DNA of 63,921 bases, filler included, from Malassezia furfur (lineage: Eukaryota), in the NCBI GenBank assembly GCA_052055015.1. It is 3 parts of 3 records of this genome, joined end to end, with 100 filler letters (N's around TTAATTAATTAA, not from the genome) between each part and the next. Parts side by side here need not be neighbours in the genome. Positions count along the whole stretch, not along the records: positions 1 to 21,962 come from JBQJIT010000164.1; positions 22,063 to 43,801 come from JBQJIT010000165.1; positions 43,902 to 63,921 come from JBQJIT010000180.1. One strand, 5' to 3'. The translations under genes were made by a program, and so were the position numbers. Every line of letters begins with the position of its first letter. Within the stretch, counting starts at the first letter, position 1. The notes under the pieces are model-generated. The model was not told the origin of the DNA. It saw only the letters and a program-made list of their open reading frames with translations, and did not search any database. Below, one piece after another: positions 1-63,921 of the stretch.

Positions 1-17
1 CCCCACTGACCCCCCAG

Positions 18-1211
18 TCGACCCGCTTGGGCCGCTCAGCTTTTTGCACCGCGTCGCCGAGGTGCTGCAGGCCTACCTCGTGGGCACGGACGAAGACGCC
101 TCCCAACTCACCGAGGATCTCGTCCTGGAGCACTTCGACACCGTATACCAGCTCCTCGAGGAGATGCTCGACGCGGACGGCAATGTGCTCGTGACCGAGC
201 CCAACACGCTGCGGGACATTGTGCTGCCGCCCAGCTGGCTCGACCGCCTCGCCAGCACCGTGGGCCTCGGAGGGTACGTCGACCGATTTACGCAGTGCAC
301 TCGACCGCCCGCGGCCGACGTTCGCGTCGCCGGTGCCATGGCGCCGGACGAACAGCAAGTATACAAAGAACGAGGTGTACCTCGACTTTGTCGAGCACCT
401 CGACGCAATCGTCGACCCGACCGGCAAGCCGGTCATGCTCGAGTTGCTGGGGCGCCTCGTGGCCACCACCTGGCTCAATGGCGTGCCGGAGCTCACCGTG
501 CCGCTCACCAAGCCGGCGCTCGTCCAGGATCCGGCCTTCCACCCGTGCGTCCGGCAGAAAAAATGGGCGGCCGCACAGACGCTCAACCTGGTGCCGCCCG
601 ACGGCACGGCCGAGCTTGCATCGTACCGCCTCACCCCCTCGCTCGGCGGCGAGGCCCGCACGCGCGCCTCGCTCGCGAGCATCGACACGACGCTGCCCCT
701 GTTTGTCGATGTCGAATGGGGCGACTGGGACGCCGCACGGGGATCGCACCCATTCACCATCACCGTCGAGTCGCGCCTCGGTGCACCGCGCACGCTCACC
801 GACGTCGCCATCGAGTGGCAGCTCGGCGACTTGGCGCACGGCGTCGATGCCTCGGTGCACGACCGCGGTGTGTCAGCGACCGCCCAGAGCGTGAGCTATA
901 CCCACGAGGCCGAGGACCAGAACGCATCTACTCCGGATGATGCCGTCGTGTTTGACCGTCGGCGTCACTTGCTGCGCTGGACGATCGCGCGTCTTCGGGC
1001 GGGCGCGGCGACCACGTTGCGCGGCACCGTCGCGGCGCACGGCGCGCCGTGCCGGCCGCTGTACGCGCTCCAGATCCGCTTCATGGTGCCAGGCCACTCC
1101 CTCACGGGTCTGCGCGCCAAAGAGATCCAGGTCAGTGGCCCGCCCACCCCGGCGCCCACCAAGGGCGTCCGCAACGCACTCACAGGCACGCTCGAGTGGC
1201 GCCGTCGGTAG
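18..1211 (+). CDS. Adaptor complex medium (mu) subunit, AP-3 mu-like; 5'-partial
   Basis: Motifs VYQLLEEMLD..G..TEPN.LRDIVLPP and PWRRTNSKYTKNEVYLDFVE..DAIVD, FHPCVR, VPPDG. A 22-nt intron (274-295, GTACGT..CGCAG) joins the two ORF frames; an upstream acceptor ends at 17. Confidence 0.8.
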
Positions 1212-1255
1212 TCCCTCCACATTTCCTAAAATGAGCCCTTTTCCTCCTCCACTTG

Positions 1256-2310
1256 CTACGGAGACGCCGAAGGCGCCGTGGAAGCCTGCGTATCGCCGCA
1301 CTTGGCGTTGATCTCCTGATCGAGCTTGGCAAGACGCGTCTCAGTCGCGAACAGAATTCGCGCGCGGCGCTCTTCCAGCTCGTCGGGATCCACCGCCGAG
1401 GAGCCAAGGGTATACGCGCCGCTCCCAGACCGCGCTGGCGGCTCGTACGTCGGCGCCTCCTGCAGCCGGTGCGTGCCGACCGCCTGGGCACGCTCAAACG
1501 CGTCCACCTCGTTGTTCAGCTGGCTGTTGAGCACCTTGAATTCGGGCGGGTGGTCCGAGATCTGAATAAGTGCTTGCGACGTACCTCGTTGTGCGCCAGC
1601 TCGTGCATCAAGACGCGCCGCGTCGTTTTGTAGTCACGCGTGCCGTCCGCAGCGTCGGTGCGGATCCGTAGGAGGATGCGCTGGCCCTTGTTCTCGTTGA
1701 GGCCAAGTAGATTGGGATGCTCATGGGGCAACAGCTCGGTGAGCGTGCCCACCTGGTACCCATGCGCGCGACACACATGCAGCACCGCCGGGTCGTTGGC
1801 CAGTCGTTCCAAGTACCGCAGGACGAGCGCATGGTACCGCTCAGTGGGCTGCGTGCCCGGATGCACAGCAAGCTGTCCAAACACCGCCAGCTGGCTCGGT
1901 GTGGCGGTGGACCGTGGCTGGGTGAGTCGGGTGTTTCCACGTACCTTGGCACCCCGCAAAAGACTCGGATGCAAGGTGCGAGGCGCATGGCGCCTGGCCC
2001 ATGCCGATTCCTGTTCGTGCACCCCTTGCACCTCGTCGTCCGTCGCACCCAACATGGTCAGCACAGCCCCATCGCGTAGTAAGGCGTCGTACAATGTAGT
2101 GTCGGCGGTGATTTGCTGCTGAATCACCTGCGCAAGGCGCGGCATTGTTCCTTCGCGCGTGCGCTGCGCGAGCCATTTTTGGTGTGAGGGGGCCACATGG
2201 GTCAACTGGTATACGTGTTCTTGTAGCTGAAGTACTGTATCGTCGCTGTGCACTGGCACCACGAGCTCCGCGCCGCGGTGGCGCACCCGGATGGTCCACG
2301 CTGCGTGCAT
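1256..2310 (-). CDS. Ubiquitin-like plus WLM (Wss1-family) zinc metalloprotease
   Basis: LLGLNENKGQRILLRIRTD and HELAHN zinc motif. A 23-nt intron (1562-1584) restores HELAHNE-ISDHPPEF. The N-terminus looks ubiquitin-like. Confidence 0.85.
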
Positions 2311-2752
2311 GCCACAGGAACAGGGAGGACTGTGCGCGCCTCCACGCACTGACGCGTCGTCGTCGTCGATGACGTAAGCCGAATTTTGGGCTGTGGAGTA
2401 AACTCCACGCCGTCCTCGGCCGCGAAGAGGGCGGTGGCCCCAGCGCAGCCTGACAAGCCATGGGTAAACTCCAAGTGTACCGCCATCTGTCCATCCGTCG
2501 GCTCCCTTGTCGGATCTGTGCGCCCAGATTGGTCAACCTTTTCCGATATGCGCGGTAAACTCCGACCAACATGAATTCTGATCGGCCGCTTCTTGGCGCA
2601 ATGCAGGCGTGAAGTGTATATGAAGCGTGCTTAGGCCGCACTCATTTCGTCTTCTCATCCCCCTCCCCTCTCCTTGAACCCTTCGTGCGTTGATCGCCGT
2701 TCACGTTCAGTGACTTCTTCTCTCGTTCCCTTCCGATCGCACCATCCTATCC

Positions 2753-4003
2753 ATGAAGCTTACCGCGTCCACCATTCTTTCCGCTCTGCTGCTTGCGTCT
2801 GTGACGCAGGCTGCTCCCATCGACCCTCATTCTGTGGACCGTCGTGACTTTGTGGAAGAACAGGGCCAGATCGCACAGAGCATTGCAGCCGGTCTGCAAT
2901 CGTTCGCCTCCCACGTCCAGCACCATGGCTACCACCACCAGGCCACGTCGGGGCTCAGTGACGGGCGCAACGCCGCGGCTGTCTTGAGCTCGGAGTGGGT
3001 CCCGCAGGGTTCGAGCACGGCCGGCGTTGCCGGGTCCTCTTCTGGCTCGTCGAGCCCCTCGTCCTCCTCGTCGGACTCGGGCTGGTCCTGGTCGCTGCCG
3101 TGGGGGTCGTCTTCTTCGGGCCGCTCGTCTGCGACGTCTGACTCTTCCTCCTCCTCCTCCTCCTCTTCCCCCTCCTCCTCCTCATCTTCCTCTTCTGCCT
3201 CCCCTTCTTCGACTGGCTCCAGCGGAAACTCGACGAGCAGCAGCAGCTCGCCGCTCTCCGGGAAGCCCAAGCTCGGTCTCGCTTGGCCGAACGGGGGTAG
3301 CATGAACATCGGCAACTGGATCACCAACAAGGTGTCGTGGTACTACTCGTGGAACCCGACGCCTGGCTGGAAGAATGCGCCCACCAACATCACGTTCTGC
3401 CCGATGCTTTGGGGCGACAAGAGCGTGAGCAGCTTCCGCAAGCATGTGCTGAACAACCTGGATGGCAAGAACAACCAGGGCAAGTGTGTCATGGGCATGA
3501 ACGAGGTGAACCAGCGCGGCCAGGCTGACATGTCTGTGTCGCACGCCTGCAGTCTCATGCGCGAGAACGTCTTGCCGCTCAAGCGCCACGGTTGGTACAT
3601 TGTGTCTCCGGTGACTACCAACGCGCCGAGCGGCCAGACGTGGATGGACAAGTTCCGCTCGAACTGCAGCGACGTCTGGGAAGCCATTGATGCTGTTGCC
3701 GTACACTACTACGACACATCCGTCAACAAGTTCAAGAACTACGTCACTGAGTGGCACAACCGCTACGACAAGCCGATCTGGGTCACGGAGTACGCCTGCC
3801 AGAACTTTAACGGCGGCTCGCAGTGCTCGGAATCGAAGGCATACAACTTCCACACCACCATGGCAAGCTGGTTCGACGAGCAAGACTTTGTCGAGGCCTA
3901 CTCGCCGTTTGGTGTGATGCAGAACATGCAGGGCGTCTCCTCGACGAACGATTTGGCCAACGGCCAGCACCCGACGACCCTGTACAATGCGATCTCTGGT
4001 TAA
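2753..4003 (+). CDS. Secreted GH128 (Asl1-like) beta-1,3-glucanase with Ser-rich linker
   Basis: Signal peptide and poly-Ser linker, then KLGLAW, WYYSW, FCPMLWG, GMNEVN, AVHYY, KPIWVTEYAC. Confidence 0.85.
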   Translation: MKLTASTILSALLLASVTQAAPIDPHSVDRRDFVEEQGQIAQSIAAGLQSFASHVQHHGYHHQATSGLSDGRNAAAVLSSEWVPQGSSTAGVAGSSSGSSSPSSSSSDSGWSWSLPWGSSSSGRSSATSDSSSSSSSSSPSSSSSSSSASPSSTGSSGNSTSSSSSPLSGKPKLGLAWPNGGSMNIGNWITNKVSWYYSWNPTPGWKNAPTNITFCPMLWGDKSVSSFRKHVLNNLDGKNNQGKCVMGMNEVNQRGQADMSVSHACSLMRENVLPLKRHGWYIVSPVTTNAPSGQTWMDKFRSNCSDVWEAIDAVAVHYYDTSVNKFKNYVTEWHNRYDKPIWVTEYACQNFNGGSQCSESKAYNFHTTMASWFDEQDFVEAYSPFGVMQNMQGVSSTNDLANGQHPTTLYNAISG

Positions 4004-4611
4004 ACGGAGGTTTACTACGAAGTCGCATTCTGGTGGTTTTGTCCGCGTGTTTTGCCCCTCACAACGTTGTGTCGTGTCCACTGTCCAATATCCCCCCACA
4101 TTGCCCTGAGCTGGTCTCGTGTTTGCAATGTTTCCTGTGCCCCCTGTAATCCCCTGTGCCAGTCGATTTGTCTATCCCTATCCCATTCTCATTCCAACCG
4201 TCCATAGTACGAATGGACAATGACACTTGATCATCTCGTGTGCCCCGCAGTCTACACTGGACCCTGTCCTTTGTCGACCGAATGATGACCTCGGATGGAC
4301 GCGCCCATGCGCCAAACTGCGTCAACCAACAGCACTGCCCCAGAGCAAGTGGGCCAATGAGTTCGCGTGACCCGAAGATAATTGGTAGAACCCCACCGGA
4401 TCATTTATTTTGCTCAGTCTAATTATTAAATTCAGGAGGCGGAGTCTTCCGTTGTTTGCCTGTGCACCGATTCGAGACAATCTGTCGCGCCGCCAGTGTC
4501 ATACGCTAGCGAATTGGCTGCGACACTGGTTGTTTGTTTGTCTTGGCTAGTCTCATATTACTAGGCCATCCACTACCTGTTCACCGTCGAGACAGGGTTG
4601 GGGACGGCAAG

Positions 4612-6474
4612 ATGAAGTCGCTAAAGGACTTGCGCATGACGCTGAAGGATAGACCTTCTTCTGGATCTCGTTCTGCCTCGGTTTCGATAGGAGGCACCAA
4701 GCATGCCAGCTCACTCCAGCCCCCCAAGCAGGTGATTCATGCGGCCATGGGATACGAGTCTCAGAGCCCGTCCGAGCTGAGCTTCCACCGCGGCGATTTC
4801 TTTCACGTCGTTGCAAGCCAGACGCCAGGACTCCGGCCCGGTTGGATCGAGGCATGCAATCCGATGACCAATGCGCGAGGCCTGGTCCCCGAATCCCACT
4901 TTGATATCCTGCAGCGCAGCTCACCCGCGACAGCGTTCAACTTGACGGGTCGCAGCGAGCTCAACCCCAATGGCATCCTGCCCGGCTCGTCTTCCACCCG
5001 GTCACGGCCCCCTTCGGGAAGCTCGCCCAGCAGCTGGTTTGCGACCGTCAAGCACGACTTTTTGGCGGAGCGGTCACAGGAGCTGGACGCCAAAGAGGGC
5101 GACAGCCTGCTCGTGGTAGCACGGTCGGACATGGACTGGCTGGTCGCCAAGCCTTTGGGCCGCCTGGGCCTGCCCGGGCTCATCCCGACAGGGTTCATTG
5201 TGTTCCGCGATACGGTCACGGGTGAGCCCATTTCCAACACTGCATCCAAGTCGATCGTCGATCAACTGCCCACTGTACAAGAATGGCAGGAGAAGAACGA
5301 ACGCTACCATCGGAACGCTATACCCCTTGGCCGCTTTGAGACGGCGGCGATCGAACCATCGACACTGACCAAGACGCGAGACAGTCCGTTGCCCCCCCTC
5401 CCCGGCGACCATGTTGCGAATACGGATACTATGTCTCATCGAAGGTCCTATTCTCCCCGTAATTCTTCGACGCTGGACGACAACTTTGCGACGACCCACG
5501 ACCCCATTTCGCCCCACATGCACCCCCACTCGCCTGTGTATTCCACCAACCGGACTTCGCGGTCAAGTCCTACGGATCAGTCGCTCACCCAATCCATGTA
5601 CTTTTTGCCAGCTGGCCTCATGATCTCGGCGGCGGTGGACGCTTTTCATTATGAACCCAACGATTACTGGTATCGGTTGCGTGTCTCTTACGTTTCCACT
5701 CTGTCTTCTGCGGATGCTCCCGATAAACCGCAGGGCCACGAAGTGCGTGAGCTAGTCTTGTACCGCTTGTACGAGGACTTTGTCGAGTTTCATGCTTCTT
5801 TGGCGCACGAGTTAATGGGCAACAACCCATCCAGTGACTCGGTCCTCCTTGATTCTCTCCCCCATCTTCCTGTATCCTTGTCGAAAATCGACGAGCGGGC
5901 GGCCTCGCAGCGCCGGGCGGAGCTGGACGTCTATCTACGGCAACTGTCGACGTGCAGCGAACAGATCCTTCGGTCTGCTCCCGTTCGAGGGTTCCTCGAG
6001 TTGCGCCCTGGCGACCGCTGCAAAACTTCGGTGACCGTGTCGAAGCCACGCCTTGGGGGGGGATCAACCTCCGGATCGCCGAATCATTCTGAATTTGACC
6101 TTGCTTCACGTCTCCAAGGTTCCACGGCCGTTACCAATCCGCGCCGCTATTCGCACAATGAGTCGTTGTCTCCGACAATGTCCTCCAAGCGCAGCTCGGA
6201 AGCTACGCTACCGATCGATTCGGCTCCGTATTTCCGCGTGAAAGTGGTGCGACGGGACGACCCGGAACATATCTTGGCCGTACGGATGCCGCCCAATTTT
6301 TCTTACCAATACTTACTGCAAAAGATCCAAGATCGTCTTGGATCAGATCTCCGCGTCTTGCAGCCTAGCGAGCAACGAGACGGGATGACACTTTTTAACG
6401 ACGACGATGTCCATGCATGGATGCACGCAGCCCTGACCTCGGGCCAAAAGCTCTTCCTCTATGCGGACAAGTAG
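4612..6474 (+). CDS. BEM1: Polarity scaffold Bem1/Scd2 (SH3-SH3-PX-PB1)
   Basis: SH3 (ELSFHRGDFFHV..RGLVP), second SH3 (HDFLAERSQELDAKEGD..PLGRLGLPGLIP), PX (LYRLYEDFVEFH..RRAELDVYL) and C-terminal PB1. Confidence 0.88.
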   Translation: MKSLKDLRMTLKDRPSSGSRSASVSIGGTKHASSLQPPKQVIHAAMGYESQSPSELSFHRGDFFHVVASQTPGLRPGWIEACNPMTNARGLVPESHFDILQRSSPATAFNLTGRSELNPNGILPGSSSTRSRPPSGSSPSSWFATVKHDFLAERSQELDAKEGDSLLVVARSDMDWLVAKPLGRLGLPGLIPTGFIVFRDTVTGEPISNTASKSIVDQLPTVQEWQEKNERYHRNAIPLGRFETAAIEPSTLTKTRDSPLPPLPGDHVANTDTMSHRRSYSPRNSSTLDDNFATTHDPISPHMHPHSPVYSTNRTSRSSPTDQSLTQSMYFLPAGLMISAAVDAFHYEPNDYWYRLRVSYVSTLSSADAPDKPQGHEVRELVLYRLYEDFVEFHASLAHELMGNNPSSDSVLLDSLPHLPVSLSKIDERAASQRRAELDVYLRQLSTCSEQILRSAPVRGFLELRPGDRCKTSVTVSKPRLGGGSTSGSPNHSEFDLASRLQGSTAVTNPRRYSHNESLSPTMSSKRSSEATLPIDSAPYFRVKVVRRDDPEHILAVRMPPNFSYQYLLQKIQDRLGSDLRVLQPSEQRDGMTLFNDDDVHAWMHAALTSGQKLFLYADK

Positions 6475-6871
6475 CGGAAACACCACCGCATTCATCGATA
6501 CTAAAACATCTTTTCCCTTAACCGCTACCAAACACTGATTTTTCTTTTTATTTCTTTTCTTTTTTTGGAGATCCCCTTACCGATGAACGCACACACCAAC
6601 GTATCTTGTACAGTTCAGTATAGATGAGCCCCAATCCGATGGCTTTTTGGTTGAAAACACCACGAATGGGCATTCTGAAGCGAATAGGTGTTTGGGAGCC
6701 TGCCCGCCAACACCGCTTCATTGCATACAAGATATCGTGTGGTAGAGCGACCACTCTTGACCGAAATGCGATGTAGACGTGGCAAGCTGTCCGAATTACA
6801 CCATGTCTGGGAGTCCCTTGCCATATGCACGATGGTTCCCGGGCAACGTACGGGGAAGCACCCTCGTCCTC

Positions 6872-7633
6872 TTACTCCTGGCTCTCCTCGTGCACCATAC
6901 CGTCGGTGATGTACGGAGGAATACCACCGAAGCCTTCGAGGGCCTGGCGCTTCTCGTTCGCGTGCACCATGCCGTCCGTGATGTACGGGGGAATGCCACC
7001 CATGCCCTCCTCAGCCTGGCGCTTCTCGTTCACGTGAACCATACCGTCGGTGATGTACGGGGGAATACCGCCCATACCCTCCTCAGCCTGACGCTTCTCG
7101 TTCACGTGGACCATACCGTCGGTGATGTATGGAGGAATGCCACCGAAGCCTTCCAGGGCCTGGCGCTTCTCGTTCGCGTGCACCATGCCGTCGGTGATGT
7201 ACGGGGGAATGCCACCCATGCCCTCCTCAGCCTGGCGCTTCTCAACCATGGTAATCTCGTTGGGGATCCACTTGCCCTCTGGGCGCTGGCGCTTCATCAT
7301 CTTGTCCTGGGGCGCAGCAGCCTGCTCGCCACGCTTCTCGACCATAGTGATCTCGTTGGGGATCCACTTGCCCTCGGTCTTGCCATCGCGCTTCATGACC
7401 TGGTAGATGTAGTTAGGGACCCACTTGCCCTGGGGCTTCGCGGCTTCCTCATCGCGCTTCTCGACCATGGTGATCTCGTTGGGGATCCACTTGCCCTCAA
7501 CCGTCCCACCACGCTTCTCAACCATAGTGATCTCGTTGGGGATCCACTTGCCCTCCTTCTGGATGGGCGAAGCCTTCACGATCACAGCGCTCAGAGCGCA
7601 CGCAACAAACAGAGCCGAAAGCTTGACCTGCAT
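6872..7633 (-). CDS. Secreted Kex2-processed repeat protein (multi-core peptide precursor), 253 aa
   Basis: Signal peptide MQVKLSALFVACALSAVIVKA, then 11 segments separated by 10 KR sites: 4x EGKWIPNEITMVEKR, one variant, one short segment and 5x QAxEGxGGIPPYITDGMVH. TATATA lies about 65 bp upstream. Confidence 0.9.
   Translation of the reverse strand: MQVKLSALFVACALSAVIVKASPIQKEGKWIPNEITMVEKRGGTVEGKWIPNEITMVEKRDEEAAKPQGKWVPNYIYQVMKRDGKTEGKWIPNEITMVEKRGEQAAAPQDKMMKRQRPEGKWIPNEITMVEKRQAEEGMGGIPPYITDGMVHANEKRQALEGFGGIPPYITDGMVHVNEKRQAEEGMGGIPPYITDGMVHVNEKRQAEEGMGGIPPYITDGMVHANEKRQALEGFGGIPPYITDGMVHEESQE
6875..7234 (-). repeat. Five tandem 72-bp coding repeats (type B peptide units)
   Basis: Units 6875-6946, 6947-7018, 7019-7090, 7091-7162 and 7163-7234 are near-identical. 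Confidence 0.95.
7235..7570 (-). repeat. Imperfect coding repeats (type A peptide units)
   Basis: Recurrent (A/G)GT(A/G)ATCTCGTTGGGGATCCACTTGCCCTC on the plus strand, encoding EGKWIPNEIT. Confidence 0.9.
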
Positions 7634-7697
7634 GCTGGAAAGAGGACAACGATGCGCGAGGCAGAGCTGGGTGATTAAAGAGATGGACCCGAGATAG

Positions 7698-7703
7698 TAT
7701 ATA
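7698..7703 (-). promoter_or_regulatory. Putative TATA box of the repeat-peptide precursor gene
   Basis: TATATA about 65 bp upstream of the ATG at 7633. Confidence 0.45.
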
Positions 7704-8110
7704 GGGATTGCGGTTTCAGGGGCCTGGTGATCCGTTTCCCCCCGTTCCCTACTATCCAAGTTAAAATGGAAATTGCGCATCTTATTCGTTCATTTGTGAA
7801 TGTGCCAAGTTACCTGCATGGATTCTGTGCTTTCTGCCTGGCCTTATGCAATCCATGCGCTCCGCTACAGCGCGCATGTATGATTGGCTTTGGGCGGAGC
7901 AAGCCACGTGACTCTCGACGCCGCCCGACTTCGTCGCCCATCCAACACCCACGGCCCTGCGGTGCTTGAAGCGCACGCGTCGGAATACGCGATCCAGCTT
8001 CATTGCACGGCGGCTCTCCTCCAAAAAACCCTCAAGGTCGGATGATCTTTGTCCCAGAACGCCAGCGTTGATCTCACGGCTGATTGTTCCGTCGGAAGTC
8101 TACATTTCCC

Positions 8111-9643
8111 ATGACGAACCCCTCGGACTCGAAACACACCCCGCAGCGGTCGTCGTTCCATCAGGACACCTCGGACAAATCTCGGCGATATTCAGGGGCG
8201 CAGTCTCGGAATAGCCGTCATCTGTCCGGCTCGCCTGCGCCAGGGGTGCCCAACTACCTCCCGATGCCGGCGGACGCCCTGGGCCGCGGCGCCGGCGTCC
8301 CCGATATGATGCAGTGGCCCATGGCTGGCGCGCCGAACAACGTATCTATGCTTGCGGACGCGTACGGCGCATCTCATGGCCAGCCTCAGTCGGGTATGGG
8401 GGGTATGAACTGGTTCAATGGTGCAAACCCTCTCGCGATGGGTGACCTAAACCAAGCGTCGTTTGGGATGCCGCTCATGGGCGGCGGCCCCGCCGGCATG
8501 CCGAACGTGCCCCAGCTCTCCACTGCGCAGCTCGCACAGCAGCTGAACGCGCTGCACCTCCAAAATCAACAAAATGAGCAGATTCTTATGCAACAAAACA
8601 AGCTGCTGGCGCAGATCCAAGCGGCGCAGGAGCTGCGTGCCCAAGCGGAGCTCGAGGCGTCCACTGCGCAACAGCAGCAGCAGCAGCAAAACAACCCCTT
8701 GCTCCAATTCGCTCAGTCCCATCAGATACCAACGGATCTTCCCACGAATCGCCGCCACGCCATCAGTTCACGCCCTAAGCACTCCTCGGAGCAAGTGCCG
8801 CCTCGGTCGCACTCGCCCAATCCCGCGCGGGCCTCAGCACCGCAGGGCAACCGGTTCAGCTCCGGCTCCGGCTCGCCCTCGATCAACTTGCCTAGCGGTG
8901 GGCAGCTTCCACCGGACCTGTCCAAGGCGCTGTCCGCCATGAATGCCATTCGGCAATCTACCAGCGATGCCCACTACGACACGCCTGACTCCTCGTTCAG
9001 CCAAAGTCCCCGGCCCTCTTCCTATTCGGGCCGCGACCGGAACCGCGAAAGCGGCAGCTGGGCGCAGAATCCGCGCAGCGACGCGCGTCGCACATCGGCG
9101 GTGCAACGCAGCGAGCGCGCCCCAGAGTTCCACACTCCGGACCGGGCGCAGGCGTCCCCGCCCTCGATTATCATTGACCGCGCGGAGATGGAGTCGAGCA
9201 CGCTTTCGCCTCTGCCGCCGTCCATCCCCGTGGATGTCAACTCCGTCGGGATGCGCATTGGGCAGCGGATTGTTCCGGGGGTCAACGCGGAGTCGAGCGC
9301 AGGAACCACTTTGCCAAGCACGCCCAACAGTCGTCCAGACAAGCGCCATTCGTATTCGGAACTCGGTGCGAACAAATCTGGTGGCGCGCGGGGCCCGGAG
9401 CAAGTGAGTCCCAGGCCCTTGAGTATGTCGGCGGCGACACAGACGCCCCTGATCCAGCCCCGGCGTCAGCCGCGCGGCCCTCCTACGGAATCCTTCTTCG
9501 CAAACAATTTCCTCGCACGCCGCTCGCTGCGTACGCGCCGTGAGGCTATGTCGAAACTATGTGCAAGCCCCCGTGCCGCGAGTTTCAGCGGACCCAAACC
9601 CAACGCGCAAGCCGTCTCGTCCCCTCTAGCCCGTCAATCGTGA
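8111..9643 (+). CDS. Hypothetical Q/N/S-rich low-complexity protein
   Basis: Long ORF with an M/G/N-rich segment, a poly-Q coiled segment and C-terminal QPRRQPRGPP..NNFLARR..RREAMSKL. Confidence 0.7.
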   Translation: MTNPSDSKHTPQRSSFHQDTSDKSRRYSGAQSRNSRHLSGSPAPGVPNYLPMPADALGRGAGVPDMMQWPMAGAPNNVSMLADAYGASHGQPQSGMGGMNWFNGANPLAMGDLNQASFGMPLMGGGPAGMPNVPQLSTAQLAQQLNALHLQNQQNEQILMQQNKLLAQIQAAQELRAQAELEASTAQQQQQQQNNPLLQFAQSHQIPTDLPTNRRHAISSRPKHSSEQVPPRSHSPNPARASAPQGNRFSSGSGSPSINLPSGGQLPPDLSKALSAMNAIRQSTSDAHYDTPDSSFSQSPRPSSYSGRDRNRESGSWAQNPRSDARRTSAVQRSERAPEFHTPDRAQASPPSIIIDRAEMESSTLSPLPPSIPVDVNSVGMRIGQRIVPGVNAESSAGTTLPSTPNSRPDKRHSYSELGANKSGGARGPEQVSPRPLSMSAATQTPLIQPRRQPRGPPTESFFANNFLARRSLRTRREAMSKLCASPRAASFSGPKPNAQAVSSPLARQS

Positions 9644-10075
9644 CCTCCACCAGCCTGTGAATAACCTTTCTACCGAATTGCACATGGTTCCCAATTTCTT
9701 CCAATTGCAAAACAAGCCCCGAGCCGCAGTCGGAGTTTTTGGCGGACTTAGGTTGGCGTTCTTCTGACCATCGGATCGTTTTTTTTAAATGGCCAATCAC
9801 ATATTTTCTCGCCAGGCGTCGGAAGCCGATGGACATGTCAATTATTGGCGGGCGCATGAATCGATTCGATCGCGCCCACAAGACGCGCGCTTAAGGCGTG
9901 AGATTGGAAATTTTGAAGAAGCAAGGGTGCACGACTCGTGAATGACAATTTCGGCAGGCACCGGACCAACGGATTTGCAAAGGAGGGTGCAAGAAGCGCC
10001 CTAACCGGCCGTGTACTTGGCTTTCTCCAGACGCCCGCGTGAACGGTCGTCCTTGCACGACCTGGCAACGCCACC

Positions 10076-12093
10076 ATGCCCCGTATGTATCTATCGACCC
10101 CCTCCATGCCGCCGTGCAGTGGCTAACACGTACTGCAGAAGAGAACTTAAACGACTTCTCCTTTGCCGCCGAGGGGCTCGCCGAGCAAGAGGCGTACAAT
10201 GCGCATCTCAGCAAATCGGGGCACGTTCCTGAACATCTTCCGGCGGGTGTGACACACATGCACGATGCCGTCGAGGTCCAAGTTCCGGAAGTCGAAGAGA
10301 ATTACTTCCCCAGCGAAGAGGAGCGCCGCACCTTGCGCCGTGTTCCCGAAAAACTATCCATGGCCGCGTTTGCCATTGGCGTGTGCGAGCTTGCGGAGCG
10401 GTTCAGCTACTATGGTGTGACGCAAGTGTTTACGAACTATATCTCGAACCCCATTCCCCTGGTGGATGGTCACTATTCGAACACCGGTGCGGCGAAGAAC
10501 GAACACAAGTCGGGTGCGCTCGGGCGGGGCAGCCAGGTGGCCAACGGGCTTGTCACTTTTAACCAGTTCTGGTGCTACGTGACGCCGTTGTTGGGTGCGT
10601 GGGTCGCCGATGCGCATCTGGGTCGCTTCAATACCCTCTGTGTCGGCGTGGCCATCGCCATGATTGGCCACATCATTCTGATCGTCTCCGGTGTGCCGGC
10701 CCTGCTTCCCAATGACCCGAGCGAAAGCTCCGACCGCGCCATTGCCTGTTTCGCCGTGGCCATCGTGATCATGGGCATTGGCACGGGCTTCTTCAAGAGC
10801 AACTGTTCTACTCTCATTGCAGAGCAGTCCAAAATCAAAGAGCAAACGGTGATCAAGCTCAAGTCGGGGGAAAAAGTCATCGTTGACCCCGCCTTGACCA
10901 TTGCGCGCATTTACCTCTGGTTCTATCTCATGATTAACATTGGCTCCTTCTGCGGTGAGCTCAGCATGGTATACGCGGAGAAATACGTTGGATACTGGTT
11001 GTCTTATATGCTTCCGACGCTCGTGTTCATCATTCCCATTCCGGTGCTGTGGTTTGGTCGAAATTATTACGTGAAGCTGCCTCCAGATGGCTCTGTGCTG
11101 GAACGTGCCTTGAAAGCGTGGGGCTTGGCTATTCGTACCAACTGGACCTGGAACTTGTCGACGTTCGTCAAGCGCTGCAAGTCCAGCACGTTCTGGGACC
11201 CTGCAAAGCCGTCGCACCTTGCCGAGTCCGAGCGGAAGCCCTGGATGGTGTACGAAGATCACTGGATTGACGAGCTGAGTCGCGGCATCAAGGCCTGTGC
11301 CGTATTCGTCCTTTTCCCTTTCTACTGGCTCTGCTATAACCAGATCATCAACAACCTCATCATCCAGGCCAACCAAATGGATCTTGGCTCGGCACCCAGC
11401 GAGATTGTCTCCTTGCTGGACCCCATCTTCATCATCGTGTTCGTGTTTGTCTTCAATATGGGTCTCTACCCCTTGCTTGACTACCTCCGCATCCCCTTCA
11501 CTCCGATCAAACGCATTGCGATTGGCTTTTTCTTTGCATCTTTTGCGATGGTGTGGTCCGCCGTGCTGCAACACTACATTTACAAACAGAACCCCTGTGG
11601 AGACCGCGTGGGCGACGCTGGCGTCACGATCAATGGCCTCGACTGCGGCACGCAGTATGCGTCGATGACGGTGTGGATTCAATCCGGCGCCTATATCCTC
11701 ATGGCCATCAGCGAGCTGTTTGCATCTGTGACATCGATGGAAATTGCCATGCTTATGGCGCCCAAGAACATGCGCTCGATTGTGATGGCCATCAGCCTGT
11801 TCACCACGGCCATCGCCGCGGCCATCGGTGAAGCATTCACGGCACTGTCTCGCAACCCGCTCTTTGTTGTCAACTATGCATTGTTTGCGGGCCTGTCGTT
11901 CGCTGGTGGCATTCTCTTCTACATGGTGTTCTACTCACTCGACCGGAGACAGGAGCAGCTCAATCTGCTCAGCCAGGAGGGATACATGCAAAATGCCTCC
12001 TCGGATGAAAAGAGTGAGAAGAGAGAAGACACCTCGGTTCAAAAAAATGAGACTCAGACCGACTCGCTGGCGCCCAGTCTGTCGTCGGCTTGA
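10076..12093 (+). CDS. PTR2: POT/PTR2-family di/tripeptide transporter
   Basis: ELAERFSYYG, GAWVADAHLGRF, GTGFFKSN, FYLMINIGS, APKNMRS. A 56-nt first intron (10083-10138) follows ATG 10076. Confidence 0.93.
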
Positions 12094-12365
12094 TCTTGTG
12101 TTAGATTATTTGCGTTGTAGAAGTAGGTTGATGAACGCGGCATTTTCCCCGCATTGTGTGGAGGATGATCCCAATATGATCGTCCGGATCTCGCCCCAAT
12201 GCGCGCTACATTTCTGCGTATTATCTAATCTGCGGCTCGTTTTCCAGCGGGCAATTATGCGTGTGGCAGTGGCCAATGCATGGAGACGCAGGAAACGACG
12301 GCTCAGCAGGCGGCCGATAAATATACGAACGTCGCGGAACACGTTTTCCCATCTTCTCCAACACA

Positions 12366-12794
12366 ATGTCTTACGGTCAACAAGGTGGTTACGTACGTGC
12401 TTTCGTGGTGAATTCGTACTAATGTGCACAGTATCCCCCCCAGCAGGGCGGTTACCCTGGCGGCGGCTACCCCGGCGGCGGCTACCAGCAGCAGGTCCCT
12501 ATGGGCGGCTCGGTAGGTGACTCCTTGCGCGTCGCATACTAATACCAGGCCCTTGACCAGCGTCGCGCCCGCGTTCAGCAGAAGCGTACGTATCGAGTGC
12601 TTTGTACTGACCATCAGACGGTGCCTGCGGTCCTTGGTACGCATCCCTCCCCACATCTTTCATGCTAACCCCAGCTGCGGTTTCTGTGTCGGTCTCCTGG
12701 CCTGCTGGTACGTACGGGAACGCAGCCAAAGATGCTAACTCGCAGCTGTCTCGAGGACATTGTCTGCGCTGGCTGCCTTGATGCCGTCTTCTAA
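12366..12794 (+). CDS. CYSTM-type small cysteine-rich tail-anchored protein, 81 aa, 6 exons
   Basis: Introns 12393-12431, 12513-12548, 12586-12617, 12637-12674 and 12708-12745 give MSYGQQGGYYPPQQGGYPGGG...GPCCGFCVGLLACCCLEDIVCAGCLDAVF. Confidence 0.82.
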
Positions 12795-12859
12795 TCTCCC
12801 CGTAGTCATTGCACGCAAGTCATTTAGTCTCATCAATTTGATTGGATCCATGCCGTCAT

Positions 12860-14284
12860 CTATTTCTCCTCCTTGTCCTCCTTGTCTAGGGTATCGTTGG
12901 TCAGGCTCCAGCGCCAAAGGGCCAGCGCCGCTTCTTTTGCGTATGGGCCGCACAGCAAGGGCGCATCGGTGTCGTCGCGCGCAGGGCTAGATGTGCCTTC
13001 ATGCACCGCATCCCAATTTCGGGACCCTGCCGTGCTCGCTAGCGTATGCACGTTGCCTGGGCGGAACTGGGCGCTGCCAATGGCGTCTGGGGTTAGCACA
13101 AATACGCACCTGCATGTGCATGCCATTCGAGGCTCGGCGGCACCCACGTCGTACCTGACGTTGGCTGCAGAATGGCGTCCCATGACCAGACATAGATCGT
13201 GCCGCCCTCGTCGCCCGTTACAAGGTAGTCGCCGCCCTCGTCCAGATCGAACCAGAATCGCTGATGGGTATCCGCCGCCGGTCGCGGCAGCTTGGCGAGG
13301 AGCGCAGGGTCCTCGGCGCTCCGTCGCTCGAACGAAAAAGGGGTGCTCGTGCCGTACAGGTAGCTTGTGTCGTACACGTACAGACACGAAGAGCGGCGCG
13401 CGGCAACCACCAGCACGTTGCGCTGCGTGGGGTGCCATGCAAGCTGCGTGACGCCTTTCCCCTCGGCCAGCTGCCAACCGGCAAGGCACATGCGATGCCC
13501 CGGCACCACCTCTGGCGCACCATGGCGGGGCGGATTACCGTATGCATCGTAGACAGTGTCGGTCACACTCGTGAGCCAGTGTGCGTCGATGACATAGAGC
13601 CCAATGGTCCCCGCGAACGTGCCAACAGCGAGAATCTCGAGCGGCCGTCCATCGTTTTCCTCGTCAAAGACGCGCGGCGCCCATCCTGGCGCGAGTGCAG
13701 AGACGATGCCGCTCTGTCCTATACCTGCACTGTCCTGACTCGGGGCCAAGTCCAGTACACTGTGTCGGTTCGCGCCTGGGGTTGCGAGCGGGTAGACCGC
13801 AACGGCGCTTGTCAGTCCGCCGAACAGTCTGGGTAAGTCGAGCACTACGCACCGTGCGCCATCCTTGCTGAACGCGAGCGACGTCGGAGCGATGTACTCT
13901 TCCACATGGTTCACCATGGCGAACGTCGCTTTCGTCTGCCGCGTGAGTGCCTCTCCACGTACGGTGCCTGTGCGCGCATCGACCAAGCGCACGGGCACAT
14001 CGCGGCTGCTTACCGCGAAGCACCAGTGCACCTCGCTATCATCCGAAGCAGCTGGATACATGTACCACTGTGTATCGAGCACGGGTGTGGGCGATCGGTA
14101 CATGCGGAGCAGCTCGAGGTGCTCCTCCGCGACGAGGAAGATATGCAGCGTGTGCGACTCCGCGCGGGCAAGCAGCAAGGTCCCATCGGGCGACCTGCGT
14201 CAGTCTAGCTTCGTACCACTGCGCGCAGCGCCAAAAGCGGTGCACGGGCGGACACGCCGTGTGCAGCACTGGATGCGCCGTCAT
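12860..14284 (-). CDS. WD40 protein, WRAP53/TCAB1/Swt21-like
   Basis: CAQWSPDGTLLL, VSSRDVPVRLVDA, EEYIAPTSLAFS, QSGIVSAL, GVTQLAW, THQRFWFDLD. Introns 14195-14216, 13936-13962, 13829-13852 and 13087-13109. Confidence 0.8.
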
Positions 14285-14343
14285 GCACCGATGCGCAAAG
14301 GTAGATCGGGGGATCGGTTACGACGGGGGTATTGCTAGGATGC

Positions 14344-15652
14344 CTATTTCGCATTTTTGGCGCCGGCCGCGTCCGGCGAGCCCGGCAGAGTGATGCGGCG
14401 CTTACGGCCCCAGCCGCGGCGGATCGCAACACGGCGGCGGTCGCGCTCCCACGCGCGGGCCGACGCAAAGCCCGAGCGGCCATAGCGGCCCTCCACCTTG
14501 GTGCGGCGTTCGTCGCCACGGACGCGCGGCGCGTTGCGCACGTAGAACTCCCACGCCAGGCCGTACATTTCGCCGCCGGCCGGGTAGGGAGTCGGGATAT
14601 CTGACTGGAAGACACGCTGCGCGCGCGGCTGCTTGCCGTCCGTGCGGTTGTCGCGCGAGCGCACCAAGTGCGAGGTGAGGGTGGGGTGACGCATGTAGAT
14701 CGCCGAGCACGTGCGGAAGCTCACGTCGAGGTACGGCGGGATGAACAGGAAGGGCGCAGCGAACGGCGGGAGGTGGAACGGAAGCACGCCCGGGGGCAAC
14801 GTCGACTCGGCATTGGCCTGCTTCGCATCCGCCGCGGGGGCCTCGGCGGCGGGCGCGGCAGGCGTGTCCGACGGCTGCTCGGCAGACTGCTCCGCGGCCG
14901 GCTTGGCATCCGCCTCCGCGGCCTCAGAACGCGGCTGCTCGGCGCTGTTCTCGGGTGCCGCGGCCTGGGCGGCCTGGGCGTCCGCCGACGCTTCCGCGGC
15001 AGGCGCCGCGGCAGGCGCCGGAGGCGCCTTAGGTGCGCGGCGGGCGAGGTCCTTTTGCACGCGCTTGGCCACCTGCTTGTTGAGCATCGGCACCGACTCC
15101 GGCTCGACGGTGATCAAGTCGCCCTCCTCGAGGAGCTGGTTGGGGTCCGTGACCACTTGGCCGTTCACCTGCACTTTGCCGTGCAAGACGAGCGAGCGGC
15201 TGTGGTACGCGCTGTGCGCAAAGCAGCAGCGGAACACGACCACATCCAGCCTGCGCTCCACCTCGCGCAGGAACAGGTTCGCGACCGGGGGCACGGGCGA
15301 GTCGAGGGCGCTGCTGGGCGACGCAGGCTGCTTTCCCGGCCGGGCGTTGAGCACGGGTGCAAAGCTCGGGAGGTGTGTCGGGAGGAACCAGCGGCGGAAG
15401 CGCGTCTCTGGGATCCAGTCGCCGTGGTAGCCGCGCAAGAGGCGCTTGGAGCGCCAGCGCTGCTGGTACATGGTCAGGCTGGTCTTGGTGAACGACGTCT
15501 GTCCTGCGAGGAACGGCGTCGCGGACCGGGCAATCAGGTTGTACAGATTACGTGGCGACCATGACTGGAGTGTTAGTGGCCGGGGTGCGTGGTGCCGCAC
15601 GTACCATGCGCGGGATCGCCGATTCCGGGCGAAACACGTTCGCCTTCCTCAT
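14344..15652 (-). CDS. NAM9: Mitochondrial ribosomal protein uS4m (Nam9)
   Basis: RMSWSPRNLYNL, YQQRWRSKRLLRGYHGDWIPE and S4 domain ERRLDVVVFRCCFA..HGKVQVNG. One 40-nt intron (15565-15604). Confidence 0.9.
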
Positions 15653-15930
15653 GGCCGGGCCTTGAAGGAGCGCGAGCGACGGCGGTCTGGAAGAAAACTC
15701 ACCTCAGCATGTGTCAGCAATAGCACGTGGCCCCTGTCGCACGCCGCACACGTGTGCACGCGCGTGCTGCAGGGATGGCGTGCTTGGTTCGCTGGCGGCG
15801 TGCCGCGCGCGTGAGATTGGGCCATGCACGCGGCCGGCGGCTGGCTTGGCCTCTGCGCGCGCGCAGGTGCACGTCGCCGCGGGTTGGGAGTTTCGGCGGG
15901 GGCGTCTTGCATCCTCTTCTCACCACAAGC

Positions 15931-17135
15931 ATGTCGCACAAGTTTGAGCTTCCTGAGGGCCACTTTTTGTTCACGTCGTACGTATTGCTGCGGCGTACCA
16001 GGTGTTAACCAACAGCGAGTCGGTTGGTGAGGGCCACCCCGACAAGATCTGTGACCAGATCTCGGATGCGATTCTCGACGCTGCGCTGGAGCAGGACCCC
16101 TTCTCGAAGGTCGCCTGCGAGACCGCGGCCAAGACGGGTCTGATCCTCGTGTTCGGCGAGATCACGTCGAAGGCGAACATTGACTTCCAAAAGGTGATTC
16201 GCAACACCATCAAGGAGATTGGCTACGACAACTCCGAAAAGGGCTTTGACTACAAGACGTGCAACGTCATGGTCGCCATCGAGCAGCAGTCGCCCGACAT
16301 TGCCCAGGGTCTGGACCACGGCAACCTGGAGGCGATCGGTGCCGGTGACCAGGGTATCATGTTTGGCTACGCGACGGACGAGTCGCCCGAGCTGATGCCG
16401 CTCACCGTCACCCTCTCGCACAAGCTCAACCACGCCATGTCGGCCGCGCGCCGCGACGGCTCGCTGCCCTGGCTCCTGCCCGACACCAAGACGCAGGTGA
16501 CGGTCGAGTACAAGAAGGACAACGGTGCGGTGGTGCCGCTGCGTGTCGACACCGTGGTTGTCTCGACGCAGCACACCGACGACATCACCACCGAGGAGCT
16601 CCGTGAGAAGGTCAAGTCGGAGATCATTGAAAAGGTCATCCCTGCGAACCTGCTCGACGAGCGCACCGTGTACCACATCCAGCCGTCGGGCCGCTTTGTG
16701 ATCGGTGGCCCCCAGGGCGATGCCGGTCTGACGGGCCGCAAGATCATTGTCGACACGTACGGCGGCTGGGGTGCGCACGGCGGTGGTGCGTTCAGCGGCA
16801 AGGACTTCTCCAAGGTGGACCGCTCGGCGGCGTACACGGCGCGCTGGATCGCCAAGTCGCTCGTGGCCGCGGGCCTGGCGCGCCGTGCGCTGGTGCAGCT
16901 GTCGTACGCCATCGGTGTGGCCGAGCCGCTCTCGGTGTTCGTCGAGACGTACGGCACGAGCAGTAAGAGCGATGCGGAGCTCGTCAAGATCATCCGCGAC
17001 AACTTCGACCTGAAGCCCGGTGTGATTGTGCGCGACCTGCAGCTGCAGCGCCCCATCTACCGCCAGACGGCGTTTGGCGGCCACTTTGGCCGCCCCGAGT
17101 TCACCTGGGAGCAGCCCAAGAAGCTCCAGTTCTAA
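15931..17135 (+). CDS. SAM1: S-adenosylmethionine synthetase
   Basis: [56 protein letters not shown]. One 38-nt intron (15978-16015). Confidence 0.98.
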
Positions 17136-17415
17136 GCGGGTCGGCGTCATACCCACCACCTCCCTCGATTCAACATCGTCACGCGAACCGAACTGGGCTC
17201 CCCTACCCCATCCCCTGCCCTGCCCCCCGATGGCCGCATTGGCGGCGCCTCTAGTGTAAAACGCTCCTTCTGGGACTACATAGCATGTACATCACGTCAA
17301 CCGTGGCACAACACCGCACGGCGCTGCGCACTGCCGCGCATGCACGGAAAAATACGGGCAGAACATGGGGCGAAACGGGAACAAACGAATGTGGGCCGCT
17401 AGGCTGCCGCCCAGC

Positions 17416-20400
17416 TTAGCGCGCAAGCGCGCTCGAGACCGCCTCGCGGAAGCTGCGGCGGAGGCGCTCGATGGCGGTGAGCTTGGGCGCCGGACGTGGC
17501 TCCTTCGGCAGGAAGGGCTCGCTGCGCATCTTGCCGTTGCCGTCGCCAAACACCTGGATGCTAAAGTCGCCCTCGGTGTCGCCCGCCGACCAGCGGCACG
17601 CAATTTCCATCTGGCGCGCGCGCTTGCGGCGCGCGGCCTCGGCGAGCTGCCGAATCTCGGCGAGGAGTGTCTCGTCGAGGTGCGGGTGCATTGTCGGGCG
17701 CGCCGCGGCGTTGCTGCCCTCGGCGACCAGCTTGGCGAGTGAGGCGGCGCGCAGCGCCGTCGACACCTGCTCCACGTCGTCGCCCGCACCCAGCTCCGCA
17801 CTGGGGTCCTCGAGGAGGCCCAGCGGGGGCTCCCAGATCTCTGCAAGGTCCTCGGAGCCCGCGCCGATGGTCATGGCGAGGTGGCGGAACCAGGCAAAGG
17901 TGCTGAACACGACGGGGTCCGCCTCGGACCAGCGGTGCACAAAGCTGTACCAGCCCGGCGTGCCGCGGTCGAGGAAGGCGGCGAGCATGTTGATCGAGCG
18001 CGCCGGGTCCTGGATGCGTGCGCGGAGCGACTCGAGCAGGTCGAGCAGGCGGTACAGGTAGTTGCGCAGGTCGAGGATCGCCTGGCGGATGCCCTTGACG
18101 CGGTGCAAGCGGATCAGCGCCTCGTTCAGGGGCTCGAAGAAGGCGGTGAGCGCGTCGAGGATCGTGGGGTCCTGGAGCATGCCGCGGATCTGCGTCACGT
18201 CGCGGTGCAGCGAGTAGAGGCGCAGGACGCGCTGCAGATTGACGATCAGCAGATACCCGGGGTCGTTGTGCATCTTTTTCTTCACCGCGGTCGGGTTCGT
18301 CTTCAAAAAGTCGGAGTAGGCGCGTGTCGCAAGGATCACGCGCTGCACCTCGACCTTGCTCAGCTTGGGGTGGTCCGAGCCGCGGACGATGGCCGCGACG
18401 AGCGGGATGTCGGCGCGCTCGGCGTGCTGCCGGATGAGGCGCTTGGTGTCCTCGGGCGACTCGACGTAGGCACGCAGCTTGCGGATCATGGTGTCCGAGT
18501 TGATCGCCTGCTGCAGCACGCGCAGGTCTTCGTCCATCGCCATGGGGTTGTCCTCGAACGCGACGTGGAAGATGGTCTGCATGAAGCGGTTGCGCAAGAA
18601 CTGCTTCTGCCACTCGCCGACCATCTGGAAGGCGGGCAGGCGCATGGCGTTCGCGAGCTTCTTCCACGGCACCGCGTCAAACATGTCGCGCACGCGCGCG
18701 AGGTTGGCGCGCGACTCGTCGCCCTGGACAAACACGCCGTAGAGGAAGCGCGCGAGCTGCAAATTGCCCCACGACACCATCGTCTGGTAGGACATGGGCA
18801 GGTCCCAGAAGTTGGGTGTGGTGCGCAGCGCGTCAAACACCTTGAGGAAGCCGTCGCCGTCGACGCAGTCGAGCCAGATCCGGTGCATCACGCGGCGGAT
18901 GCCCAGCACGTTGTCGCCCGCGAGCTCGGCGTCCTTTTCGCGCTCCTCGATGCGGCGGCAGTCGCCGCGGCGGCGCTCGGCAATGTTGAGCAGCTCGTTG
19001 GTGTCGAGCTCGCGGTCGTTGAACGAGCCGATGCTCAGGAACGCACGCACCTCTTGGCTCTCGCCGATCGTGCGGATCGCCAGCGTGTCGCGCAGCCACG
19101 CGCGGAGCAGGCGGCGGTCCGCCTCGTACTGCGGCGGGACCTTGGCGCGAGGGCCAAAGCGGCCGCCGCGCGTGCTGCGGCTGGCGCCGTCGCGCAGAGT
19201 GCTCGCGTCGTCGTCGTCGTACGAGGTGTCGTCGTACGAGTCGGTGACGTACGATGGCGTGCTGGCCTCGTCGTACGACGTCAGCGACTCGTCGTCCTCC
19301 TCGTCGTCCTCGTCGAACACCTCGACGTCGTCGTCGACGGAGCGCGAGGCGCTCGAGGGGGTCGTCGCGCTGCTCTCCGTCGGGGGGCGCGCGGCGCGCA
19401 GCTGCTGGCGGCCGGGCAGGCGCGGCAGGGGGCGCAGGTGCACAAACGGCCCCAGCTCCTCGGCGAGCTTGTCGTGGAATTCGTCAAAGTCGGTGTCGTT
19501 GCGCACCACAAACTCGTCCAACCGGTTCGGCCGGCGGATGCGCAGCAAAAAGTCGCGGTCGGACGGCGAGTGGATGCGCACGGCGACCACGTCGACCTCA
19601 AAGCCGCCCAGGCGCAGGCGGTCGGTCGGCTTGCGGTAGCTCACGTACGCCTCGGGCGGCAGCAGCTGCGCCGACGGCCACGGCCAGCCGTAGTTGTGCA
19701 CCTGCTCGGCGTTGTAGAACGGATTGCCGGCGCCCACCCGCAGCACCGCCGTGATGTACCGAATGGTCCACTTGCGCAGCGTCATGGTGATCGCACGCGT
19801 GGTGCTCATCCCGCCAAACGGCGTGCCGTCGCTCTCGCCGTGGCGGTCGATCGGCGCACTGAGCGAGCGCGCCTGCCACTCGCGCAAGATGGGCAGGATC
19901 GCCGCAAAGAAGTAGGAGCGCGCAATCGCCGCCTTGTTCGGCGGGGGCCGCTTGCCGCCGCCGCCGCCGCCGCCGCCGCGCCGCTCCGGCGGGACAAATA
20001 GCGGGAAGGTGCAGAAGGCGTTCTTCAGCACGAAGCGCAGCAAGGGCAGGTCGACCGTCTCGGAGGAGGCCACCGGCTCGTACACGTCGCGGCGGAACAC
20101 GGCCTCTTCGTCGTCGTCGTCGACATCGACGAGGCTCGTGCGCTCCTCGTCGAGGAAGTCGTTGCGCCGCGAATCGCCGTCGTTCAGCGCCGCGCCGCCC
20201 GAGCGCGAGCGGCCCACGGGCTTGTCGAACGAGGTGAGCAAAAAGGCGCGGTCCAGCTCCCAGTCGAGCTCCTGGCCGACAATCGCGCGCAGGAAGTAGT
20301 GCACCTCCTCCGCAGACAGGTCGGCCATCAGCCACGAGCGGTCGACCTTGGCCTGCGGCGCGGCCGCCTGGCGCTCCGCGGCGGTCTCTTCGGGGTCCGT

Positions 20401-21951
20401 CTCGGTGGGCGCCACCGAAGGGGTCAGCAGGTAGTTTTGCGGCTCCTTGGGCAGCGGCAGGCGCCGCTTCGACGGGTCGTGCGACGAGCGCCGGCGGTGC
20501 GCCGTCTTGTACTCAAGGCCGCGGAAGTTGGGCGGCGCACGCGGCTTGCTCGGCACATCCGCCGCGGGAACCGCCGGCGCGGTCTGCACGAGCTCCACGG
20601 GCGGCAGCGGCGGCACGGGCGGCACCGCCTCGGACTCGGACAGGTCCGACGCGACGTACGGCACGGGCGGCACGGGCGGCACGTCCGCGCCCTTGCTCGC
20701 GCGCTTCGTCGCACCGCACCCGGTCGCCTTGGGCATCTTGGCGCGCTCGGCGTGGCTCAGGTCCGAGGCGACCTTCTTGGGTGCGCGCGTGCTGATGCGC
20801 GCGGGCGACTGCAGGCCGTGCCCGGGCGAGGAGGGCATCCGCGCCGACTGGAAGTCGCTCGTGCTCGTCGCGATCGACGGGTTCGCCGAGTGGCCGCGCG
20901 GGCGTCCGTACGCCTGGATGGGCGTCGCCGTGGGGCCCCCGGGCGACGCAGCGACGGCCGGCGGCGCGGTGCGCGACTGCGTGCTGGTCGACTGGTCCAG
21001 CGAGCTGCGCTGGCCGCTCAGCGGGCCACTCGCGGGCAGCAGGGGGCTCGACGGCTGCGCCGAGTCGCGGTCCGCCTCAAACAGGCTCGGCTCGATGCTC
21101 TCGGGGCGCGACATGCCGCGCGAGAAGCGCCCGAGCGACATGCCCTTGCTGAACGGATCGACGAGCTGCGGCATACGCCCGCGCGTCTCGTCGCGCAACA
21201 GCACCGCCTCGCTGCGCGCGGGCGGCGCATCGTCGCGCGGCATGCCGGCAGCGGCGCGCTGGGCAGCGTACGCCTCGGGCGACCGCGGGCCATGGTCAAA
21301 CGCCTCCATGGCGCGCGTGCTGTCAGCCACGGTCGACACATAGTCCGAGTCGTTGTACGCCGACTCGGACGTCGACGAGACCGTCATCGTGCGCTGGTGC
21401 GACGGCGTGATTGATGTGCTCGTGTACTCGGACGGGGCGCGGCGCAACGTGGTCGCCGGCTCGCTCGGCGCTCCGGCCGACGCGGCCGACGCACGCGCCG
21501 CGTTCTTGGGCGTCGCCACGGCAGCGCCTTGCGTCGAGGGGCCGGCGGCGGCCACCGCCACGCCCGTCGGCTTGCCGTAGTCGACGTACCCCTCGTCGCC
21601 GAGCTCGTCGCTCGCAGCGTCGTCGGCGTCGTCGCCACCGAGCAGCGCCATCTGCGCGCGGTCGCGCATGCCCACGGCGTTGTCCTTGCGCACGGCCGTG
21701 CTCGGCCGCGCCTTGTGGCTCGCCGACGAGCCCTGGCGCTCGAGCTCGGCGACGGCGCCGCGCGAGCGGCCCACAATCGAGTTGGAGCGGTACACATCCG
21801 GCTGCTTGGCCGTCGGCGCCTCCGGCTGACGCCGGTGTCCGATGCGCTGCAAACGCGAGAGGAAGCCGCGGCGCTGTGCACCGAGCGCCGAGCGCGTCGT
21901 CGGCGCATCGGGCGGCGGCGCCGTCGTCTTGCGGCGCAAATTGCGCAGCAA
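17416..21951 (-). CDS. Large PX-domain protein (PXB-PX-DUF3818, Ypr097w/Lec1-like); true start uncertain, adjacent to the gap
   Basis: LSAEEVHYFLRAIVGQELDWEL resembles PXB; PX-like FEVDVVAVR..FLLRIRR..RNDTDFDEFHDKL; RRLLRAWLRDTL; long disordered N-terminus. Confidence 0.7.
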   Translation of the reverse strand: MLRNLRRKTTAPPPDAPTTRSALGAQRRGFLSRLQRIGHRRQPEAPTAKQPDVYRSNSIVGRSRGAVAELERQGSSASHKARPSTAVRKDNAVGMRDRAQMALLGGDDADDAASDELGDEGYVDYGKPTGVAVAAAGPSTQGAAVATPKNAARASAASAGAPSEPATTLRRAPSEYTSTSITPSHQRTMTVSSTSESAYNDSDYVSTVADSTRAMEAFDHGPRSPEAYAAQRAAAGMPRDDAPPARSEAVLLRDETRGRMPQLVDPFSKGMSLGRFSRGMSRPESIEPSLFEADRDSAQPSSPLLPASGPLSGQRSSLDQSTSTQSRTAPPAVAASPGGPTATPIQAYGRPRGHSANPSIATSTSDFQSARMPSSPGHGLQSPARISTRAPKKVASDLSHAERAKMPKATGCGATKRASKGADVPPVPPVPYVASDLSESEAVPPVPPLPPVELVQTAPAVPAADVPSKPRAPPNFRGLEYKTAHRRRSSHDPSKRRLPLPKEPQNYLLTPSVAPTETDPEETAAERQAAAPQAKVDRSWLMADLSAEEVHYFLRAIVGQELDWELDRAFLLTSFDKPVGRSRSGGAALNDGDSRRNDFLDEERTSLVDVDDDDEEAVFRRDVYEPVASSETVDLPLLRFVLKNAFCTFPLFVPPERRGGGGGGGGKRPPPNKAAIARSYFFAAILPILREWQARSLSAPIDRHGESDGTPFGGMSTTRAITMTLRKWTIRYITAVLRVGAGNPFYNAEQVHNYGWPWPSAQLLPPEAYVSYRKPTDRLRLGGFEVDVVAVRIHSPSDRDFLLRIRRPNRLDEFVVRNDTDFDEFHDKLAEELGPFVHLRPLPRLPGRQQLRAARPPTESSATTPSSASRSVDDDVEVFDEDDEEDDESLTSYDEASTPSYVTDSYDDTSYDDDDASTLRDGASRSTRGGRFGPRAKVPPQYEADRRLLRAWLRDTLAIRTIGESQEVRAFLSIGSFNDRELDTNELLNIAERRRGDCRRIEEREKDAELAGDNVLGIRRVMHRIWLDCVDGDGFLKVFDALRTTPNFWDLPMSYQTMVSWGNLQLARFLYGVFVQGDESRANLARVRDMFDAVPWKKLANAMRLPAFQMVGEWQKQFLRNRFMQTIFHVAFEDNPMAMDEDLRVLQQAINSDTMIRKLRAYVESPEDTKRLIRQHAERADIPLVAAIVRGSDHPKLSKVEVQRVILATRAYSDFLKTNPTAVKKKMHNDPGYLLIVNLQRVLRLYSLHRDVTQIRGMLQDPTILDALTAFFEPLNEALIRLHRVKGIRQAILDLRNYLYRLLDLLESLRARIQDPARSINMLAAFLDRGTPGWYSFVHRWSEADPVVFSTFAWFRHLAMTIGAGSEDLAEIWEPPLGLLEDPSAELGAGDDVEQVSTALRAASLAKLVAEGSNAAARPTMHPHLDETLLAEIRQLAEAARRKRARQMEIACRWSAGDTEGDFSIQVFGDGNGKMRSEPFLPKEPRPAPKLTAIERLRRSFREAVSSALAR

Positions 21952-21962
21952 GCCGCCCGACG

Positions 21963-22062
21963 NNNNNNNNNNNNNNNNNNNNNNNNNNNNNNNNNNNNNN
22001 NNNNNNTTAATTAATTAANNNNNNNNNNNNNNNNNNNNNNNNNNNNNNNNNNNNNNNNNNNN
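21963..22062. other. Assembly linker / contig gap
   Basis: N44-TTAATTAATTAA-N44 with stops in all six frames; it truncates or borders genes on both sides. Confidence 0.97.
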
Positions 22063-23868
22063 TGGCCGGGGCGGCCGGGGCGGCCGGGGCGGCTGGGGCG
22101 AGCGTCTCGGCGGGACCGCTTGGGGGTATCGGCGCCTCGGGGCGCAAGGTGCGCTGCAGCGATGGCTGCGACGCATAATGGTACGGGCGGCCCAGCTCAT
22201 TGTAGTCAAACACCGCCACCGAGCAGTACCCGTCCGTAGACGACATCATCAACACCTGCCCGTCGGGCGACCAGGCGAGGTCGGTGAAGGAGGCATAGTG
22301 CAGGTTGCTGAAGCAGCACAGCGGCGCAGACTGCTGCGTGTCGTACACCCACACGCTCTCCTGGGTCGCAACCGCGTACACCATGCGGTACGGCAATGCA
22401 AATGTCCGTGCCGCCCCATTCACACCCAACGCGGCCGTCTGCACTTCGCCGTGCTCCAACGGCACACTCGGTGTCGCCCGTGTCGCGCTATGCTCGCCGC
22501 GCAGCCGGTACAAAATAGGAGAAAAGGCGACGGCCAGCGTCGCTGTCTTGTGCCCGGGCAAGGCCGCCACGGGCGCATGAGACTTTTCAAAGTTGCCCCG
22601 CGCATACAGCCACACGGCGCTCGTCGTGTTCCCCGTGCGCGCATCGGCGTACGGTGCATTGTATTGCCCTGTGGGTGTCGCAAGCAGCGCGCCGTCGGTC
22701 GAGAACGCGAGGCGCCGGAAGAAGCTGCTGTAGCGGTCGTCGCCGTACAGCTTGTGTGACGCCGACGCCCCGCTCGGCCCGGCGGCCAGCAGGCGCTCGC
22801 GCGGCGACGGCGGCGCACGGATTGCCGGAAGCGGAGCAGGTGACGGCGACCGCGTCGGCGTGCGTGTCTGGGTGGGCGGCGGCGCTGCGCGTACCGGCGT
22901 CTTGGCGGGGGAGGCCGGCGGGCGCACCGCTGTCTTGGCCGGCGATGCGGGCGGCGGCGCTCGCGCGTCACCCTCGCCCGTACACGCCTCGCTGCCCGCC
23001 TTGGCGGCCATGTCGACAGAGGCATGTCGGCTCACCAACTGGACGTCGCGCGCCGCTTCGTTCTGCATGCGCAGCAGCCGGTACAAATGTACCGCGCGGT
23101 CGCTGCTCTGCGTCGCGAGGAACTCGTTCAACGGATCCCATGCGACGCCCTGCACATAATGCTGGTGGTCCGCAATTTCGCGCACGACGGTGCCGTCCGC
23201 GGTATTGATGAGGCGCACGACGAAGTCGGTGCCGCCGACCGCCAACTGCTCGCCGTCTGGGCTCCACGCCATGTCGTACAGCTCCTGGGACGTCGCGCGG
23301 CTCATAAGACGTACGCGCCAGGCCTCTTTTTCGAACGGCGCCTGTGGGTCGCCGGTCGTGGCGCCTTCGCCAAACGCGGGGCGCAGCTGCTCACTGCGCG
23401 TCCAAAACAAAACGGTGCCGTCGTCGCCCGCAGACGCAAGCACATCACCGCCCGGCGAGAAACGCACCACGTTCACCACACCCGTGTGCCGCGCGAGCGT
23501 CGCTGCATACTCGGCACGGGGGGGGTGTGCCGCGGCGGCACCGGCGGCCGCCAGCGCCGAGGGCGACGGGATATGGGGATGGATGATCCAGATGCGCACG
23601 TTGTTGTCGCCGCCGGCGGTCGCGAGACGCCAACTCTGCCCCCCTGCGAGGATGGGCGCGTGAGTTTCACTGGCGGCCTCGCTGCCTTCGCCCGGCAAGG
23701 CACGTCCGGGGGGGAGTCCGGCCGCTGCGCGTTAGTAGGCGACCTACCTTGCCCGAGATTATGGTCCAACACTTTCGCGAGACGCCCCGGCGCGATCGGC
23801 TGGAACGCACACGAGTAGATGGGCAGCGTATCGTGCCATCGTATCTCGAACGTCACGCAGCGCACCAT
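22063..23868 (-). CDS. CAC2: Chromatin assembly factor 1 subunit B (WD40); 3'-truncated by the gap
   Basis: EIRWHD..PIYS, RLATAGGDNNVRIW, VNVVRFSP, HYVQGVAWDPLNEF, FFRRLAFSTDG, NLHYASFTDLAWS. One 23-nt intron (23725-23747). Confidence 0.93.
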
Positions 23869-23921
23869 CGTGGGCGCGACACGGTGTGGTCCAGACGCGA
23901 CACGGCGCTTCGGCCGATGCA

Positions 23922-25292
23922 CTACGACTCTACGGGGCGTTGAGGCAGCTGTGGAGGCGCCGCCGCGGCGCTGGCTGCCGGCGCGCGGCGGCGCACGCGC
24001 AACTGCGCGTCGATCATGCCCAGACCCGTGACAAACTGCGTCTGCGTCAGGCCGGCACACGCCGCATCGCCGCCAGACACTGAACGCCAGATCTCTGCGA
24101 GATCCGCCGCGGCGAGCTTCGAACGCGTCCACACCGCACGCACCGCCGCCGGGCGCACGACGGGGGGTTCGCTTGTGGGGTCGACCACCGCATCAAAACA
24201 GGCAAGGTAGCGCGATGCGGAAGGAACAGCCGCAGAAGATCCTCGCATAGCCCGTACCGGCACATTGGGGGCCGTACGCCGCCCATGTTCGGTGGTCGAC
24301 GCAGGTGGCGTCGGCACTCGTGCCGTGTCCGTCGTACTGGGCGACACTCTCGACGAAGAGTTTTTAGGCGTGGGGGACACTGACCGTGAGGAGGAGGGCG
24401 ATGCGACCAAGCCGTCGGCTTCTTTGTTTAGTTCCGCGCTGCGCAGAGGCAGCTCAGGCTTGCCGCCTGCCCCAGAGGGCTTGCTCCGTGGTACGACGGG
24501 CGGCGGCCGACGCTGAGCTTTGAAAGTGCTCTCCGTAGCAGTAGTTTCCTCATCTTGATCTTTTTGACCAAAGTCAATCAAGTCAGACACCACATTTGCC
24601 CGGTCAGATCCTTCCTCCTTTGGCCCAGTCCTATCGTTCGCGGTGTCTGGGCGGCGGACGGGGGGTGCTTGCGTGGCACATGACGAGGAAGTCTCGCTTT
24701 GGGAGCGGATGGGGAGCGAGGGTTTTTCTGTCTTCGCCGGACCCGCGGGTATAGTTTGTGCTACATTCGCACCTGATGGATCATCACCTTTGTTAGGCGA
24801 GCCGCTCTCTCGTTCTCTCAGCGAAAGTGGCACATTGCTTTCGGCTATGCCGTCAGATTCAATACGGATTCCTCCCTCTGTATCCACATTGTCAGGTGTT
24901 TTGGTAGGAACGCCACTTTTCAGAGACACAGAGTCAGTTGGGGGCGGCCAGGTCAACGTCGGCTTGGGTTTGACGGTTGGTTTGGGTTTTAGGTTCGGTT
25001 TCGGTTTGATCTGTGGCTTGGTCTTGACTTCTGGCTTTGCTTGGCGCATGCAAAGGTCAAGTTCGGGTTTTACAGGAGACAGGTTCGTAGACGTCTGCGG
25101 GGAATTGGAGCGATCACGAGGCGTTGGCTGTTCTTTCTGTTCCGGCTCGCTTTTCGTCGCTGGTTCTTGTTCGAGGGATGTTCGATGCGCTGGTGGTGAC
25201 CTCAAATCATTTGATACCCCACCCTCAAACATTGCTCGCAGGTTGCGCACATTCGCCGGCCTCTCTACCGCCGAATCCTCCGAGTCGGGCAT
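23922..25292 (-). CDS. Proline-rich protein with C-terminal EH domain (Irs4/Tax4-like)
   Basis: VRAVWTRSKL..DLAEIW..LTQTQFVTGLGMIDAQLR, preceded by KP/PxxP-rich sequence. Confidence 0.72.
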   Translation of the reverse strand: MPDSEDSAVERPANVRNLRAMFEGGVSNDLRSPPAHRTSLEQEPATKSEPEQKEQPTPRDRSNSPQTSTNLSPVKPELDLCMRQAKPEVKTKPQIKPKPNLKPKPTVKPKPTLTWPPPTDSVSLKSGVPTKTPDNVDTEGGIRIESDGIAESNVPLSLRERESGSPNKGDDPSGANVAQTIPAGPAKTEKPSLPIRSQSETSSSCATQAPPVRRPDTANDRTGPKEEGSDRANVVSDLIDFGQKDQDEETTATESTFKAQRRPPPVVPRSKPSGAGGKPELPLRSAELNKEADGLVASPSSSRSVSPTPKNSSSRVSPSTTDTARVPTPPASTTEHGRRTAPNVPVRAMRGSSAAVPSASRYLACFDAVVDPTSEPPVVRPAAVRAVWTRSKLAAADLAEIWRSVSGGDAACAGLTQTQFVTGLGMIDAQLRVRRRAPAASAAAAPPQLPQRPVES

Positions 25293-25371
25293 GTCAGTGG
25301 AGTACCGTGCGCGGTGGTATAACGTAAGCAGGTTTGCCTCGCTAGCGCGAAGTGGGGTAAGGTTACATCTG

Positions 25372-26462
25372 ATGCATCCAAGCGTGTATTCGGAGTGTTT
25401 CCCGTACGTCTGGCGCTAATCCGAGCCCACCACCGAGCTGGTCCGCAAATGAAATTCCGGATCAAACTGGACGGGTACGATTCTTATCTCACGCAGATCG
25501 CTCTAGTCACAGGGGGAAATTCAGGGATTGGGTTAGAGACCGTTCGTGCGCTGCTTCGTAAGGGGAGCAAGGTATATATGGCAGCACGCAACGAGGCAAA
25601 GGCGCGCAATGAAATGGCCAATCTATTACAGGATCCAACAACAGCAAAAGGAGCGGTAGACTTTTTGCATTTGGACCTGGCTAGTTTCAGGAGCATCGAG
25701 CAGTTCGTGCGTGAACTTGGTCGCCGTGAGCAGCGCCTCGACCTTCTCTTCAATAATGCTGGACTTGTTATCCCCAACAGCGAGGGCCAGAAAACGGCCG
25801 AAGGCTACGAGATCCATATGGGTGTCAATGCTCTAGGAGTGTACTACCTCACTGTCCTCTTGCTTCCCTTGCTACGAATTTCGTATCAACACAACCCTAC
25901 ACGCCCCCCACGGGTATGCTTTACAAGCAGTCTTGCCCACCGCGCAGCACCTAGTTGCGGCTTCGACCCTACCGACCCTAGCGGAGCTCATATACGCTTT
26001 CGGGTGTTACCGACCTACATGCAAGCCTATGCGAACAGTAAAATGGCTGTCATTCTTGGTATGCTTCGTGCTCACATTCAGTTGCGCGCAAATTACAGCG
26101 TATGTACGGCAAAGATGGCATCGTCTTGTATGTGTCAACTTCACACAGCAATGCTTGCAACCCCGGCAATCTCAAGACAGGTATCACACGCCACGCCGGA
26201 TCATTTTCAACAGTACTTCTCAGCAACTTTATTGAGCCTTACCTGCTTTATTCCTCCGAGCTCGGCGCCTTAACCCAACTGTATGCCAACACGGCCTTTG
26301 AGGCAGGCGAGGATGGCGGGCAATACTTTGTTCCTTGGGCGCGCAAAGGCGCGTCTGCCCCCGCAGCCGACAGTCTAGAAGCACAAGACAGAGGTACGTG
26401 CACAAACCAACTCAGCTACCGAGTATTTTGATCAGGAAATCGCGAAGCACACTCAGGTGTAA
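25372..26462 (+). CDS. Short-chain dehydrogenase (RDH/WWOX-like), paralog 1
   Basis: IPDQTGRIALVTGGNSGIG, LFNNAG, YANSK. Introns 25404-25425, 25475-25496, 26059-26081, 26128-26148 and 26394-26415. Confidence 0.88.
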
Positions 26463-26554
26463 AGAGTTTCCCCTCTCCGCAAAATGCTTATGTACTCCAC
26501 ATAGTGATCGATTTCGTCCACGTAACCCCACACGATCGTGGCAGGGTAGTCGAC

Positions 26555-27574
26555 ATGGTGATCAGTGCAATTTTTCCGTACGTTTTGGATCTCACTCAGC
26601 CCGGCGCCTAGATGGCATCCCGAAACGGATATGCCAGACCAAACGGGTCGTGTATGTTGACTGACTTACTTAGATTGCTATTGTCACGGGGGGCAATGCA
26701 GGCATCGGCTACGAGACCGTTTACTGGTTGCTGAAAAAGAATGCGAAAGTGTACATGGCAGCCAGAAGTCAACAGCGTGCTGAATCTGCTATCTCGAAGC
26801 TGAGAAATGAGAACCTACCTGGCACTGTTGAGTTTATCCAGTTGGACTTGGCAGACCTGAACAACATCAAAAGCTTCCCGACGCGTTTCATGGAAAAGGA
26901 AAACCATATCGACATGCTTTTCAACAATGGCGGAGTTATGCTTCCTGAGTCTGGGCCTAAGACGACTGACGGCTATGAACTCCAACTGGGAACTAACGCC
27001 TTAGGCCATCACTATCTCACCAAACTTCTCATTCCCATGCTTGAAGCTTCTCAGAAAGCGACCCCGGATCGCAATCCGCGTGTGTGTTTTACCTCAAGCA
27101 TTGCACACCGTTTTGCCTCTCCGAATGGGTTCAACCCAGAAGACCCTACTGGTGTGAATACAAACAGGCCTTTCTACATTCCTCAGGTCAATCGAGAGTA
27201 CGGCACAAGTAAACTGGCCAACATCCTGTCTGCCAACAAATTTCAGCGCGAATATGGCTCGAAGGGTATTGTGTTCACATCAGTACATCCTGGTGCTTTG
27301 CGTACCGAGCTTATGCGAGACTGGCATTCGGTCGTTAGTCGCGTCCTGGCCTGGGCAATATTGTATCCCCAATCCATGGGCGCCTTGACACAGCTCTATG
27401 CTGTTACTGCCCCCGAGACTGGCACAAAGGGCGGGTGTTACTTTGTGCCTTGGGGACGAGAGGTTAAGCCTATGGCCATTGCTCTGAGTTCGAAAAACCA
27501 GGATGCTTGTACGTACCATTAAAACTGACCTAGTCGATAAATGGGCACTTGAACGGATCGAAAAGCACACATGA
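26555..27574 (+). CDS. Short-chain dehydrogenase, paralog 2
   Basis: MPDQTGRIAIVTGGNAGIG, LFNNGG, YGTSK. Introns 26578-26599, 26652-26673 and 27509-27533. Confidence 0.9.
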
Positions 27575-28082
27575 GCACTCTTGATTTTGGCAAGAACGAC
27601 TTCTCGGTTTCCTCGTTATTTTCGCTGACATGTTTTATCCAGTTATGCTTTCTTATTTTGGCTAAACGCTGCATCCATAATTTGTGGCCTGGAAGGCTTC
27701 GGAAGAATGCTACAAGCTTATTTTGAGTGTGCAATTTAAACATTGTCCGACAGTTGCCCGTGCTTCTATGATGAAGATGTATATGTGTAGGCGTCGAATC
27801 GCAAACCTTTGATGGGCTCACAGAAGTGTCAGCCACGTTACTAAATTGATTTGAAATAAATCGTAATTTTTTATCAAATGTGAAATCGGACTGCACATAG
27901 TTTAACGGGCTTCTGAGCAGCTTCTAGCGCTTGTCTAGAAGTAGCGAGAAGATCATGGCGACGCATCTCCGAGGGATAACGTCCTCAATATTGCTACAAG
28001 AATGGGGGGAAGAGAGAAATTAATTGAACTAATTATTGCGCGAGGGAAATGGACGTCCGCGGAGGTCTTCTGGTCAGTGTAG

Positions 28083-28088
28083 TATAAA
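28083..28088 (+). promoter_or_regulatory. Putative TATA box of SDR paralog 3
   Basis: TATAAA about 65 bp upstream of ATG 28152. Confidence 0.45.
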
Positions 28089-28151
28089 TTCGTAGCAGCC
28101 AGTGTATGGCCAACCGCTCACAAAGTAGAGCATATTGTTAAAATTGCTCCA

Positions 28152-29152
28152 ATGTTCTCGTATGTTTTTACCTTCTGATGACAGCCGCACACTTCTGTGG
28201 AATCCAGCGAAGGACATGCCCGACCAAACTGGCCGAGTATGTCACACCGATTAACGTAGATTGCCCTGGTCACAGGCGGCAACAGTGGTTTTGGCCTGGA
28301 GACTGTCCGATGGCTTTTGAAGAAAAACGCCAAGGTGTATATGGCTTGTCGCAGCAAACAGCGTGCTGAAGAAGCGATTGCCCAGCTGAAGAAGGAGAAG
28401 CTGCCTGGCAAAGTCGTTTTCATTCAGCTTGATTTGGCAAACTTGAACAACATCAAAGGTTTCCCGTCGCGTTTCAAAAAATATGAGGACCACCTTGACA
28501 TGCTTTTCAACAATGGCGGTGTCGCAGCCTTCAAGCCAAACCAACTCACTTCGGATGGTTATGAAATCATGCTGGGCACGAATGCCCTTGGTCATCATTA
28601 TTTGACCAGGCTGATGATTCCTTTCTTGGAAGAGTCTCAGAGGCTGACACCGAACCGCCCCCCGCGTGTCTGCTTCACTTCGAGCATGCTTCATCGCTTC
28701 GCTTCGCCGGAAGGATTCACGCCGAAAGATCCTACTGGCGCAGGTTCGAAGCCTTTCTATGTGTCTGCCGAAAACCGGATGTACGGCACTAGCAAGCTCG
28801 CCAACATTCTTTCTGCCAACAAGTTCCAGCGCGAATTTGGCGCCAAAGGCATCGTCTTCACATCGGTACACCCTGGCGTAGCAGGTACGGGAATCTTCCG
28901 TGAGATGAACCCTGTCATGCGCTGGTTCATGAGTCTATTTTTCGATTCGATGGAGAAAGGCTGCCTCACTCAGTTGTACGCCGTGACTGCTCCTGGTACG
29001 GAGACGAAAGGTGGATGCTACTTTGTACCCGTTGGCAAAGAAGAAGAGCCACTCCCGATTGCAAAGAGCGCAGAGAACCAGGATCTTTGTATGTTTTTGC
29101 AACTCACCCAGTCGACAGATGGGCCATGGAACAGGTCGCGAACAAAACCTAA
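28152..29152 (+). CDS. Short-chain dehydrogenase, paralog 3
   Basis: MPDQTGRIALVTGGNSGFG, LFNNGG, YGTSK. Introns 28160-28184, 28237-28259 and 29089-29111. Confidence 0.9.
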
Positions 29153-29658
29153 GAATGACGCAAAGCTAGTCCTTGTCCCCTTGTATATCTCCCATTGCTA
29201 TAGTAGTTTCGCATTAAGCTTTCCGTTACAGCGAGTTGCTGTATTCTCCCCGCAAGCGTCCGGCGTCGCTGGCGAGCAAGGAATGCATCTCTATGCATTC
29301 AGGGTTGCCGAGATATTTTAGCTATCCAACCAGTAACTTTATTTGTCAGCGAGGCTTCGGGTCCGTAACGCGAGCGTCCGGTTGGCTGGCACAATCTGCA
29401 GCGGCCGGTACATCGCTGGAGGAAAAAGGGAGGACATTGCTTGTTGTTCACCACCGTCTGGTGTCGTGAGCGACGGTAACCAACGTATGGTTGACCCTAT
29501 CTCGAACATTCATACTGTGTTTCAGCGTGTGCCGACTGCTGCCTCGTCCTTCAACCACTCCCGCTTGACGATCCTTCTCCTCAGTGACCTGGATTCCGAG
29601 CCGCCCTAAAACAGATTTCGCTTCGATTAGCCTATGGAACGTCGTGCTTGCGCATACG

Positions 29659-32343
29659 ATGCCGATTTTTAACCGCAACAACCATCCAGCTGCTGCCGCT
29701 CCCGCGGTGTCCGCGGCGGCTGACGGCTCCCCTGAGAAGCCCGGGACTGACAACGAGACAAAGTGGTTCAACAAGCGGCCTGGCCCGCTTTCGTTTGCCG
29801 GTCTCTCAAAACTCGCGTCAAGCGAGAAGACTCCCTCGACCCCCCCTGCCATGTCTGCCAGGTCGGCGGCCTTCCCCTTCCCCTATACCGCCGCCGATGG
29901 AACTGGTCGTGTGGATGCGCCGCGCCTGTCGCAATTCTCCCTTTCGCTGAATGACCTAGTGAACAAGGCATTTATTGCATCAAACACGTCGGCGTCGACA
30001 CAGGCGCCCCTGTCATGGACGTCGCCGTTCAGCGGCGCGTCGATTAGCACGCCGCGACTGCAAAACATTACCTACGGCAACAACCGTTTGCCCGACCGTG
30101 TCAAGGTCATTGAAATGACACGGCTTTTTATTCAGGAACTCCAGACGGCCGCCGAGGTGGACCCGTACCTGCTGCGCGCCGTGTCGCGCGCAATCCTCAA
30201 GTCCATCTCGCAGTTTGTGACGCGCATCGAGTCGCTACTCGTCCCGGCATCGCGCGACCCTGGTGCGCTGGTGATTCCTGCGTCGGTGAAGGCTGCGCAG
30301 CACCTGCCGGCCGCCATGGAGTTTAACTTGGCACTGATGAGCCTCGAGTGGATCGTGGAGGAGAGCTTAGAGCGCTGTCTCAATGGCCTCCCTCCCCTCG
30401 CGCTGCTCAACTCGCCCAACATCATGGTCCCGACGTCGTCCGAGGGCGAGGCAGCGCCGCCGATGCCTTCGTATGTCCATGAGATCCTCTCTCCGCTGCG
30501 CGAGCAGATGGAGGCGAGCATCATCCACGTCGTGCAGCCTGTATTGGTGCAGGTCAAGTCGTCGCTTGCGGCGTGCATCGCACGGGCAAACCCTCATCCG
30601 TTCCAGCCGCAAGGACGCAACGAAGCCGAGCGCGAAGGTGCAGGTGACTTTGGTGCGCGTATGCAGGGCGGCACGCCGTGGCTCAAGGAGCTAGAGGAGC
30701 GCCTCGATGCAGCGTACCGTCTGCTATTCCTGCGCATCTCGGAGCGGTGTGGCCAGGACGGCCAGGCATGGTTCATCTCAGTGGCGATTCACGTCATCTG
30801 GAAAGGCTTGGTGGCCATCACGTCCCGCTCCGTGTTTGCGCCCGCGAGCGTCGTCGAGGAGCAGTTTGCGCACACGTTTGGGCGCACATCCGGCACTACG
30901 CCGTCGAGCGTCGTGCTCAACTCGCTCCTCTCCGGTGACTTCTCGCACAACCGACGCGTCCCGACGCCAACGCAGCTTGCGCACGCACTGCGGTCCGTCG
31001 GCAAGCCTGGCGCACATCGACTGCGGCGCATGCCTGGCGAGTCATCGACCGGCTACCACACGCCGGTCGAGGGCACCAATGACCTGGGCTTTGACGGATG
31101 GAAGTCGCACTTTACGCTACCGACCGATGTTGACTGCTACGTGATTCACCCGTTGCTCGTCGCCGAGCAGCTGCACGACTTGCAGACGTTTGAGCGGCTT
31201 ATGGTGCAATTCACCGCCGACCTTGTTGTACCGCCACAGGCGCGCAAAAAGCGCCGCTCGGCGAGCCGCCAGCGGCAGCCATCAGGCGACAGCGAGTCGT
31301 CCGTCGATGCGCGCGCGGCACAACTCGACGCGGACGCTGCGCAACGCGCCGCAGGCCCGCTCAGCGACGAGCCTGAGGGCATGCCGTCTCCCCACGACGA
31401 CGAGGATCTGGCACGTGCGGCACTCAAAGAGGCACTGGGCGCGCTGCAGAGCACGGTCGTGGTGTTACGCACCCTGCTCCAGGAGCCCGACACGCTCCAG
31501 TTCTTTGCGATGCGCTCGCGTGCGCCGGGCGAGTCGACCGAGCAGTTTTTGTCACCGGCCGCGAGTCATGCGTTCAACGTAATCCCCGAGCTGCTGCTCA
31601 TCCACATCGCCTTTTGCCGTATCCCGCCGGGATGGACGAAGCGCGACGAGGCAAAGGACGAAGGCGATGCAGCGCGGGCCGACTTGCTGCCGACCCCGCC
31701 GCAGCTGTTCAACTACTCGTGGATGGACTACGACGCAGCGCTGACGGGCTTTGCCGCGGGCGAGGCTGCCGCATCATCGCTCGCGCGGCTCTATCAGCCG
31801 GTGATTGGGCAGGTATACCGTACGCTGGATGACCGATGCGGCGACGCGTGCGACCATGCGCTGCAGCATGACCGTGAGGCGAACGACGATGATGCGTGCT
31901 CGGAGCACTCGGACGTATCCGAGGCCGACATGGCGGGCATGACGCAGTCCGCGCCTGCGCTGGAGAACCTGAGCCTCCACGACCGCGGACGCGGCGCGCG
32001 CCAGGTGTCGGGCGGTGCAGCGGCAGCCGTGGATCTTAGCGACGTGGGCCGCTCGCGCTCGGTGCACCGCGCGGGCGGTGCAGGGCGTTTCTGGCGCAAG
32101 TCGCCGTCGCAAAACAACTCGGTGCTGTCCTTCCATCTGCCAAATGCGCTGCCGCCGCGCGTGTCGCGCGCGAATGCGACGAGCTCGCCGTACCGCGCGC
32201 TCAGCCGGAGCCGGCGTGGGTCGCCTGTGCAGCAAAGCAGCTCGCCATCGCTGCCACGCAGTACGACGCACACGCTCGCACACATGCAGCGCAATGCACT
32301 CAACATGTTTGATAGCGTGCTGCTGCGCGTCGGCCAGACGTAG
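29659..32343 (+). CDS. Hypothetical protein, about 890 aa
   Basis: Long uninterrupted ORF with coding-like codon use; I recognise no family motif. Confidence 0.75.
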   Translation: MPIFNRNNHPAAAAPAVSAAADGSPEKPGTDNETKWFNKRPGPLSFAGLSKLASSEKTPSTPPAMSARSAAFPFPYTAADGTGRVDAPRLSQFSLSLNDLVNKAFIASNTSASTQAPLSWTSPFSGASISTPRLQNITYGNNRLPDRVKVIEMTRLFIQELQTAAEVDPYLLRAVSRAILKSISQFVTRIESLLVPASRDPGALVIPASVKAAQHLPAAMEFNLALMSLEWIVEESLERCLNGLPPLALLNSPNIMVPTSSEGEAAPPMPSYVHEILSPLREQMEASIIHVVQPVLVQVKSSLAACIARANPHPFQPQGRNEAEREGAGDFGARMQGGTPWLKELEERLDAAYRLLFLRISERCGQDGQAWFISVAIHVIWKGLVAITSRSVFAPASVVEEQFAHTFGRTSGTTPSSVVLNSLLSGDFSHNRRVPTPTQLAHALRSVGKPGAHRLRRMPGESSTGYHTPVEGTNDLGFDGWKSHFTLPTDVDCYVIHPLLVAEQLHDLQTFERLMVQFTADLVVPPQARKKRRSASRQRQPSGDSESSVDARAAQLDADAAQRAAGPLSDEPEGMPSPHDDEDLARAALKEALGALQSTVVVLRTLLQEPDTLQFFAMRSRAPGESTEQFLSPAASHAFNVIPELLLIHIAFCRIPPGWTKRDEAKDEGDAARADLLPTPPQLFNYSWMDYDAALTGFAAGEAAASSLARLYQPVIGQVYRTLDDRCGDACDHALQHDREANDDDACSEHSDVSEADMAGMTQSAPALENLSLHDRGRGARQVSGGAAAAVDLSDVGRSRSVHRAGGAGRFWRKSPSQNNSVLSFHLPNALPPRVSRANATSSPYRALSRSRRGSPVQQSSSPSLPRSTTHTLAHMQRNALNMFDSVLLRVGQT

Positions 32344-32472
32344 CGCAGTGTTTCGCCGTAGATCGGGAATTTACCTCCGCTTGGTCATCGGGCGCAGGGG
32401 ATTGGCCTGCGCTGCGCTCTTTGTTCTCGCGCAGCGACCATGCGTGGGGTCGGCGTACACTGGGTGCGCGCG

Positions 32473-34558
32473 ATGCTAGGTGCGCGCTCGGTGCGCCCAG
32501 CACTCGCGCGCTGGGCGCCCAGCGTGGCTGCAATGCGCCGCGCGCTCTCCACCGACAATGCCGAGTCCTTCTCCCACGCGCATTTCGACAAGGACGGCCA
32601 CAGTGACGAGCAGCTACCAGTCAAGGAGCACGCAGTGATCTCGACGTTTGACCTGTTCTCCATCGGCATCGGGCCCTCGTCGTCGCACACGGTCGGCCCG
32701 ATGCGCGCGGGTGCCATCTTTGTGAATGACCTGCGCGAGATGGGGCTCCTTGATAAGGTGCACACGCTCAAAGTCGCGCTGTACGGCAGTTTGGCAGCGA
32801 CGGGCAAGGGACACATGACGCCACAGGCGCTTCTGCTAGGCTTCGAGGGCGCCGACTGCGAGACGGTCGACACTGAGAGCGTCCCAGTGCGCTATCAGGC
32901 GATTGTCGACGACCAGGTGTTGACGCTCGGCAAGGATACCAACGACACCTACCACGACGCCAAGGAGATTCGGTTCAACTTTGACAAGGACCTCGAATGG
33001 AAGTGGGGGCAGACGCTTCCGATGCACTCCAATGGTATGCGTTTCAGCGTGTTTGACGTCAACGGTGACCTGCTCGGCACCAACGACTTTTACAGCATCG
33101 GCGGCGGGTTTGTGGTGAACGGCAAAATGGCGGTGGCCGAAGAGCCGGGGCCGCGACCGATGCGCACCGATGACGCGACCGTGGAAGAGACCTCTGGGCC
33201 CACAACGACCGCGCTGGACGCGCCCAAGCCAACTGAGGTGGTGCCGTCCGGGGTGGATCAACACCCAGAGGATATGCTCGAAAATGTCTTCTACAAGTCG
33301 CTGCGTCGCGACGATGCCGGCGGCGTGCGACGCAGCGGTGTCAACATGCATGCCAGCGAAAAGGATCTGATGCCGAACATGATTCCTATTGCCGGCGGCA
33401 CGCAGGACGAGCCCGACGCGCCTCCGCAGGGCAGCAACGACCCTCGCTTCCCCTTCCACAACATGGCGAGCCTGCTGGCACTCACGCGCAAGCACAATCT
33501 GACCATCGCACAGATTGTGTACGAAAACGAGCTGACGTGGTACACCCCGGAGGAGATCGACGCAAAGCTCATGCGCATCTGGAGTGTCATGGACGAAGGC
33601 ATCCGTGCGGGGGTGCACAGCACGCAGGAAGTGCTGCCTGGCTCACTGCGCATGAAGCGGCGTGCGCCCAAACTTTACGCACGGCTTATGCGTGGCCTGT
33701 ACATGGGTCCCCGCCGTTTGGGGCACATGTCCGGCGACGTCGGCGATGCCATCGACCGGCCCAAGGGTGCGGGTGAGGTTGAGCGCCTGCCGAAGCCCGA
33801 GCGCGATGCGACCAATGTCCCTGCACGCTACATGCGACGCGAGGTGTCGCGCACACCCAAGATCCGCGGCTCGTTCCAGCACGAGGTGGTGCCCGTACCT
33901 CCGCGGCGCCCCAACTTCCCTGCGATGGACTGGCTGTCGTGCTGGGCAATTGCGACGAACGAGCAGGTAGCGTCGGGCGGGCGCATTGTAATCGCGCCGA
34001 CACTGGGCGCAGCGGGCATCATTCCGTCGGTGCTGCGCTACGTGGTGGAGTTTGTGGCCCTGTCGCCGGAGGACGAGGAGAACCTCGTGCGCACCTTTTT
34101 GCTGACCGCCGCGGCGATCGGCATGCTGTTCAAGCGTGGCGCGACGATCAGCGCCGCCGAGGGCGGGTGCATGGCCGAGGTCGGTACTAGCTGCTCCATG
34201 GCGGCCGCGGCGTTTGCGGCGTGCATGGGCGCCAGTCCCGAGGTGATTGAGCAGGCGGCTGAGACTGCGATCGAGCACAACCTCGGCCTGACGTGCGATC
34301 CGGTGGACGGCCTTGTGCAGGCGCCGTGCATCGAGCGCAACGCCGTCGGCGCCGTCAAGGCCGTGGTGAGTGCGAATTTGGCACTTTCGACGGGCGGCGA
34401 CCACTCGATTTCGCTCGATGAGGCGATCCACGCTGCGCGTCTCACGGCCGCCGACATGCATATGAAATACAAGGAAACGAGGTACGCATCCCTTCTGACC
34501 CAGTCTGAGCGGCCTGGCGACCACGGTCAAGATCCCCGTCGCGGTGCCCGAGTGTTAG
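32473..34558 (+). CDS. Fe-S-dependent L-serine dehydratase (bacterial SdaA-type, single chain) with putative mitochondrial presequence
   Basis: FDLFSIGIGPSSSHTVGPMRA, LYGSLAATGKGH, YSIGGGF, AEGGCMAEVG, LGLTCDPVDGLVQAPCIERN. A 22-nt intron (34482-34503) restores KYKETSLSGLA..EC*. Alternative start at 32440. Confidence 0.9.
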
Positions 34559-34596
34559 CATGTAGGTGTGTATCACATAAGCGTCGCTCTGCGACC

Positions 34597-36276
34597 ATGG
34601 CGTTTTCGTTCGGCAAGGCGCCAAGCACGGGCGCGACGCCGGGGCTGTTTGGCAACCCGGGCGCGGGTGCACAGGGCACACAGGGCAATGCCCAGCCAAG
34701 CCAGCCGACCACGTCCGGCTTCTCGTTCGGCTCGACGGGATCTGGCGGGCTGTTTGGCCAGCCGAACTCGGGCACTCAGGCGTCGCAGCCGTCGTCGACC
34801 GGCGGGCTGTTTGGTCAGAGCACCGCGGGCACACAGTCTGCGCCGTCGGGCGGCTTGTTTGGCCAGAATACCTCGGCGTCGCAGCCGGGGCAGTCGAGTC
34901 TGTTTGGCCAGAATACGTCCGCGTCGCAGCCGGGGCAATCGGGCGGGCTGTTCGGCCAGAAGAACCAGGCGCCGTCGCAGCCGGGGCAGACCGGCGGGCT
35001 GTTTGGCCAGTCAAGCCAGAACCAGACGCAGCAAGGGCAGTCGGGCGGCCTATTTGGCCAGTCGACGACGCAGCCCCAGGGGCAGACGGGCGGTCTGTTC
35101 GGCCAGTCGACGACGCAGCCCCAGGGGCAGACGGGCGGCCTGTTTGGCCAGTCAACAGCGCAACCGCCTGCACAGACCGGTGGCCTGTTTGGTCAGGCAT
35201 CCGGGTCGGCTACGCAGGGTGCGCCGTCGACCGGCCTGTTTGGCCAGTCGACGACGCAGCAGCCGTCGCAGACCGGGGGCCTGTTCGGTACGTCGCAGGC
35301 GCAGTCCAAGCCGGCGCTTGGCTTTGGTGCATCGCAGCCATCATCAAGCCTGTTTGGGTCTCAGGCCAAGCCCGGGGCGCCGTCTGCGCAGCCCGGCGCG
35401 ATGGGCGCGAGCACCGCAGGCGCTGCACCGGATGCCAAGCTCGGTGCACCGCTCAACGCTCAGTTGGAGCAAATTCGGGCGAGTTGGGACACGTCGAACC
35501 TGGCGACATGCCGTTTCCAGCACTATCTGTACAACCGCGCGAGCGATCCGCAGGCGTTGCAGCAGCTCACCGTGCGCCGTCCCGACGCCGTGGGGCCGAT
35601 GCACGACGCGCTGTGGGCCAAGGCGATGCAAGAGAACCCTGAGCCAGAGCGTCTATACCCTGTGCTCGCTGTCGGTTTTAGCGACCTGCGCGCGCGAGTG
35701 CAGGTGCAGGAGACCGAGGCGGTGCGGCAGCACAACAAGCTCGCGGAGCTGGCCAAGCAGCTTGCGGCGCTGCAGCAGAAACACGACTTGTCCAACACGA
35801 TTCGTGCGCAGTCGGCGATGCTGATGCAGTCGCGCATCCACCAGCGTCTCCTGTCGCTCGTGAAGGACTGCGCGACGTTGATCCCCGCGCTGCGCAACCA
35901 GGGGATGACCGCCGCCGAGGACCAGCTGCTCGTCACGCTCGAGACGTGCGAAGCGCAACTGAACGGCGCCGCGGGTGCTGCGGATGCGGCGCCACAGCAA
36001 GCGCTGCTACGTGCGCAGGTCAACGAGCTCTGGGCGCAGCTCGGTGTGGTGCGTGCGCGCCGCGAGGCGCTCGCGAGCCAGGGGCGCGTCGACAGCGGCA
36101 ACACCGAGTGGGCCGTCGTCGACGAGGCAAGCTTCGAGGAACTGACGAGCATCCTTGCCTCGCTGCAGCAGGGCCTGTTGCACCTGACTGGCATCCTCAG
36201 CGCGGACACCAAGGCACTCAACATGGTGTGCGACGGCCTGACGGGCGTGCCGCTGGTTGGAGTACGGAATCGGTAG
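34597..36276 (+). CDS. NUP57: GLFG nucleoporin Nup57/Nup54
   Basis: Many GGLFGQ repeats, then CRFQHYLYN, LWAKAMQENP..LYPVLAVGFSDLRARV and coiled coils. Confidence 0.88.
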   Translation: MAFSFGKAPSTGATPGLFGNPGAGAQGTQGNAQPSQPTTSGFSFGSTGSGGLFGQPNSGTQASQPSSTGGLFGQSTAGTQSAPSGGLFGQNTSASQPGQSSLFGQNTSASQPGQSGGLFGQKNQAPSQPGQTGGLFGQSSQNQTQQGQSGGLFGQSTTQPQGQTGGLFGQSTTQPQGQTGGLFGQSTAQPPAQTGGLFGQASGSATQGAPSTGLFGQSTTQQPSQTGGLFGTSQAQSKPALGFGASQPSSSLFGSQAKPGAPSAQPGAMGASTAGAAPDAKLGAPLNAQLEQIRASWDTSNLATCRFQHYLYNRASDPQALQQLTVRRPDAVGPMHDALWAKAMQENPEPERLYPVLAVGFSDLRARVQVQETEAVRQHNKLAELAKQLAALQQKHDLSNTIRAQSAMLMQSRIHQRLLSLVKDCATLIPALRNQGMTAAEDQLLVTLETCEAQLNGAAGAADAAPQQALLRAQVNELWAQLGVVRARREALASQGRVDSGNTEWAVVDEASFEELTSILASLQQGLLHLTGILSADTKALNMVCDGLTGVPLVGVRNR

Positions 36277-37292
36277 CTACTTCGGGTCCCACTCGTCCAC
36301 CGCGTTGTAGAAGGTCTGGATGGTACGCTTCTGTGCATCCTCGCCCGACTCGTGCGGCGCGTCGCCGATCGCACGCACCACGAGGTACTTGCGCCCGGTG
36401 AGCACCGCGGGCGTCACTACGGGGCGCCAGGCGCCCTGGGCAGCCTCGGCGGCGTGCGCCTTGGAGCCGACCACGGCACATCCGCTGCGTAAGTAGATCA
36501 ACGTACGCTTCTTGCGCAATCACCATGCCGGCACACACGTCCCATGCCCAGCACCCAATTTCCCAGTACACGTCCAGACACCCCGCCGCGACGTGCGCAA
36601 AGTTGAGCGCCGCCGAGCCGACGGAGCGCACGCCAATCGCCATCTCGCCGCCCTGTACACCGCCCGCCGCATCGCCCGTGAGGCGCTCAAACGTGCGCGT
36701 CTTGCGCTCCATCACCTCCTTGGAGCGGTCCGAGCCCCACTCGAACGCAATGAGCGCCTGCTTAAACGACGACAGCGGCTGCGGCTTGGTGAGTGGCAGC
36801 GAGCGGCGCTCGGGGTGCAGCGGGCTCGTCATGAACGCGCCACTGCCCTTGCGCGCGGCATACAGCTGCCCCAGGAACGGCGCAAAGATCACGCCGAGTA
36901 CCGGCTCCGACTGGTACACGAGCCCAATCGAAATACACACGAACGGGAAGCCCTTGACAAAGTTGGTCGTCCCGTCGATCGGGTCGATGATCCACGTCGG
37001 CGCATCGGTGATCTCGTTCTGCTCACCCGCCGCCCAGCTCTCCTCGCCAATAAACTCATGGTCGGGGAAGCGCGCCTTGATCGCCTCGTGCACAAGTTTC
37101 TCCGTGTTCTGGTCGGTCTCGGTCACGAGGTCCGCCGTATTCTTCTTCTCGTCAAAGCCGGCTGTGGTCAGGGGGGCGCAGCGTACTCGCATTGCGGAAG
37201 CGCGTCTCGCTGCCTTCCGTGATCGCCTGGCCCGCACGGTGTGCAAGCGCAATCGCAAAGTCCAGCACTTCGTCCAAGTCCAAGGAGCCCAT
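36277..37292 (-). CDS. Inositol monophosphatase
   Basis: DLVTETD, FIGEES, TWIIDPIDGTTNF, GCWAWDVCAG. Introns 37162-37186 and 36485-36506. Confidence 0.92.
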
Positions 37293-37350
37293 GGTGTCCG
37301 TTCGCATCCCCGCGCACGGGGCGCCACGTGCAGTGGAGGCGTCCGCGAGC

Positions 37351-38749
37351 ATGGCCGGATGGGCGCCGCTGCGCGCCGCCGAGGCGTTCCTGGCCGACGC
37401 GCCGCGTACACCGGCGCGCGACCGGCCGCTGGCCCCACTGTCGCAGCTGCCCGTGCCCGAGTCAATGTCGCAACGCGCGTCGCAGGCGTCGCCCTACGAG
37501 CGCCGCGCACAGACACCACTGTCGTCACTGCCCATGGCGCCGGGCATCGGCTCTGACGAGGAAGAGGTGAGCGACGCCGAGACGTGGGGCGATGTCGTGG
37601 ATGATGTATACGAGGAAGAGATCGCGCCGATTACGCGCGCGCGCCTGCGCCTCCGCTGCGGCATTCCAGCGCTCGACACGTACGCAGGGACTCTGCGCAC
37701 CGCCGGCGCCTTCGCGACGCACGGCGCCTACGTGGCTGACAGCGACGACGATGCGCATGGCTTCCCGCTAGGCTCAGCGCTCGAGATCGTTGGACCACCG
37801 GGTATCGGCAAGACAACATGGGTGCTCGAGATGGCGGTACGCGAACGCCTCGCACACATTCTGCACTCGCTCGACCTCGCCCTAGACGAGGTCAGTGCGT
37901 CGCCCGCAGCATCTCCATGTGGCACTAACAAATGGCTGGACCACAATGTTGCCCCATGGTGTGCGCAGGTGGTCCTAGCCGACACCGAGGGGAGCATTAC
38001 GCCCGCATGCCTCGCCAAGCTCGCCACGGCCGCGGCACACGATGCGATGGATGCACCAAGCTGCGTGCGCTGGCGCACGACGGTGCCGAACGCCTATGCC
38101 GCACAGCATGCGAGTCTTGTCCGGTGCATCCTCCAAGGGCTCCATGTCGTCCGCCTCACCTCGCTCGGTGACCTCCTCGCCTTTCTGGGCGTCGCGGCCG
38201 ACAGCGTACTCAAAGTGCCTGGCCTGCCGCCGCGCACTTCGCTACTGGTGGTTGACTCGCTGTCTTTCCTGCTCAATACCCATGCGCTTGCACCGAATGC
38301 GACGCGCGAGCAGCGTCGTGCACGAGCCAACGCGCTGGCGCTAGCGATTCATGCGCTGACGACGCTGCGCGACTTTCATATCCCCGAGCACGACCGCCTC
38401 ACGGTCATCGTCACGAACCAGATGGCATCGCGTATGCCGGGCGACCGGCGCGCGCAGGTGGGCGTCGAGTCCGTGCTGGTGCCTTCGTTGACGGCCGCTC
38501 CGACGATGCGCGGCACCTTTGATGCGTCCGCATACGACTGGGGGCCAAGCATCCTCGGGCGCAGTGCATGGCGCTTCCTTTTGTTCTATCCCAACGCACA
38601 AGAGGCGCGGTACGTTGCACTACTGACCTAGCTTTCTCGCCATCCAGTCCCGGCCAGATACCCCGAACGCGGCCGCCAACGATGCCGCCGCGATGCCGCC
38701 TCCCTGTATCCCGTTTGTCGTGCAGCCCGCAGCATGGCACCGTGCATAA
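37351..38749 (+). CDS. RecA/Rad51-paralog family protein (Rad55/Rec2-like)
   Basis: Walker A GPPGIGKTT, ADTEGS, Walker B LLVVDSLS, VIVTNQM. One 22-nt intron (38610-38631); start codon uncertain. Confidence 0.75.
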
Positions 38750-39359
38750 TTACAGGTTCTTGTCGAAGCTATCAATCACTGCGTAAGTCGCTCCACGCAC
38801 AGATCGTGACGGGGCCTGTTTTAGGGTTGTATACATACCATCGTTCACCAGGGACACGTCCATCATCGCGCCAAAGCGGCCGTCTATGTGAGCATTTGGC
38901 ATACCCTTGATACGGTCGGGTGCGTATTGCTCGCCCAGACGCGCGAGAAACGACTTGTAGAACTGCTTCGATGCTTCGCCGCCCATCGCGCGGTGAAAGT
39001 CAGGCTTGGTTCCCTTGGCGGTCTTTGCATATAGCGTGAATTGCGACACTGTATCAGCATGTCACATACCGCACAGGATTTCTCCGCCCAGCTCCGTCAC
39101 ATTGGCGCACCATGGCCGCGCGCCCTCGGCCGCCTGCATGAGCCGCCCTTCTTCGACGCGCACACCGTCTGGCCAAAGCCGCGTGCCGAGCATTTTCTTG
39201 ATTAGCACCTGCATCTGCTCAGGCGTATCATCGTGGCAGATGCCTATCAGCGCCAGGATCCCCGGCCCGATTTGCGAAACGAGCTCGCCATCGACTGTGT
39301 CAGGGCGCGCACGTACCGTGCACCGACGCCTGCTTCACGCGCTGCAACACCGCGCGCAT
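38750..39359 (-). CDS. DTD1: D-aminoacyl-tRNA deacylase, 6 exons
   Basis: MRAVLQRVKQASV, VSQFTLYA..KGTKPDFH, GRFGAMMDVSLVNDGPVTI. Introns 39295-39316, 39049-39069, 38884-38904, 38816-38838 and 38779-38800. Confidence 0.95.
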
Positions 39360-39386
39360 CGTCGTCTTAGTCAGCCATTTTTTGCC

Positions 39387-40721
39387 ATGAGCGGGGGCGA
39401 CCGAGCGGCGCTGCAGTCAACGTTGCTCCGGCTGTGCGTGTTGAGCGCGACGTCGCTGCAGGCAGTGCACCCGAGTCAGGTACCGCAAGAGTCTGTGGAT
39501 AATGATGCGGCAAAGCAGGATGGTGCCAAGCTTGGCGAACAGATTCATCACGACCTTTTGGCCTTGCTACAAAAGGCAAGCAAGGACGTCACAGCGCTGT
39601 CGCTCGCGATGCGCCCGCCCAAGGGACAGGTGCAAGATTCCGAAGAGCCCCTTGCGGGCCTCGATGACGCCAGCGTCGAGGCGGCTTCGCGCCTGCTCCA
39701 GTCGCTTGCGTCTGATATCGTGCCCAAGCTCGTGTTCTTGGCGAACCTAGCACAGAAGAACCAGGCGGTCTGGACGCTGACCGACGCCGCAGCGAACGAC
39801 GAGAGCGTCAAGGAAGCACGGAAACTCGGCGCACAGATTGTCTACGGGGAGGGCGCCAAGGGAACCAAGGCGGTCGATGCGTCCGTCGGCCACTACTTTG
39901 CGACCGAAATTACGCGCGCCGTGTCCGAGGTCGTGGAGCTCATTGCGCAGCTGTGCCAGAGCTTTATGGATGCACGCACACGCACCGTACTTCAGCGTGC
40001 ACAGGCCCGGCGCGAGGGAGCCGCGACCCGCGCGCCCTCCGTTCCGCCGCCGTCGCGCGCCGCATCGCTCAGCCTGACCAAGCGGTTGTGGAATTTGTGC
40101 GATGGACTCGCAGGGCAGGGAACAGCCGTCAAGCATATTGCGCGGCTGCCGCGCAGCAACAAGGAGGCAGTCGCCAAGGTGTGGAAGCAGTCGGTGCTGG
40201 TGATGGAAGACGGCCTGGCAGAGCTGGACCAGGCGATGGAGACGACAGGCGAGGAAGAAGACGAGGACGGCACGGCCGAGCTTGGCGAGCAGTGGTCTAA
40301 ACCCGTCGCTCTCTCCGATGCTGAGCGCCGTGCAGCTACAGCGGTCCGTGCACTGCTGGAGCAGGGCTTGGCGGTGCAGAAACGCGTGTGTCAAGCGGTT
40401 TTGGGCAGCGCTGCACCTGTCATCGACTTTGACGTGGTGGGCCAAGCCATTTCCGGACTCTCCGAGGCGCAGGACGACCTTGTGTCGGCCGTGTTGTACG
40501 CCGGAGACGAGGGTGCGCTGCCAGAGGATTTGGAGACCGATGAGCAGGATGCTGCAGAGGGTAGCGGCGATGAGGTCGGCGACAGCGACGAAGATGAGCT
40601 CCGTGTGAGTGCTGAATCGTACCGCGCGCTGTGCGGTCAACTTGCGGCATTGCCGACGCCGGCTGTGCCGATGGACGAAGTAGACCGCGCCTACAATGCG
40701 GCGCTGGCCACGTTCCTATAG
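39387..40721 (+). CDS. Cyclin-D1-binding / GCIP-like helical protein
   Basis: Helical protein with LWNLCD..LPRSNKEAVAKVWKQSVLVMEDGLAEL followed by an acidic stretch, resembling the GCIP family. Confidence 0.6.
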   Translation: MSGGDRAALQSTLLRLCVLSATSLQAVHPSQVPQESVDNDAAKQDGAKLGEQIHHDLLALLQKASKDVTALSLAMRPPKGQVQDSEEPLAGLDDASVEAASRLLQSLASDIVPKLVFLANLAQKNQAVWTLTDAAANDESVKEARKLGAQIVYGEGAKGTKAVDASVGHYFATEITRAVSEVVELIAQLCQSFMDARTRTVLQRAQARREGAATRAPSVPPPSRAASLSLTKRLWNLCDGLAGQGTAVKHIARLPRSNKEAVAKVWKQSVLVMEDGLAELDQAMETTGEEEDEDGTAELGEQWSKPVALSDAERRAATAVRALLEQGLAVQKRVCQAVLGSAAPVIDFDVVGQAISGLSEAQDDLVSAVLYAGDEGALPEDLETDEQDAAEGSGDEVGDSDEDELRVSAESYRALCGQLAALPTPAVPMDEVDRAYNAALATFL

Positions 40722-40726
40722 TACAG

Positions 40727-41785
40727 CTATTTTCGCACAATGCCCAAGGCGTTAGGCCCGCGGCGCTTCTTGGGCGCCGGCCGAGGCATGGCCGAAGGTT
40801 TGGCGAGTGCCTCGAGTTGCGCACGCGACGCTTCGCTCAGCAGGCTCGCGGCATCGGGTGGTGCCTCGGCAGACGTAGCGTCTGTGCCGTTGGTCTTGGT
40901 CGGCGGCGCTTCGAGTGTCGCTGACGGCTCGGCCTGCGGCGTAGCCGACGCTTTGTCCTTCTCCGGCGAGGCCTTCTCCGGTGAGGCGGACGCCTTGACC
41001 TTCGTCGGCGCATCGTCCTCCTCCGTGGTAGTGGGCCCCTTGGCCGGCTCTGGCTCGGCTGGCTGGCTTGGCGCGTCGTCCGCAACAGAGGCAACGAATT
41101 TCCCCTGCATCGGATCGCCGGGCTGGACATTCCGCTTGCCAAAGTATTTTTGGACAAGCGCCTCGTCCTCTTCCTCTTCCTGCGACCGCTCCTTGGTCTC
41201 AGACGCCGACGGCTCGTACTTTCGCTTGCCGAGCGCGACGCTCTGCAGCACCGCATCCGGATCCACCCGTTCATGCCGGGCGTTGCGCGTGCGAATGTCC
41301 TGGAGCGCGTCAAGAATCTCCATTTCGCGCTGCGACTCGATCGTGCGTTGCTCGAGCGCCTTCATAGGATCAATCTCGGGCTCTGAGTCCTCCTCATCTG
41401 AGAGAATGATGGTGATTTTATTCACGTCTGCCTTGGGCTTGTCATTGTCGCGCCAGGGCTCGAAGTTGCGCGTTGCACCGTGTTCCGCAGCATAGTCGGT
41501 ATTTTTAGGGTCGGTACGGAAGGTGATTTCGGAAGTACACCGTGTGCACTTGATGTAGAAGCGGTAGATGGGGATGCCGTAGTACTGCTCGCCCTGCACG
41601 ATTTCCTTGCGTGCATTGAATTTTTTGCCCTTGTAGATGAACTCGCCACACGAGTTGCATTGCATGCTGTACGGCGCCATCAGACGCACAGTACGCTTAT
41701 GGCCCTTACCATGCCGGTTGCGGTTCGCCTTGTTCGGATCAAAGTCCGGAGGGAAGTACTTGTTGATGACCTTGCGCTCCGACAT
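40727..41785 (-). CDS. YJU2: Splicing factor Yju2/CCDC94
   Basis: MSERKVINKYFPPDFDP, VRLMAPYSMQCNSCGEFIYKGKKFNARKE, TDPKNTDY..EHGATRNFEPW. Confidence 0.95.
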   Translation of the reverse strand: MSERKVINKYFPPDFDPNKANRNRHGKGHKRTVRLMAPYSMQCNSCGEFIYKGKKFNARKEIVQGEQYYGIPIYRFYIKCTRCTSEITFRTDPKNTDYAAEHGATRNFEPWRDNDKPKADVNKITIILSDEEDSEPEIDPMKALEQRTIESQREMEILDALQDIRTRNARHERVDPDAVLQSVALGKRKYEPSASETKERSQEEEEDEALVQKYFGKRNVQPGDPMQGKFVASVADDAPSQPAEPEPAKGPTTTEEDDAPTKVKASASPEKASPEKDKASATPQAEPSATLEAPPTKTNGTDATSAEAPPDAASLLSEASRAQLEALAKPSAMPRPAPKKRRGPNALGIVRK

Positions 41786-41820
41786 GGTGGCGGGCGCGAG
41801 CGAAGCCCTCCACCTCCATC

Positions 41821-42412
41821 ATGGGGCTGGGGTCGCGCGACGCGTACGTGTTGGACTGACCCAGGGACGCGGCGCTCGGCACACAGGCACTCGCTATCGC
41901 TGTCTCGGTGCTGGCCGTCTTCTTGGCGGTGCGTATCGCCTACCGCACCATCCGCAGCACGGTCGCCCTGGCGTTCTGGCTGGTAAAGTGGGGCGCCATC
42001 CTGTACGCCGTTCTGTTGGCCTACCTCTGGTACACCCACGAGACACCCACTGCGACGCAGCAGGCGCTCGCGGGCGTGAATACAGTCATCTCGGGTACGT
42101 TCTATGGCTGATGTAGCATCTGCCTCGACGTTTTATGCCCTCGCGCTGCGGACACTTCAGCAGCCCGGGGGGATCGGCGCCGTGGCCCAGCATTTGGCGG
42201 GTGCCTTTGACGCGCCCCGCACGGCGCCGCGCCGCACACAACGCCGCACACAGCGCCAGCGCCGCGCGGACAATGTGCTCGGCGACCTTGCCGACTCGCT
42301 CGGGCTTGGCGACGTCCTGAGCGCCGCTCAGGCATGGGACCCCGCGGCGAATGCCGGGCAGGTCAAGCAGGAGGCGCGCAAGAAGCGCAAGCGCTCACGG
42401 TTCTGGGACTAG
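41821..42412 (+). CDS. Small two-TM membrane protein (Apq12-like), 3 exons
   Basis: Introns 41844-41864 (21 nt) and 42095-42116 (22 nt) join three fragments; two hydrophobic helices flank RIAYRTIRS. Confidence 0.65.
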
Positions 42413-43644
42413 GCGAGGTTGTCGATACCCCATATTTCGGGAGAGGCCGTGTCGGTACGCAAGGCGCCGGCCTCTTGTGCATCGAACCAGAGCTCGTCGT
42501 CGTCGACATGCACGTCGTCTGCGCTTGCCTCGCCGTCGTAGTCGGCATGCGACCGCGGCGCAGGTGACGGCACAGGCGGTACATAGGGCACACGCCACGT
42601 CTCGACGACGTAGTGCATCTCGTCGTCGGCCTGTGCAAAGTCCCAGTGGGTATGCTGGAGCGCACGGCGCAGCATCCAGTCGCTGTACTGCCCGGGGTGT
42701 GTGCGGCGCGCCTCACCCTCGCCGGGCACACGTGCGGTGACAAGCGTCACATTAAGTGTGCGTGCCGTGTCGTGCACCACAAGCTGTTCGAGCGCCGGGC
42801 GCAGGTGCCGTGTCGCGCCGACCCACTGTTCCTCGTCGTGCCCCACGATAAGCAGGTTCACGAGGCGCGGGAGGCGGGAGGCGAGCGTCGCAAGCACCTG
42901 CGTCGCGCTGCGCGCGCCGTGGGGCCCTGTAAAACTCGGCATGACCAGTGCCAGGTGCGTGAGCTGCGGCAGCTCCGCAAGGGCATCGACGGTGTGCACC
43001 GAGATTCGGCTGCGCGGCCCATGTAGCTGGAGATGCGTAAGGGCGCGCCACGTTGCATGCGACGTGCCCGGGCGCCATACGGTGTCGATCGCGTCGCCTG
43101 CCCACGGGCTCTGTAGGCACACGACTTCCTCGAGCGCAGCGCGAGCCGCGAACAGCCCCCCCGCGCCGTCGCGCAGGTCGAGCGCGAGCGGCTCGCATTG
43201 GAGTCGCAGCGCACGTAGCGCCGTGCACCGGCGCAGCACCATACGCAGCACCTCGGTGGTATCAAGCCCAAAGCGGCGTGTGCGGGCGACGCCGTCAAAC
43301 AATGCCTCGGGTGCGGCGTCGTCCGGGCCCTGGAGCACGGTGAGCGTGCGGGTATGACGTGCAACCAGGGCGCCGAGGCCGAGCGTGTTGCGTGTGAGCG
43401 AAAAACCGAAGTGCCGGAGCGTGTGCGCGCCGCGCAGCACGAGATCCGGCAGCAAGACGCGGCCGTACAGCACGACAAACCATGCACGGCACGTCTGGGC
43501 GAGGCGCGCAGCGCGCTTGCGTGGGTGCGCATCGCGCGCGACCGCGTGCAATGCGACTTCCTTCAAGACGCTCATTGGGAGGCGCGGGGGGGCGTGCGGC
43601 GCGCGGAGCTCGGCGCACGTCCCTCCATGGATTGTCTCGAGCAT
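42409..43644 (-). CDS. Hypothetical protein, F-box/LRR-like; start uncertain
   Basis: RLPMSVLKEVAL resembles an F-box start, followed by LxxLxL repeats (LTHLQL, LPQLTHLAL, LPRLVNLLI). Confidence 0.6.
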   Translation of the reverse strand: MLETIHGGTCAELRAPHAPPRLPMSVLKEVALHAVARDAHPRKRAARLAQTCRAWFVVLYGRVLLPDLVLRGAHTLRHFGFSLTRNTLGLGALVARHTRTLTVLQGPDDAAPEALFDGVARTRRFGLDTTEVLRMVLRRCTALRALRLQCEPLALDLRDGAGGLFAARAALEEVVCLQSPWAGDAIDTVWRPGTSHATWRALTHLQLHGPRSRISVHTVDALAELPQLTHLALVMPSFTGPHGARSATQVLATLASRLPRLVNLLIVGHDEEQWVGATRHLRPALEQLVVHDTARTLNVTLVTARVPGEGEARRTHPGQYSDWMLRRALQHTHWDFAQADDEMHYVVETWRVPYVPPVPSPAPRSHADYDGEASADDVHVDDDELWFDAQEAGALRTDTASPEIWGIDNLA

Positions 43645-43801
43645 ACGCCGCACCGCCCGAAAACCACGTGGCACATCACGCGACGGCGGTACGCCATGAC
43701 CTCGACGATGCACACCTCCGGCTCTGGCGCGCAGCGACGCGCCTCCAACGCGGGCCATGCCGGCCGCGGGCGCGGCCAGCATGCGCCGCTGGGGCGCTGG
43801 A

Positions 43802-43901
43802 NNNNNNNNNNNNNNNNNNNNNNNNNNNNNNNNNNNNNNNNNNNNTTAATTAATTAANNNNNNNNNNNNNNNNNNNNNNNNNNNNNNNNNNNNNNNNNNN
43901 N
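43802..43901. other. Assembly linker / contig gap
   Basis: N44-TTAATTAATTAA-N44. Confidence 0.97.
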
Positions 43902-44585
43902 GAGCATGTGCGGCGCCTGGCCGCTCGGCGACGCCGGCGACGCCGCTGGGCTCCGCCTCGTCCGACACCGTGCGGAGCGTGGGCTTCGGCGCGGGCTCCA
44001 CGGCCGGCGGCGGGCCACGCACCGACCACGGCTGCTCGGTGGTCACCTCAGGCTCCGCCTCGGCGGGGGCCGCCACGGCAGGGGCCGACGTCGCCGCACT
44101 GGCGTCGGCGCCGGCGGCGCCGGCCGTCGGGGTGATGGTCTCGCCGAGGTAGCGCGGGGCGTAGTTGCCCTCCGGAATCGACGTCTCGGCGGCGGTCGAG
44201 CGCGCCAGCGCACTGCCGTACGTCTCGCGCGGCGTCAGGTAGGTGGTGTCCTGCGTGACGTTGGCTCCGCTGCGGAGGATGCTGGAGAGGTCGTAGTTCT
44301 GGATCGCGGGCGCGGGCTTGCTGCGCTCATCGTAGTCCGGAATGCGCGCTGTGTGAGTTGCGATGCGGGCGACGTACTGTGCGTGATCGGCACCGACTCG
44401 CTGACGAGGTGGTGGTCCGACGACTCGACGACCGCCGGCGTCTCGGTGGTGTACACGGTGGTGGACACCGGGTTGCTGTCGGCAACCGCGGCGCTGGTCT
44501 GCGACACGCTCGTGGTGTCGGCCGTCTGCTCGGCGGCGGTGGGGGAAACGATCTGGCTAACCTCGGTGGCTTCGGTGGTCGACAT
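43902..44585 (-). CDS. Hypothetical Thr/Ala/Glu-rich protein; 3'-truncated by the gap
   Basis: ATG 44585 and a 29-nt intron (44349-44377) give a frame that stays open up to the gap. Confidence 0.55.
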
Positions 44586-44777
44586 GGTGGTGGATCGATG
44601 CGCCGGCGGCCACGCCGCGGGAACCCAATCGGCGCGGCGCCAGCACGCACGCGGGTCGCGCCCGGCGTGGCACGCTGACTAAACCACGTGGGCGTGCGAA
44701 GGACGCCGTCATGCTCCTGCACGGCGCCGGGCGCGGCGGCGCGCGGGCGGCCCAGTGGCCAGGACCTGGCGAGCTCG

Positions 44778-45027
44778 ATGGCCTCGGAAATGTTCAGCGA
44801 GTACTCCGACACGGACGAGCGCAGCACGCCGCGCCGCGACGTGTACCTCTCCGAGACGGAGCCCGAGTTCGAGACGCAGGGGCCGTACATTGTCGAGATG
44901 GGCGGCAGCCAGAACCAGGAGCCGCGCGTGATCACCGTCGCGGACCTCAACGAGCACCAGGACTCGAAGTCGATGCGCACGCTCGCGGCGGCGGCCAGTG
45001 TTGCGCACGCCATGGAGCAGACCAAGG

Positions 45028-45062
<35 letters not shown>

Positions 45063-45101
45063 CCGCCCGCATCGCAGGACACGACCCAAGACCGCACGTA
45101 A
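44778..45101 (+). CDS. Small acidic hypothetical protein with poly-Q tract
   Basis: Coding-like codon use and (CAG)10; start uncertain, no recognised family. Confidence 0.45.
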
Positions 45102-45110
45102 CGCCGCGGC

Positions 45111-45473
45111 CTATCCGCCGTGCAGCGTACTAATAAACACTATGTGGTCCTTGGGCTGCAGTACATAGTCCATCTCGCCCTCCAGCTCCCAATCGCTGTC
45201 GTTGATCAGCACAAGGATGCCCGCGCGCCTGCGTCAGCTTACCACGTACACCGCGTCGTGCTCCACAAACAGCTCCTCGCGCTCGTGGAGGAGGTGCGTG
45301 CGGATGTGGTGCACGAGCGCACGCATGTCCGGCGCACGGCCCGCGTCGCCCTGCACCGTCAGCGTGTGCACCTTGGCGTGCGGGGGCGCCAGGAGCAGCT
45401 CGGTGCCGCCGCTGCGTCGTCAGCCGCGCACGTACCCAAATTCCACCGTGACCGGCACGCCGTCCTCGCCCAT
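45111..45473 (-). CDS. URM1: Ubiquitin-related modifier Urm1, 3 exons
   Basis: [38 protein letters not shown]. Introns 45412-45435 and 45229-45249. Absent from the ORF track. Confidence 0.95.
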
Positions 45474-45486
45474 GCCGCCGAGACGG

Positions 45487-45516
<30 letters not shown>
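45487..45516. repeat. Poly(dA:dT) tract, A30
   Basis: 30 consecutive A, ending 13 bp upstream of the URM1 ATG. Confidence 0.95.
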
Positions 45517-45519
<3 letters not shown>

Positions 45520-45650
45520 GCGGTGGATGATGCGCGGTGCAGGTAGATCCGTGGTGTCCGCCGGTGATTGGCGGTACCTAAGATTCATGAACCACCTCGG
45601 CTCCGACGTAGATGAACGGAGGTGCATCTGACCAATCAGTGTGCGCCTAT
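45516..45650 (+). ncRNA. Candidate structured RNA, possibly box C/D snoRNA-like
   Basis: ATGGGCG/CGCCTAT terminal pairing, GATGATGC near the 5' end opposite GCATCTGA near the 3' end, and internal hairpins. No family recognised. Confidence 0.3.
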
Positions 45651-45790
45651 GACGTACACGACGCATGCCGCACGCAGCGGCATGTTGAACTGGCCGGCCT
45701 ACGCATGCGGCGTGTCGGCGTCGCGGCGCGGGGCGTGGGCGGCTTCGTCTGCCCCTCCATCCTCGATCGCGCGTGTGTGTCGCTGGTGGT

Positions 45791-48394
45791 ATGACGATGC
45801 ACCGATTCCTCTTTGCGGCCGCGCTCGCCGTGCCTGCGGTCTTCGCGGCGGATGCGCCGGCGGACACGTCGACGTCGACGGTGATTACGACGATCGTCTA
45901 CTCGCTGATCATGGCGGCGATCTTTGTGGTGGCCTTCCTTGTGCTGCGCCCGCGGTTCGACAACATTTACCAGCCGCGCTCGTACCTGTCGAAGCCTGCG
46001 AGCCGCAATGTGCCGGCGCTTGACCACACGCTCTTCGGCTGGGTCCGGGAGTACATTGCGCAGCCCGACAAGGAGATTCTGCGCCGCAACGGTCTGGATG
46101 CGTACATGTTTATCAGCTACCTGCACATGTCGCTGTGGATCATTGTGCCGATCTGGATCTTTAGCTGGATCTTCCTGATGCCGCTGTACGCGGCGGACAT
46201 TACGTCCTCCTCGCAGGGCTTCAACATGTTCACGATCGGCTACCTGATCAACTCGAGCAAGCGCTCGGACCAGGACCGCTCGGCGGGCATCTTGATCGTG
46301 AACTACCTGTTTGTCGCGTGGATTTTGATCAACATGCACTGGCGCATGAAGGAGTTTATCCAGCTGCGCCAGGAGTTCATCACCTCGCCCGGCTACCGCG
46401 ACACGGTGCAGGCCAAGACGATGCTTGTGACGGGTGTGCCGAACGAGTACCTCTCTGAGACGAAGCTCACGCAGATCTACGGGCAGATGCCGGGCGGCGT
46501 CGAGAAGGTGTGGGTGAACCGCAACCTGCACGACCTGCCGAAGCTCGTGGAGCAGCGCGACAAGCTCGTGCTGAAGCTCGAGGGTGCCGTCACGAAGCTG
46601 ATCAAGACCGCGCACAAGCTCGTCAAGAAGGGCAAGGTCGACGGCGCGCCGTCGGACGGCGCGCTGTCGGCGGACGTGGCGGCGCGCTACGTCCCCGAGA
46701 AGAAGCGCCCGACGATGCGTCTCGGCAAGGTGCCGTGCATGGGCGAGAAGGTCGACACGATCAACCACTGCCGCGCCGAGATCCAGCGCCTGAACGCCGA
46801 GATCGCGACGCAGCGTGAGCGCGCGATGACCGACTACGAGGCGTACCCGCCGCAGAGCAGCGCGTTTGTCCTGTTCCGCGAGCAGCTCGGCGCGCAGGTC
46901 GCGGCGCACACCGAGGCGAGCCACGAGCCGTACCGCATGGCCGAGCGCTACACGGAGGCGCACCCGAAGGACGTCATCTGGTCGAACCTCAACATGAACC
47001 CGTACGAGAAGAAGATCCGCACGGTGCTCTTCTGGGGTGTCACGTGGCTGACCGTGGTGTTCTGGTTTGTGCCGGTGGCGGTGGTGAGTGTGTTCTCGCA
47101 GGTGGACTACCTGAGCTCCAAGGTGAAGTTTTTGAGCTGGATCCAGCAGATCCCCAACGTGCCGCTCGGCATCATCAAGGGTGTGCTGCCGGTGGCGGCG
47201 CTCGCCGTGCTCAACATGCTGCTGCCCATCTGGCTGCGCTTCCTCGCGAAGCAGAGCGGCATTCCCACGCGCAACGGCGTCGAGCGCAGCCTGATGGTGC
47301 GCTTCTCCATCTTCCAGCTGCTGCAGAACTTCCTCGTGCTCGCCGTGATGCAGGCCGCGATGAACAACGTGAACGACTTTGCCAACACGCTCGTGCCCGT
47401 GCCCAACATCTCGGCGTTCGTGTCGCAGATCTCGGCGGCCGTGCCGCGCGCGAGCACCTTCTTCCTGCAGTGGGTGTTTGTCGCGGGTGTGGGTGCGGCG
47501 CCGGGTCTCTTTTTGCAGATCGTGCCGCTGATCGTGTACTACGTCAAGATGATGCTCCTGGGCTCCACGCCGCGCACCGTGTGGGGCCTCAAGAACGGCA
47601 TGGGCGCCCCGGCGTGGGGGCAGCTGTTCCCCTCGACGCTGCTGATCATGATCATCGTGTTTGGCTACATGCTGCTCGCCCCGATCGTGAACGGCTTCGC
47701 GGCGGTGACCATGTTCCTGCTCTACCTGGCGTACCGCTACCTGTTCCTGTACGTGTACGACTGCAAGCCCGAGAACGAGACCGCCGGCCTGTTTTTCCCA
47801 ACGGCGATCAACTTTACGTTCGCCGGCCTGTACCTCGGCACGCTGCTGGTGGCGACCATGTACCTGTTCAACGTCGGCACCAACACGTCGTACATCGCCT
47901 TTGGTGTGCTCACCGTGCTGCTGCTCGTGATCATCATGGGCTACCACTACTTCATGGTGAACTCCTACGGCCCGCTCCTCCAGTCCGTCCCGCTCGACCT
48001 CACGATGCGCTACGGCCAGGACGGCGCGGCGGCCGCGGTTTCGGCCGAGCAGGCGGCGCCGCTGCTGCCCGAGAAGGACGCGTACTACATCAACGGGCCC
48101 AGCGCCGCGCAGCCCGCGCCGCCCGCCTCGCACGTCGTCCAGATGGAGGACGCGCACCAGGTGGCCGTGCGCTCGCGCGCCGACCAGGACGCCAAGCTCA
48201 GCGCGTTCTACAACCCCGCGCGCACCTCGAAGCAGCTTGTGCTCTGGTACCCCGACGACGCCAACGGCATCGGCCGCTCGCAGGTCGCGCTCGACCAGCA
48301 GGCGGGCTACGCGGCGACCACCGAGCACGCCGGCCTCAACGAGAAGGGCAAGGTCGTCGAGGACGCCGAGTACCCCCCCGGCCAAGAGATGTAA
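45791..48394 (+). CDS. CSC1/OSCA/TMEM63 (Rsn1/Phm7-like) calcium-permeable channel
   Basis: LRPRFDNIYQPRSY, GLDAYMFISYL, KVDTINHC, PKDVIWSNL, YRYLFLYVY..ETAGLFFP. Confidence 0.93.
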   Translation: MTMHRFLFAAALAVPAVFAADAPADTSTSTVITTIVYSLIMAAIFVVAFLVLRPRFDNIYQPRSYLSKPASRNVPALDHTLFGWVREYIAQPDKEILRRNGLDAYMFISYLHMSLWIIVPIWIFSWIFLMPLYAADITSSSQGFNMFTIGYLINSSKRSDQDRSAGILIVNYLFVAWILINMHWRMKEFIQLRQEFITSPGYRDTVQAKTMLVTGVPNEYLSETKLTQIYGQMPGGVEKVWVNRNLHDLPKLVEQRDKLVLKLEGAVTKLIKTAHKLVKKGKVDGAPSDGALSADVAARYVPEKKRPTMRLGKVPCMGEKVDTINHCRAEIQRLNAEIATQRERAMTDYEAYPPQSSAFVLFREQLGAQVAAHTEASHEPYRMAERYTEAHPKDVIWSNLNMNPYEKKIRTVLFWGVTWLTVVFWFVPVAVVSVFSQVDYLSSKVKFLSWIQQIPNVPLGIIKGVLPVAALAVLNMLLPIWLRFLAKQSGIPTRNGVERSLMVRFSIFQLLQNFLVLAVMQAAMNNVNDFANTLVPVPNISAFVSQISAAVPRASTFFLQWVFVAGVGAAPGLFLQIVPLIVYYVKMMLLGSTPRTVWGLKNGMGAPAWGQLFPSTLLIMIIVFGYMLLAPIVNGFAAVTMFLLYLAYRYLFLYVYDCKPENETAGLFFPTAINFTFAGLYLGTLLVATMYLFNVGTNTSYIAFGVLTVLLLVIIMGYHYFMVNSYGPLLQSVPLDLTMRYGQDGAAAAVSAEQAAPLLPEKDAYYINGPSAAQPAPPASHVVQMEDAHQVAVRSRADQDAKLSAFYNPARTSKQLVLWYPDDANGIGRSQVALDQQAGYAATTEHAGLNEKGKVVEDAEYPPGQEM

Positions 48395-48606
48395 GGGCCG
48401 GCCCCCTTTCCCCCGCGGCATTGCCGCACTGCATGCTCCATCGCGCACGCAAGCGGGCCTGGCTGCCCCCGTGCTTCCTCCCGTGAATCTCCCCTCAATC
48501 GCCCCGTCTTCCATCGCCCGTGCTAATTTCCGTCATAGTCTCTTCATCCGGTAGCCCGTGAGCTCGCGTGCATCTGCAGCCATGTGGAGGCGCTCGGCGT
48601 CCCACG

Positions 48607-50177
48607 ATGAGTGTGGGGCAGGAAGATGCCATCGGACGCGCGTCCGAGCGGATCTGCAAACACATGAACCGCGACCATGACGTGCGTGGTCTCACTGACC
48701 CCAGGACGCGGTCGCGCACCTCGCCATGTTCTACGCACACCTCCCGCGCCTGCCGCAGTGGGCGCGCATGGAGTCGATCGACCGCACCGGCATGCGCATT
48801 CGGTATGCGCCGCCGTCGCTCGCGGGGCCCGTCACCGACGAGAGCGCACTGCCCGTGCAGACGATCGCATTCGACCCACCGCTCCAGGGCACCACCGACA
48901 CACGCAAGCGGCTCGTCGCGATGAGCGAGGCGAGCCAGGCCGCGAACGCACAGTTCGCACGCGCAAAGCACGCGCGCGACTTCTGGGGGGAGTACAACCT
49001 CGAGACGCTCCTTGAGCGCGCCGACGGCGTGCTGATGCACCGCGCGACGCTCGGTGCGCTGCTCGCGCTCGCCTACGCGCTCGTGCGCGCACCGACTCCG
49101 CCCGCATCCGACGCGCGTGCGCCCTGGCTGGCCCAGGGCGTGTACGGCGTGCATCGGCTCCTGCACCTGGCCGCGGCGCCGCTGATGCTGCTCCTTGTAC
49201 CGCTCGCCGTGGTGCTGGCCGTGCGCGGCGTCGGCTGGCTGAGCCGCACGTGGACCAACGCGGCGCCGGTGCCCGCCGAGCCGCGGCGCCTCGCGTCCTG
49301 GGCCTGGACGACGCTCACTACGCCGACGCTCCCCCGGCTCGACCGGAACGCCTGGAACCACGAGACGGTGGTGATCACGGGCGGCGCGCGTGGCTTTGGC
49401 GCGGAGCTGGCGCTGCGGCTCTCGCAGAAGGGCGCGCGCGTCATCACGCTCGACGTCGCCAAGACGACGGTGAAGCACCCCAACCTCGTCGCATACCACT
49501 GCGACATCTCGCGGCAGAACGAGGTGTTTTCCGTCACGCGCAACATCCTGTACCGGCACGGCGCGCCGACGATCCTCATCAACAATGCGGCGGTGCGCAA
49601 CGGCCACCCATTGCTCGACACGCCCGTGGGCGACATTGCGCGGGTGCTGGACACCAACACCATGGCGCACTTTTGGACGCTCAAGGAATTCCTCCCTTCG
49701 ATGGTCGAGAACAAGCGGGGGCACATTGTCACCGTGTCGTCGATGATGGGCCAGACGGGCGTCGCGCAGATGATCGACTACGTCGCATCGAAGCACGCGC
49801 TCGTCGGGCTGCACGAGTCGCTGCGCTTCGAGCTGGATGCGATCTACCGCACGCCGCTGGTGCGCACGACGCTCGTCACCACGGGGCACCTGCAGGAGAC
49901 AAGCATGTTCTCGGGCATCCAGTACAATGCGTTTGCGCGCTTCCTCGCCCCGCCCGTGAGCACCGCCAAGGTCGCGCATGCGGTGATCGACGCACTCGAG
50001 TGCCAAGAGAGCCGCATCGTCGCCATCCCTTGGTACGCCGCCTGGACGCTGTTCCTGCGCGTCCTGCCGTCGTTCGTGCGCGACGGCATCCAGGCGCTGC
50101 TCGGCGCAAACCACTCGATGACCACCGCGCCCAAGCCCCCGCGCGAGGGCGAGCGCGCTCCGGAGGAAGCTACATAG
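48607..50177 (+). CDS. DUF2470-like domain fused through TM helices to a membrane SDR (Tda5/17-beta-HSD11-like)
   Basis: RICKHMNRDH..MESIDRTGM..IAFDPPL..RKRLVAM, then VVITGGARGFG, LINNAA, YVASKHALVGLHESLRFEL. One 23-nt intron (48682-48704). Confidence 0.82.
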
Positions 50178-50180
50178 GCT

Positions 50181-50894
50181 CTACGGCGCGCCGCGCGGGT
50201 CCGGCGTGTACCGCAGGTAGGGACGCACCGTGCGGAAGCCGGGGAACAGCTGGGCGGCCTCCGCGTCGGCGACCGTGGGGTGCACAATCACCTCGTCGCC
50301 CGGCTGCCAGTTGGCCGGCGTCGTGACGCGGTGTGCGTCGCCGAGCTGCAGCGAGTCGATCGCGCGCAGGATCTCGGGGAAGTGCCGGCCGGTGGAGGCG
50401 GGGTAGGACAGCTTCAGCCGGATGAGCTTCTTGGGGTCGATCACAAACACGTCGCGTACCGTGAACGGCATGCCCGCCGCGTCGCGGTTCGTCGGGTCGA
50501 GCGCGTCGAGCATGTCGTACAGCGTCGCGACCGTGCGATCCGGGTCGCCGATGATGGGGAAGCGCAGCGGTGTGCCGCCGATGTCGTTGATGTCGTCAAT
50601 CCACGCGCGGTGCGACGCGACGTCGTTGGCCGACAGCCCAATCACCTTGACACCGCGGCGCGCAAACTCGGGCGCAAGGCGCGCGACCTCGGCGAGCTCG
50701 GTGGTGCACACCGGCGTAAAGTCGTCCGGGTGCGAAAAGAGGATGGCCCATGCATCCCCGATCCATTCATGGAAGTGCACGCGCCCCCTGCGTCAGCACG
50801 GCCGCACCTACTGCGTCGTGTCCGCGGCAAAGTCGGGCGCAACCGAGCCGAGGCGCAGCGCGGCCGGCCGCCCCGGCGGCGAAACGTGGTCCAT
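50181..50894 (-). CDS. PRX1: 1-Cys peroxiredoxin
   Basis: LRLGSVAPDF, LFSHPDDFTPVCTTEL, YPASTGR, TTPANWQPG. One 24-nt intron (50788-50811). Confidence 0.95.
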
Positions 50895-51057
50895 GCGTCG
50901 CGGCGCGTGGAGCACCGCCGAATGCCCAGGGCCTTCGCGGCGCATCGCGAAGATGAGGTAAGCACGCGGTTATTCCGCTAGGGTCGCTTCCCCCGGTCCC
51001 GTCCCGCGTATAATAGAACTGCGCACACGCGGGCGCTTCTTCCCCATCCAAACCATC

Positions 51058-51570
51058 ATGTCCAACTCCAACACTGTCCCTGCTATGAAGAAGGATGCCA
51101 ACGTGGCCGCCGACGGCCTCCGCCAGGACGCCAACAAGGCCGCCAGCAAGGTCGAGAGCGGTGCCGACAAGCTCGCCAACCGCATGAGCGACAAGGCCGA
51201 CGACGTTGCGCCCAAGACCGAGGGTGAGAGTCTGCTGCAGCAGGGCAAGAACCTGTTCAACGACACCACCGAGTACGTCCAGAAGCAGGCCAGCCAGATG
51301 TTTGGCAGCGAGAGCAACACCGCCTCGACGGAGCAGAAGGGCGAGTCGATCTCCGAGTCGGCGCGCAAGTACGCCTCGGACGCCCTGAACAGCGTCAGCG
51401 GCATGCTCCACAAGACCAGCGACAAGGCTGGCGAGGCTGCGAGCGACGCCTCGAAGTCGACCACCGGCGAGGGTGAGTCGTACATCGAGCAGGCGCGCAA
51501 GGGCGCCAGCGACCTTCTCAGCAAGGCGCAGGAGCAGCTCAACAGCGGCTCGTCCACCACCTCCAAGTAA
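51058..51570 (+). CDS. LEA-like hydrophilin / stress protein
   Basis: Hydrophilic A/K/S/E/D-rich protein with repeated EGES(L/Y)..Q.K/R units; TATAATA at 51009. Confidence 0.7.
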   Translation: MSNSNTVPAMKKDANVAADGLRQDANKAASKVESGADKLANRMSDKADDVAPKTEGESLLQQGKNLFNDTTEYVQKQASQMFGSESNTASTEQKGESISESARKYASDALNSVSGMLHKTSDKAGEAASDASKSTTGEGESYIEQARKGASDLLSKAQEQLNSGSSTTSK

Positions 51571-51700
51571 ATACCAACAGAATTGTCTGTAGCTCTGGAT
51601 AATTGTTTCCTCGCGACCCCCGAATAGGCAGCCGCCGTGGAACGTGCGCGAAGTGTGCGGGGTGGGTCACGTGCACGGCGGGCGCCTGCCCTGCGACGCC

Positions 51701-52093
51701 ATGGCCCCGAGTCCAGAGCGCGAGGCAGCTGACCCCGACTGGATCCGCCAGTACAAGGAGATGGCGTCGGGGCCACACACGGATACGCCAAGCGTCAGGC
51801 GGACCTTGCCGGCGTACTTGGATGACGAGGTGGAAAAGCAGCCGATCCCGTCGCCGTGGCAGCAAGTGATCCAGGCCAACCTATCGACCGACAGCGTGAC
51901 ATCCTCGGAAGCGTTGGAGCGCGAGCAGGATCGACTCGCCCTACAAGAATGGGACGAGGGCGTGCGCCAGCTGCAGATGGCATTCCAGCTCGTGCTGATC
52001 CCGTTCTTCGGGAGATGGATCGGACGGCGTTGGAGCTATTGGTGTACGTCGTCCGTTTCTCACACAGTCTTTGCGCGGTACCTGCAAGGATAG
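51701..52093 (+). CDS. MIM2: Mitochondrial import protein Mim2-like
   Basis: QEWDEGVRQLQMAFQLVLIPFFGRWIGRRWSYW..RY. One 24-nt in-frame intron (52044-52067). Confidence 0.75.
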   Translation: MAPSPEREAADPDWIRQYKEMASGPHTDTPSVRRTLPAYLDDEVEKQPIPSPWQQVIQANLSTDSVTSSEALEREQDRLALQEWDEGVRQLQMAFQLVLIPFFGRWIGRRWSYWCTSSVSHTVFARYLQG

Positions 52094-52251
52094 CCCAAAC
52101 CACCTACATTGTACATTAGCTATACTCGCTCGCCCGTAGACGCCCCACCGGGGGCCCCCGTTTGGAGCCGGGCTAACGCACCGACAATTTTGCTGACAAA
52201 ACCCAGAAGATTTTTGGGCGTGCTACATTGGCTTCTGACGTGGTGCGCGGC

Positions 52252-54834
52252 ATGGCACATTCGCAGGGCCTGCCCCGCATTGCGATCGTGGATCACCATG
52301 ACTCATACACGCGGAACCTTCTTTCGCTGCTTTGTGCGAGTGTGGATCCGCTGATGAGCCCGGAAAGTTTGGCGCACCGGGTGGTCATTATACCCTACAC
52401 ACACCCTGCCTTGGCACCGGACAATGTGCACGACCAGTTCCTTCCGTACGTGGACGCCATCATCCTCTCGCCCGGACCGGGAAATCCGATGAACGATGAA
52501 GACTTCGGGTCATCTACGCGCCTCTTGCAGAACCCGGCGCTCGTCCAGGTGCCGGTACTTGGCATCTGCTTGGGCCACCAGGGGATTGCAACGTCCTCGG
52601 GCGCGTCCATTCGGCAGCTTGCCGAGCCGTTCCACGGACGCAAGCGTGCGCTGTGCATCGACGACCCTGGACACACGTACCCAGATGGCATGAAGAGCAT
52701 CATGGCCGGCATTCCCAACGGTACCGAGGTGATTTGCTACAACAGCCTGGTGGTCGATGAAACGACCCTGCCGGCCAACGTGCGCGTGGTGGCCCACAGC
52801 GAGCTGGCCGGCTCCAACGAAGTGATCGTGCAGGCTATTGAGCATACCGAGCTGCCCTACTACGGCATTCAGTACCACCCGGAGAGCATCGAATCGGCAG
52901 AGGGCCACACCGTCCTGCAAAACTTTCTCCACAATGTGGGCGTCTATTGGCGCAAGAAGGACCCAGCGCGGGTGCAGTTTTGGACCGAAGAGTCGTGCGC
53001 GCTGCCGACCGAGCTCGTGGAACTGGGACGGAGTTGCATCGCTCCGAGCCGAGAAGGTTCCCCGGCCGGCACAACGCCGAAGCGGTGGAGATTGGAGCAG
53101 CGCGTCTTGGAGGTGCCCTGCGCCAAGCCGCTGATTCCCACCCTGGCACACGACATGGTACCCCTGGCCGACCGACTCTTCCGGAAACGCGGCCATCCGA
53201 AGGCCATGGGAGGTTGTGTATGGTTCGACAGCGCCAGTCCAAGGGACCCACAAAGTCATGTCTCGATGATGAGCCGCGCGGTATTCACGTTGCTATACGA
53301 TATGAATGCCAACTTGTCCTTGTGTCGTCAGCGCAACGACGCGAGCGTGGAGCGGAGCCCACTCAGTGTCGATATGGAGTCTCTGTGGGACTGGATGAGC
53401 GACCTGCAGTGGGACCTGCAGCAACAAACGGCGCTTCCCCAGGAAGCCGAGGCACAGGCCGAGTCCGCCCACTCGTGCAACTTCCCTGCCGGCTTTGCGG
53501 GGTTCTGGAGCTACGAGATGAAGGACGAGAGTCTCGCGTTGGGGGCACTGCGTGCCGAGCGCTACGAAAAGAAGCTAGGCGACGCGGCATTCGATCGCCT
53601 GGCATTTCCTGCAGCCCATTGGGCGTTTTGTAACACGGTGCTGACGCTGGACCATGCCACTGGGAAGTGGATTGCTTCGGCCCTGGTGCGCAATGAGGAT
53701 GTGCATGCACCGAAGCCCGGCTCGTCGCTGGCATCCTTGGAACAGACCCTCGCACAGATGGGCAACGTGTCGATTGGTGTGTCGGAAAGCGAAGCCCATG
53801 CATGGTTTGTCGAGGTGCAAAATGCTCTGAAGGAAATTTGTGCGGTGCCCGAACCAACGACCCCGCGTATGGCCGCAGGACTGGCTCCACTGAATGCGGT
53901 GGACAATCGAACGACGTACATGGAAAAGATCCGCAAGACCAAAGACTATATCGCGCAGGGAGAAAGCTACGAGCTCTGCCTGACCACGCAATTTGAAGGC
54001 CAGCTTCCTCTGGACACGCACAACTACGATGGCTACTTCGATCTCTACGCAAAACTGCGTGCCAAAAATCCTGCACCGTTTGGTGCATACGTCGAGCTTT
54101 TGCCGCTCGACCCAGACACCCCGCAAGCCATTCTCTCGACAAGTCCGGAGCGCTTCTTGACGATCAGTCAGAACGAGTGGCTCGAGATGCGGCCGATCAA
54201 AGGGACATTGATCCGCCCTGGTTGGAGCAAGGGCGAGGAAGACTGGCTTATACGCGCAGCCACCGAGCCAGAGATGCAAAAGCACGTCGAAGCCGAGGAC
54301 GAGCGACGAAAGGCGAAGCTGCGGGCGGACCCCAAAGAGCGCGCGGAAAATCTCATGATTGCCGACCTGATCCGAGCCGACTTGCAGGCCGTGTGCTATC
54401 CAGGGTCCGTGCAGGTGCCGCGTCTGATTGCCTTGGAGACCTACGAGACGGTCCACCAGCTCGTCACGGCCGTCGTTGGGAAGTTGCGCCCGGGGATCGG
54501 TTGTGTGGAAGCAACGAAGCGGTGCTTCCCACCAGGAAGCATGACCGGAGCGCCCAAGCGGCGCAGTGTGGAGTTGTTGGAGCACTTGGAATACTCGCCG
54601 AGCCATTCGCCCTCGGATACCACGCGTCGCCGGTGTGCCTATTCGGGTGCATTGGGCTTTATGGGGGTGAACGGCGCATCCAATCTTTCTGTGGTCATCC
54701 GCACCGTCACGGCCCAGGGGGCCAACGTCATTGTCGGTGCGGGGGGCGCCGTGACTATTTTGTCTACAGCACAGGGTGAATGGGACGAAGTGCTCACGAA
54801 GTTGAGCTCCGTCGCTTCGCTCGCCGAATCGTAG
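52252..54834 (+). CDS. ABZ1: Aminodeoxychorismate synthase (PabA-PabB fusion)
   Basis: DHHDSYTRNL, ILSPGPGNP, LGICLGHQ, QYHPES; GESYELCLT, SPERFL, RPIKGT, KERAENLMIADL, PPGSMTGAPK. Confidence 0.95.
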   Translation: MAHSQGLPRIAIVDHHDSYTRNLLSLLCASVDPLMSPESLAHRVVIIPYTHPALAPDNVHDQFLPYVDAIILSPGPGNPMNDEDFGSSTRLLQNPALVQVPVLGICLGHQGIATSSGASIRQLAEPFHGRKRALCIDDPGHTYPDGMKSIMAGIPNGTEVICYNSLVVDETTLPANVRVVAHSELAGSNEVIVQAIEHTELPYYGIQYHPESIESAEGHTVLQNFLHNVGVYWRKKDPARVQFWTEESCALPTELVELGRSCIAPSREGSPAGTTPKRWRLEQRVLEVPCAKPLIPTLAHDMVPLADRLFRKRGHPKAMGGCVWFDSASPRDPQSHVSMMSRAVFTLLYDMNANLSLCRQRNDASVERSPLSVDMESLWDWMSDLQWDLQQQTALPQEAEAQAESAHSCNFPAGFAGFWSYEMKDESLALGALRAERYEKKLGDAAFDRLAFPAAHWAFCNTVLTLDHATGKWIASALVRNEDVHAPKPGSSLASLEQTLAQMGNVSIGVSESEAHAWFVEVQNALKEICAVPEPTTPRMAAGLAPLNAVDNRTTYMEKIRKTKDYIAQGESYELCLTTQFEGQLPLDTHNYDGYFDLYAKLRAKNPAPFGAYVELLPLDPDTPQAILSTSPERFLTISQNEWLEMRPIKGTLIRPGWSKGEEDWLIRAATEPEMQKHVEAEDERRKAKLRADPKERAENLMIADLIRADLQAVCYPGSVQVPRLIALETYETVHQLVTAVVGKLRPGIGCVEATKRCFPPGSMTGAPKRRSVELLEHLEYSPSHSPSDTTRRRCAYSGALGFMGVNGASNLSVVIRTVTAQGANVIVGAGGAVTILSTAQGEWDEVLTKLSSVASLAES

Positions 54835-54854
54835 CCATTGGGACTAGTATGGAT

Positions 54855-55547
54855 TTACATTTCACCGCATTCTGGGGTCAGTGCGACATGTCGACGACGT
54901 ACCTGCAATTTTGACTTCTAGGCGAGGCCGGTTGTTCGCGCCCATCGGGACGTTTTCGATTTTGCGGAGCGTGAGCATGCCATCAATGACCTGGTATGAG
55001 CATGCCGCTGGTGACCCACCTTGCCAAACACGACGTGCTTTCCATCGAGGAAATCGGCCGGCTGGGTCGTAATAAAGAATTGACACCCGTTGGTGTTGGG
55101 GCCCGAGTTGGCCTGGGTAAGCAGGCCGTGGGCGACGTACCATGCTGAGAAGACCTGCGGCATCGTGCTTCATCAGGAAATTCTCGTCGTCGAACTTGTC
55201 GCCGTAGATGCTGAAACTGCCGGTGCCATCGCCGTTGAGGAAGTCGCCTCCCTGGCACATAAAGTCTTTGATCACACGATGGAAAATCGAGCCCTTGTAT
55301 CCCATCGGCTTGTGGTTGAACCTGGGTCAGACCAAGAGACATGCCTGTGTTCGCCCGTGCACAGCTGCCGGAAGTTCTCCGCAGTCCTGACGTTAGTATA
55401 CGCCTGAACGTACTTGGGTGTGAAGTCGGAGAAGAGCTCAAACTTGATACGGCCCACGGGTGTCTCTCCGATCGTTATGTCGAAGAAGACGACGGGACGA
55501 CCATTCATACCTGCACCGTTCAGCTTCGGAGCCGGCGCCGTCGACAT
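54855..55547 (-). CDS. Cyclophilin-type peptidyl-prolyl isomerase (CypH/PPIH-like), 6 exons
   Basis: [49 protein letters not shown]. Introns 55387-55413, 55322-55344 (GC-AG), 55113-55140, 54991-55019 and 54872-54902. Confidence 0.93.
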
Positions 55548-55634
55548 GTTGATCCAAGCGCAGGAGAGTGGAGGAGGTGTGCACTTTATGGAATATGCGC
55601 CCAATTTAGCCACTCATCGCTAGACCCTGACGCC

Positions 55635-56305
55635 ATGTTCGGTCGCACATGCTTGCCGCGCGGGCCCACTCTTGCGCACCTCGCTCGCGGTGCAGCAGTT
55701 CCGCGCATTCAATATGCTGCGCGCGTGGCCTCTATGCCTTATACGACTTCGGTTCCGCGCGCACGAAGGGACCAGCCGTGCGTACCTTGCGTCCTAACGC
55801 AGTGACGATCTCGATTTCGACAACCCCTTGTCCAACATTCTTGAGGACGACACGCTACCCATCCGTATTGCCAAGGTAACTGCTAAGGAGATCAAGCTCG
55901 CAGATGGACTCGTCGTTCCTTCGCCCTGTATCTTTCTGAACGGCAAAGTCTTTCTTTGGAATCCACCCAAGATCGACCCCATGACCGCGATGCCCAACGG
56001 CAAGGGCTGGGAATCTTGGGTGAATGATATTTGGTCTCTCTTTGAAGTTGTTGTGCCTCGTCCAGGTGCGTAGCGCCGCTGCTGGCGTACTTACGCCAGA
56101 AATCCTCATCCTAGGCACTGGCAATACTGTATTGCCTGTCCCCAACCACATCAAGACGTACTTGAACTCGCTGGGGATCCAGTTGGATGTGCAGAATTCG
56201 GTACGTCACTCCAGTACTGACATGCAGCGGAATGCCTGTTCGACGTACAATTTGCTGTCGGAGGAAGGGAGATCTGTTGCGGCCGCCATCCTCCCATCGC
56301 CATGA
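55635..56305 (+). CDS. NDUFAF3/Mth938-domain complex I assembly factor
   Basis: Presequence-like N-terminus, PRPEILILGTG, RNACSTYNLLSEEGRSVAAA. Introns 55778-55802, 56066-56099 and 56201-56227. Confidence 0.88.
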
Positions 56306-56361
56306 CACACCGGCCATCCATGATGGAGGCAATACAGTCGTGTTAGGCTCTTGGGTTTACT

Positions 56362-58001
56362 CTACGATATCTTTACAAGCTCAATCATCCTCACACGGAA
56401 GTAGTCGATGAGCAGAATTGATGGCCATGCACCAATAAGTCCAATACCGGTATAGATCAGTAACCGGGGGCCGTCTTCGTAGGTCAGCTGGCGCTGCATA
56501 CATACCAACACAAACTTTCTCATCCACCGACGCCCACGTAGAGATGTGCAAGTCGTTCGATTTTGGCGAAGACGCAGCGGTATCCTTCCCCGCATTGGGA
56601 CGACGACGCAGCTGACCCTTGGTCTCCACATCACGACCGGACGCTGCCGACTCCGCCGCTGCAGGTACTGGGCGCAGTTGCACCTGGCTCTTTCGCAAGT
56701 GCCTCACCACCGCCATATACATGGCAGGAAAAGCCTTTTTGATGGGTGAACTTGCAATCACTTTGAAGAGGACAATGGGAACGATGCCTGGTATTAGCAA
56801 TGCCAACCGGCACTTACCGAATGAGAGGTTGGCCAAAAGTTTCAGATAATCATGGCTGACCGCCTGGAACCAAAGAGATTGGCACGTTGCTTGAGCAGAC
56901 ATCGGCATCCAAGAAGTGATCCAGCGGAAGGTGGCATCCATCACGGCCATGTCCGCATAATAATCCGAGTTCGTGCGCCAGTTGCCCAGACAAACACCCG
57001 TCCATGCACCAACGAAGGCGACCGCTGGTCATGAGTAAGTTGAATACATACCGTCCTCATAGCATGGGCATGGTCCCACGGGCGGAATATGAATAGCGAG
57101 GGACAAACATGCTGCACCAAAGATCACCACTGGCACTGCATGGTCAGTCCGGAAGAATGGATACAAACCGTAAAAGTTTTGGTCCAGCAAGAAGTCGCCG
57201 AGTTTCGGGTCGATCCAGATCGCAAAGAGCGCCACAGAGACACCAATGCAACAGCCTGCGAAACAGTCTGCTGGTTAGTTGCACACCGTCATCAAACGTA
57301 CCCAATGCACTGTGCATCCCAGAATAGAGCCGGCCATACACAATCGTCCAGGCATAGAGCAGGATCAAACCCTCCATCAAGTAGGTCTCCGCAAACCAGT
57401 AGGTAAACATGGGATGGTCATCAGAAAAAACAGCGAGAACATAGGGTCGGGCCATTTCCACAAGGTAGTAGAAAAATATAGCCATCCCCACACTGTTAGC
57501 AGAATGTGTCGAAGGGAATCCATATTCGAGATGATGTGTGCCGATCACTAGCCTGCGAACTGGCGGGGATGCTGGTCGAGGGACACAGAAGAAGTCCTGA
57601 GAAGTGTCAGAATGCCGCTCTTTCCCATCTATACGAACCTTGATGAAGGCCGTAATGTAGACGGCAAGGGCGGAGGTTAAGATCAGACTGAGGATGAGCA
57701 CATGTCAATTTCGTACATTCGGCCAACAGAGTCTCCCCCGATTTGATAGACAAGGGGCAAGAACAGCATGAAGAAAGTGTGTGTACCCAGCACGGACGAG
57801 TACTTGAAGTACGAATCTAGCCATGGGTGTTGGACTTTCGCCTGGGCAACGTGGTCAGCACCGATCCTTCTAGCGGTGCGCAGCACTTACCTGATGCGTA
57901 GCAAGACTCTGCGAATGGTTCAGCACATATCGGTTCAAATAGTTCCGGACCCCTACAGCGAGAGCCGGACGGTTCGCACGGAACACTTCATCCTCGCTCA
58001 T
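56362..58001 (-). CDS. PAP2-family sphingoid-base phosphate phosphatase (Lcb3/SGPP-like), 8 exons
   Basis: LGTHTFFMLFLP, KDFFCVPRP, EYGFPSTHS, GRLYSGMHS, PCPCYED. Seven introns of 27-49 nt. Confidence 0.85.
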
Positions 58002-58055
58002 GGTGGGAGATCTCCACATTGAAAGCCAGTCCAAGCCAGCCAAGTCAGTCACACA

Positions 58056-58525
58056 ATAAATGATTCAAAATCAACATTAAACAGAACATCTGAAACGATA
58101 AATATTAAATAGAAAGTGTTGCATACATTGATCTATATAAAAGTATTTAAATAAAATATAAACACAAAACATTATAAAATAACGAACAAAATTAAACATA
58201 TATTAATAAATATAATTAATCCCAACCGTAATATTTGTTTAGCTATAAAGATTATGTATCTGTATTTATCATTTTGTTTTGGTTTATAAAAATAAATTAT
58301 TTATTTAAAATATTAAAAATACAACACATTATGCATTATGTATACTATACTTACATTATTCAATATTTTATTTATAAAATGTAACATAATATTTAATTTT
58401 AACATAAGCTAGGAAATAATCAATATTTTAATATAATTTATTATGGAACGGTTAAGAATAAATCCTGGCTCTTATGTTGATTTTTAAAACATAAATATGT
58501 GTGCATATCATGTTAAATAAAGTAA
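58056..58525. other. AT-rich intergenic island, candidate centromere core
   Basis: Hand count 43 G+C in 300 nt (about 14%) over 58141-58440, in a window otherwise strongly GC-rich. No ORF; lies between divergent genes. Confidence 0.7.
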
Positions 58526-58640
58526 TCTACTTGGTTATTAGGGGGAGCGTTGACACTTGATGACGTGAACGAGACCCTGGGGTGTCTGTGCTGGGTGGCC
58601 CGTGGCAAGTGGAGTCTCTCCAGGTTCAGTCCAAACCATA

Positions 58641-59673
58641 ATGAGCAACTCGGAGACCAAGCCATCTGAGTAAGTACCCGACCTTTGCCATTCAAGATCT
58701 AACCTCTAGACTTGAACGCTTGAGCGATTCGGAGCGTCTTGACCTTGGCCAGAAGCTTCTGGACGAGGAAGGTGCTGATCGCCCTCTCATTTCCGAGGTT
58801 GAGCCGCTCGACGTCCTCCTCCAAGAGTACGCCAAGAACCGCCAGTTCCTTGGCAAAGTCAAGTGGCTCAAAGAGAAGTCGGACTTTATTGGGATCCGTC
58901 GGTTGAAAGGGGATGGAAACTGTTTCTACCGCGCGTTCGGCTTCACCTATCTGTACACGATCTTGACCATGGACGATCGTCCTTTGCACCATTTCGCGGG
59001 CCAGCATGTTGACTCCTTGCTGGAGCTGCTGAAGCAGACCGGGTACGACGAAGGTGTGGTGAAGGAGTTCTATGAGCCGTTCCAGGACCTCATGGGCCAG
59101 ATCCACTCGACCGATCCCTCGCGACCGGCGCTGACGGTTGATCGGCTCGTGGAGGCTTTCAACGACCCCGAGAAGAGCAACAGCATTGTGGTCTTTCTCC
59201 GCATGATCACGAGTGCCTTCCTCAAGGTATGTTGACTATCCGGTGCGCTGACCGCACAGACGAATGCGAATGACTACACGCCGTTCTTGGTGTCGGCGAC
59301 CGGCAGTGACGACCCGCCGACGATGGAAGAGTTTGCCAATCGTGAAGTTGAGGCGTTTGGCAAGGATGCGGACCACCTTCAGATCACGGCGCTGTGCACG
59401 GCGCTGAAGGTCACCCTGGACGTCGTGTACCTCTCCAGTGCGCATGCCCCGCCGGAAACCGAGCCGGTGGGCGAGGAGGCTGAGGCAGCGAGCGACATGC
59501 CTGGGAACAAAGAGGAGGTGCCCAGCAGTGATCCGAATGCGTGCGATGTGGTGCGCTTTGATCTGGACCAGGGGCAGATGTTCAACGTGGGCCACCTCCT
59601 GTACCGCCCCGGTCACTTTGACCTGTTGGTCGCCAAGTCGGAACCGGATTCCCCCGATGTCAGCATCGAGTGA
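58641..59673 (+). CDS. Otubain (OTU, peptidase C65) deubiquitinase
   Basis: RRLKGDGNCFYRAF, DADHLQITAL, LLYRPGHFDLL. Introns 58670-58709 and 59227-59259. Confidence 0.92.
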
Positions 59674-59872
59674 ATGCCGTGCGTACGAAGCTGTATCCCA
59701 TACCAAATGTTGCGCTAGCGAAACAATGTACCTACCCCAGACGGCGGGTGTGCCGACTTGCCCCCTTCCTCTGGCGCCGCTCAGGCCGCCATCACGTGGC
59801 CGATTTTTTTTGGCGCTCGCTCCACGGCGTCCATCTTTCTGGTGCCGCTCGTGCTCTGTTGGCCAGCGCATC

Positions 59873-60865
59873 ATGGATCGCTCCAACATTGTTGAGATTC
59901 ACCCTGAGCGGGTCGGCAATGTGTCGTCCAAGTCGTTCCCTCTGCAAGTGCCTGGCGAGTCGGGCGCGTGGAGCCCGGAAGCCTTCCAGAAGAAGCTGCA
60001 GGTTTTCCTTACGCGCCTGCTGCCGGACCAGTGCGAGTTTGAGCTGGTCGGTGTGGACGCGAGCATTGCGAATGCGCTGCGGCGGACACTCATTGCCGAG
60101 GTGCCTACGGTGGCGATCGAGCATGTATACATCTGGAACAACACCTCCATCATACAGGACGAGGTCCTCTCCCACCGGCTGGGTCTGGTGCCGCTCGCGA
60201 TCGACCCGTCCAAGCTGACGTTCAAGCTGGACGACGAGGCGAATGACCAGAACACGGTCGTCTTCAACCTCAAGGCCGAGTGCAAGAAGACCAACGCCAA
60301 GGACGGCACGGTCGAGGGCCGCTACGTCTATGCGTCGCAGCTTGAGTGGGACCCCAAGGGCGACCAGGCGGAGACGATGGCCGATGCGCCGCCGCGGCCG
60401 GTGAACGGCGACATTGTCATTGCCAAGATGGCGCCCGGCCAGCGCATGGAGATGGAGCTGCACTGCGAAAAGGGCATCGGCAAGGACCATGCCAAGTTTT
60501 CCCCCGTCGCCACGGCGTCGTACCGCCTGCTGCCCCATATCGAGATCTGCCAGATGGTCCCCGAGCCGTTGATACCCAAACTGATCTCGTGCTTCCCCGA
60601 GGGCGTGCTGGAGCGCGGCGGCGACAACGGCGTGCGCGTCGCCGATGCGCGCAAGGACACGGTGAGCCGCGAGGTGCTGCGGCACCCCGAGTTTGAGGGC
60701 ATGGTGCGCCTCGGCCGCATCCAAGACCACTTTTTGTTCAGCGTCGAGTCGACGGGCGTGTACGAGCCCGAGGCGCTGCTGCCTGCCGCGATCGACGTCC
60801 TGCAGAAGAAGCTCGCGCTGCTCAAGCTCGCGCTCGATGCGCTGCCGACCGAGGCCGCTGCGTAG
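59873..60865 (+). CDS. RPC40: RNA polymerase I/III shared subunit AC40
   Basis: GVDASIANALRRTLIAEVPT, NNTSIIQDEVLSHRLGLVP, KGIGKDHAKFSPVATASYRLLP. Confidence 0.96.
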   Translation: MDRSNIVEIHPERVGNVSSKSFPLQVPGESGAWSPEAFQKKLQVFLTRLLPDQCEFELVGVDASIANALRRTLIAEVPTVAIEHVYIWNNTSIIQDEVLSHRLGLVPLAIDPSKLTFKLDDEANDQNTVVFNLKAECKKTNAKDGTVEGRYVYASQLEWDPKGDQAETMADAPPRPVNGDIVIAKMAPGQRMEMELHCEKGIGKDHAKFSPVATASYRLLPHIEICQMVPEPLIPKLISCFPEGVLERGGDNGVRVADARKDTVSREVLRHPEFEGMVRLGRIQDHFLFSVESTGVYEPEALLPAAIDVLQKKLALLKLALDALPTEAAA

Positions 60866-60885
60866 ATAGCTGGGTATCGCCTACG

Positions 60886-62638
60886 TTACAGTGTGACAAA
60901 GTGCTCCTGCTCCTCGTCGGTGCGGGGCGCCGGCTTTTTGGCGCGCAGGCGCGCCTTGGGCAGGCTCGACGCCGGCGCCTCGTGCCGCGCGAGGAGGCGC
61001 GCGGTCGACGACGAGCGGCGCGCGGCGTCGCTCTCGCGGTGCGGCGCGTTCCGCCGCGGCGTCGGCTCACCCCGCAGCGTCGCCTGCGCAATGCGCAGCG
61101 TCTTGGCCGCGAGGCTGTTCTCGTCGAACTCGCTCGCGAACTTGGCCTCGAGACCATCGGGCGCGGCGGGCGGCGCGGTGGGCGGCGCGACGTCCATCGA
61201 CGCGATGCGGTGCTCCTGCGCGTCCGCCTTGCGCTTGCGCTGCTCGCACTCGGCCCGCTCGCGGCCGTAGCGCGCCTCGACATGGTAGCCGACCGAGCGT
61301 GGGTCGCTGGAGGCGAGCATCTCCTGCCCGCCCGGCACGACGTACGACGGCGCGGACGTGTGGCCGACCTCGAGGCCGCCGAGGCCGGGCGTGTGCGACG
61401 GGGTGCGCCGGCGCGAGGGCGGCGCCTGCGCCGCCATCTGGGGGTTGGGCCGGCCAAGGACGCGCGCGGTGCTGGGTGAGGCGGCCGACGTACCCTGAAG
61501 CGAACTCCATGCGCGAGCGCAGGCGCCCCGTGACGGCCTGCTCGAGGTGGTAGTCGCACACCTCGTTATTGGTGCCGCGCACGACAAACGCGTTGCAGCG
61601 CTTGCCGTCCTTCTTGCGCGCGGTGCACTGTGCGTAGGCGTCGGCCTGCCCGATGACGAGCACCGCGTCGCCCGAGCGCGGCGTGACGGTGACGAGGTTC
61701 TTGGGTTGCTGTGTGAGCGGGGAACGTACGCCCTTGCGCGGCTTGAGGATGCGGGGGTTGAGGATGGCCAGCAGCGCACCGTCGCGCTCCTTCCAGAGCT
61801 TCGCAAAGGCGCTCGCCTCCTCTGCTGCGCCGCGCTGGCTCGGCGTGTCGTCAAAGAGGAGCATGTGCAGCACGCAGTCGCCCGGGAGCTGCCGATGCTT
61901 CTGCACCACGTCGGTATTTAGGTCGAGCAGCTTGCACCCGAAGAACTTGCGCGCGGGGCGCACGGGGTTGGCGCGCTCGAACGCCGTGCCCTCCTGCGGC
62001 GCGTCCGGCCGGTCGTCGGCGGGCGCGGCGGTGTACCGCAGGGTGCTCTTTTCGCCCATCACGGCGAACAGGACCCAGTCGCCGTACAGCGGCATCTCGA
62101 GGTCGCCGTCCATGGCGCCGTGCGTGGGCGCTTCGTACTCGGCCGTGGAGCCGGTGCGGTGCACGAGCGAGTAGAAGAGGCTCGGGGTCACGACGTAGCG
62201 CGCATCGAGGTACGCCTCGAGCTCGGCGTGCGCGAGGCGGCGCGAGCGCAGCGCCGTGCGCGCGTTCGGCTCGTACGTGCGCAGCTCCGGGTCGTCGGGG
62301 CGCGGCGCGTACGGGCGCGGCCCGCGCGCGAGCTCCTCGACGAGCTCCAGGCGCTCGTTGCGCGCGTCGGGGTGGGCGCGCCGCCCGAACGACGCGGAGC
62401 GCGAGGCCTCGCGTGCCGCGCGCTCGTTGCGGCGCGTGTGGTGGTCGTCCTGGTGCTGCTGCACGTGCGAGGCACACGCGGTGAGCGAGGAGGCGGGCGC
62501 GTGCTGCATGCGCTCTGCGCGTGCGTGTGCGTGCGCGAGGGCCGCCTTGCGCTGCTGCTCGAGCTCGGCTGCGTGAGCGGTGCACGTACCGACGCCGGCT
62601 GCCGCGGCGCGTGCGAGCGCCGCGCGGTCCCCCGCCAT
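60886..62638 (-). CDS. MCM10: Replication factor Mcm10-like
   Basis: GDWVLFAVMGEKS, LAILNPRILKP and zinc finger CTARKKDGKRC..CDYH. Introns 62569-62589, 61709-61729 and 61472-61493. Confidence 0.8.
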
Positions 62639-62765
62639 GGCGCGTCGGAACGTGACTGGGTGGAGGCGCACGCGGTGCGGGCCGGGGGTGCGGCGCAAAT
62701 ATCTTGCGGCGGCTGCCGCGGGGCGCGGCTGGGTTGAGCCACGACGGCGAGTGCGGTGCTTTGCG

Positions 62766-63921
62766 ATGCTCTCTGCACCCGACCCGTATCCGGCCGTGTC
62801 GAACCAGAATCCGGCGCCGGATGACGCGCAGATCGAGAGCAAGACGCCCGAGATCTGCGTGGACTATCTGAGCCACGAGTGGAAGGACGAAGATGTGTGG
62901 AACAGCTGGAAGGCGATGACCAAGCGCAAGAACGAGATCTCCAACGGCCTGCGCCTCGAGAACGCCAGCTGGCGCACCTGGGCGAAGCAGCGCGGCAAGC
63001 TCAAGACGGTGAGCCCCGAGACGCTGAACTGGTACGTGGCGCGCTGACGCAGGTTGAAAGAGAGCGACGTCACCTGGCTCTATGGGCCGCTGCACGGCGA
63101 GGCCAAGCCGGTGCCGCCGCCCAAGGTCGCGACCACCGCGGAGCGCCTCGGGATCGACGACCACACGGGCAAGAAGTCGATCCTGAAGCACCGCACGCTC
63201 ACCGACCTGCTCCAGCAGCCCCGGACGCTCTCCCCGGCGAGCGAGGCCGAGGAGCCCGAGGATGCCTGGAGCAAAAAGTCGGAGCTGCACACGGTGCGCT
63301 CCGAGGTGCACCTCGCGCACCCCACGGACCTGCGGCGCCGGTTAGGCTCGCCGGACCTCGAGCGCAACGTCGCCGCGGAGCCGGCCGAGGCCAAGGCGCG
63401 GCGGCACATCTCGTTCAACCACCGTGTGGAGCAGTGCGTCGCGCTGGACTATACCGGCCCCGTGTCGTCGGACGAGGAGACGAGCGCGTCCGAGGCGTCG
63501 GACGCCTCCGACGACGACGCGCCGCCCTCGCGCCGCAGCAGCACCACGAGCAGCGAGCCGCCCGCGTCGATCGCGCGGCTGGAGCCGACGCAGCTCAAGA
63601 CGCCGCACGAGTTCCACCTGCAGACGTCGCCGGTCACTCACCTGTCCGGCTTCATGGACAGCGACGACGACTCGTACGACGACGAAGACGCACGCTACTC
63701 GGTCGCCGACCCCGTCCCGGTCACGCAGGACCTCGCGTTGGACCAGGACGGGTACGACTACTATGCGTCCGACGAGGAGTATGACGGCGCATCGGCGCCC
63801 TATGTCCAGTCCGTATCCAACACCGCCCCCGGCGTTTCCTCTGCAACACATGCTAACCCACCGCCCTCTGCACCCCCGCACGCCTCCCGCTTGGACGCTG
63901 TAGACACCACCACGCCGCCTG
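62766..63921 (+). CDS. Reg1-like PP1 regulatory subunit (DUF1752); 3'-partial
   Basis: VDYLSHEW..DVWNSW, RLENASWRTW, PETLNWLKESDVTWLYGPL, RHISFNHRVEQCV. One 21-nt intron (63032-63052). Confidence 0.85.

Follow-up and report, generated by a model that had tools for sequence, protein, structure and literature searches.

The short introns in a 63,921-nucleotide stretch of Malassezia furfur DNA (the 64-kb window) are very probably, judging from their sequence, ordinary major-type (U2-type) spliceosomal introns that have shrunk nearly to bare splicing signals. It is a sound conclusion that those of 21–25 nt are genuine and are among the shortest introns of any fungus.

Intron set and length distribution

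Candidate introns were collected across the 64-kb window by scanning with a motif and with a PWM, by analysing reading frames and by curating the results manually. The curated set covers introns up to about 45 nt, and three candidates of 56–59 nt were left out. Our own scan, limited to 40 nt, gave 61 candidates of 21–40 nt, among which 39 were 21–25 nt long (21 nt, 8; 22 nt, 13; 23 nt, 9; 24 nt, 4; 25 nt, 5). The longer candidates were distributed as 27 nt, 5; 28 nt, 1; 29 nt, 3; 30 nt, 1; 31 nt, 2; 32 nt, 1; 33 nt, 1; 34 nt, 1; 36 nt, 1; 38 nt, 3; 39 nt, 1; and 40 nt, 2. An earlier sequence-only reading had counted 64 introns, with 39 at 21–25 nt, 14 of 22 nt and 8 of 21 nt, and the rescan closely reproduced these numbers. 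The span given there, 274..63052, corresponds to the limits of the rescan list (first intron 274–295, last 63032–63052), and both of its example sequences were found in place at 34482–34503 and 63032–63052.

No credible intron shorter than 21 nt was found in the 64-kb window by motif scan, PWM scan or curation, in keeping with the earlier statement that none was shorter. A 19-nt match at 24042–24060 was rejected as an intron, lying in frame within an EH-like coding stretch. The sub-21-nt options at 57268–57301, which would give 16 or 19 nt, arose just from weak alternative donors inside an intron of 31 or 34 nt. The 21-nt floor is based on 61 introns from one 64-kb window.

Splicing signals and putative branch position

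The candidates started with GT in 60 of 61 cases and with GC in one, and all 61 ended in AG (CAG 53, TAG 8). The commonest donors (n = 61) were GTACGT (30), GTATGT (9) and GTGCGT (6), and the commonest putative branch boxes were CTGAC (17), CTCAC (13), CTAAC (9) and CTTAC (6). In 21- and 22-nt introns the layout was GTACGT, a spacer of 6–7 nt, CTNAC, one base and CAG. The putative branch A lay at position 16 in 8/8 introns of 21 nt and at position 17 in 12/13 introns of 22 nt, and nowhere in the 61-intron set did it lie earlier than position 16 from the 5′ end. Of the 60 introns in which a branch box could be recognised, 33 had exactly 5 nt after this A. Because the pyrimidine content of the spacer was 55%, no pyrimidine tract is present. 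The anatomy described before, with the branch A at 16–17, 5 nt from the 3′ end and no pyrimidine tract, was thus recovered.

Strand bias and chance expectation

A stricter motif gave 19 matches of 21–25 nt; 50 first-order Markov resamplings put the chance expectation at 3.3. Gene strands were assigned by Pfam matches and codon scores. With a looser motif, 37 matches of 21–25 nt were in sense orientation within gene territories versus 1 antisense or intergenic, and all matches of ≤30 nt were divided 56 to 7 in the same way; these counts are to be read with the + strand gene at 12.1–12.9 kb in mind, which became apparent as a gene only once its intron motifs had been noticed. The PWM scan, which is not independent of the motif matches because the PWM was trained on 49 of them, gave 40 sense versus 8 other matches at 21–25 nt but 20 versus 19 at 12–20 nt, showing no strand bias below 21 nt; the enrichment therefore sets in sharply at 21 nt. 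Consensus alone supports ten introns, whose lengths are multiples of 3 without an in-frame stop, and three 5′-region candidates. A few of these consensus-only introns may be chance matches, as the null gives about 1–3 in the size class.

Reading frames and conserved proteins

The lengths of 40 of the 61 candidates were not multiples of 3; every one of these introns links two frames. Among the other 21, an in-frame stop was present in 10 under automatic phase choice; for 55387–55413, which that choice had listed as open, a stop was present in the hand-read phase. Homology confirmed 23 introns, including 5/8 of the 21-nt introns and the example at 63032–63052, and exon-exact Pfam matches were continuous across 8 introns. 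A 60-residue exon showed 100% identity to two M. furfur proteins at NCBI, which identifies the 64-kb window as M. furfur and bears out the earlier assignment to Malassezia. Strand bias, restored frames and homology all agree with the earlier reading of these segments as introns, so far as sequence can tell.

The cyclophilin H gene (− strand) carries five introns. The junction of the 27-nt intron (55387..55413) is gap-free in homologues and equals that of the NCBI M. furfur protein P0022. The 23-nt GC-AG intron (55322..55344) is the sole frame-restoring solution, with a junction matching P0022 and orthologues. PF00160 positions run from 93 to 94 across the 28-nt intron (55113..55140) and from 126 to 127 across the 29-nt intron (54991..55019), and removal of the 31-nt intron (54872..54902) restores a conserved C-terminus common to orthologues. 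All five junctions of the model were gap-free in 46/120 homologues, and the model equals P0022 at every junction, with one residue differing.

Five introns likewise restored the orthologue alignment of the D-Tyr-tRNA deacylase (DTD) gene (− strand), where some of the supporting orthologues, being Malassezia sequences too, are predicted gene models. After the 22-nt intron at 39295..39316, at a junction common to Malassezia orthologues, the next exon starts at PF02580 position 15. Across the 21-nt intron at 39049..39069, which has an in-frame stop, the profile positions are 74, a split codon and 76. The 21-nt intron at 38884..38904 is gap-free against annotated Malassezia orthologues, and an unspliced Logan ORF has 7 additional residues at this site. 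Removal of the 23-nt intron at 38816..38838 restores the conserved block after "VND", also found in M. pachydermatis; a 15-nt micro-exon (38801..38815) follows, and the 22-nt intron at 38779..38800 restores the frame, giving a C-terminus that agrees with orthologues.

Profile positions also joined across other introns. In the Urm1 gene (− strand), the 24-nt intron (45412..45435) has a length divisible by 3 and contains an in-frame stop, and the next exon starts at PF09138 position 8; across the 21-nt intron (45229..45249) positions run on without a break (56 plus 1, split codon, 59). The 23-nt intron of a DUF2470/SDR gene (48682..48704, +) joins positions 12 plus 1 and 14. In the DUF498 gene (+ strand), a frameshift-restoring 25-nt intron (55778..55802) is followed by introns of 34 nt (56066..56099; positions 53, split codon, 55) and 27 nt (56201..56227; 86 plus 1, then 88). 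The otubain gene (+ strand) has a frameshift-restoring 40-nt intron (58670..58709) and a 33-nt intron with an in-frame stop (59227..59259), across which PF10275 positions run from 149 to 150. The PF19117 match of the Mim2 gene stops right at the donor (position 37/45) of a 24-nt intron (52044..52067, +), whose length is divisible by 3 and which lacks an in-frame stop. Downstream of the 38-nt frameshift-restoring intron of the S-adenosylmethionine synthetase gene (15978..16015, +), whose removal restores the N-terminus, the exon begins at PF00438 profile position 7.

Three SDR paralogues (+ strand) contain seven introns bounded by tblastn matches of Malassezia SDR homologues. In paralogue 1, the matches break off and restart at the edges of the 22-nt intron at 25475..25496, homologue residues 205 and 207 flank the 23-nt intron at 26059..26081 with a split codon between, and the 21-nt intron at 26128..26148 equals a 7-residue gap relative to three homologues; a 22-nt intron at 26394..26415 restores the frame (PWM scores 7.6 and 5.2; atypical branch box). 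In paralogue 2, homologue residues 1–7 precede and residue 8 onward follows the 22-nt intron at 26652..26673, and the last 15 (C-terminal) residues pick up after the 25-nt intron at 27509..27533. A weakly supported 22-nt intron in its 5′ part (26578..26599) fits the consensus, with the homologue N-terminal match starting just 3′. In paralogue 3, the match breaks off and restarts at the 23-nt intron at 28237..28259, and residues 289 and 291 flank that at 29089..29111, with a split codon between; two 25-nt candidates in the 5′ region (28104..28128 and 28160..28184) are consensus-only.

Both examples of the sequence-only reading could be placed in genes. Retention of the 21-nt intron of the AreA-N-domain gene (63032..63052, +) would lead to an in-frame TGA being read, and the spliced junction was gap-free in 77/84 homologues spanning it. 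Support for the 22-nt intron of the L-serine dehydratase gene (34482..34503, +) is indirect: the upstream exon, collinear with the solved chain 4rqo_A, ends at its residue 464/476, and splicing gives 17 codons and a stop, versus a frame continuing into the Nup54 gene when unspliced. In the AP-3 mu-like gene, a 22-nt frameshift-restoring intron (274..295, +) separates exons matching the solved chain 9c58_M collinearly (exon 1, residues 74–145; exon 2, 162–265; 15 versus 16 residues between). Removal of two frameshift-restoring introns of the inositol monophosphatase gene (− strand; 25 nt, 37162..37186; 22 nt, 36485..36506) extends a 66-aa ORF to 342 aa; exon 2 aligns with IMPA1 residues 36–228, and the short exons 1 and 3 had no PDB match.

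Further introns were called from frame and consensus. The frame is restored by a 23-nt intron in the HIR1-like gene (23725..23747, −; ORF 414 to 594 aa), a 40-nt intron in the S4-domain gene (15565..15604, −; 375 to 422 aa), and introns of 29 nt (44349..44377, −; 116 to 218 aa) and 22 nt (38610..38631, +) in two genes of unknown family. In the WLM-domain gene (− strand), a 23-nt intron (1562..1584) restores the frame (longest ORF 264 to 343 aa), and a 27-nt intron (1918..1944), with full consensus on the sense strand, is consensus-only because it is a multiple of 3 without an in-frame stop. The small Cys-rich protein gene (+ strand) becomes a single ORF once five introns are taken out: two with lengths that are multiples of 3 and in-frame stops (39 nt, 12393..12431; 36 nt, 12513..12548) and three frameshift-restoring (32 nt, 12586..12617; 38 nt, 12637..12674; 38 nt, 12708..12745). 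The WD-repeat gene (− strand) likewise gives a single ORF of about 470 aa without two frameshift-restoring introns (22 nt, 14195..14216; 23 nt, 13087..13109) and two consensus-only ones, both divisible by 3 in length and free of in-frame stops (27 nt, 13936..13962; 24 nt, 13829..13852). Removal of the 24-nt intron of the 1-Cys peroxiredoxin gene (50788..50811, −), which is divisible by 3 in length and contains an in-frame stop, restores the N-terminal motif. In a small membrane protein gene (+ strand), a 21-nt intron with full consensus (41844..41864) has a length divisible by 3 and contains an in-frame stop, and a 22-nt intron (42095..42116) restores the frame. The PAP2 phosphatase gene (− strand) has two frameshift-restoring introns (29 nt, 57688..57716; 34 nt, 57268..57301, or 31 nt ending at 57271, the acceptor being ambiguous), a 27-nt intron of a length divisible by 3 that contains an in-frame stop (57025..57051) and a consensus-only 30-nt intron, also divisible by 3 but lacking such a stop (56788..56817). 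In the Mcm10 gene (− strand), for which a PDB search gave no match, a 22-nt intron (61472..61493) restores the frame and two 21-nt introns are consensus-only (62569..62589, a multiple of 3 with no in-frame stop, and 61709..61729).

Public gene models

The expectation that gene finders misannotate such genes was borne out by missing exons in public models. The NCBI model "cyp3 [M. furfur]" is without a 14-codon exon, and the cyclophilin H models of M. nana and M. caprae are without another exon. Among DTD models, that of M. brasiliensis skips the 15-nt micro-exon and that of M. nana is without a conserved block.

Discussion

We infer that these segments are excised by the spliceosome and that the marked A serves as the branch point. 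The whole intron would most likely be recognised as one compact unit, that is, by intron definition. The branch box would have its fixed place 3 nt upstream of the terminal AG, with a pyrimidine tract playing no part. The 21-nt floor adds up from two separate minima: the putative branch A is at position 16 or later from the 5′ end, and normally 5 nt separate it from the 3′ end.

Very short introns have been documented in Malassezia before, which makes the finding largely known. Curated introns of M. sympodialis have a mean of 30 bp, with RNA-seq support for 99% (PMC5389616, Table 2), and introns of M. restricta have a median of 30 bp, the annotation having used a minimum intron length of 15–20 (PMC9241646, PMC6473144). 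The public M. furfur protein P0022 already uses five introns of the present set. The earlier reading, which did not say whether such an extreme in Malassezia was documented, stands as to the reality of the short introns; as something new they are not supported. None of the papers found in our literature search described a mode at 22 nt, a floor at 21 nt or an anchored branch.

The earlier reading had suggested that U1 and U2 would be unlikely to occupy such introns together in the usual geometry, and that the spliceosome may accordingly be adapted. No snRNA genes were found in the 64-kb window. Myxozoans (median intron 22 bp) and Stentor (15–16 bp) are reported to have canonical U2 and U2AF (PMC13644364), so shortness by itself does not point to an altered machinery.

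Sense-strand enrichment and length distribution of ultra-short introns

The window (63,921 bases, 50-70% GC) was gene-dense, with about 42 gene territories, many of them identified by Pfam matches on open frames. Genes named from Pfam encode AP-3 mu, SAM synthetase, HIR1, L-serine dehydratase, Nup54, inositol monophosphatase, D-Tyr-tRNA deacylase (DTD) and Yju2, and further named genes were those of Urm1, peroxiredoxin, PABA synthase, cyclophilin, otubain, RPAC1, Mcm10 and three tandem short-chain dehydrogenases (SDRs). A 60-residue cyclophilin exon showed 100% identity with two NCBI Malassezia furfur proteins, and its runner-up named matches came from other Malassezia species. The sequence-only reading of this DNA had guessed Malassezia, and the identity of the cyclophilin exon indicates that this guess was right.

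Ultra-short introns were searched for with patterns of different stringency. The strict pattern (GT[AG]NG[TC], a CT[AG]A[CT] box, then AG) had 19 matches at 21-25 nt, compared with 3.3 expected from 50 first-order Markov resamplings. The matches of a looser pattern were classed by the strand of the host gene. At 21-25 nt, 37 lay on the sense strand and 1 was antisense or intergenic, and for all lengths up to 30 nt the tally was 56 sense versus 7 other; the + strand gene at 12.1-12.9 kb was counted as antisense in this tally, which touches only matches of 32-39 nt. A position-weight matrix (PWM) scan, with donor and 3′ end scored separately, gave 40 sense versus 8 other matches at 21-25 nt; the matrix was trained on 49 earlier motif matches, and the scan is not fully independent. 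At 12-20 nt, the same scan gave 20 sense and 19 other matches. Because no sense-strand excess was found under 21 nt, the excess starts abruptly at 21 nt.

Hand curation, which covered introns up to about 45 nt and excluded three candidates of 56-59 nt, resulted in 61 candidate introns of 21-40 nt. Eight of them were 21 nt long, 13 were 22 nt, nine were 23 nt, four were 24 nt and five were 25 nt, so that 39 of the 61 fell at 21-25 nt and the other 22 at 27-40 nt (mode 22, median 24, mean 26.1, minimum 21 nt). The density was about one intron per kb (61 in 64 kb over about 42 gene territories), with up to five introns per gene. The sequence-only reading had reconstructed 64 introns, 39 of them at 21-25 nt and eight at 21 nt, and the present counts are nearly identical; its 14 introns of 22 nt were matched almost exactly, by 13. 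Its statement that none is shorter than 21 nt agrees with both the curated minimum and the PWM scan, and its two examples, 34482-34503 (+, 22 nt) and 63032-63052 (+, 21 nt), were found at these coordinates. Judged by sequence analysis, the observation of ultra-short introns is confirmed, far beyond chance, and the interpretation attached to it is partly supported.

Ab initio dynamic-programming gene models, in which free GT..AG introns up to 200-300 nt were allowed, were dropped for length statistics because spurious long introns fused adjacent genes in the GC-rich DNA. A local frame-switch scan using the codon score only was dropped as too noisy (638 candidates, then 116 clusters), and a "longest ORF" criterion was blind to multiple-of-3 introns and to short terminal exons. 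The matches at 8362-8383 and 35804-35829 and the nested match at 39049-39074 were removed before the consensus was built. The 26-nt segment at 55252-55277 matched the motif but was discarded, being conserved cyclophilin coding sequence. Among shorter candidates, 24042-24060 (19 nt) was in frame inside an EH-like coding stretch and was used by no model, and the 18-20-nt matches at 39295, 45412 and 50788 had weaker donors, were nested in 22- or 24-nt introns and gave the wrong frame. At 57268-57286, options of 16 and 19 nt shared their frame with a 31/34-nt intron. An intron below 21 nt at this place may be compatible with the sequence, though its donor is weaker (PWM score 4.8 versus 7.6).

Anatomy of the candidate introns

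The introns began with GT in 60 of 61 cases and with GC in one, and all 61 ended with AG. The most common donor was GTACGT (30 of 61), followed by GTATGT (9) and GTGCGT (6), and the single GC donor was GCATGT. A YTNAY-type branch box was present in 60 of the 61 candidates, most often as CTGAC (17), CTCAC (13), CTAAC (9) or CTTAC (6), and the acceptor was CAG in 53 and TAG in 8. For most candidates, GT[AG]NG plus a branch box was a requirement of the scan, and this consensus is partly built in. In their ends, donors, branch boxes and restored frames and proteins, the candidates belong to the major (U2-type) GT-AG class.

The presumed branch A was at position 16 in 8/8 introns of 21 nt and at position 17 in 12/13 introns of 22 nt, and never before position 16. 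It was followed by 5 nt in 33 of the 60 introns with a branch box, so that A and AG were 3 nt apart; 6-8 nt followed in 25, 4 nt in one and 9 nt in one. In introns of 21 and 22 nt, donor hexamer and branch box were just 6-7 nt apart, and in longer introns the added length sat in the 5′ spacer between them. No pyrimidine tract is present, because the spacer was only 55% pyrimidine. Position +4 was C in 35 of the 49 training introns. A branch A at position 16-17, only 5 nt from the 3′ end and without a pyrimidine tract, is what had been described from the sequence alone, and these features hold in the proportions given. Since the branch A never came before position 16 and was usually followed by 5 nt, the 21-nt floor is better described as two floors, 16 nt for the part between 5′ end and branch and 5 nt for the part between branch and 3′ end.

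Reading frames and homology

The anatomy of the introns, the frames that they connect and the proteins restored by their removal can be read directly in the window. The lengths of 40 of the 61 introns were not multiples of 3, and each of these introns connects two frames. Among the 21 with multiple-of-3 lengths, an in-frame stop was present in 10 by automatic phase; the intron at 55387-55413 has a stop in the phase read by hand, though the automatic choice of phase called it open. About 10 multiple-of-3 introns had no in-frame stop. These ten introns, along with three 5′-region candidates, have the consensus as their basis, and a few of the thirteen may be chance matches.

Homology independently backed 23 of the 61 introns, and collinearity with solved chains backed two more. 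With exon-exact references, Pfam profile positions were unbroken across eight introns. They passed from 149 to 150 over the 33-nt intron of otubain, from 93 to 94 and from 126 to 127 over the 28-nt and 29-nt introns of cyclophilin, and from 74 through a split codon to 76 over a 21-nt intron of DTD. They were likewise continuous over a 21-nt intron of Urm1, the 34-nt and 27-nt introns of a DUF498 gene and the 23-nt intron of a DUF2470 gene.

Cyclophilin H required five introns, of 27, 23, 28, 29 and 31 nt. The 23-nt intron at 55322-55344 (-) is the GC-AG intron with the sole non-GT donor among the 61, and it agrees with the public M. furfur protein P0022 (NCBI). The product of the five-intron model was identical to P0022 bar one residue, and all five junctions were gap-free in 46 of 120 homologues. 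DTD also required five introns (22, 21, 21, 23 and 22 nt), and their removal restored the alignment to Malassezia orthologues. A 15-nt micro-exon at 38801-38815 (-), placed between the 23-nt intron and a 22-nt intron of this gene, codes a conserved block. Public models share these introns: P0022 has all five of cyclophilin H, and the M. brasiliensis DTD model has 3 of the 5 of DTD. In the SDR paralogues, tblastn matches of homologues flanked seven introns, one of which, of 21 nt, corresponded to a 7-residue gap relative to the homologues.

When the 21-nt example at 63032-63052 was retained, a TGA was read; when it was removed, two conserved blocks were joined, and the junction had no gap in 77 of the 84 homologues spanning it (drawn from the 87 proteins of at least 250 residues among the 150 matches listed). 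For the 22-nt example at 34482-34503, the upstream exon stops at residue 464 of a solved L-serine dehydratase of 476 residues. Spliced, the frame gives 17 further codons and then a stop; unspliced, the enzyme is fused to the nucleoporin repeats of the neighbouring gene. These features indirectly support 34482-34503 as a putative intron. The frames joined across 274-295 matched successive parts of the AP-3 mu chain, residues 74-145 and 162-265. A PDB check of inositol monophosphatase exons 1 and 3 gave no matches, and neither did that of the Mcm10 exon upstream of 61709-61729.

Consequences for gene annotation

That gene finders would misannotate many such genes was also predicted from the sequence, and faulty public models of cyclophilin and DTD bear this out. 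The NCBI protein "cyp3 [M. furfur]" (P0021) was called with a single 92-nt intron, skipping a 14-codon exon, and the cyclophilin H models of M. nana and M. caprae miss another exon. The M. brasiliensis DTD model (P0001) skips the 15-nt micro-exon, and that of M. nana is without a conserved block. In several Malassezia species, conserved blocks are missing from public models of conserved proteins because 21-25-nt introns, 15-42-nt micro-exons and the occasional GC-AG donor mislead default gene finders and read mappers. For annotation or RNA mapping in Malassezia skin yeasts, a minimum intron length of 20 or less is needed.

Other features of the window

A single open frame of 1,304 codons at 32362-36273 (+) spans the genes for serine dehydratase and the Nup54-like protein together with the spacer between them; long open frames in such GC-rich DNA are no evidence for a single gene. 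At 21963-22062 and 43802-43901, which are filler between the joined records, there are four masked N runs, each 44 bases long, within or beside coding regions. They touch the DUF3818/HIR1 boundary and an unnamed - strand gene, and the gene models there are incomplete. A long T run at about 45480-45520 (-), immediately upstream of the Urm1 start codon, translates as a run of Phe codons. The small Gly/Tyr/Gln-rich protein with a Cys-rich tail encoded at 12250-12860 (+) has five introns of 32-39 nt in about 450 bp, clearly longer than the 21-25-nt class, with branch boxes of the CTAAC or CTAAT kind.

The three tandem SDR paralogues are in a lower-GC stretch (about 53-59%) at 25300-29450. No named NCBI M. 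furfur protein was among their matches; the closest named match was from M. psittaci (56% identity), and one Logan ORF was 100% identical. The cluster may vary between strains or may have escaped annotation. An AT-rich island at 58050-58520, about 450 bp long and flanked by the PAP2 and otubain genes, had 15-17% GC, compared with 50-65% in the surrounding DNA. Core centromeres of M. furfur are 168-721 bp long with 15-27% GC and lie at chromosomal GC minima (PMC7025860, Table 2). The island fits this description and is probably a centromere core.

Recognition of the introns and alternative explanations

In the simplest reading, the introns would be removed by ordinary major-spliceosome splicing and would have been cut down to bare signals. 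They would be recognized across the intron (intron definition), and the branch box, anchored beside the acceptor, would make a pyrimidine tract unnecessary. We infer this mode of recognition, and a lariat at the marked A, from the arrangement of the signals. Removal by some other machinery, such as a tRNA-type endonuclease or Ire1-type cleavage, would suit the size of the segments, which is like that of some non-spliceosomal introns. It is hardly credible for segments that carry the marks of spliceosomal introns, namely GT-AG ends, a U1/U6-type donor and a CTRAY-type branch box at a fixed distance, and whose explanation requires no hairpin or bulge-helix-bulge pattern. The segments could also be no introns at all, being retained sequence, assembly errors, pseudogene frameshifts or sites of translational recoding, and the related-strain Logan/ENA ORFs P0004, P0033 and P0035 do read through some of them. 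Such ORFs, however, are what prokaryote-style ORF calling on genomic DNA yields. The common GT..CTNAC..YAG build was concentrated on the sense strand (the 37 versus 1 at 21-25 nt), 11 introns with in-frame stops add to the 40 that alter the frame, and the segments are present in conserved housekeeping genes (SAM synthetase, cyclophilin H, DTD, Urm1 and peroxiredoxin), where their removal gives gap-free alignments. Conservation thus contradicts this explanation, which we regard as extremely improbable. If splicing used more distant sites, the short segments would be pieces of longer introns that skip tiny exons. Public models are built in this way, with the 92-nt intron in P0021 and a 60-nt intron in the M. 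brasiliensis DTD model P0001, and codon-score dynamic programming likewise favoured the 60-nt solution for DTD. The skipped exons, however, code residues that are conserved in orthologues from other genera and in P0022, the five cyclophilin H junctions align without gaps, and Pfam positions run unbroken over the short introns. Splicing at more distant sites is therefore very unlikely.

The sequence-only reading had gone further and proposed an adapted spliceosome, with introns that are real but so short that U1 snRNP could not bind at the same time as U2 or the branch-site factors in the usual geometry. Early recognition parts would then be altered or missing in M. furfur. The gap of just 6-7 nt between donor hexamer and branch box in the shortest introns, the lack of a pyrimidine tract and the sharp floor at branch position 16, which resembles a steric limit, argue for it. 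So does the frequent C at +4, which mismatches the usual 5′ end of U1. Possible co-adaptations include a U1 5′ end or U6 pairing fitted to GUACGU, branch recognition free of a tract reader, for which a large U2AF subunit without tract reading is a candidate, and sequential binding with a hand-over from U1 to U2. Two spliceosome proteins, cyclophilin H and Yju2, have apparently normal orthologues encoded in the window itself, which weakly argues against adaptation; Rfam and tRNA scans of the window had no matches, and no snRNA gene was found there. In the available portion of PMC13644364, canonical U2, U2AF1/2 and spliceosome parts are reported to be kept by myxozoans, whose median intron is 22 bp, and by Stentor, with introns of 15-16 bp. 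Moreover, according to the part of PMC2483917 at hand, the tract is absent in most fungi, and the branch is anchored in Yarrowia, Trichomonas and Giardia. An adapted spliceosome thus seems doubtful for these introns, and we would only tentatively take the 16 + 5 rule as the hard steric limit of a co-adapted spliceosome, which is rather unlikely. Ordinary splicing of minimal introns is much more probable. The donor hexamer, the 6-7 nt, the anchored branch box, CAG and the 16 + 5 nt floor together form a testable minimal-intron rule in a culturable yeast with about one ultra-short intron per kb. M. furfur is transformable, with Agrobacterium tools cited in PMC7025860. If the adapted spliceosome were true, M. 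furfur would be the first genetically tractable yeast for dissecting the minimal intron, which is hard in ciliates, nucleomorphs and myxozoans.

Comparison with known short-intron systems

Short introns are already known for the genus Malassezia. The curated annotation of M. sympodialis lists 5,350 introns that average 30 bp, 99% of them supported by RNA-seq (PMC5389616, Table 2; Zhu et al., 2017), and their lengths are given as a cumulative plot (Figure S8 of the same paper). In M. restricta, 2,150 introns average 37.2 bp, the median being 30.0 bp (PMC9241646, Table 1), minimum intron lengths of 20 and 15 were used in annotation (PMC6473144), and a review states that Malassezia genes have "very short introns" (PMC7426719). 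These species share the genus, the compact genome and the short introns with M. furfur. The portions of these sources at hand give means, medians and one cumulative plot, whereas the window has a median of 24 and a mode of 22 nt. Neither their text nor the other full-text literature searched describes a mode at 22 nt, a floor at 21 nt, a GTACGT donor or a branch anchored 3 nt from the AG for Malassezia; subscription journals, figures and supplements may contain such an account. The precise anatomy and the floor seem undescribed. In the available part of PMC13644364, Malassezia is absent from a 2026 list of lineages with introns below 30 bp.

Introns of about 25 nt in Paramecium, 19 nt in the Bigelowiella nucleomorph, a median of 22 bp in myxozoans and 15-16 bp in Stentor are given in the accessible parts of PMC13644364, PMC2483917 and PMC5014332. 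Ciliates, the Bigelowiella nucleomorph, Microsporidia, dicyemids and myxozoans have narrow length distributions of 15-30 nt with a sharp lower bound, as in M. furfur. With a mode of 22 and a minimum of 21 nt, the window belongs with the ultra-short lineages, which have a mode below 30 nt and a sharp lower bound. M. furfur, however, is a culturable, GC-rich (64.9%) basidiomycete yeast, which sets it apart from ciliates, organelle remnants and obligate parasites. Stop-free multiple-of-3 introns are depleted in Paramecium. Multiple-of-3 introns were not depleted in the window (21 of 61, about 10 of them stop-free), although this sample is small.

The anchored branch has its closest parallels elsewhere. 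The distance from branch to AG is 2 nt in Yarrowia lipolytica and 4 nt in Trichomonas and Giardia (PMC2483917; Irimia and Roy, 2008), and the part of that paper at hand describes in these species, as found in M. furfur, a strong CTRAY-type box, a fixed short distance to AG and no pyrimidine tract. They are intron-poor and their introns are mostly much longer, with medians of apparently 104 nt in Trichomonas and 204 nt in Yarrowia (table in PMC2483917), whereas the window has about one intron per kb. In M. furfur, unlike in these species, minimal size extends beyond the 3′ end to the intron as a whole.

What the first reader, a model, noticed from the sequence alone, without database searches (positions are those of the whole stretch)
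6872..7633. Secreted Kex2-cleaved precursor releasing two families of short peptides
Seen: a signal peptide followed by 11 segments separated by 10 Lys-Arg sites. Type A has an invariant core EGKWIPNEITMVE four times, behind variable leaders (SPIQK, GGTV, DGKT, QRP), plus a variant QGKWVPNYIYQVM. Type B is QA(E/L)EG(M/F)GGIPPYITDGMVH five times. Known: this is the architecture of fungal Kex2-processed repeat proteins, such as alpha-factor precursors, Ustilago Rep1 repellent, Candida Ece1 and dikaritin RiPP precursors like UstA. Inference: I do not recognise these cores, so this may be an undescribed secreted peptide system (signal, surface repellent/amyloid, antimicrobial or RiPP). Gln directly after KR suggests pyroglutamate capping, and Trp/Tyr offer cross-linking sites.
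Basis: partly seen in the sequence, partly recalled or inferred. Interest (0 to 1): 0.88.

Follow-up and report, generated by a model that had tools for sequence, protein, structure and literature searches.

The report
Malassezia secreted Kex2-cleaved repeat peptide precursor
This is a real gene for a secreted precursor that is probably cut into about ten short acidic peptides of two related kinds; the precursor type is common in fungi, but this peptide family looks undescribed and limited to a few Malassezia skin yeasts.

Summary
The minus-strand ORF 6872-7633 encodes 253 aa: a signal-peptide-like N-terminus, 10 Lys-Arg sites and 11 segments (4 identical type A cores, 1 variant, 1 core-less spacer, 5 type B units).

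The repeats are under selection for the peptide. All 15 pairwise nucleotide differences among the type A cores are at third codon positions, and none changes an amino acid. KR occurs 10 times against 0.9 expected.

It meets the sequence criteria for a KEX2-processed repeat protein (KEP). Five relatives were found among billions of proteins. Two are named, from M. yamatoensis and M. psittaci, and three are unnamed. In the two named species the gene sits beside the same neighbour gene as here.

No DUF3328/UstYa or other tailoring gene turned up in 160 ORFs of the window, and Tyr is replaced by Glu in 4 of 5 type A cores. The likeliest products are therefore linear peptides, perhaps pyroGlu-capped, not a dikaritin RiPP.

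The predicted peptides are 12-24 aa, acidic and hydrophilic, unlike repellents or candidalysin. Function is unknown. Expression and cleavage could not be tested.

Verdict: a new member of a known kind, of moderate interest.

The parts
6872..7633 (-). Complete single-exon CDS of the precursor (253 aa plus TAA stop at 6872-6874)
   Evidence: GC3 is 0.81 and the CAI-like index 0.74, against 0.61 and 0.44 for the antisense ORF 6803-7678. Homologues align from the same MQ[VIF]K start.
7571..7633 (-). Signal-peptide-like N-terminus (aa 1-21, MQVKLSALFVACALSAVIVKA); the cut after VKA is inferred
   Evidence: the hydrophobic region is 15 aa with mean KD 2.63, and there is no other hydrophobic stretch (maximum KD19 after residue 22 is 0.56). 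This N-terminus is conserved in 5 of 5 full-length family members. No SignalP was run.
7511..7570 (-). Type A unit 1: SPIQK-EGKWIPNEITMVE-KR
7454..7510 (-). Type A unit 2: GGTV-EGKWIPNEITMVE-KR
7388..7453 (-). Type A variant: DEEAAKPQGKWVPNYIYQVM-KR. It keeps the Tyr seen in the type A-like units of the other family members (K-aromatic-I-P-x-Y-I).
7331..7387 (-). Type A unit 3: DGKT-EGKWIPNEITMVE-KR
7289..7330 (-). Core-less spacer GEQAAAPQDKMM-KR between the A block and the B block. A similar spacer (..QGKMIVKRQRP.. / ..SSGMKRKR..) occurs in relatives.
7235..7288 (-). Type A unit 4: QRP-EGKWIPNEITMVE-KR
6875..7234 (-). Five type B units of 24 aa (72 nt) each: QA(E/L)EG(M/F)GGIPPYITDGMVH(A/V)NE-KR. 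The last one ends ...HEESQE at the C-terminus.
   Evidence: Within GGIPPYITDGMVH every codon difference between copies is synonymous.
7698..7703 (-). TATA-like hexamer about 65-70 nt upstream of the ATG; a possible core promoter element (inference only)
   Evidence: read from the sequence; not tested
8111..9643 (+). Divergently oriented neighbour: a Gln-rich gene with no Pfam family that serves as the synteny marker
   Evidence: Its orthologues MYAM1_000209 and MPSI1_000210 carry locus tags next to those of the KEP orthologues MYAM1_000210 and MPSI1_000211.

Best explanation
The ORF is a real protein-coding gene of a Malassezia yeast. Its named relatives are M. yamatoensis and M. psittaci, and the closest named species for its neighbour gene is M. 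obtusa; placing these in the M. furfur group is my recollection, not a tool result. The gene encodes a KEX2-processed repeat protein (KEP).

Proposed mechanism; every step is inferred from the sequence and from the established KEP/alpha-factor pathway, and none is shown here:
1. The signal peptide takes the precursor into the ER and is removed after Ala21.
2. In the late Golgi a kexin cuts after each of the 10 Lys-Arg pairs.
3. A Kex1-type carboxypeptidase trims the C-terminal Lys-Arg.
4. Eleven fragments are secreted: five type A peptides of 16-20 aa (four with the identical core EGKWIPNEITMVE), five type B peptides of 22-24 aa (core GGIPPYITDGMVH) and one 12-aa spacer.
5. The six fragments that start with Gln probably become pyroglutamate-capped.

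The peptides are most likely linear or minimally modified, not cyclised RiPPs. Types A and B are diverged copies of one ancestral unit (E-G-x-x-I-P-x-Y-I-G/T-x-V/G-L/M).

The amino acid sequence of each core is held constant while synonymous sites drift, and the cores differ between species. I therefore favour peptides that act through a specific partner (a receptor or target, as an extracellular signal or in interaction with other organisms or the host) over a bulk physico-chemical role. The actual function is unknown.
For: Real coding gene on the minus strand:
- GC3 is 0.81 and the CAI-like index 0.74, against 0.61 and 0.44 for the overlapping plus-strand ORF.
- Among the four type A cores, all 15 pairwise nucleotide differences are at third codon positions, with dN = 0 and dS 0.13-0.77.
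- Type B differences by codon position are 28/22/78.

KEP architecture:
- Signal-peptide-like start and no further hydrophobic segment.
- 10 KR sites giving 11 fragments, and 10 of 11 Arg in KR.
- 0 of 100,000 shuffles reach 10 KR.

Family:
- phmmer against 1.84 billion representatives gave 9 hits. 4 are real relatives and 5 are unrelated repeat proteins.
- A profile search added M. psittaci MPSI1_000211.
- All 5 full-length members share the MQ[VIF]K[LV]S signal start and A-like and B-like units. A spacer resembling the window's is visible in P0002, P0003 and P0011.
- 35 of 41 units are followed within 14 residues by KR or by the C-terminus.

Synteny: the neighbour's orthologues have locus tags adjacent to the KEP orthologues in 2 of 2 named species.

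No tailoring genes: 0 of 53 long plus 107 short ORFs hit DUF3328, tyrosinase, P450 or a methyltransferase.

No fold: AF2 mean pLDDT is 40.8 with 0 residues at or above 70 (single sequence, so weak evidence).

Precedent:
- Linear, pyroGlu-capped, KEX1-trimmed KEP peptides were detected by MS in basidiomycetes (Vogt 2022, PMC9769878, abstract and passages).
- M. sympodialis is scored KEX1 yes, KEX2 yes in Le Marquer 2019, Table S1b.
Against: - No evidence of transcription, secretion or cleavage could be obtained.
- The signal peptide was judged by rule of thumb, not by SignalP.
- 6 of 41 repeat junctions in the family, all in M. yamatoensis and M. psittaci, have lost KR (EKS, ETR, ER). Cutting at every junction is therefore not strictly maintained.
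- The window shows only about 7 kb on one side of the gene, and tailoring enzymes can lie elsewhere in a genome.
- The inference of a specific partner rests only on the selection pattern.
- The gene itself was not found in the protein collection although its neighbour was. It may simply be uncalled, but this gives no independent support.
Confidence: 0.75

Rival explanations
1. Dikaritin-type RiPP precursor. After Kex2 cutting, the cores are macrocyclised through Tyr or Trp side chains by a UstYa/DUF3328 oxidase encoded elsewhere in the genome.
For: - It has the same precursor layout as ustiloxin-type precursors (signal peptide, repeats, KR).
- The cores hold an aromatic residue next to Ile/Pro.
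- 22% of all KEPs have a DUF3328 gene within the 15 closest genes (Umemura 2020, passages).
Against: - 0 of 160 ORFs across the 64-kb window hit DUF3328 or tyrosinase.
- Tyr is replaced by Glu in 4 of 5 type A cores of this gene, and by His or Gly in some B units of relatives.
- Only 6.1% of basidiomycete KEPs have a nearby DUF3328 gene (Umemura 2020, passage).
- The cores are 13+ conserved residues, much longer than the 4-6-residue dikaritin cores (the dikaritin core length is recalled, not tested).
Confidence: 0.07
2. Surface-active or wall-associated structural peptides, like the Ustilago maydis Rep1 repellents. They would coat the cell wall or form amyloid-like fibrils.
For: - Malassezia belongs to the Ustilaginomycotina, as does U. 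maydis (recalled).
- Rep1 is also a Kex2-cut repeat protein (passages).
- AF2 draws short beta-hairpins in each B unit, but at pLDDT of about 45-60.
Against: - The peptides have net charge -1 to -5 and GRAVY -1.0 to 0.0, and are 12-24 aa long, against 37-aa amphipathic repellents (Le Marquer 2019, passage).
- No Ustilago protein is among the 9 phmmer hits.
- Strict amino acid conservation of a 13-residue core is more than a bulk surface role needs (inference).
Confidence: 0.1
3. An uncleaved, secreted or wall-bound repeat protein (adhesin-like or PIR-like) in which the KR pairs are simply part of the repeat.
For: - 6 of 41 junctions in relatives lack KR and yet the units persist.
- The I-T-D-G-M-V stretch faintly recalls the PIR repeat (recalled).
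Against: - No PIR (PF00399) hit in 5 of 5 members at E up to 10.
- No Cys framework, no N-glycosylation sequon, no Ser/Thr-rich stalk and no GPI-like hydrophobic C-terminus.
- Arg is almost confined to KR.
- No confident fold.
Confidence: 0.05
4. Not a gene. The frame would be a chance open frame in a GC-rich tandem DNA repeat, or the real gene would be the plus-strand ORF 6803-7678.
For: - The genome is 62% GC and full of long spurious frames.
- The protein is absent from the protein collection.
Against: - The synonymous-only divergence between repeat copies.
- Codon usage favours the minus strand.
- Syntenic, annotated homologues exist in two species.
Confidence: 0.02

Closest known systems
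KEX2-processed repeat proteins (KEPs) of basidiomycetes, e.g. the Coprinopsis cinerea KEPs studied by Vogt et al. 2022 (PMC9769878)
   Same: Signal peptide, tandem short cores separated by KR, and no tailoring genes nearby. The expected products are linear, KEX1-trimmed peptides, often pyroGlu-capped. Function is unknown: kep knockouts in C. cinerea gave no phenotype.
   Different: No sequence similarity was detected. Here two diverged peptide types are arranged as an A block and a B block in one precursor. The family is confined to a few Malassezia.
Ascomycete alpha-factor-type pheromone precursors (MF_alpha)
   Same: Several near-identical copies of a peptide of about 13 residues containing W/P/Y, released by Kex2 and Kex1. 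The core evolves quickly between species but stays uniform within a precursor. The language-model feature search of the M. yamatoensis homologue placed an MF_alpha cluster 4th at 0.83, below the tool's 0.9 bar, so this is only a lead.
   Different: No MF_alpha or MF_alpha_N Pfam hit. No repeated X-Ala/X-Pro Ste13 spacer, only a single QA in the type B units, and that is not conserved in relatives. M. sympodialis was scored STE13-negative. Basidiomycete mating pheromones are lipopeptides of another type (Le Marquer 2019, passage).
Ustilago maydis Rep1 repellent precursor
   Same: A Kex2-cut repeat precursor in the same subphylum (passages).
   Different: Rep1 peptides are about 37 aa, amphipathic and wall-bound. 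The peptides here are 12-24 aa, acidic and hydrophilic. No homology was detected.
Dikaritin RiPP precursors (UstA, PhomA, GigA)
   Same: KEP-type precursor layout.
   Different: No DUF3328/UstYa gene in the window. The aromatic residue is not invariant. The conserved cores are much longer.
Candida albicans Ece1 / candidalysin
   Same: A KR-processed secreted precursor in a human-associated yeast.
   Different: Ece1 peptides are non-identical, and candidalysin is a hydrophobic, cationic helix (recalled). The peptides here are repeated, Pro-containing and anionic.

Membership tests
KEP (criteria of Le Marquer et al. 2019, PMC6339444, methods passage) | N-terminal signal peptide and no transmembrane segment | tested here: met
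   Rule of thumb only: MQVK, then a 15-aa hydrophobic stretch (mean KD 2.63), then VKA. Maximum KD19 after residue 22 is 0.56. SignalP and TMHMM were not available.
KEP (criteria of Le Marquer et al. 2019, PMC6339444, methods passage) | In-silico cleavage at KR/RR gives at least 4 fragments of at least 2 aa | tested here: met
   11 fragments of 12-24 aa (after KR trimming) from 10 KR sites
KEP (criteria of Le Marquer et al. 2019, PMC6339444, methods passage) | At least 3 similar repeated fragments | tested here: met
   4 identical type A cores plus 1 variant, and 5 type B units
KEP (criteria of Le Marquer et al. 2019, PMC6339444, methods passage) | Actual cleavage by a kexin and secretion of the peptides | not testable with these tools
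   No genome and no read data. From the literature only: M. sympodialis is scored KEX2 yes and KEX1 yes.
Dikaritin / ustiloxin-type RiPP | A DUF3328 (UstYa) gene near the precursor (within the 15 closest genes in Umemura 2020) | tested here: not met
   0 of 160 ORFs (53 of at least 200 aa over the whole window, 107 of 90-199 aa over 1-30000) hit DUF3328. Only about 4 genes are visible on the left side of the gene.
Dikaritin / ustiloxin-type RiPP | An invariant aromatic residue in the core for the ether cross-link | tested here: not met
   For type A, Tyr is replaced by Glu in 4 of 5 cores. All 5 type B units of this gene keep Tyr, but some B units in relatives have His or Gly.
Dikaritin / ustiloxin-type RiPP | A macrocyclic product | not testable with these tools
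   Needs mass spectrometry
Alpha-factor pheromone precursor (Pfam MF_alpha, MF_alpha_N) | Match to the Pfam models | tested here: not met
   No hit in 5 of 5 members at E up to 10
Alpha-factor pheromone precursor (Pfam MF_alpha, MF_alpha_N) | Repeated X-Ala/X-Pro Ste13 dipeptides after KR | tested here: not met
   Only one QA per type B unit and none in type A. The relatives have QM, QV, AE or DA-PE instead.
Rep1 repellent family | Sequence homology to Ustilago Rep1 | tested here: not met
   None of the 9 hits of the exhaustive phmmer search carried a name in that output. 4 are the relatives described here and the other 5 are repeat proteins whose sequences share no core with this family. The Rep1 sequence itself was not compared directly.
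PIR cell-wall proteins | PIR repeat (PF00399) | tested here: not met
   No hit in 5 of 5 members at E up to 10

The most novel reading that the evidence does not exclude
The two peptide types are a lineage-specific extracellular signalling system of M. furfur-group Malassezia. They could be an autocrine or quorum-type signal, a cryptic alpha-factor-like pheromone in a basidiomycete, or peptides aimed at skin cells or co-resident microbes. Each invariant core would be read by a dedicated receptor or target. The dN = 0 pattern within a precursor, combined with core turnover between species, would then reflect peptide-receptor co-evolution.
Probability: 0.2. Interest if true: 0.75.

Novelty: new member of a known kind. 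Interest (0 to 1): 0.4.

Why it matters
Malassezia are the dominant fungi of human skin, and some cause disease. Very few of their secreted small molecules are known.

A single gene that could deliver ten copies of two conserved peptides per translation event is a cheap, testable candidate for cell-cell or host-microbe communication. The Candida Ece1/candidalysin story shows that such precursors can matter clinically.

The gene also seems to be missed by gene calling in this assembly: its neighbour is in the protein collection and it is not. One pipeline used for skin-fungal genomes masks repeats before gene prediction (passage). If that was also done here it could explain the miss, and KEPs may be under-counted in Malassezia.

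Against this, KEPs are very common. Umemura 2020 counted 7878 in 1345 strains, 2560 of them without homologues (abstract passage). The only reverse-genetic study in basidiomycetes found no knockout phenotype (abstract).

Tried and rejected
- **Pfam on the precursor.** DUF7213 (32.9 bits) and Sas-5 implico (31.8 bits) pass the whole-protein cut-off only by summing repeats; DUF7213 has no single stretch that passes on its own, and the best Sas-5 stretch covers only 18 residues. Relatives hit other families (PRAP in M. psittaci) or none at all. I rejected these as repeat artefacts.
- **phmmer hits P0006-P0010.** They are unrelated repeat proteins and were rejected on reading their sequences.
- **Whole-genome search of the window's assembly.** No genome is held.
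- **Cluster members and accessions.** The database is switched off. I therefore could not check whether the four Malassezia KEPs listed by Umemura 2020 belong to this family. They are KOS13306.1, AXA49303.1, PKI83116.1 and PKI83686.1, all 'type 0'. None surfaced as a hit.
- **JGI metagenome scan with the family profile.** 6 pattern matches, none confirmed by tblastn.
- **ESM Atlas.** Busy or closed for the window protein. For the M. yamatoensis homologue all feature scores were below 0.9 and the structure hits named no family.
- **AF2 single-sequence model.** No confident fold, so no fold search was made.
- **Earlier findings of this scan.** Nothing by place or by sequence.
- **Full-text search for six core motifs.** 80 papers, of which the 15 listed were irrelevant. 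The one 'PYITDG' match is an unrelated synthetic anticancer peptide.
- **Malassezia + Kex2 (13 papers) and Malassezia + Rep1 + repellent (1 paper).** Nothing on such a precursor in Malassezia.
- **The first literature search** was badly framed, with any-term matching, and gave nothing useful.
- **Le Marquer 2019 supplements.** M. sympodialis is listed with 1 KEP, but the held files do not give its sequence or id.
Full report
**1. The observation**

The feature is a minus-strand ORF. ATG is at 7633 and the TAA stop at 6872-6874, giving 253 aa. Removing 21 N-terminal residues and cutting after each Lys-Arg yields 11 segments from 10 KR sites:
- four segments ending in the identical core EGKWIPNEITMVE-KR, behind the leaders SPIQK, GGTV, DGKT and QRP
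- one variant, DEEAAKPQGKWVPNYIYQVM-KR
- one core-less spacer, GEQAAAPQDKMM-KR
- five 24-aa type B units, QA(E/L)EG(M/F)GGIPPYITDGMVH...

Two details were missing: the strand, and the fact that one segment has no core.

Ten of the 11 Arg residues are in KR. 100,000 shuffles of the mature sequence gave a mean of 0.90 KR, a maximum of 6, and none reached 10. At the DNA level Tandem Repeats Finder reports a 72-nt unit x4.9 at 84% matches and a 123-nt unit x1.8.

**2. Is it a gene, and on which strand?**

The genome is 62% GC and full of long chance frames. One of them is a 291-aa plus-strand ORF lying over this one. Three results favour the minus strand.
- **Codon usage.** GC3 is 0.81 on the minus strand against 0.61 on the plus strand. 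A codon index built from five neighbouring genes gives 0.74 against 0.44; the reference genes themselves score 0.52-0.86.
- **Selection between repeat copies.** All 15 pairwise nucleotide differences among the four type A cores are at third codon positions and none changes an amino acid (dN 0, dS 0.13-0.77). Among the type B units the differences fall 28/22/78 by codon position. Inside GGIPPYITDGMVH every codon difference is synonymous. The copies are therefore old enough to have drifted, and the peptide sequence is what is kept.
- **Homologues.** They align from the same start codon.

The longer upstream frame (ATG at 7780) adds residues that have no counterpart in the two NCBI models. The upstream extensions in two unnamed gene calls do not resemble each other.

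**3. Relatives**
- A word-indexed search of 5.8 billion proteins gave 3 hits.
- An exhaustive phmmer search of 1.84 billion cluster representatives gave 9 hits at E <= 0.001. Four are real: P0002, P0003, P0004 and the 43-aa fragment P0005, which is 88% identical. Five are unrelated repeat proteins.
- A profile search added P0011.

The named members are hypothetical proteins MYAM1_000210 of Malassezia yamatoensis and MPSI1_000211 of M. psittaci. The others come from unnamed assemblies.

All five full-length proteins begin MQ[VIF]K[LV]S.LF and carry units of the form E-G-K-(W/F/Y)-I-P-x-Y-I... as well as units of the form E-G-x-G-I-(P/N)-P-x-(I/L)... The core-less spacer (..GKM..KR-QRP.. or ..GMKRKR..) is visible in four of the five: the window, P0002, P0003 and P0011.

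I collected 41 units with a pattern anchored on [IV][PN]xx[IL]; those three positions are therefore conserved by construction. Of the 41, 40 were long enough to tabulate. Outside the anchor, 25 of 40 have Gly at -3, 26 of 40 have Tyr at +3, and 37 of 40 have Gly or Val at +7. Types A and B thus look like diverged copies of one ancestral unit.

35 of the 41 units are followed within 14 residues by KR or by the C-terminus. The six exceptions, all in M. yamatoensis and M. psittaci, have EKS, ETR or ER instead.

**4. Genomic context**

Pfam scans of 53 stop-to-stop frames of at least 200 aa over the whole window, and of 107 frames of 90-199 aa over 1-30000, show ordinary housekeeping neighbours:
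- AP-complex mu subunit, WLM protease, a glycosyl hydrolase and an SH3-PX protein (convergent, ending at 6474)
- the precursor gene itself
- a Gln-rich gene with no Pfam family (8111-9640, divergent)
- a PTR2/POT peptide transporter, an S4-domain protein, SAM synthetase, and so on

None of the 160 frames hits DUF3328/UstYa, tyrosinase, P450 or a methyltransferase.

The Gln-rich neighbour has orthologues MYAM1_000209 and MPSI1_000210. These are the locus tags directly beside the precursor orthologues, so the gene pair is syntenic in three species. The closest named orthologue of the neighbour is from M. obtusa (68% identity), which places the window in a Malassezia related to that group. No M. 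obtusa precursor was returned. Whether it is absent or merely uncalled is open.

The window's own neighbour protein is in the collection (P0013, 100%), but the precursor is not. This suggests the gene was not called in the source annotation.

**5. What it most likely does**

The protein meets the sequence criteria that define KEX2-processed repeat proteins: a signal peptide, no membrane segment, at least four KR/RR fragments and at least three similar repeats (Le Marquer 2019, methods passage; tests).

The established pathway for such precursors runs as follows (Vogt 2022, introduction passage):
1. signal peptidase in the ER
2. kexin cleavage after the dibasic pairs in the late Golgi
3. Kex1 trimming of the basic residues
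4. secretion

Applied here, it predicts eleven peptides of 12-24 aa and 1.28-2.60 kDa. All are acidic (net -1 to -5, pI 4.1-5.0) and none is hydrophobic overall (GRAVY -1.0 to 0.0). They have no Cys and no N-glycosylation sequon.

Six would start with Gln. N-terminal pyroglutamate was the common modification on basidiomycete KEP peptides detected by MS (Vogt 2022, passages). The post-KR Gln is shared with P0002 but not with the M. yamatoensis or M. psittaci B units, which begin AEEG.

Le Marquer 2019 Table S1b scores M. sympodialis as KEX1 yes, KEX2 yes, STE13 no. Consistently, there is no conserved X-Ala/X-Pro spacer here.

All processing steps are inferred. Nothing here shows transcription, secretion or cleavage.

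**6. Rivals**
- **Dikaritin RiPP.** No tailoring gene is seen in the window. Tyr is replaced by Glu in 4 of 5 type A cores. Only 6.1% of basidiomycete KEPs have a nearby DUF3328 gene (Umemura 2020, passage). Only about 7 kb is visible on one side of the gene and the rest of the genome could not be searched, so I keep this rival at 0.07.
- **Repellent or amyloid surface peptides.** The charge, hydrophilicity and length differ from the 37-aa Rep1 peptides (Le Marquer 2019, passage), and no Ustilago homologue was found. I keep it at 0.10.
- **An uncleaved repeat or wall protein.** There is no PIR hit in any of 5 members, no Cys, no GPI-like tail and no confident fold (AF2 mean pLDDT 40.8, single sequence). 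The six decayed junctions in relatives keep it alive at 0.05.
- **Not a gene.** About 0.02.

**7. Comparison with what is known**

It works like a KEP and I file it as one. It is not a member of the MF_alpha, Rep1, PIR or dikaritin families on the features tested; the membership table gives the details.

Umemura 2020 lists four Malassezia KEPs, from M. pachydermatis, M. restricta and M. vespertilionis, all 'type 0' with no homologues (Table S2 rows). It found none in M. globosa or M. sympodialis (Table S1 rows). Le Marquer 2019 lists one in M. sympodialis.

I could not fetch those sequences. None appeared among the hits, so they are probably unrelated, but that is not shown.

Searches of the held library found no description of this family:
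- the phrase 'Kex2-processed repeat': 22 papers
- Malassezia + Kex2: 13 papers
- Malassezia + Rep1 + repellent: 1 paper
- six core motifs: 80 papers, of which the 15 listed were irrelevant
- M. furfur + secretome + signal peptide + repeat: 3 papers, 2 listed

The supplements of bioRxiv preprints, and papers outside the library, were not seen.

**8. Verdict**

This is a genuine and well-read observation: a genus-restricted KEP with two related peptide types under strong purifying selection, in a human skin yeast, apparently unannotated in this assembly.

It is a new member of a known and very large class: 7878 KEPs, of which 2560 have no homologues (Umemura 2020, abstract passage). It has no functional evidence, and the one reverse-genetic study of basidiomycete KEPs found no knockout phenotype. 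Interest is 0.4.

The boldest reading still open is a lineage-specific peptide signal or a host-directed peptide with a dedicated receptor. I give that about 0.2.

Noticed in passing
window 21963-22062 and 43802-43901: There are two identical patterns of 44 N, 12 bases, 44 N. They look like masked or withheld stretches, and both lie at the edges of long open frames.
   Followed up: no
window 25323-29318 (+): Three short-chain dehydrogenase (adh_short) frames lie in a row: 25323-26270, 26674-27519 and 28260-29318. This may be a small tandem gene family.
   Followed up: no
window 9946-12090 (+): A PTR2/POT peptide transporter lies two genes from the precursor. PTR2 carries di- and tripeptides (recalled), so a link to 12-24-aa peptides is not expected. 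Whether the adjacency is conserved in other species was not checked.
   Followed up: no
window 32362-36273 (+): One stop-free frame carries both serine dehydratase alpha/beta domains and Nup54/FG-nucleoporin domains. It is probably two adjacent genes that happen to share a frame, not a fusion.
   Followed up: no
window 8111-9640 (+): This Gln-rich, low-complexity protein has no Pfam family and is conserved across Malassezia, at 32-88% identity among the 27 strongest of 35 hits at E <= 1e-5. The remaining 8 are weak partial matches, one of them from Tilletia. It is divergently oriented to the precursor gene, about 480 bp away, so the two may share a promoter region.
   Followed up: partly
window 6872-7633 (-): The precursor is absent from the 5.8-billion-protein collection although its neighbour from the same window is present. 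A close relative is represented only by a 43-aa fragment (P0005). Tandem-repeat genes of this kind seem to be missed or truncated by gene callers.
   Followed up: partly
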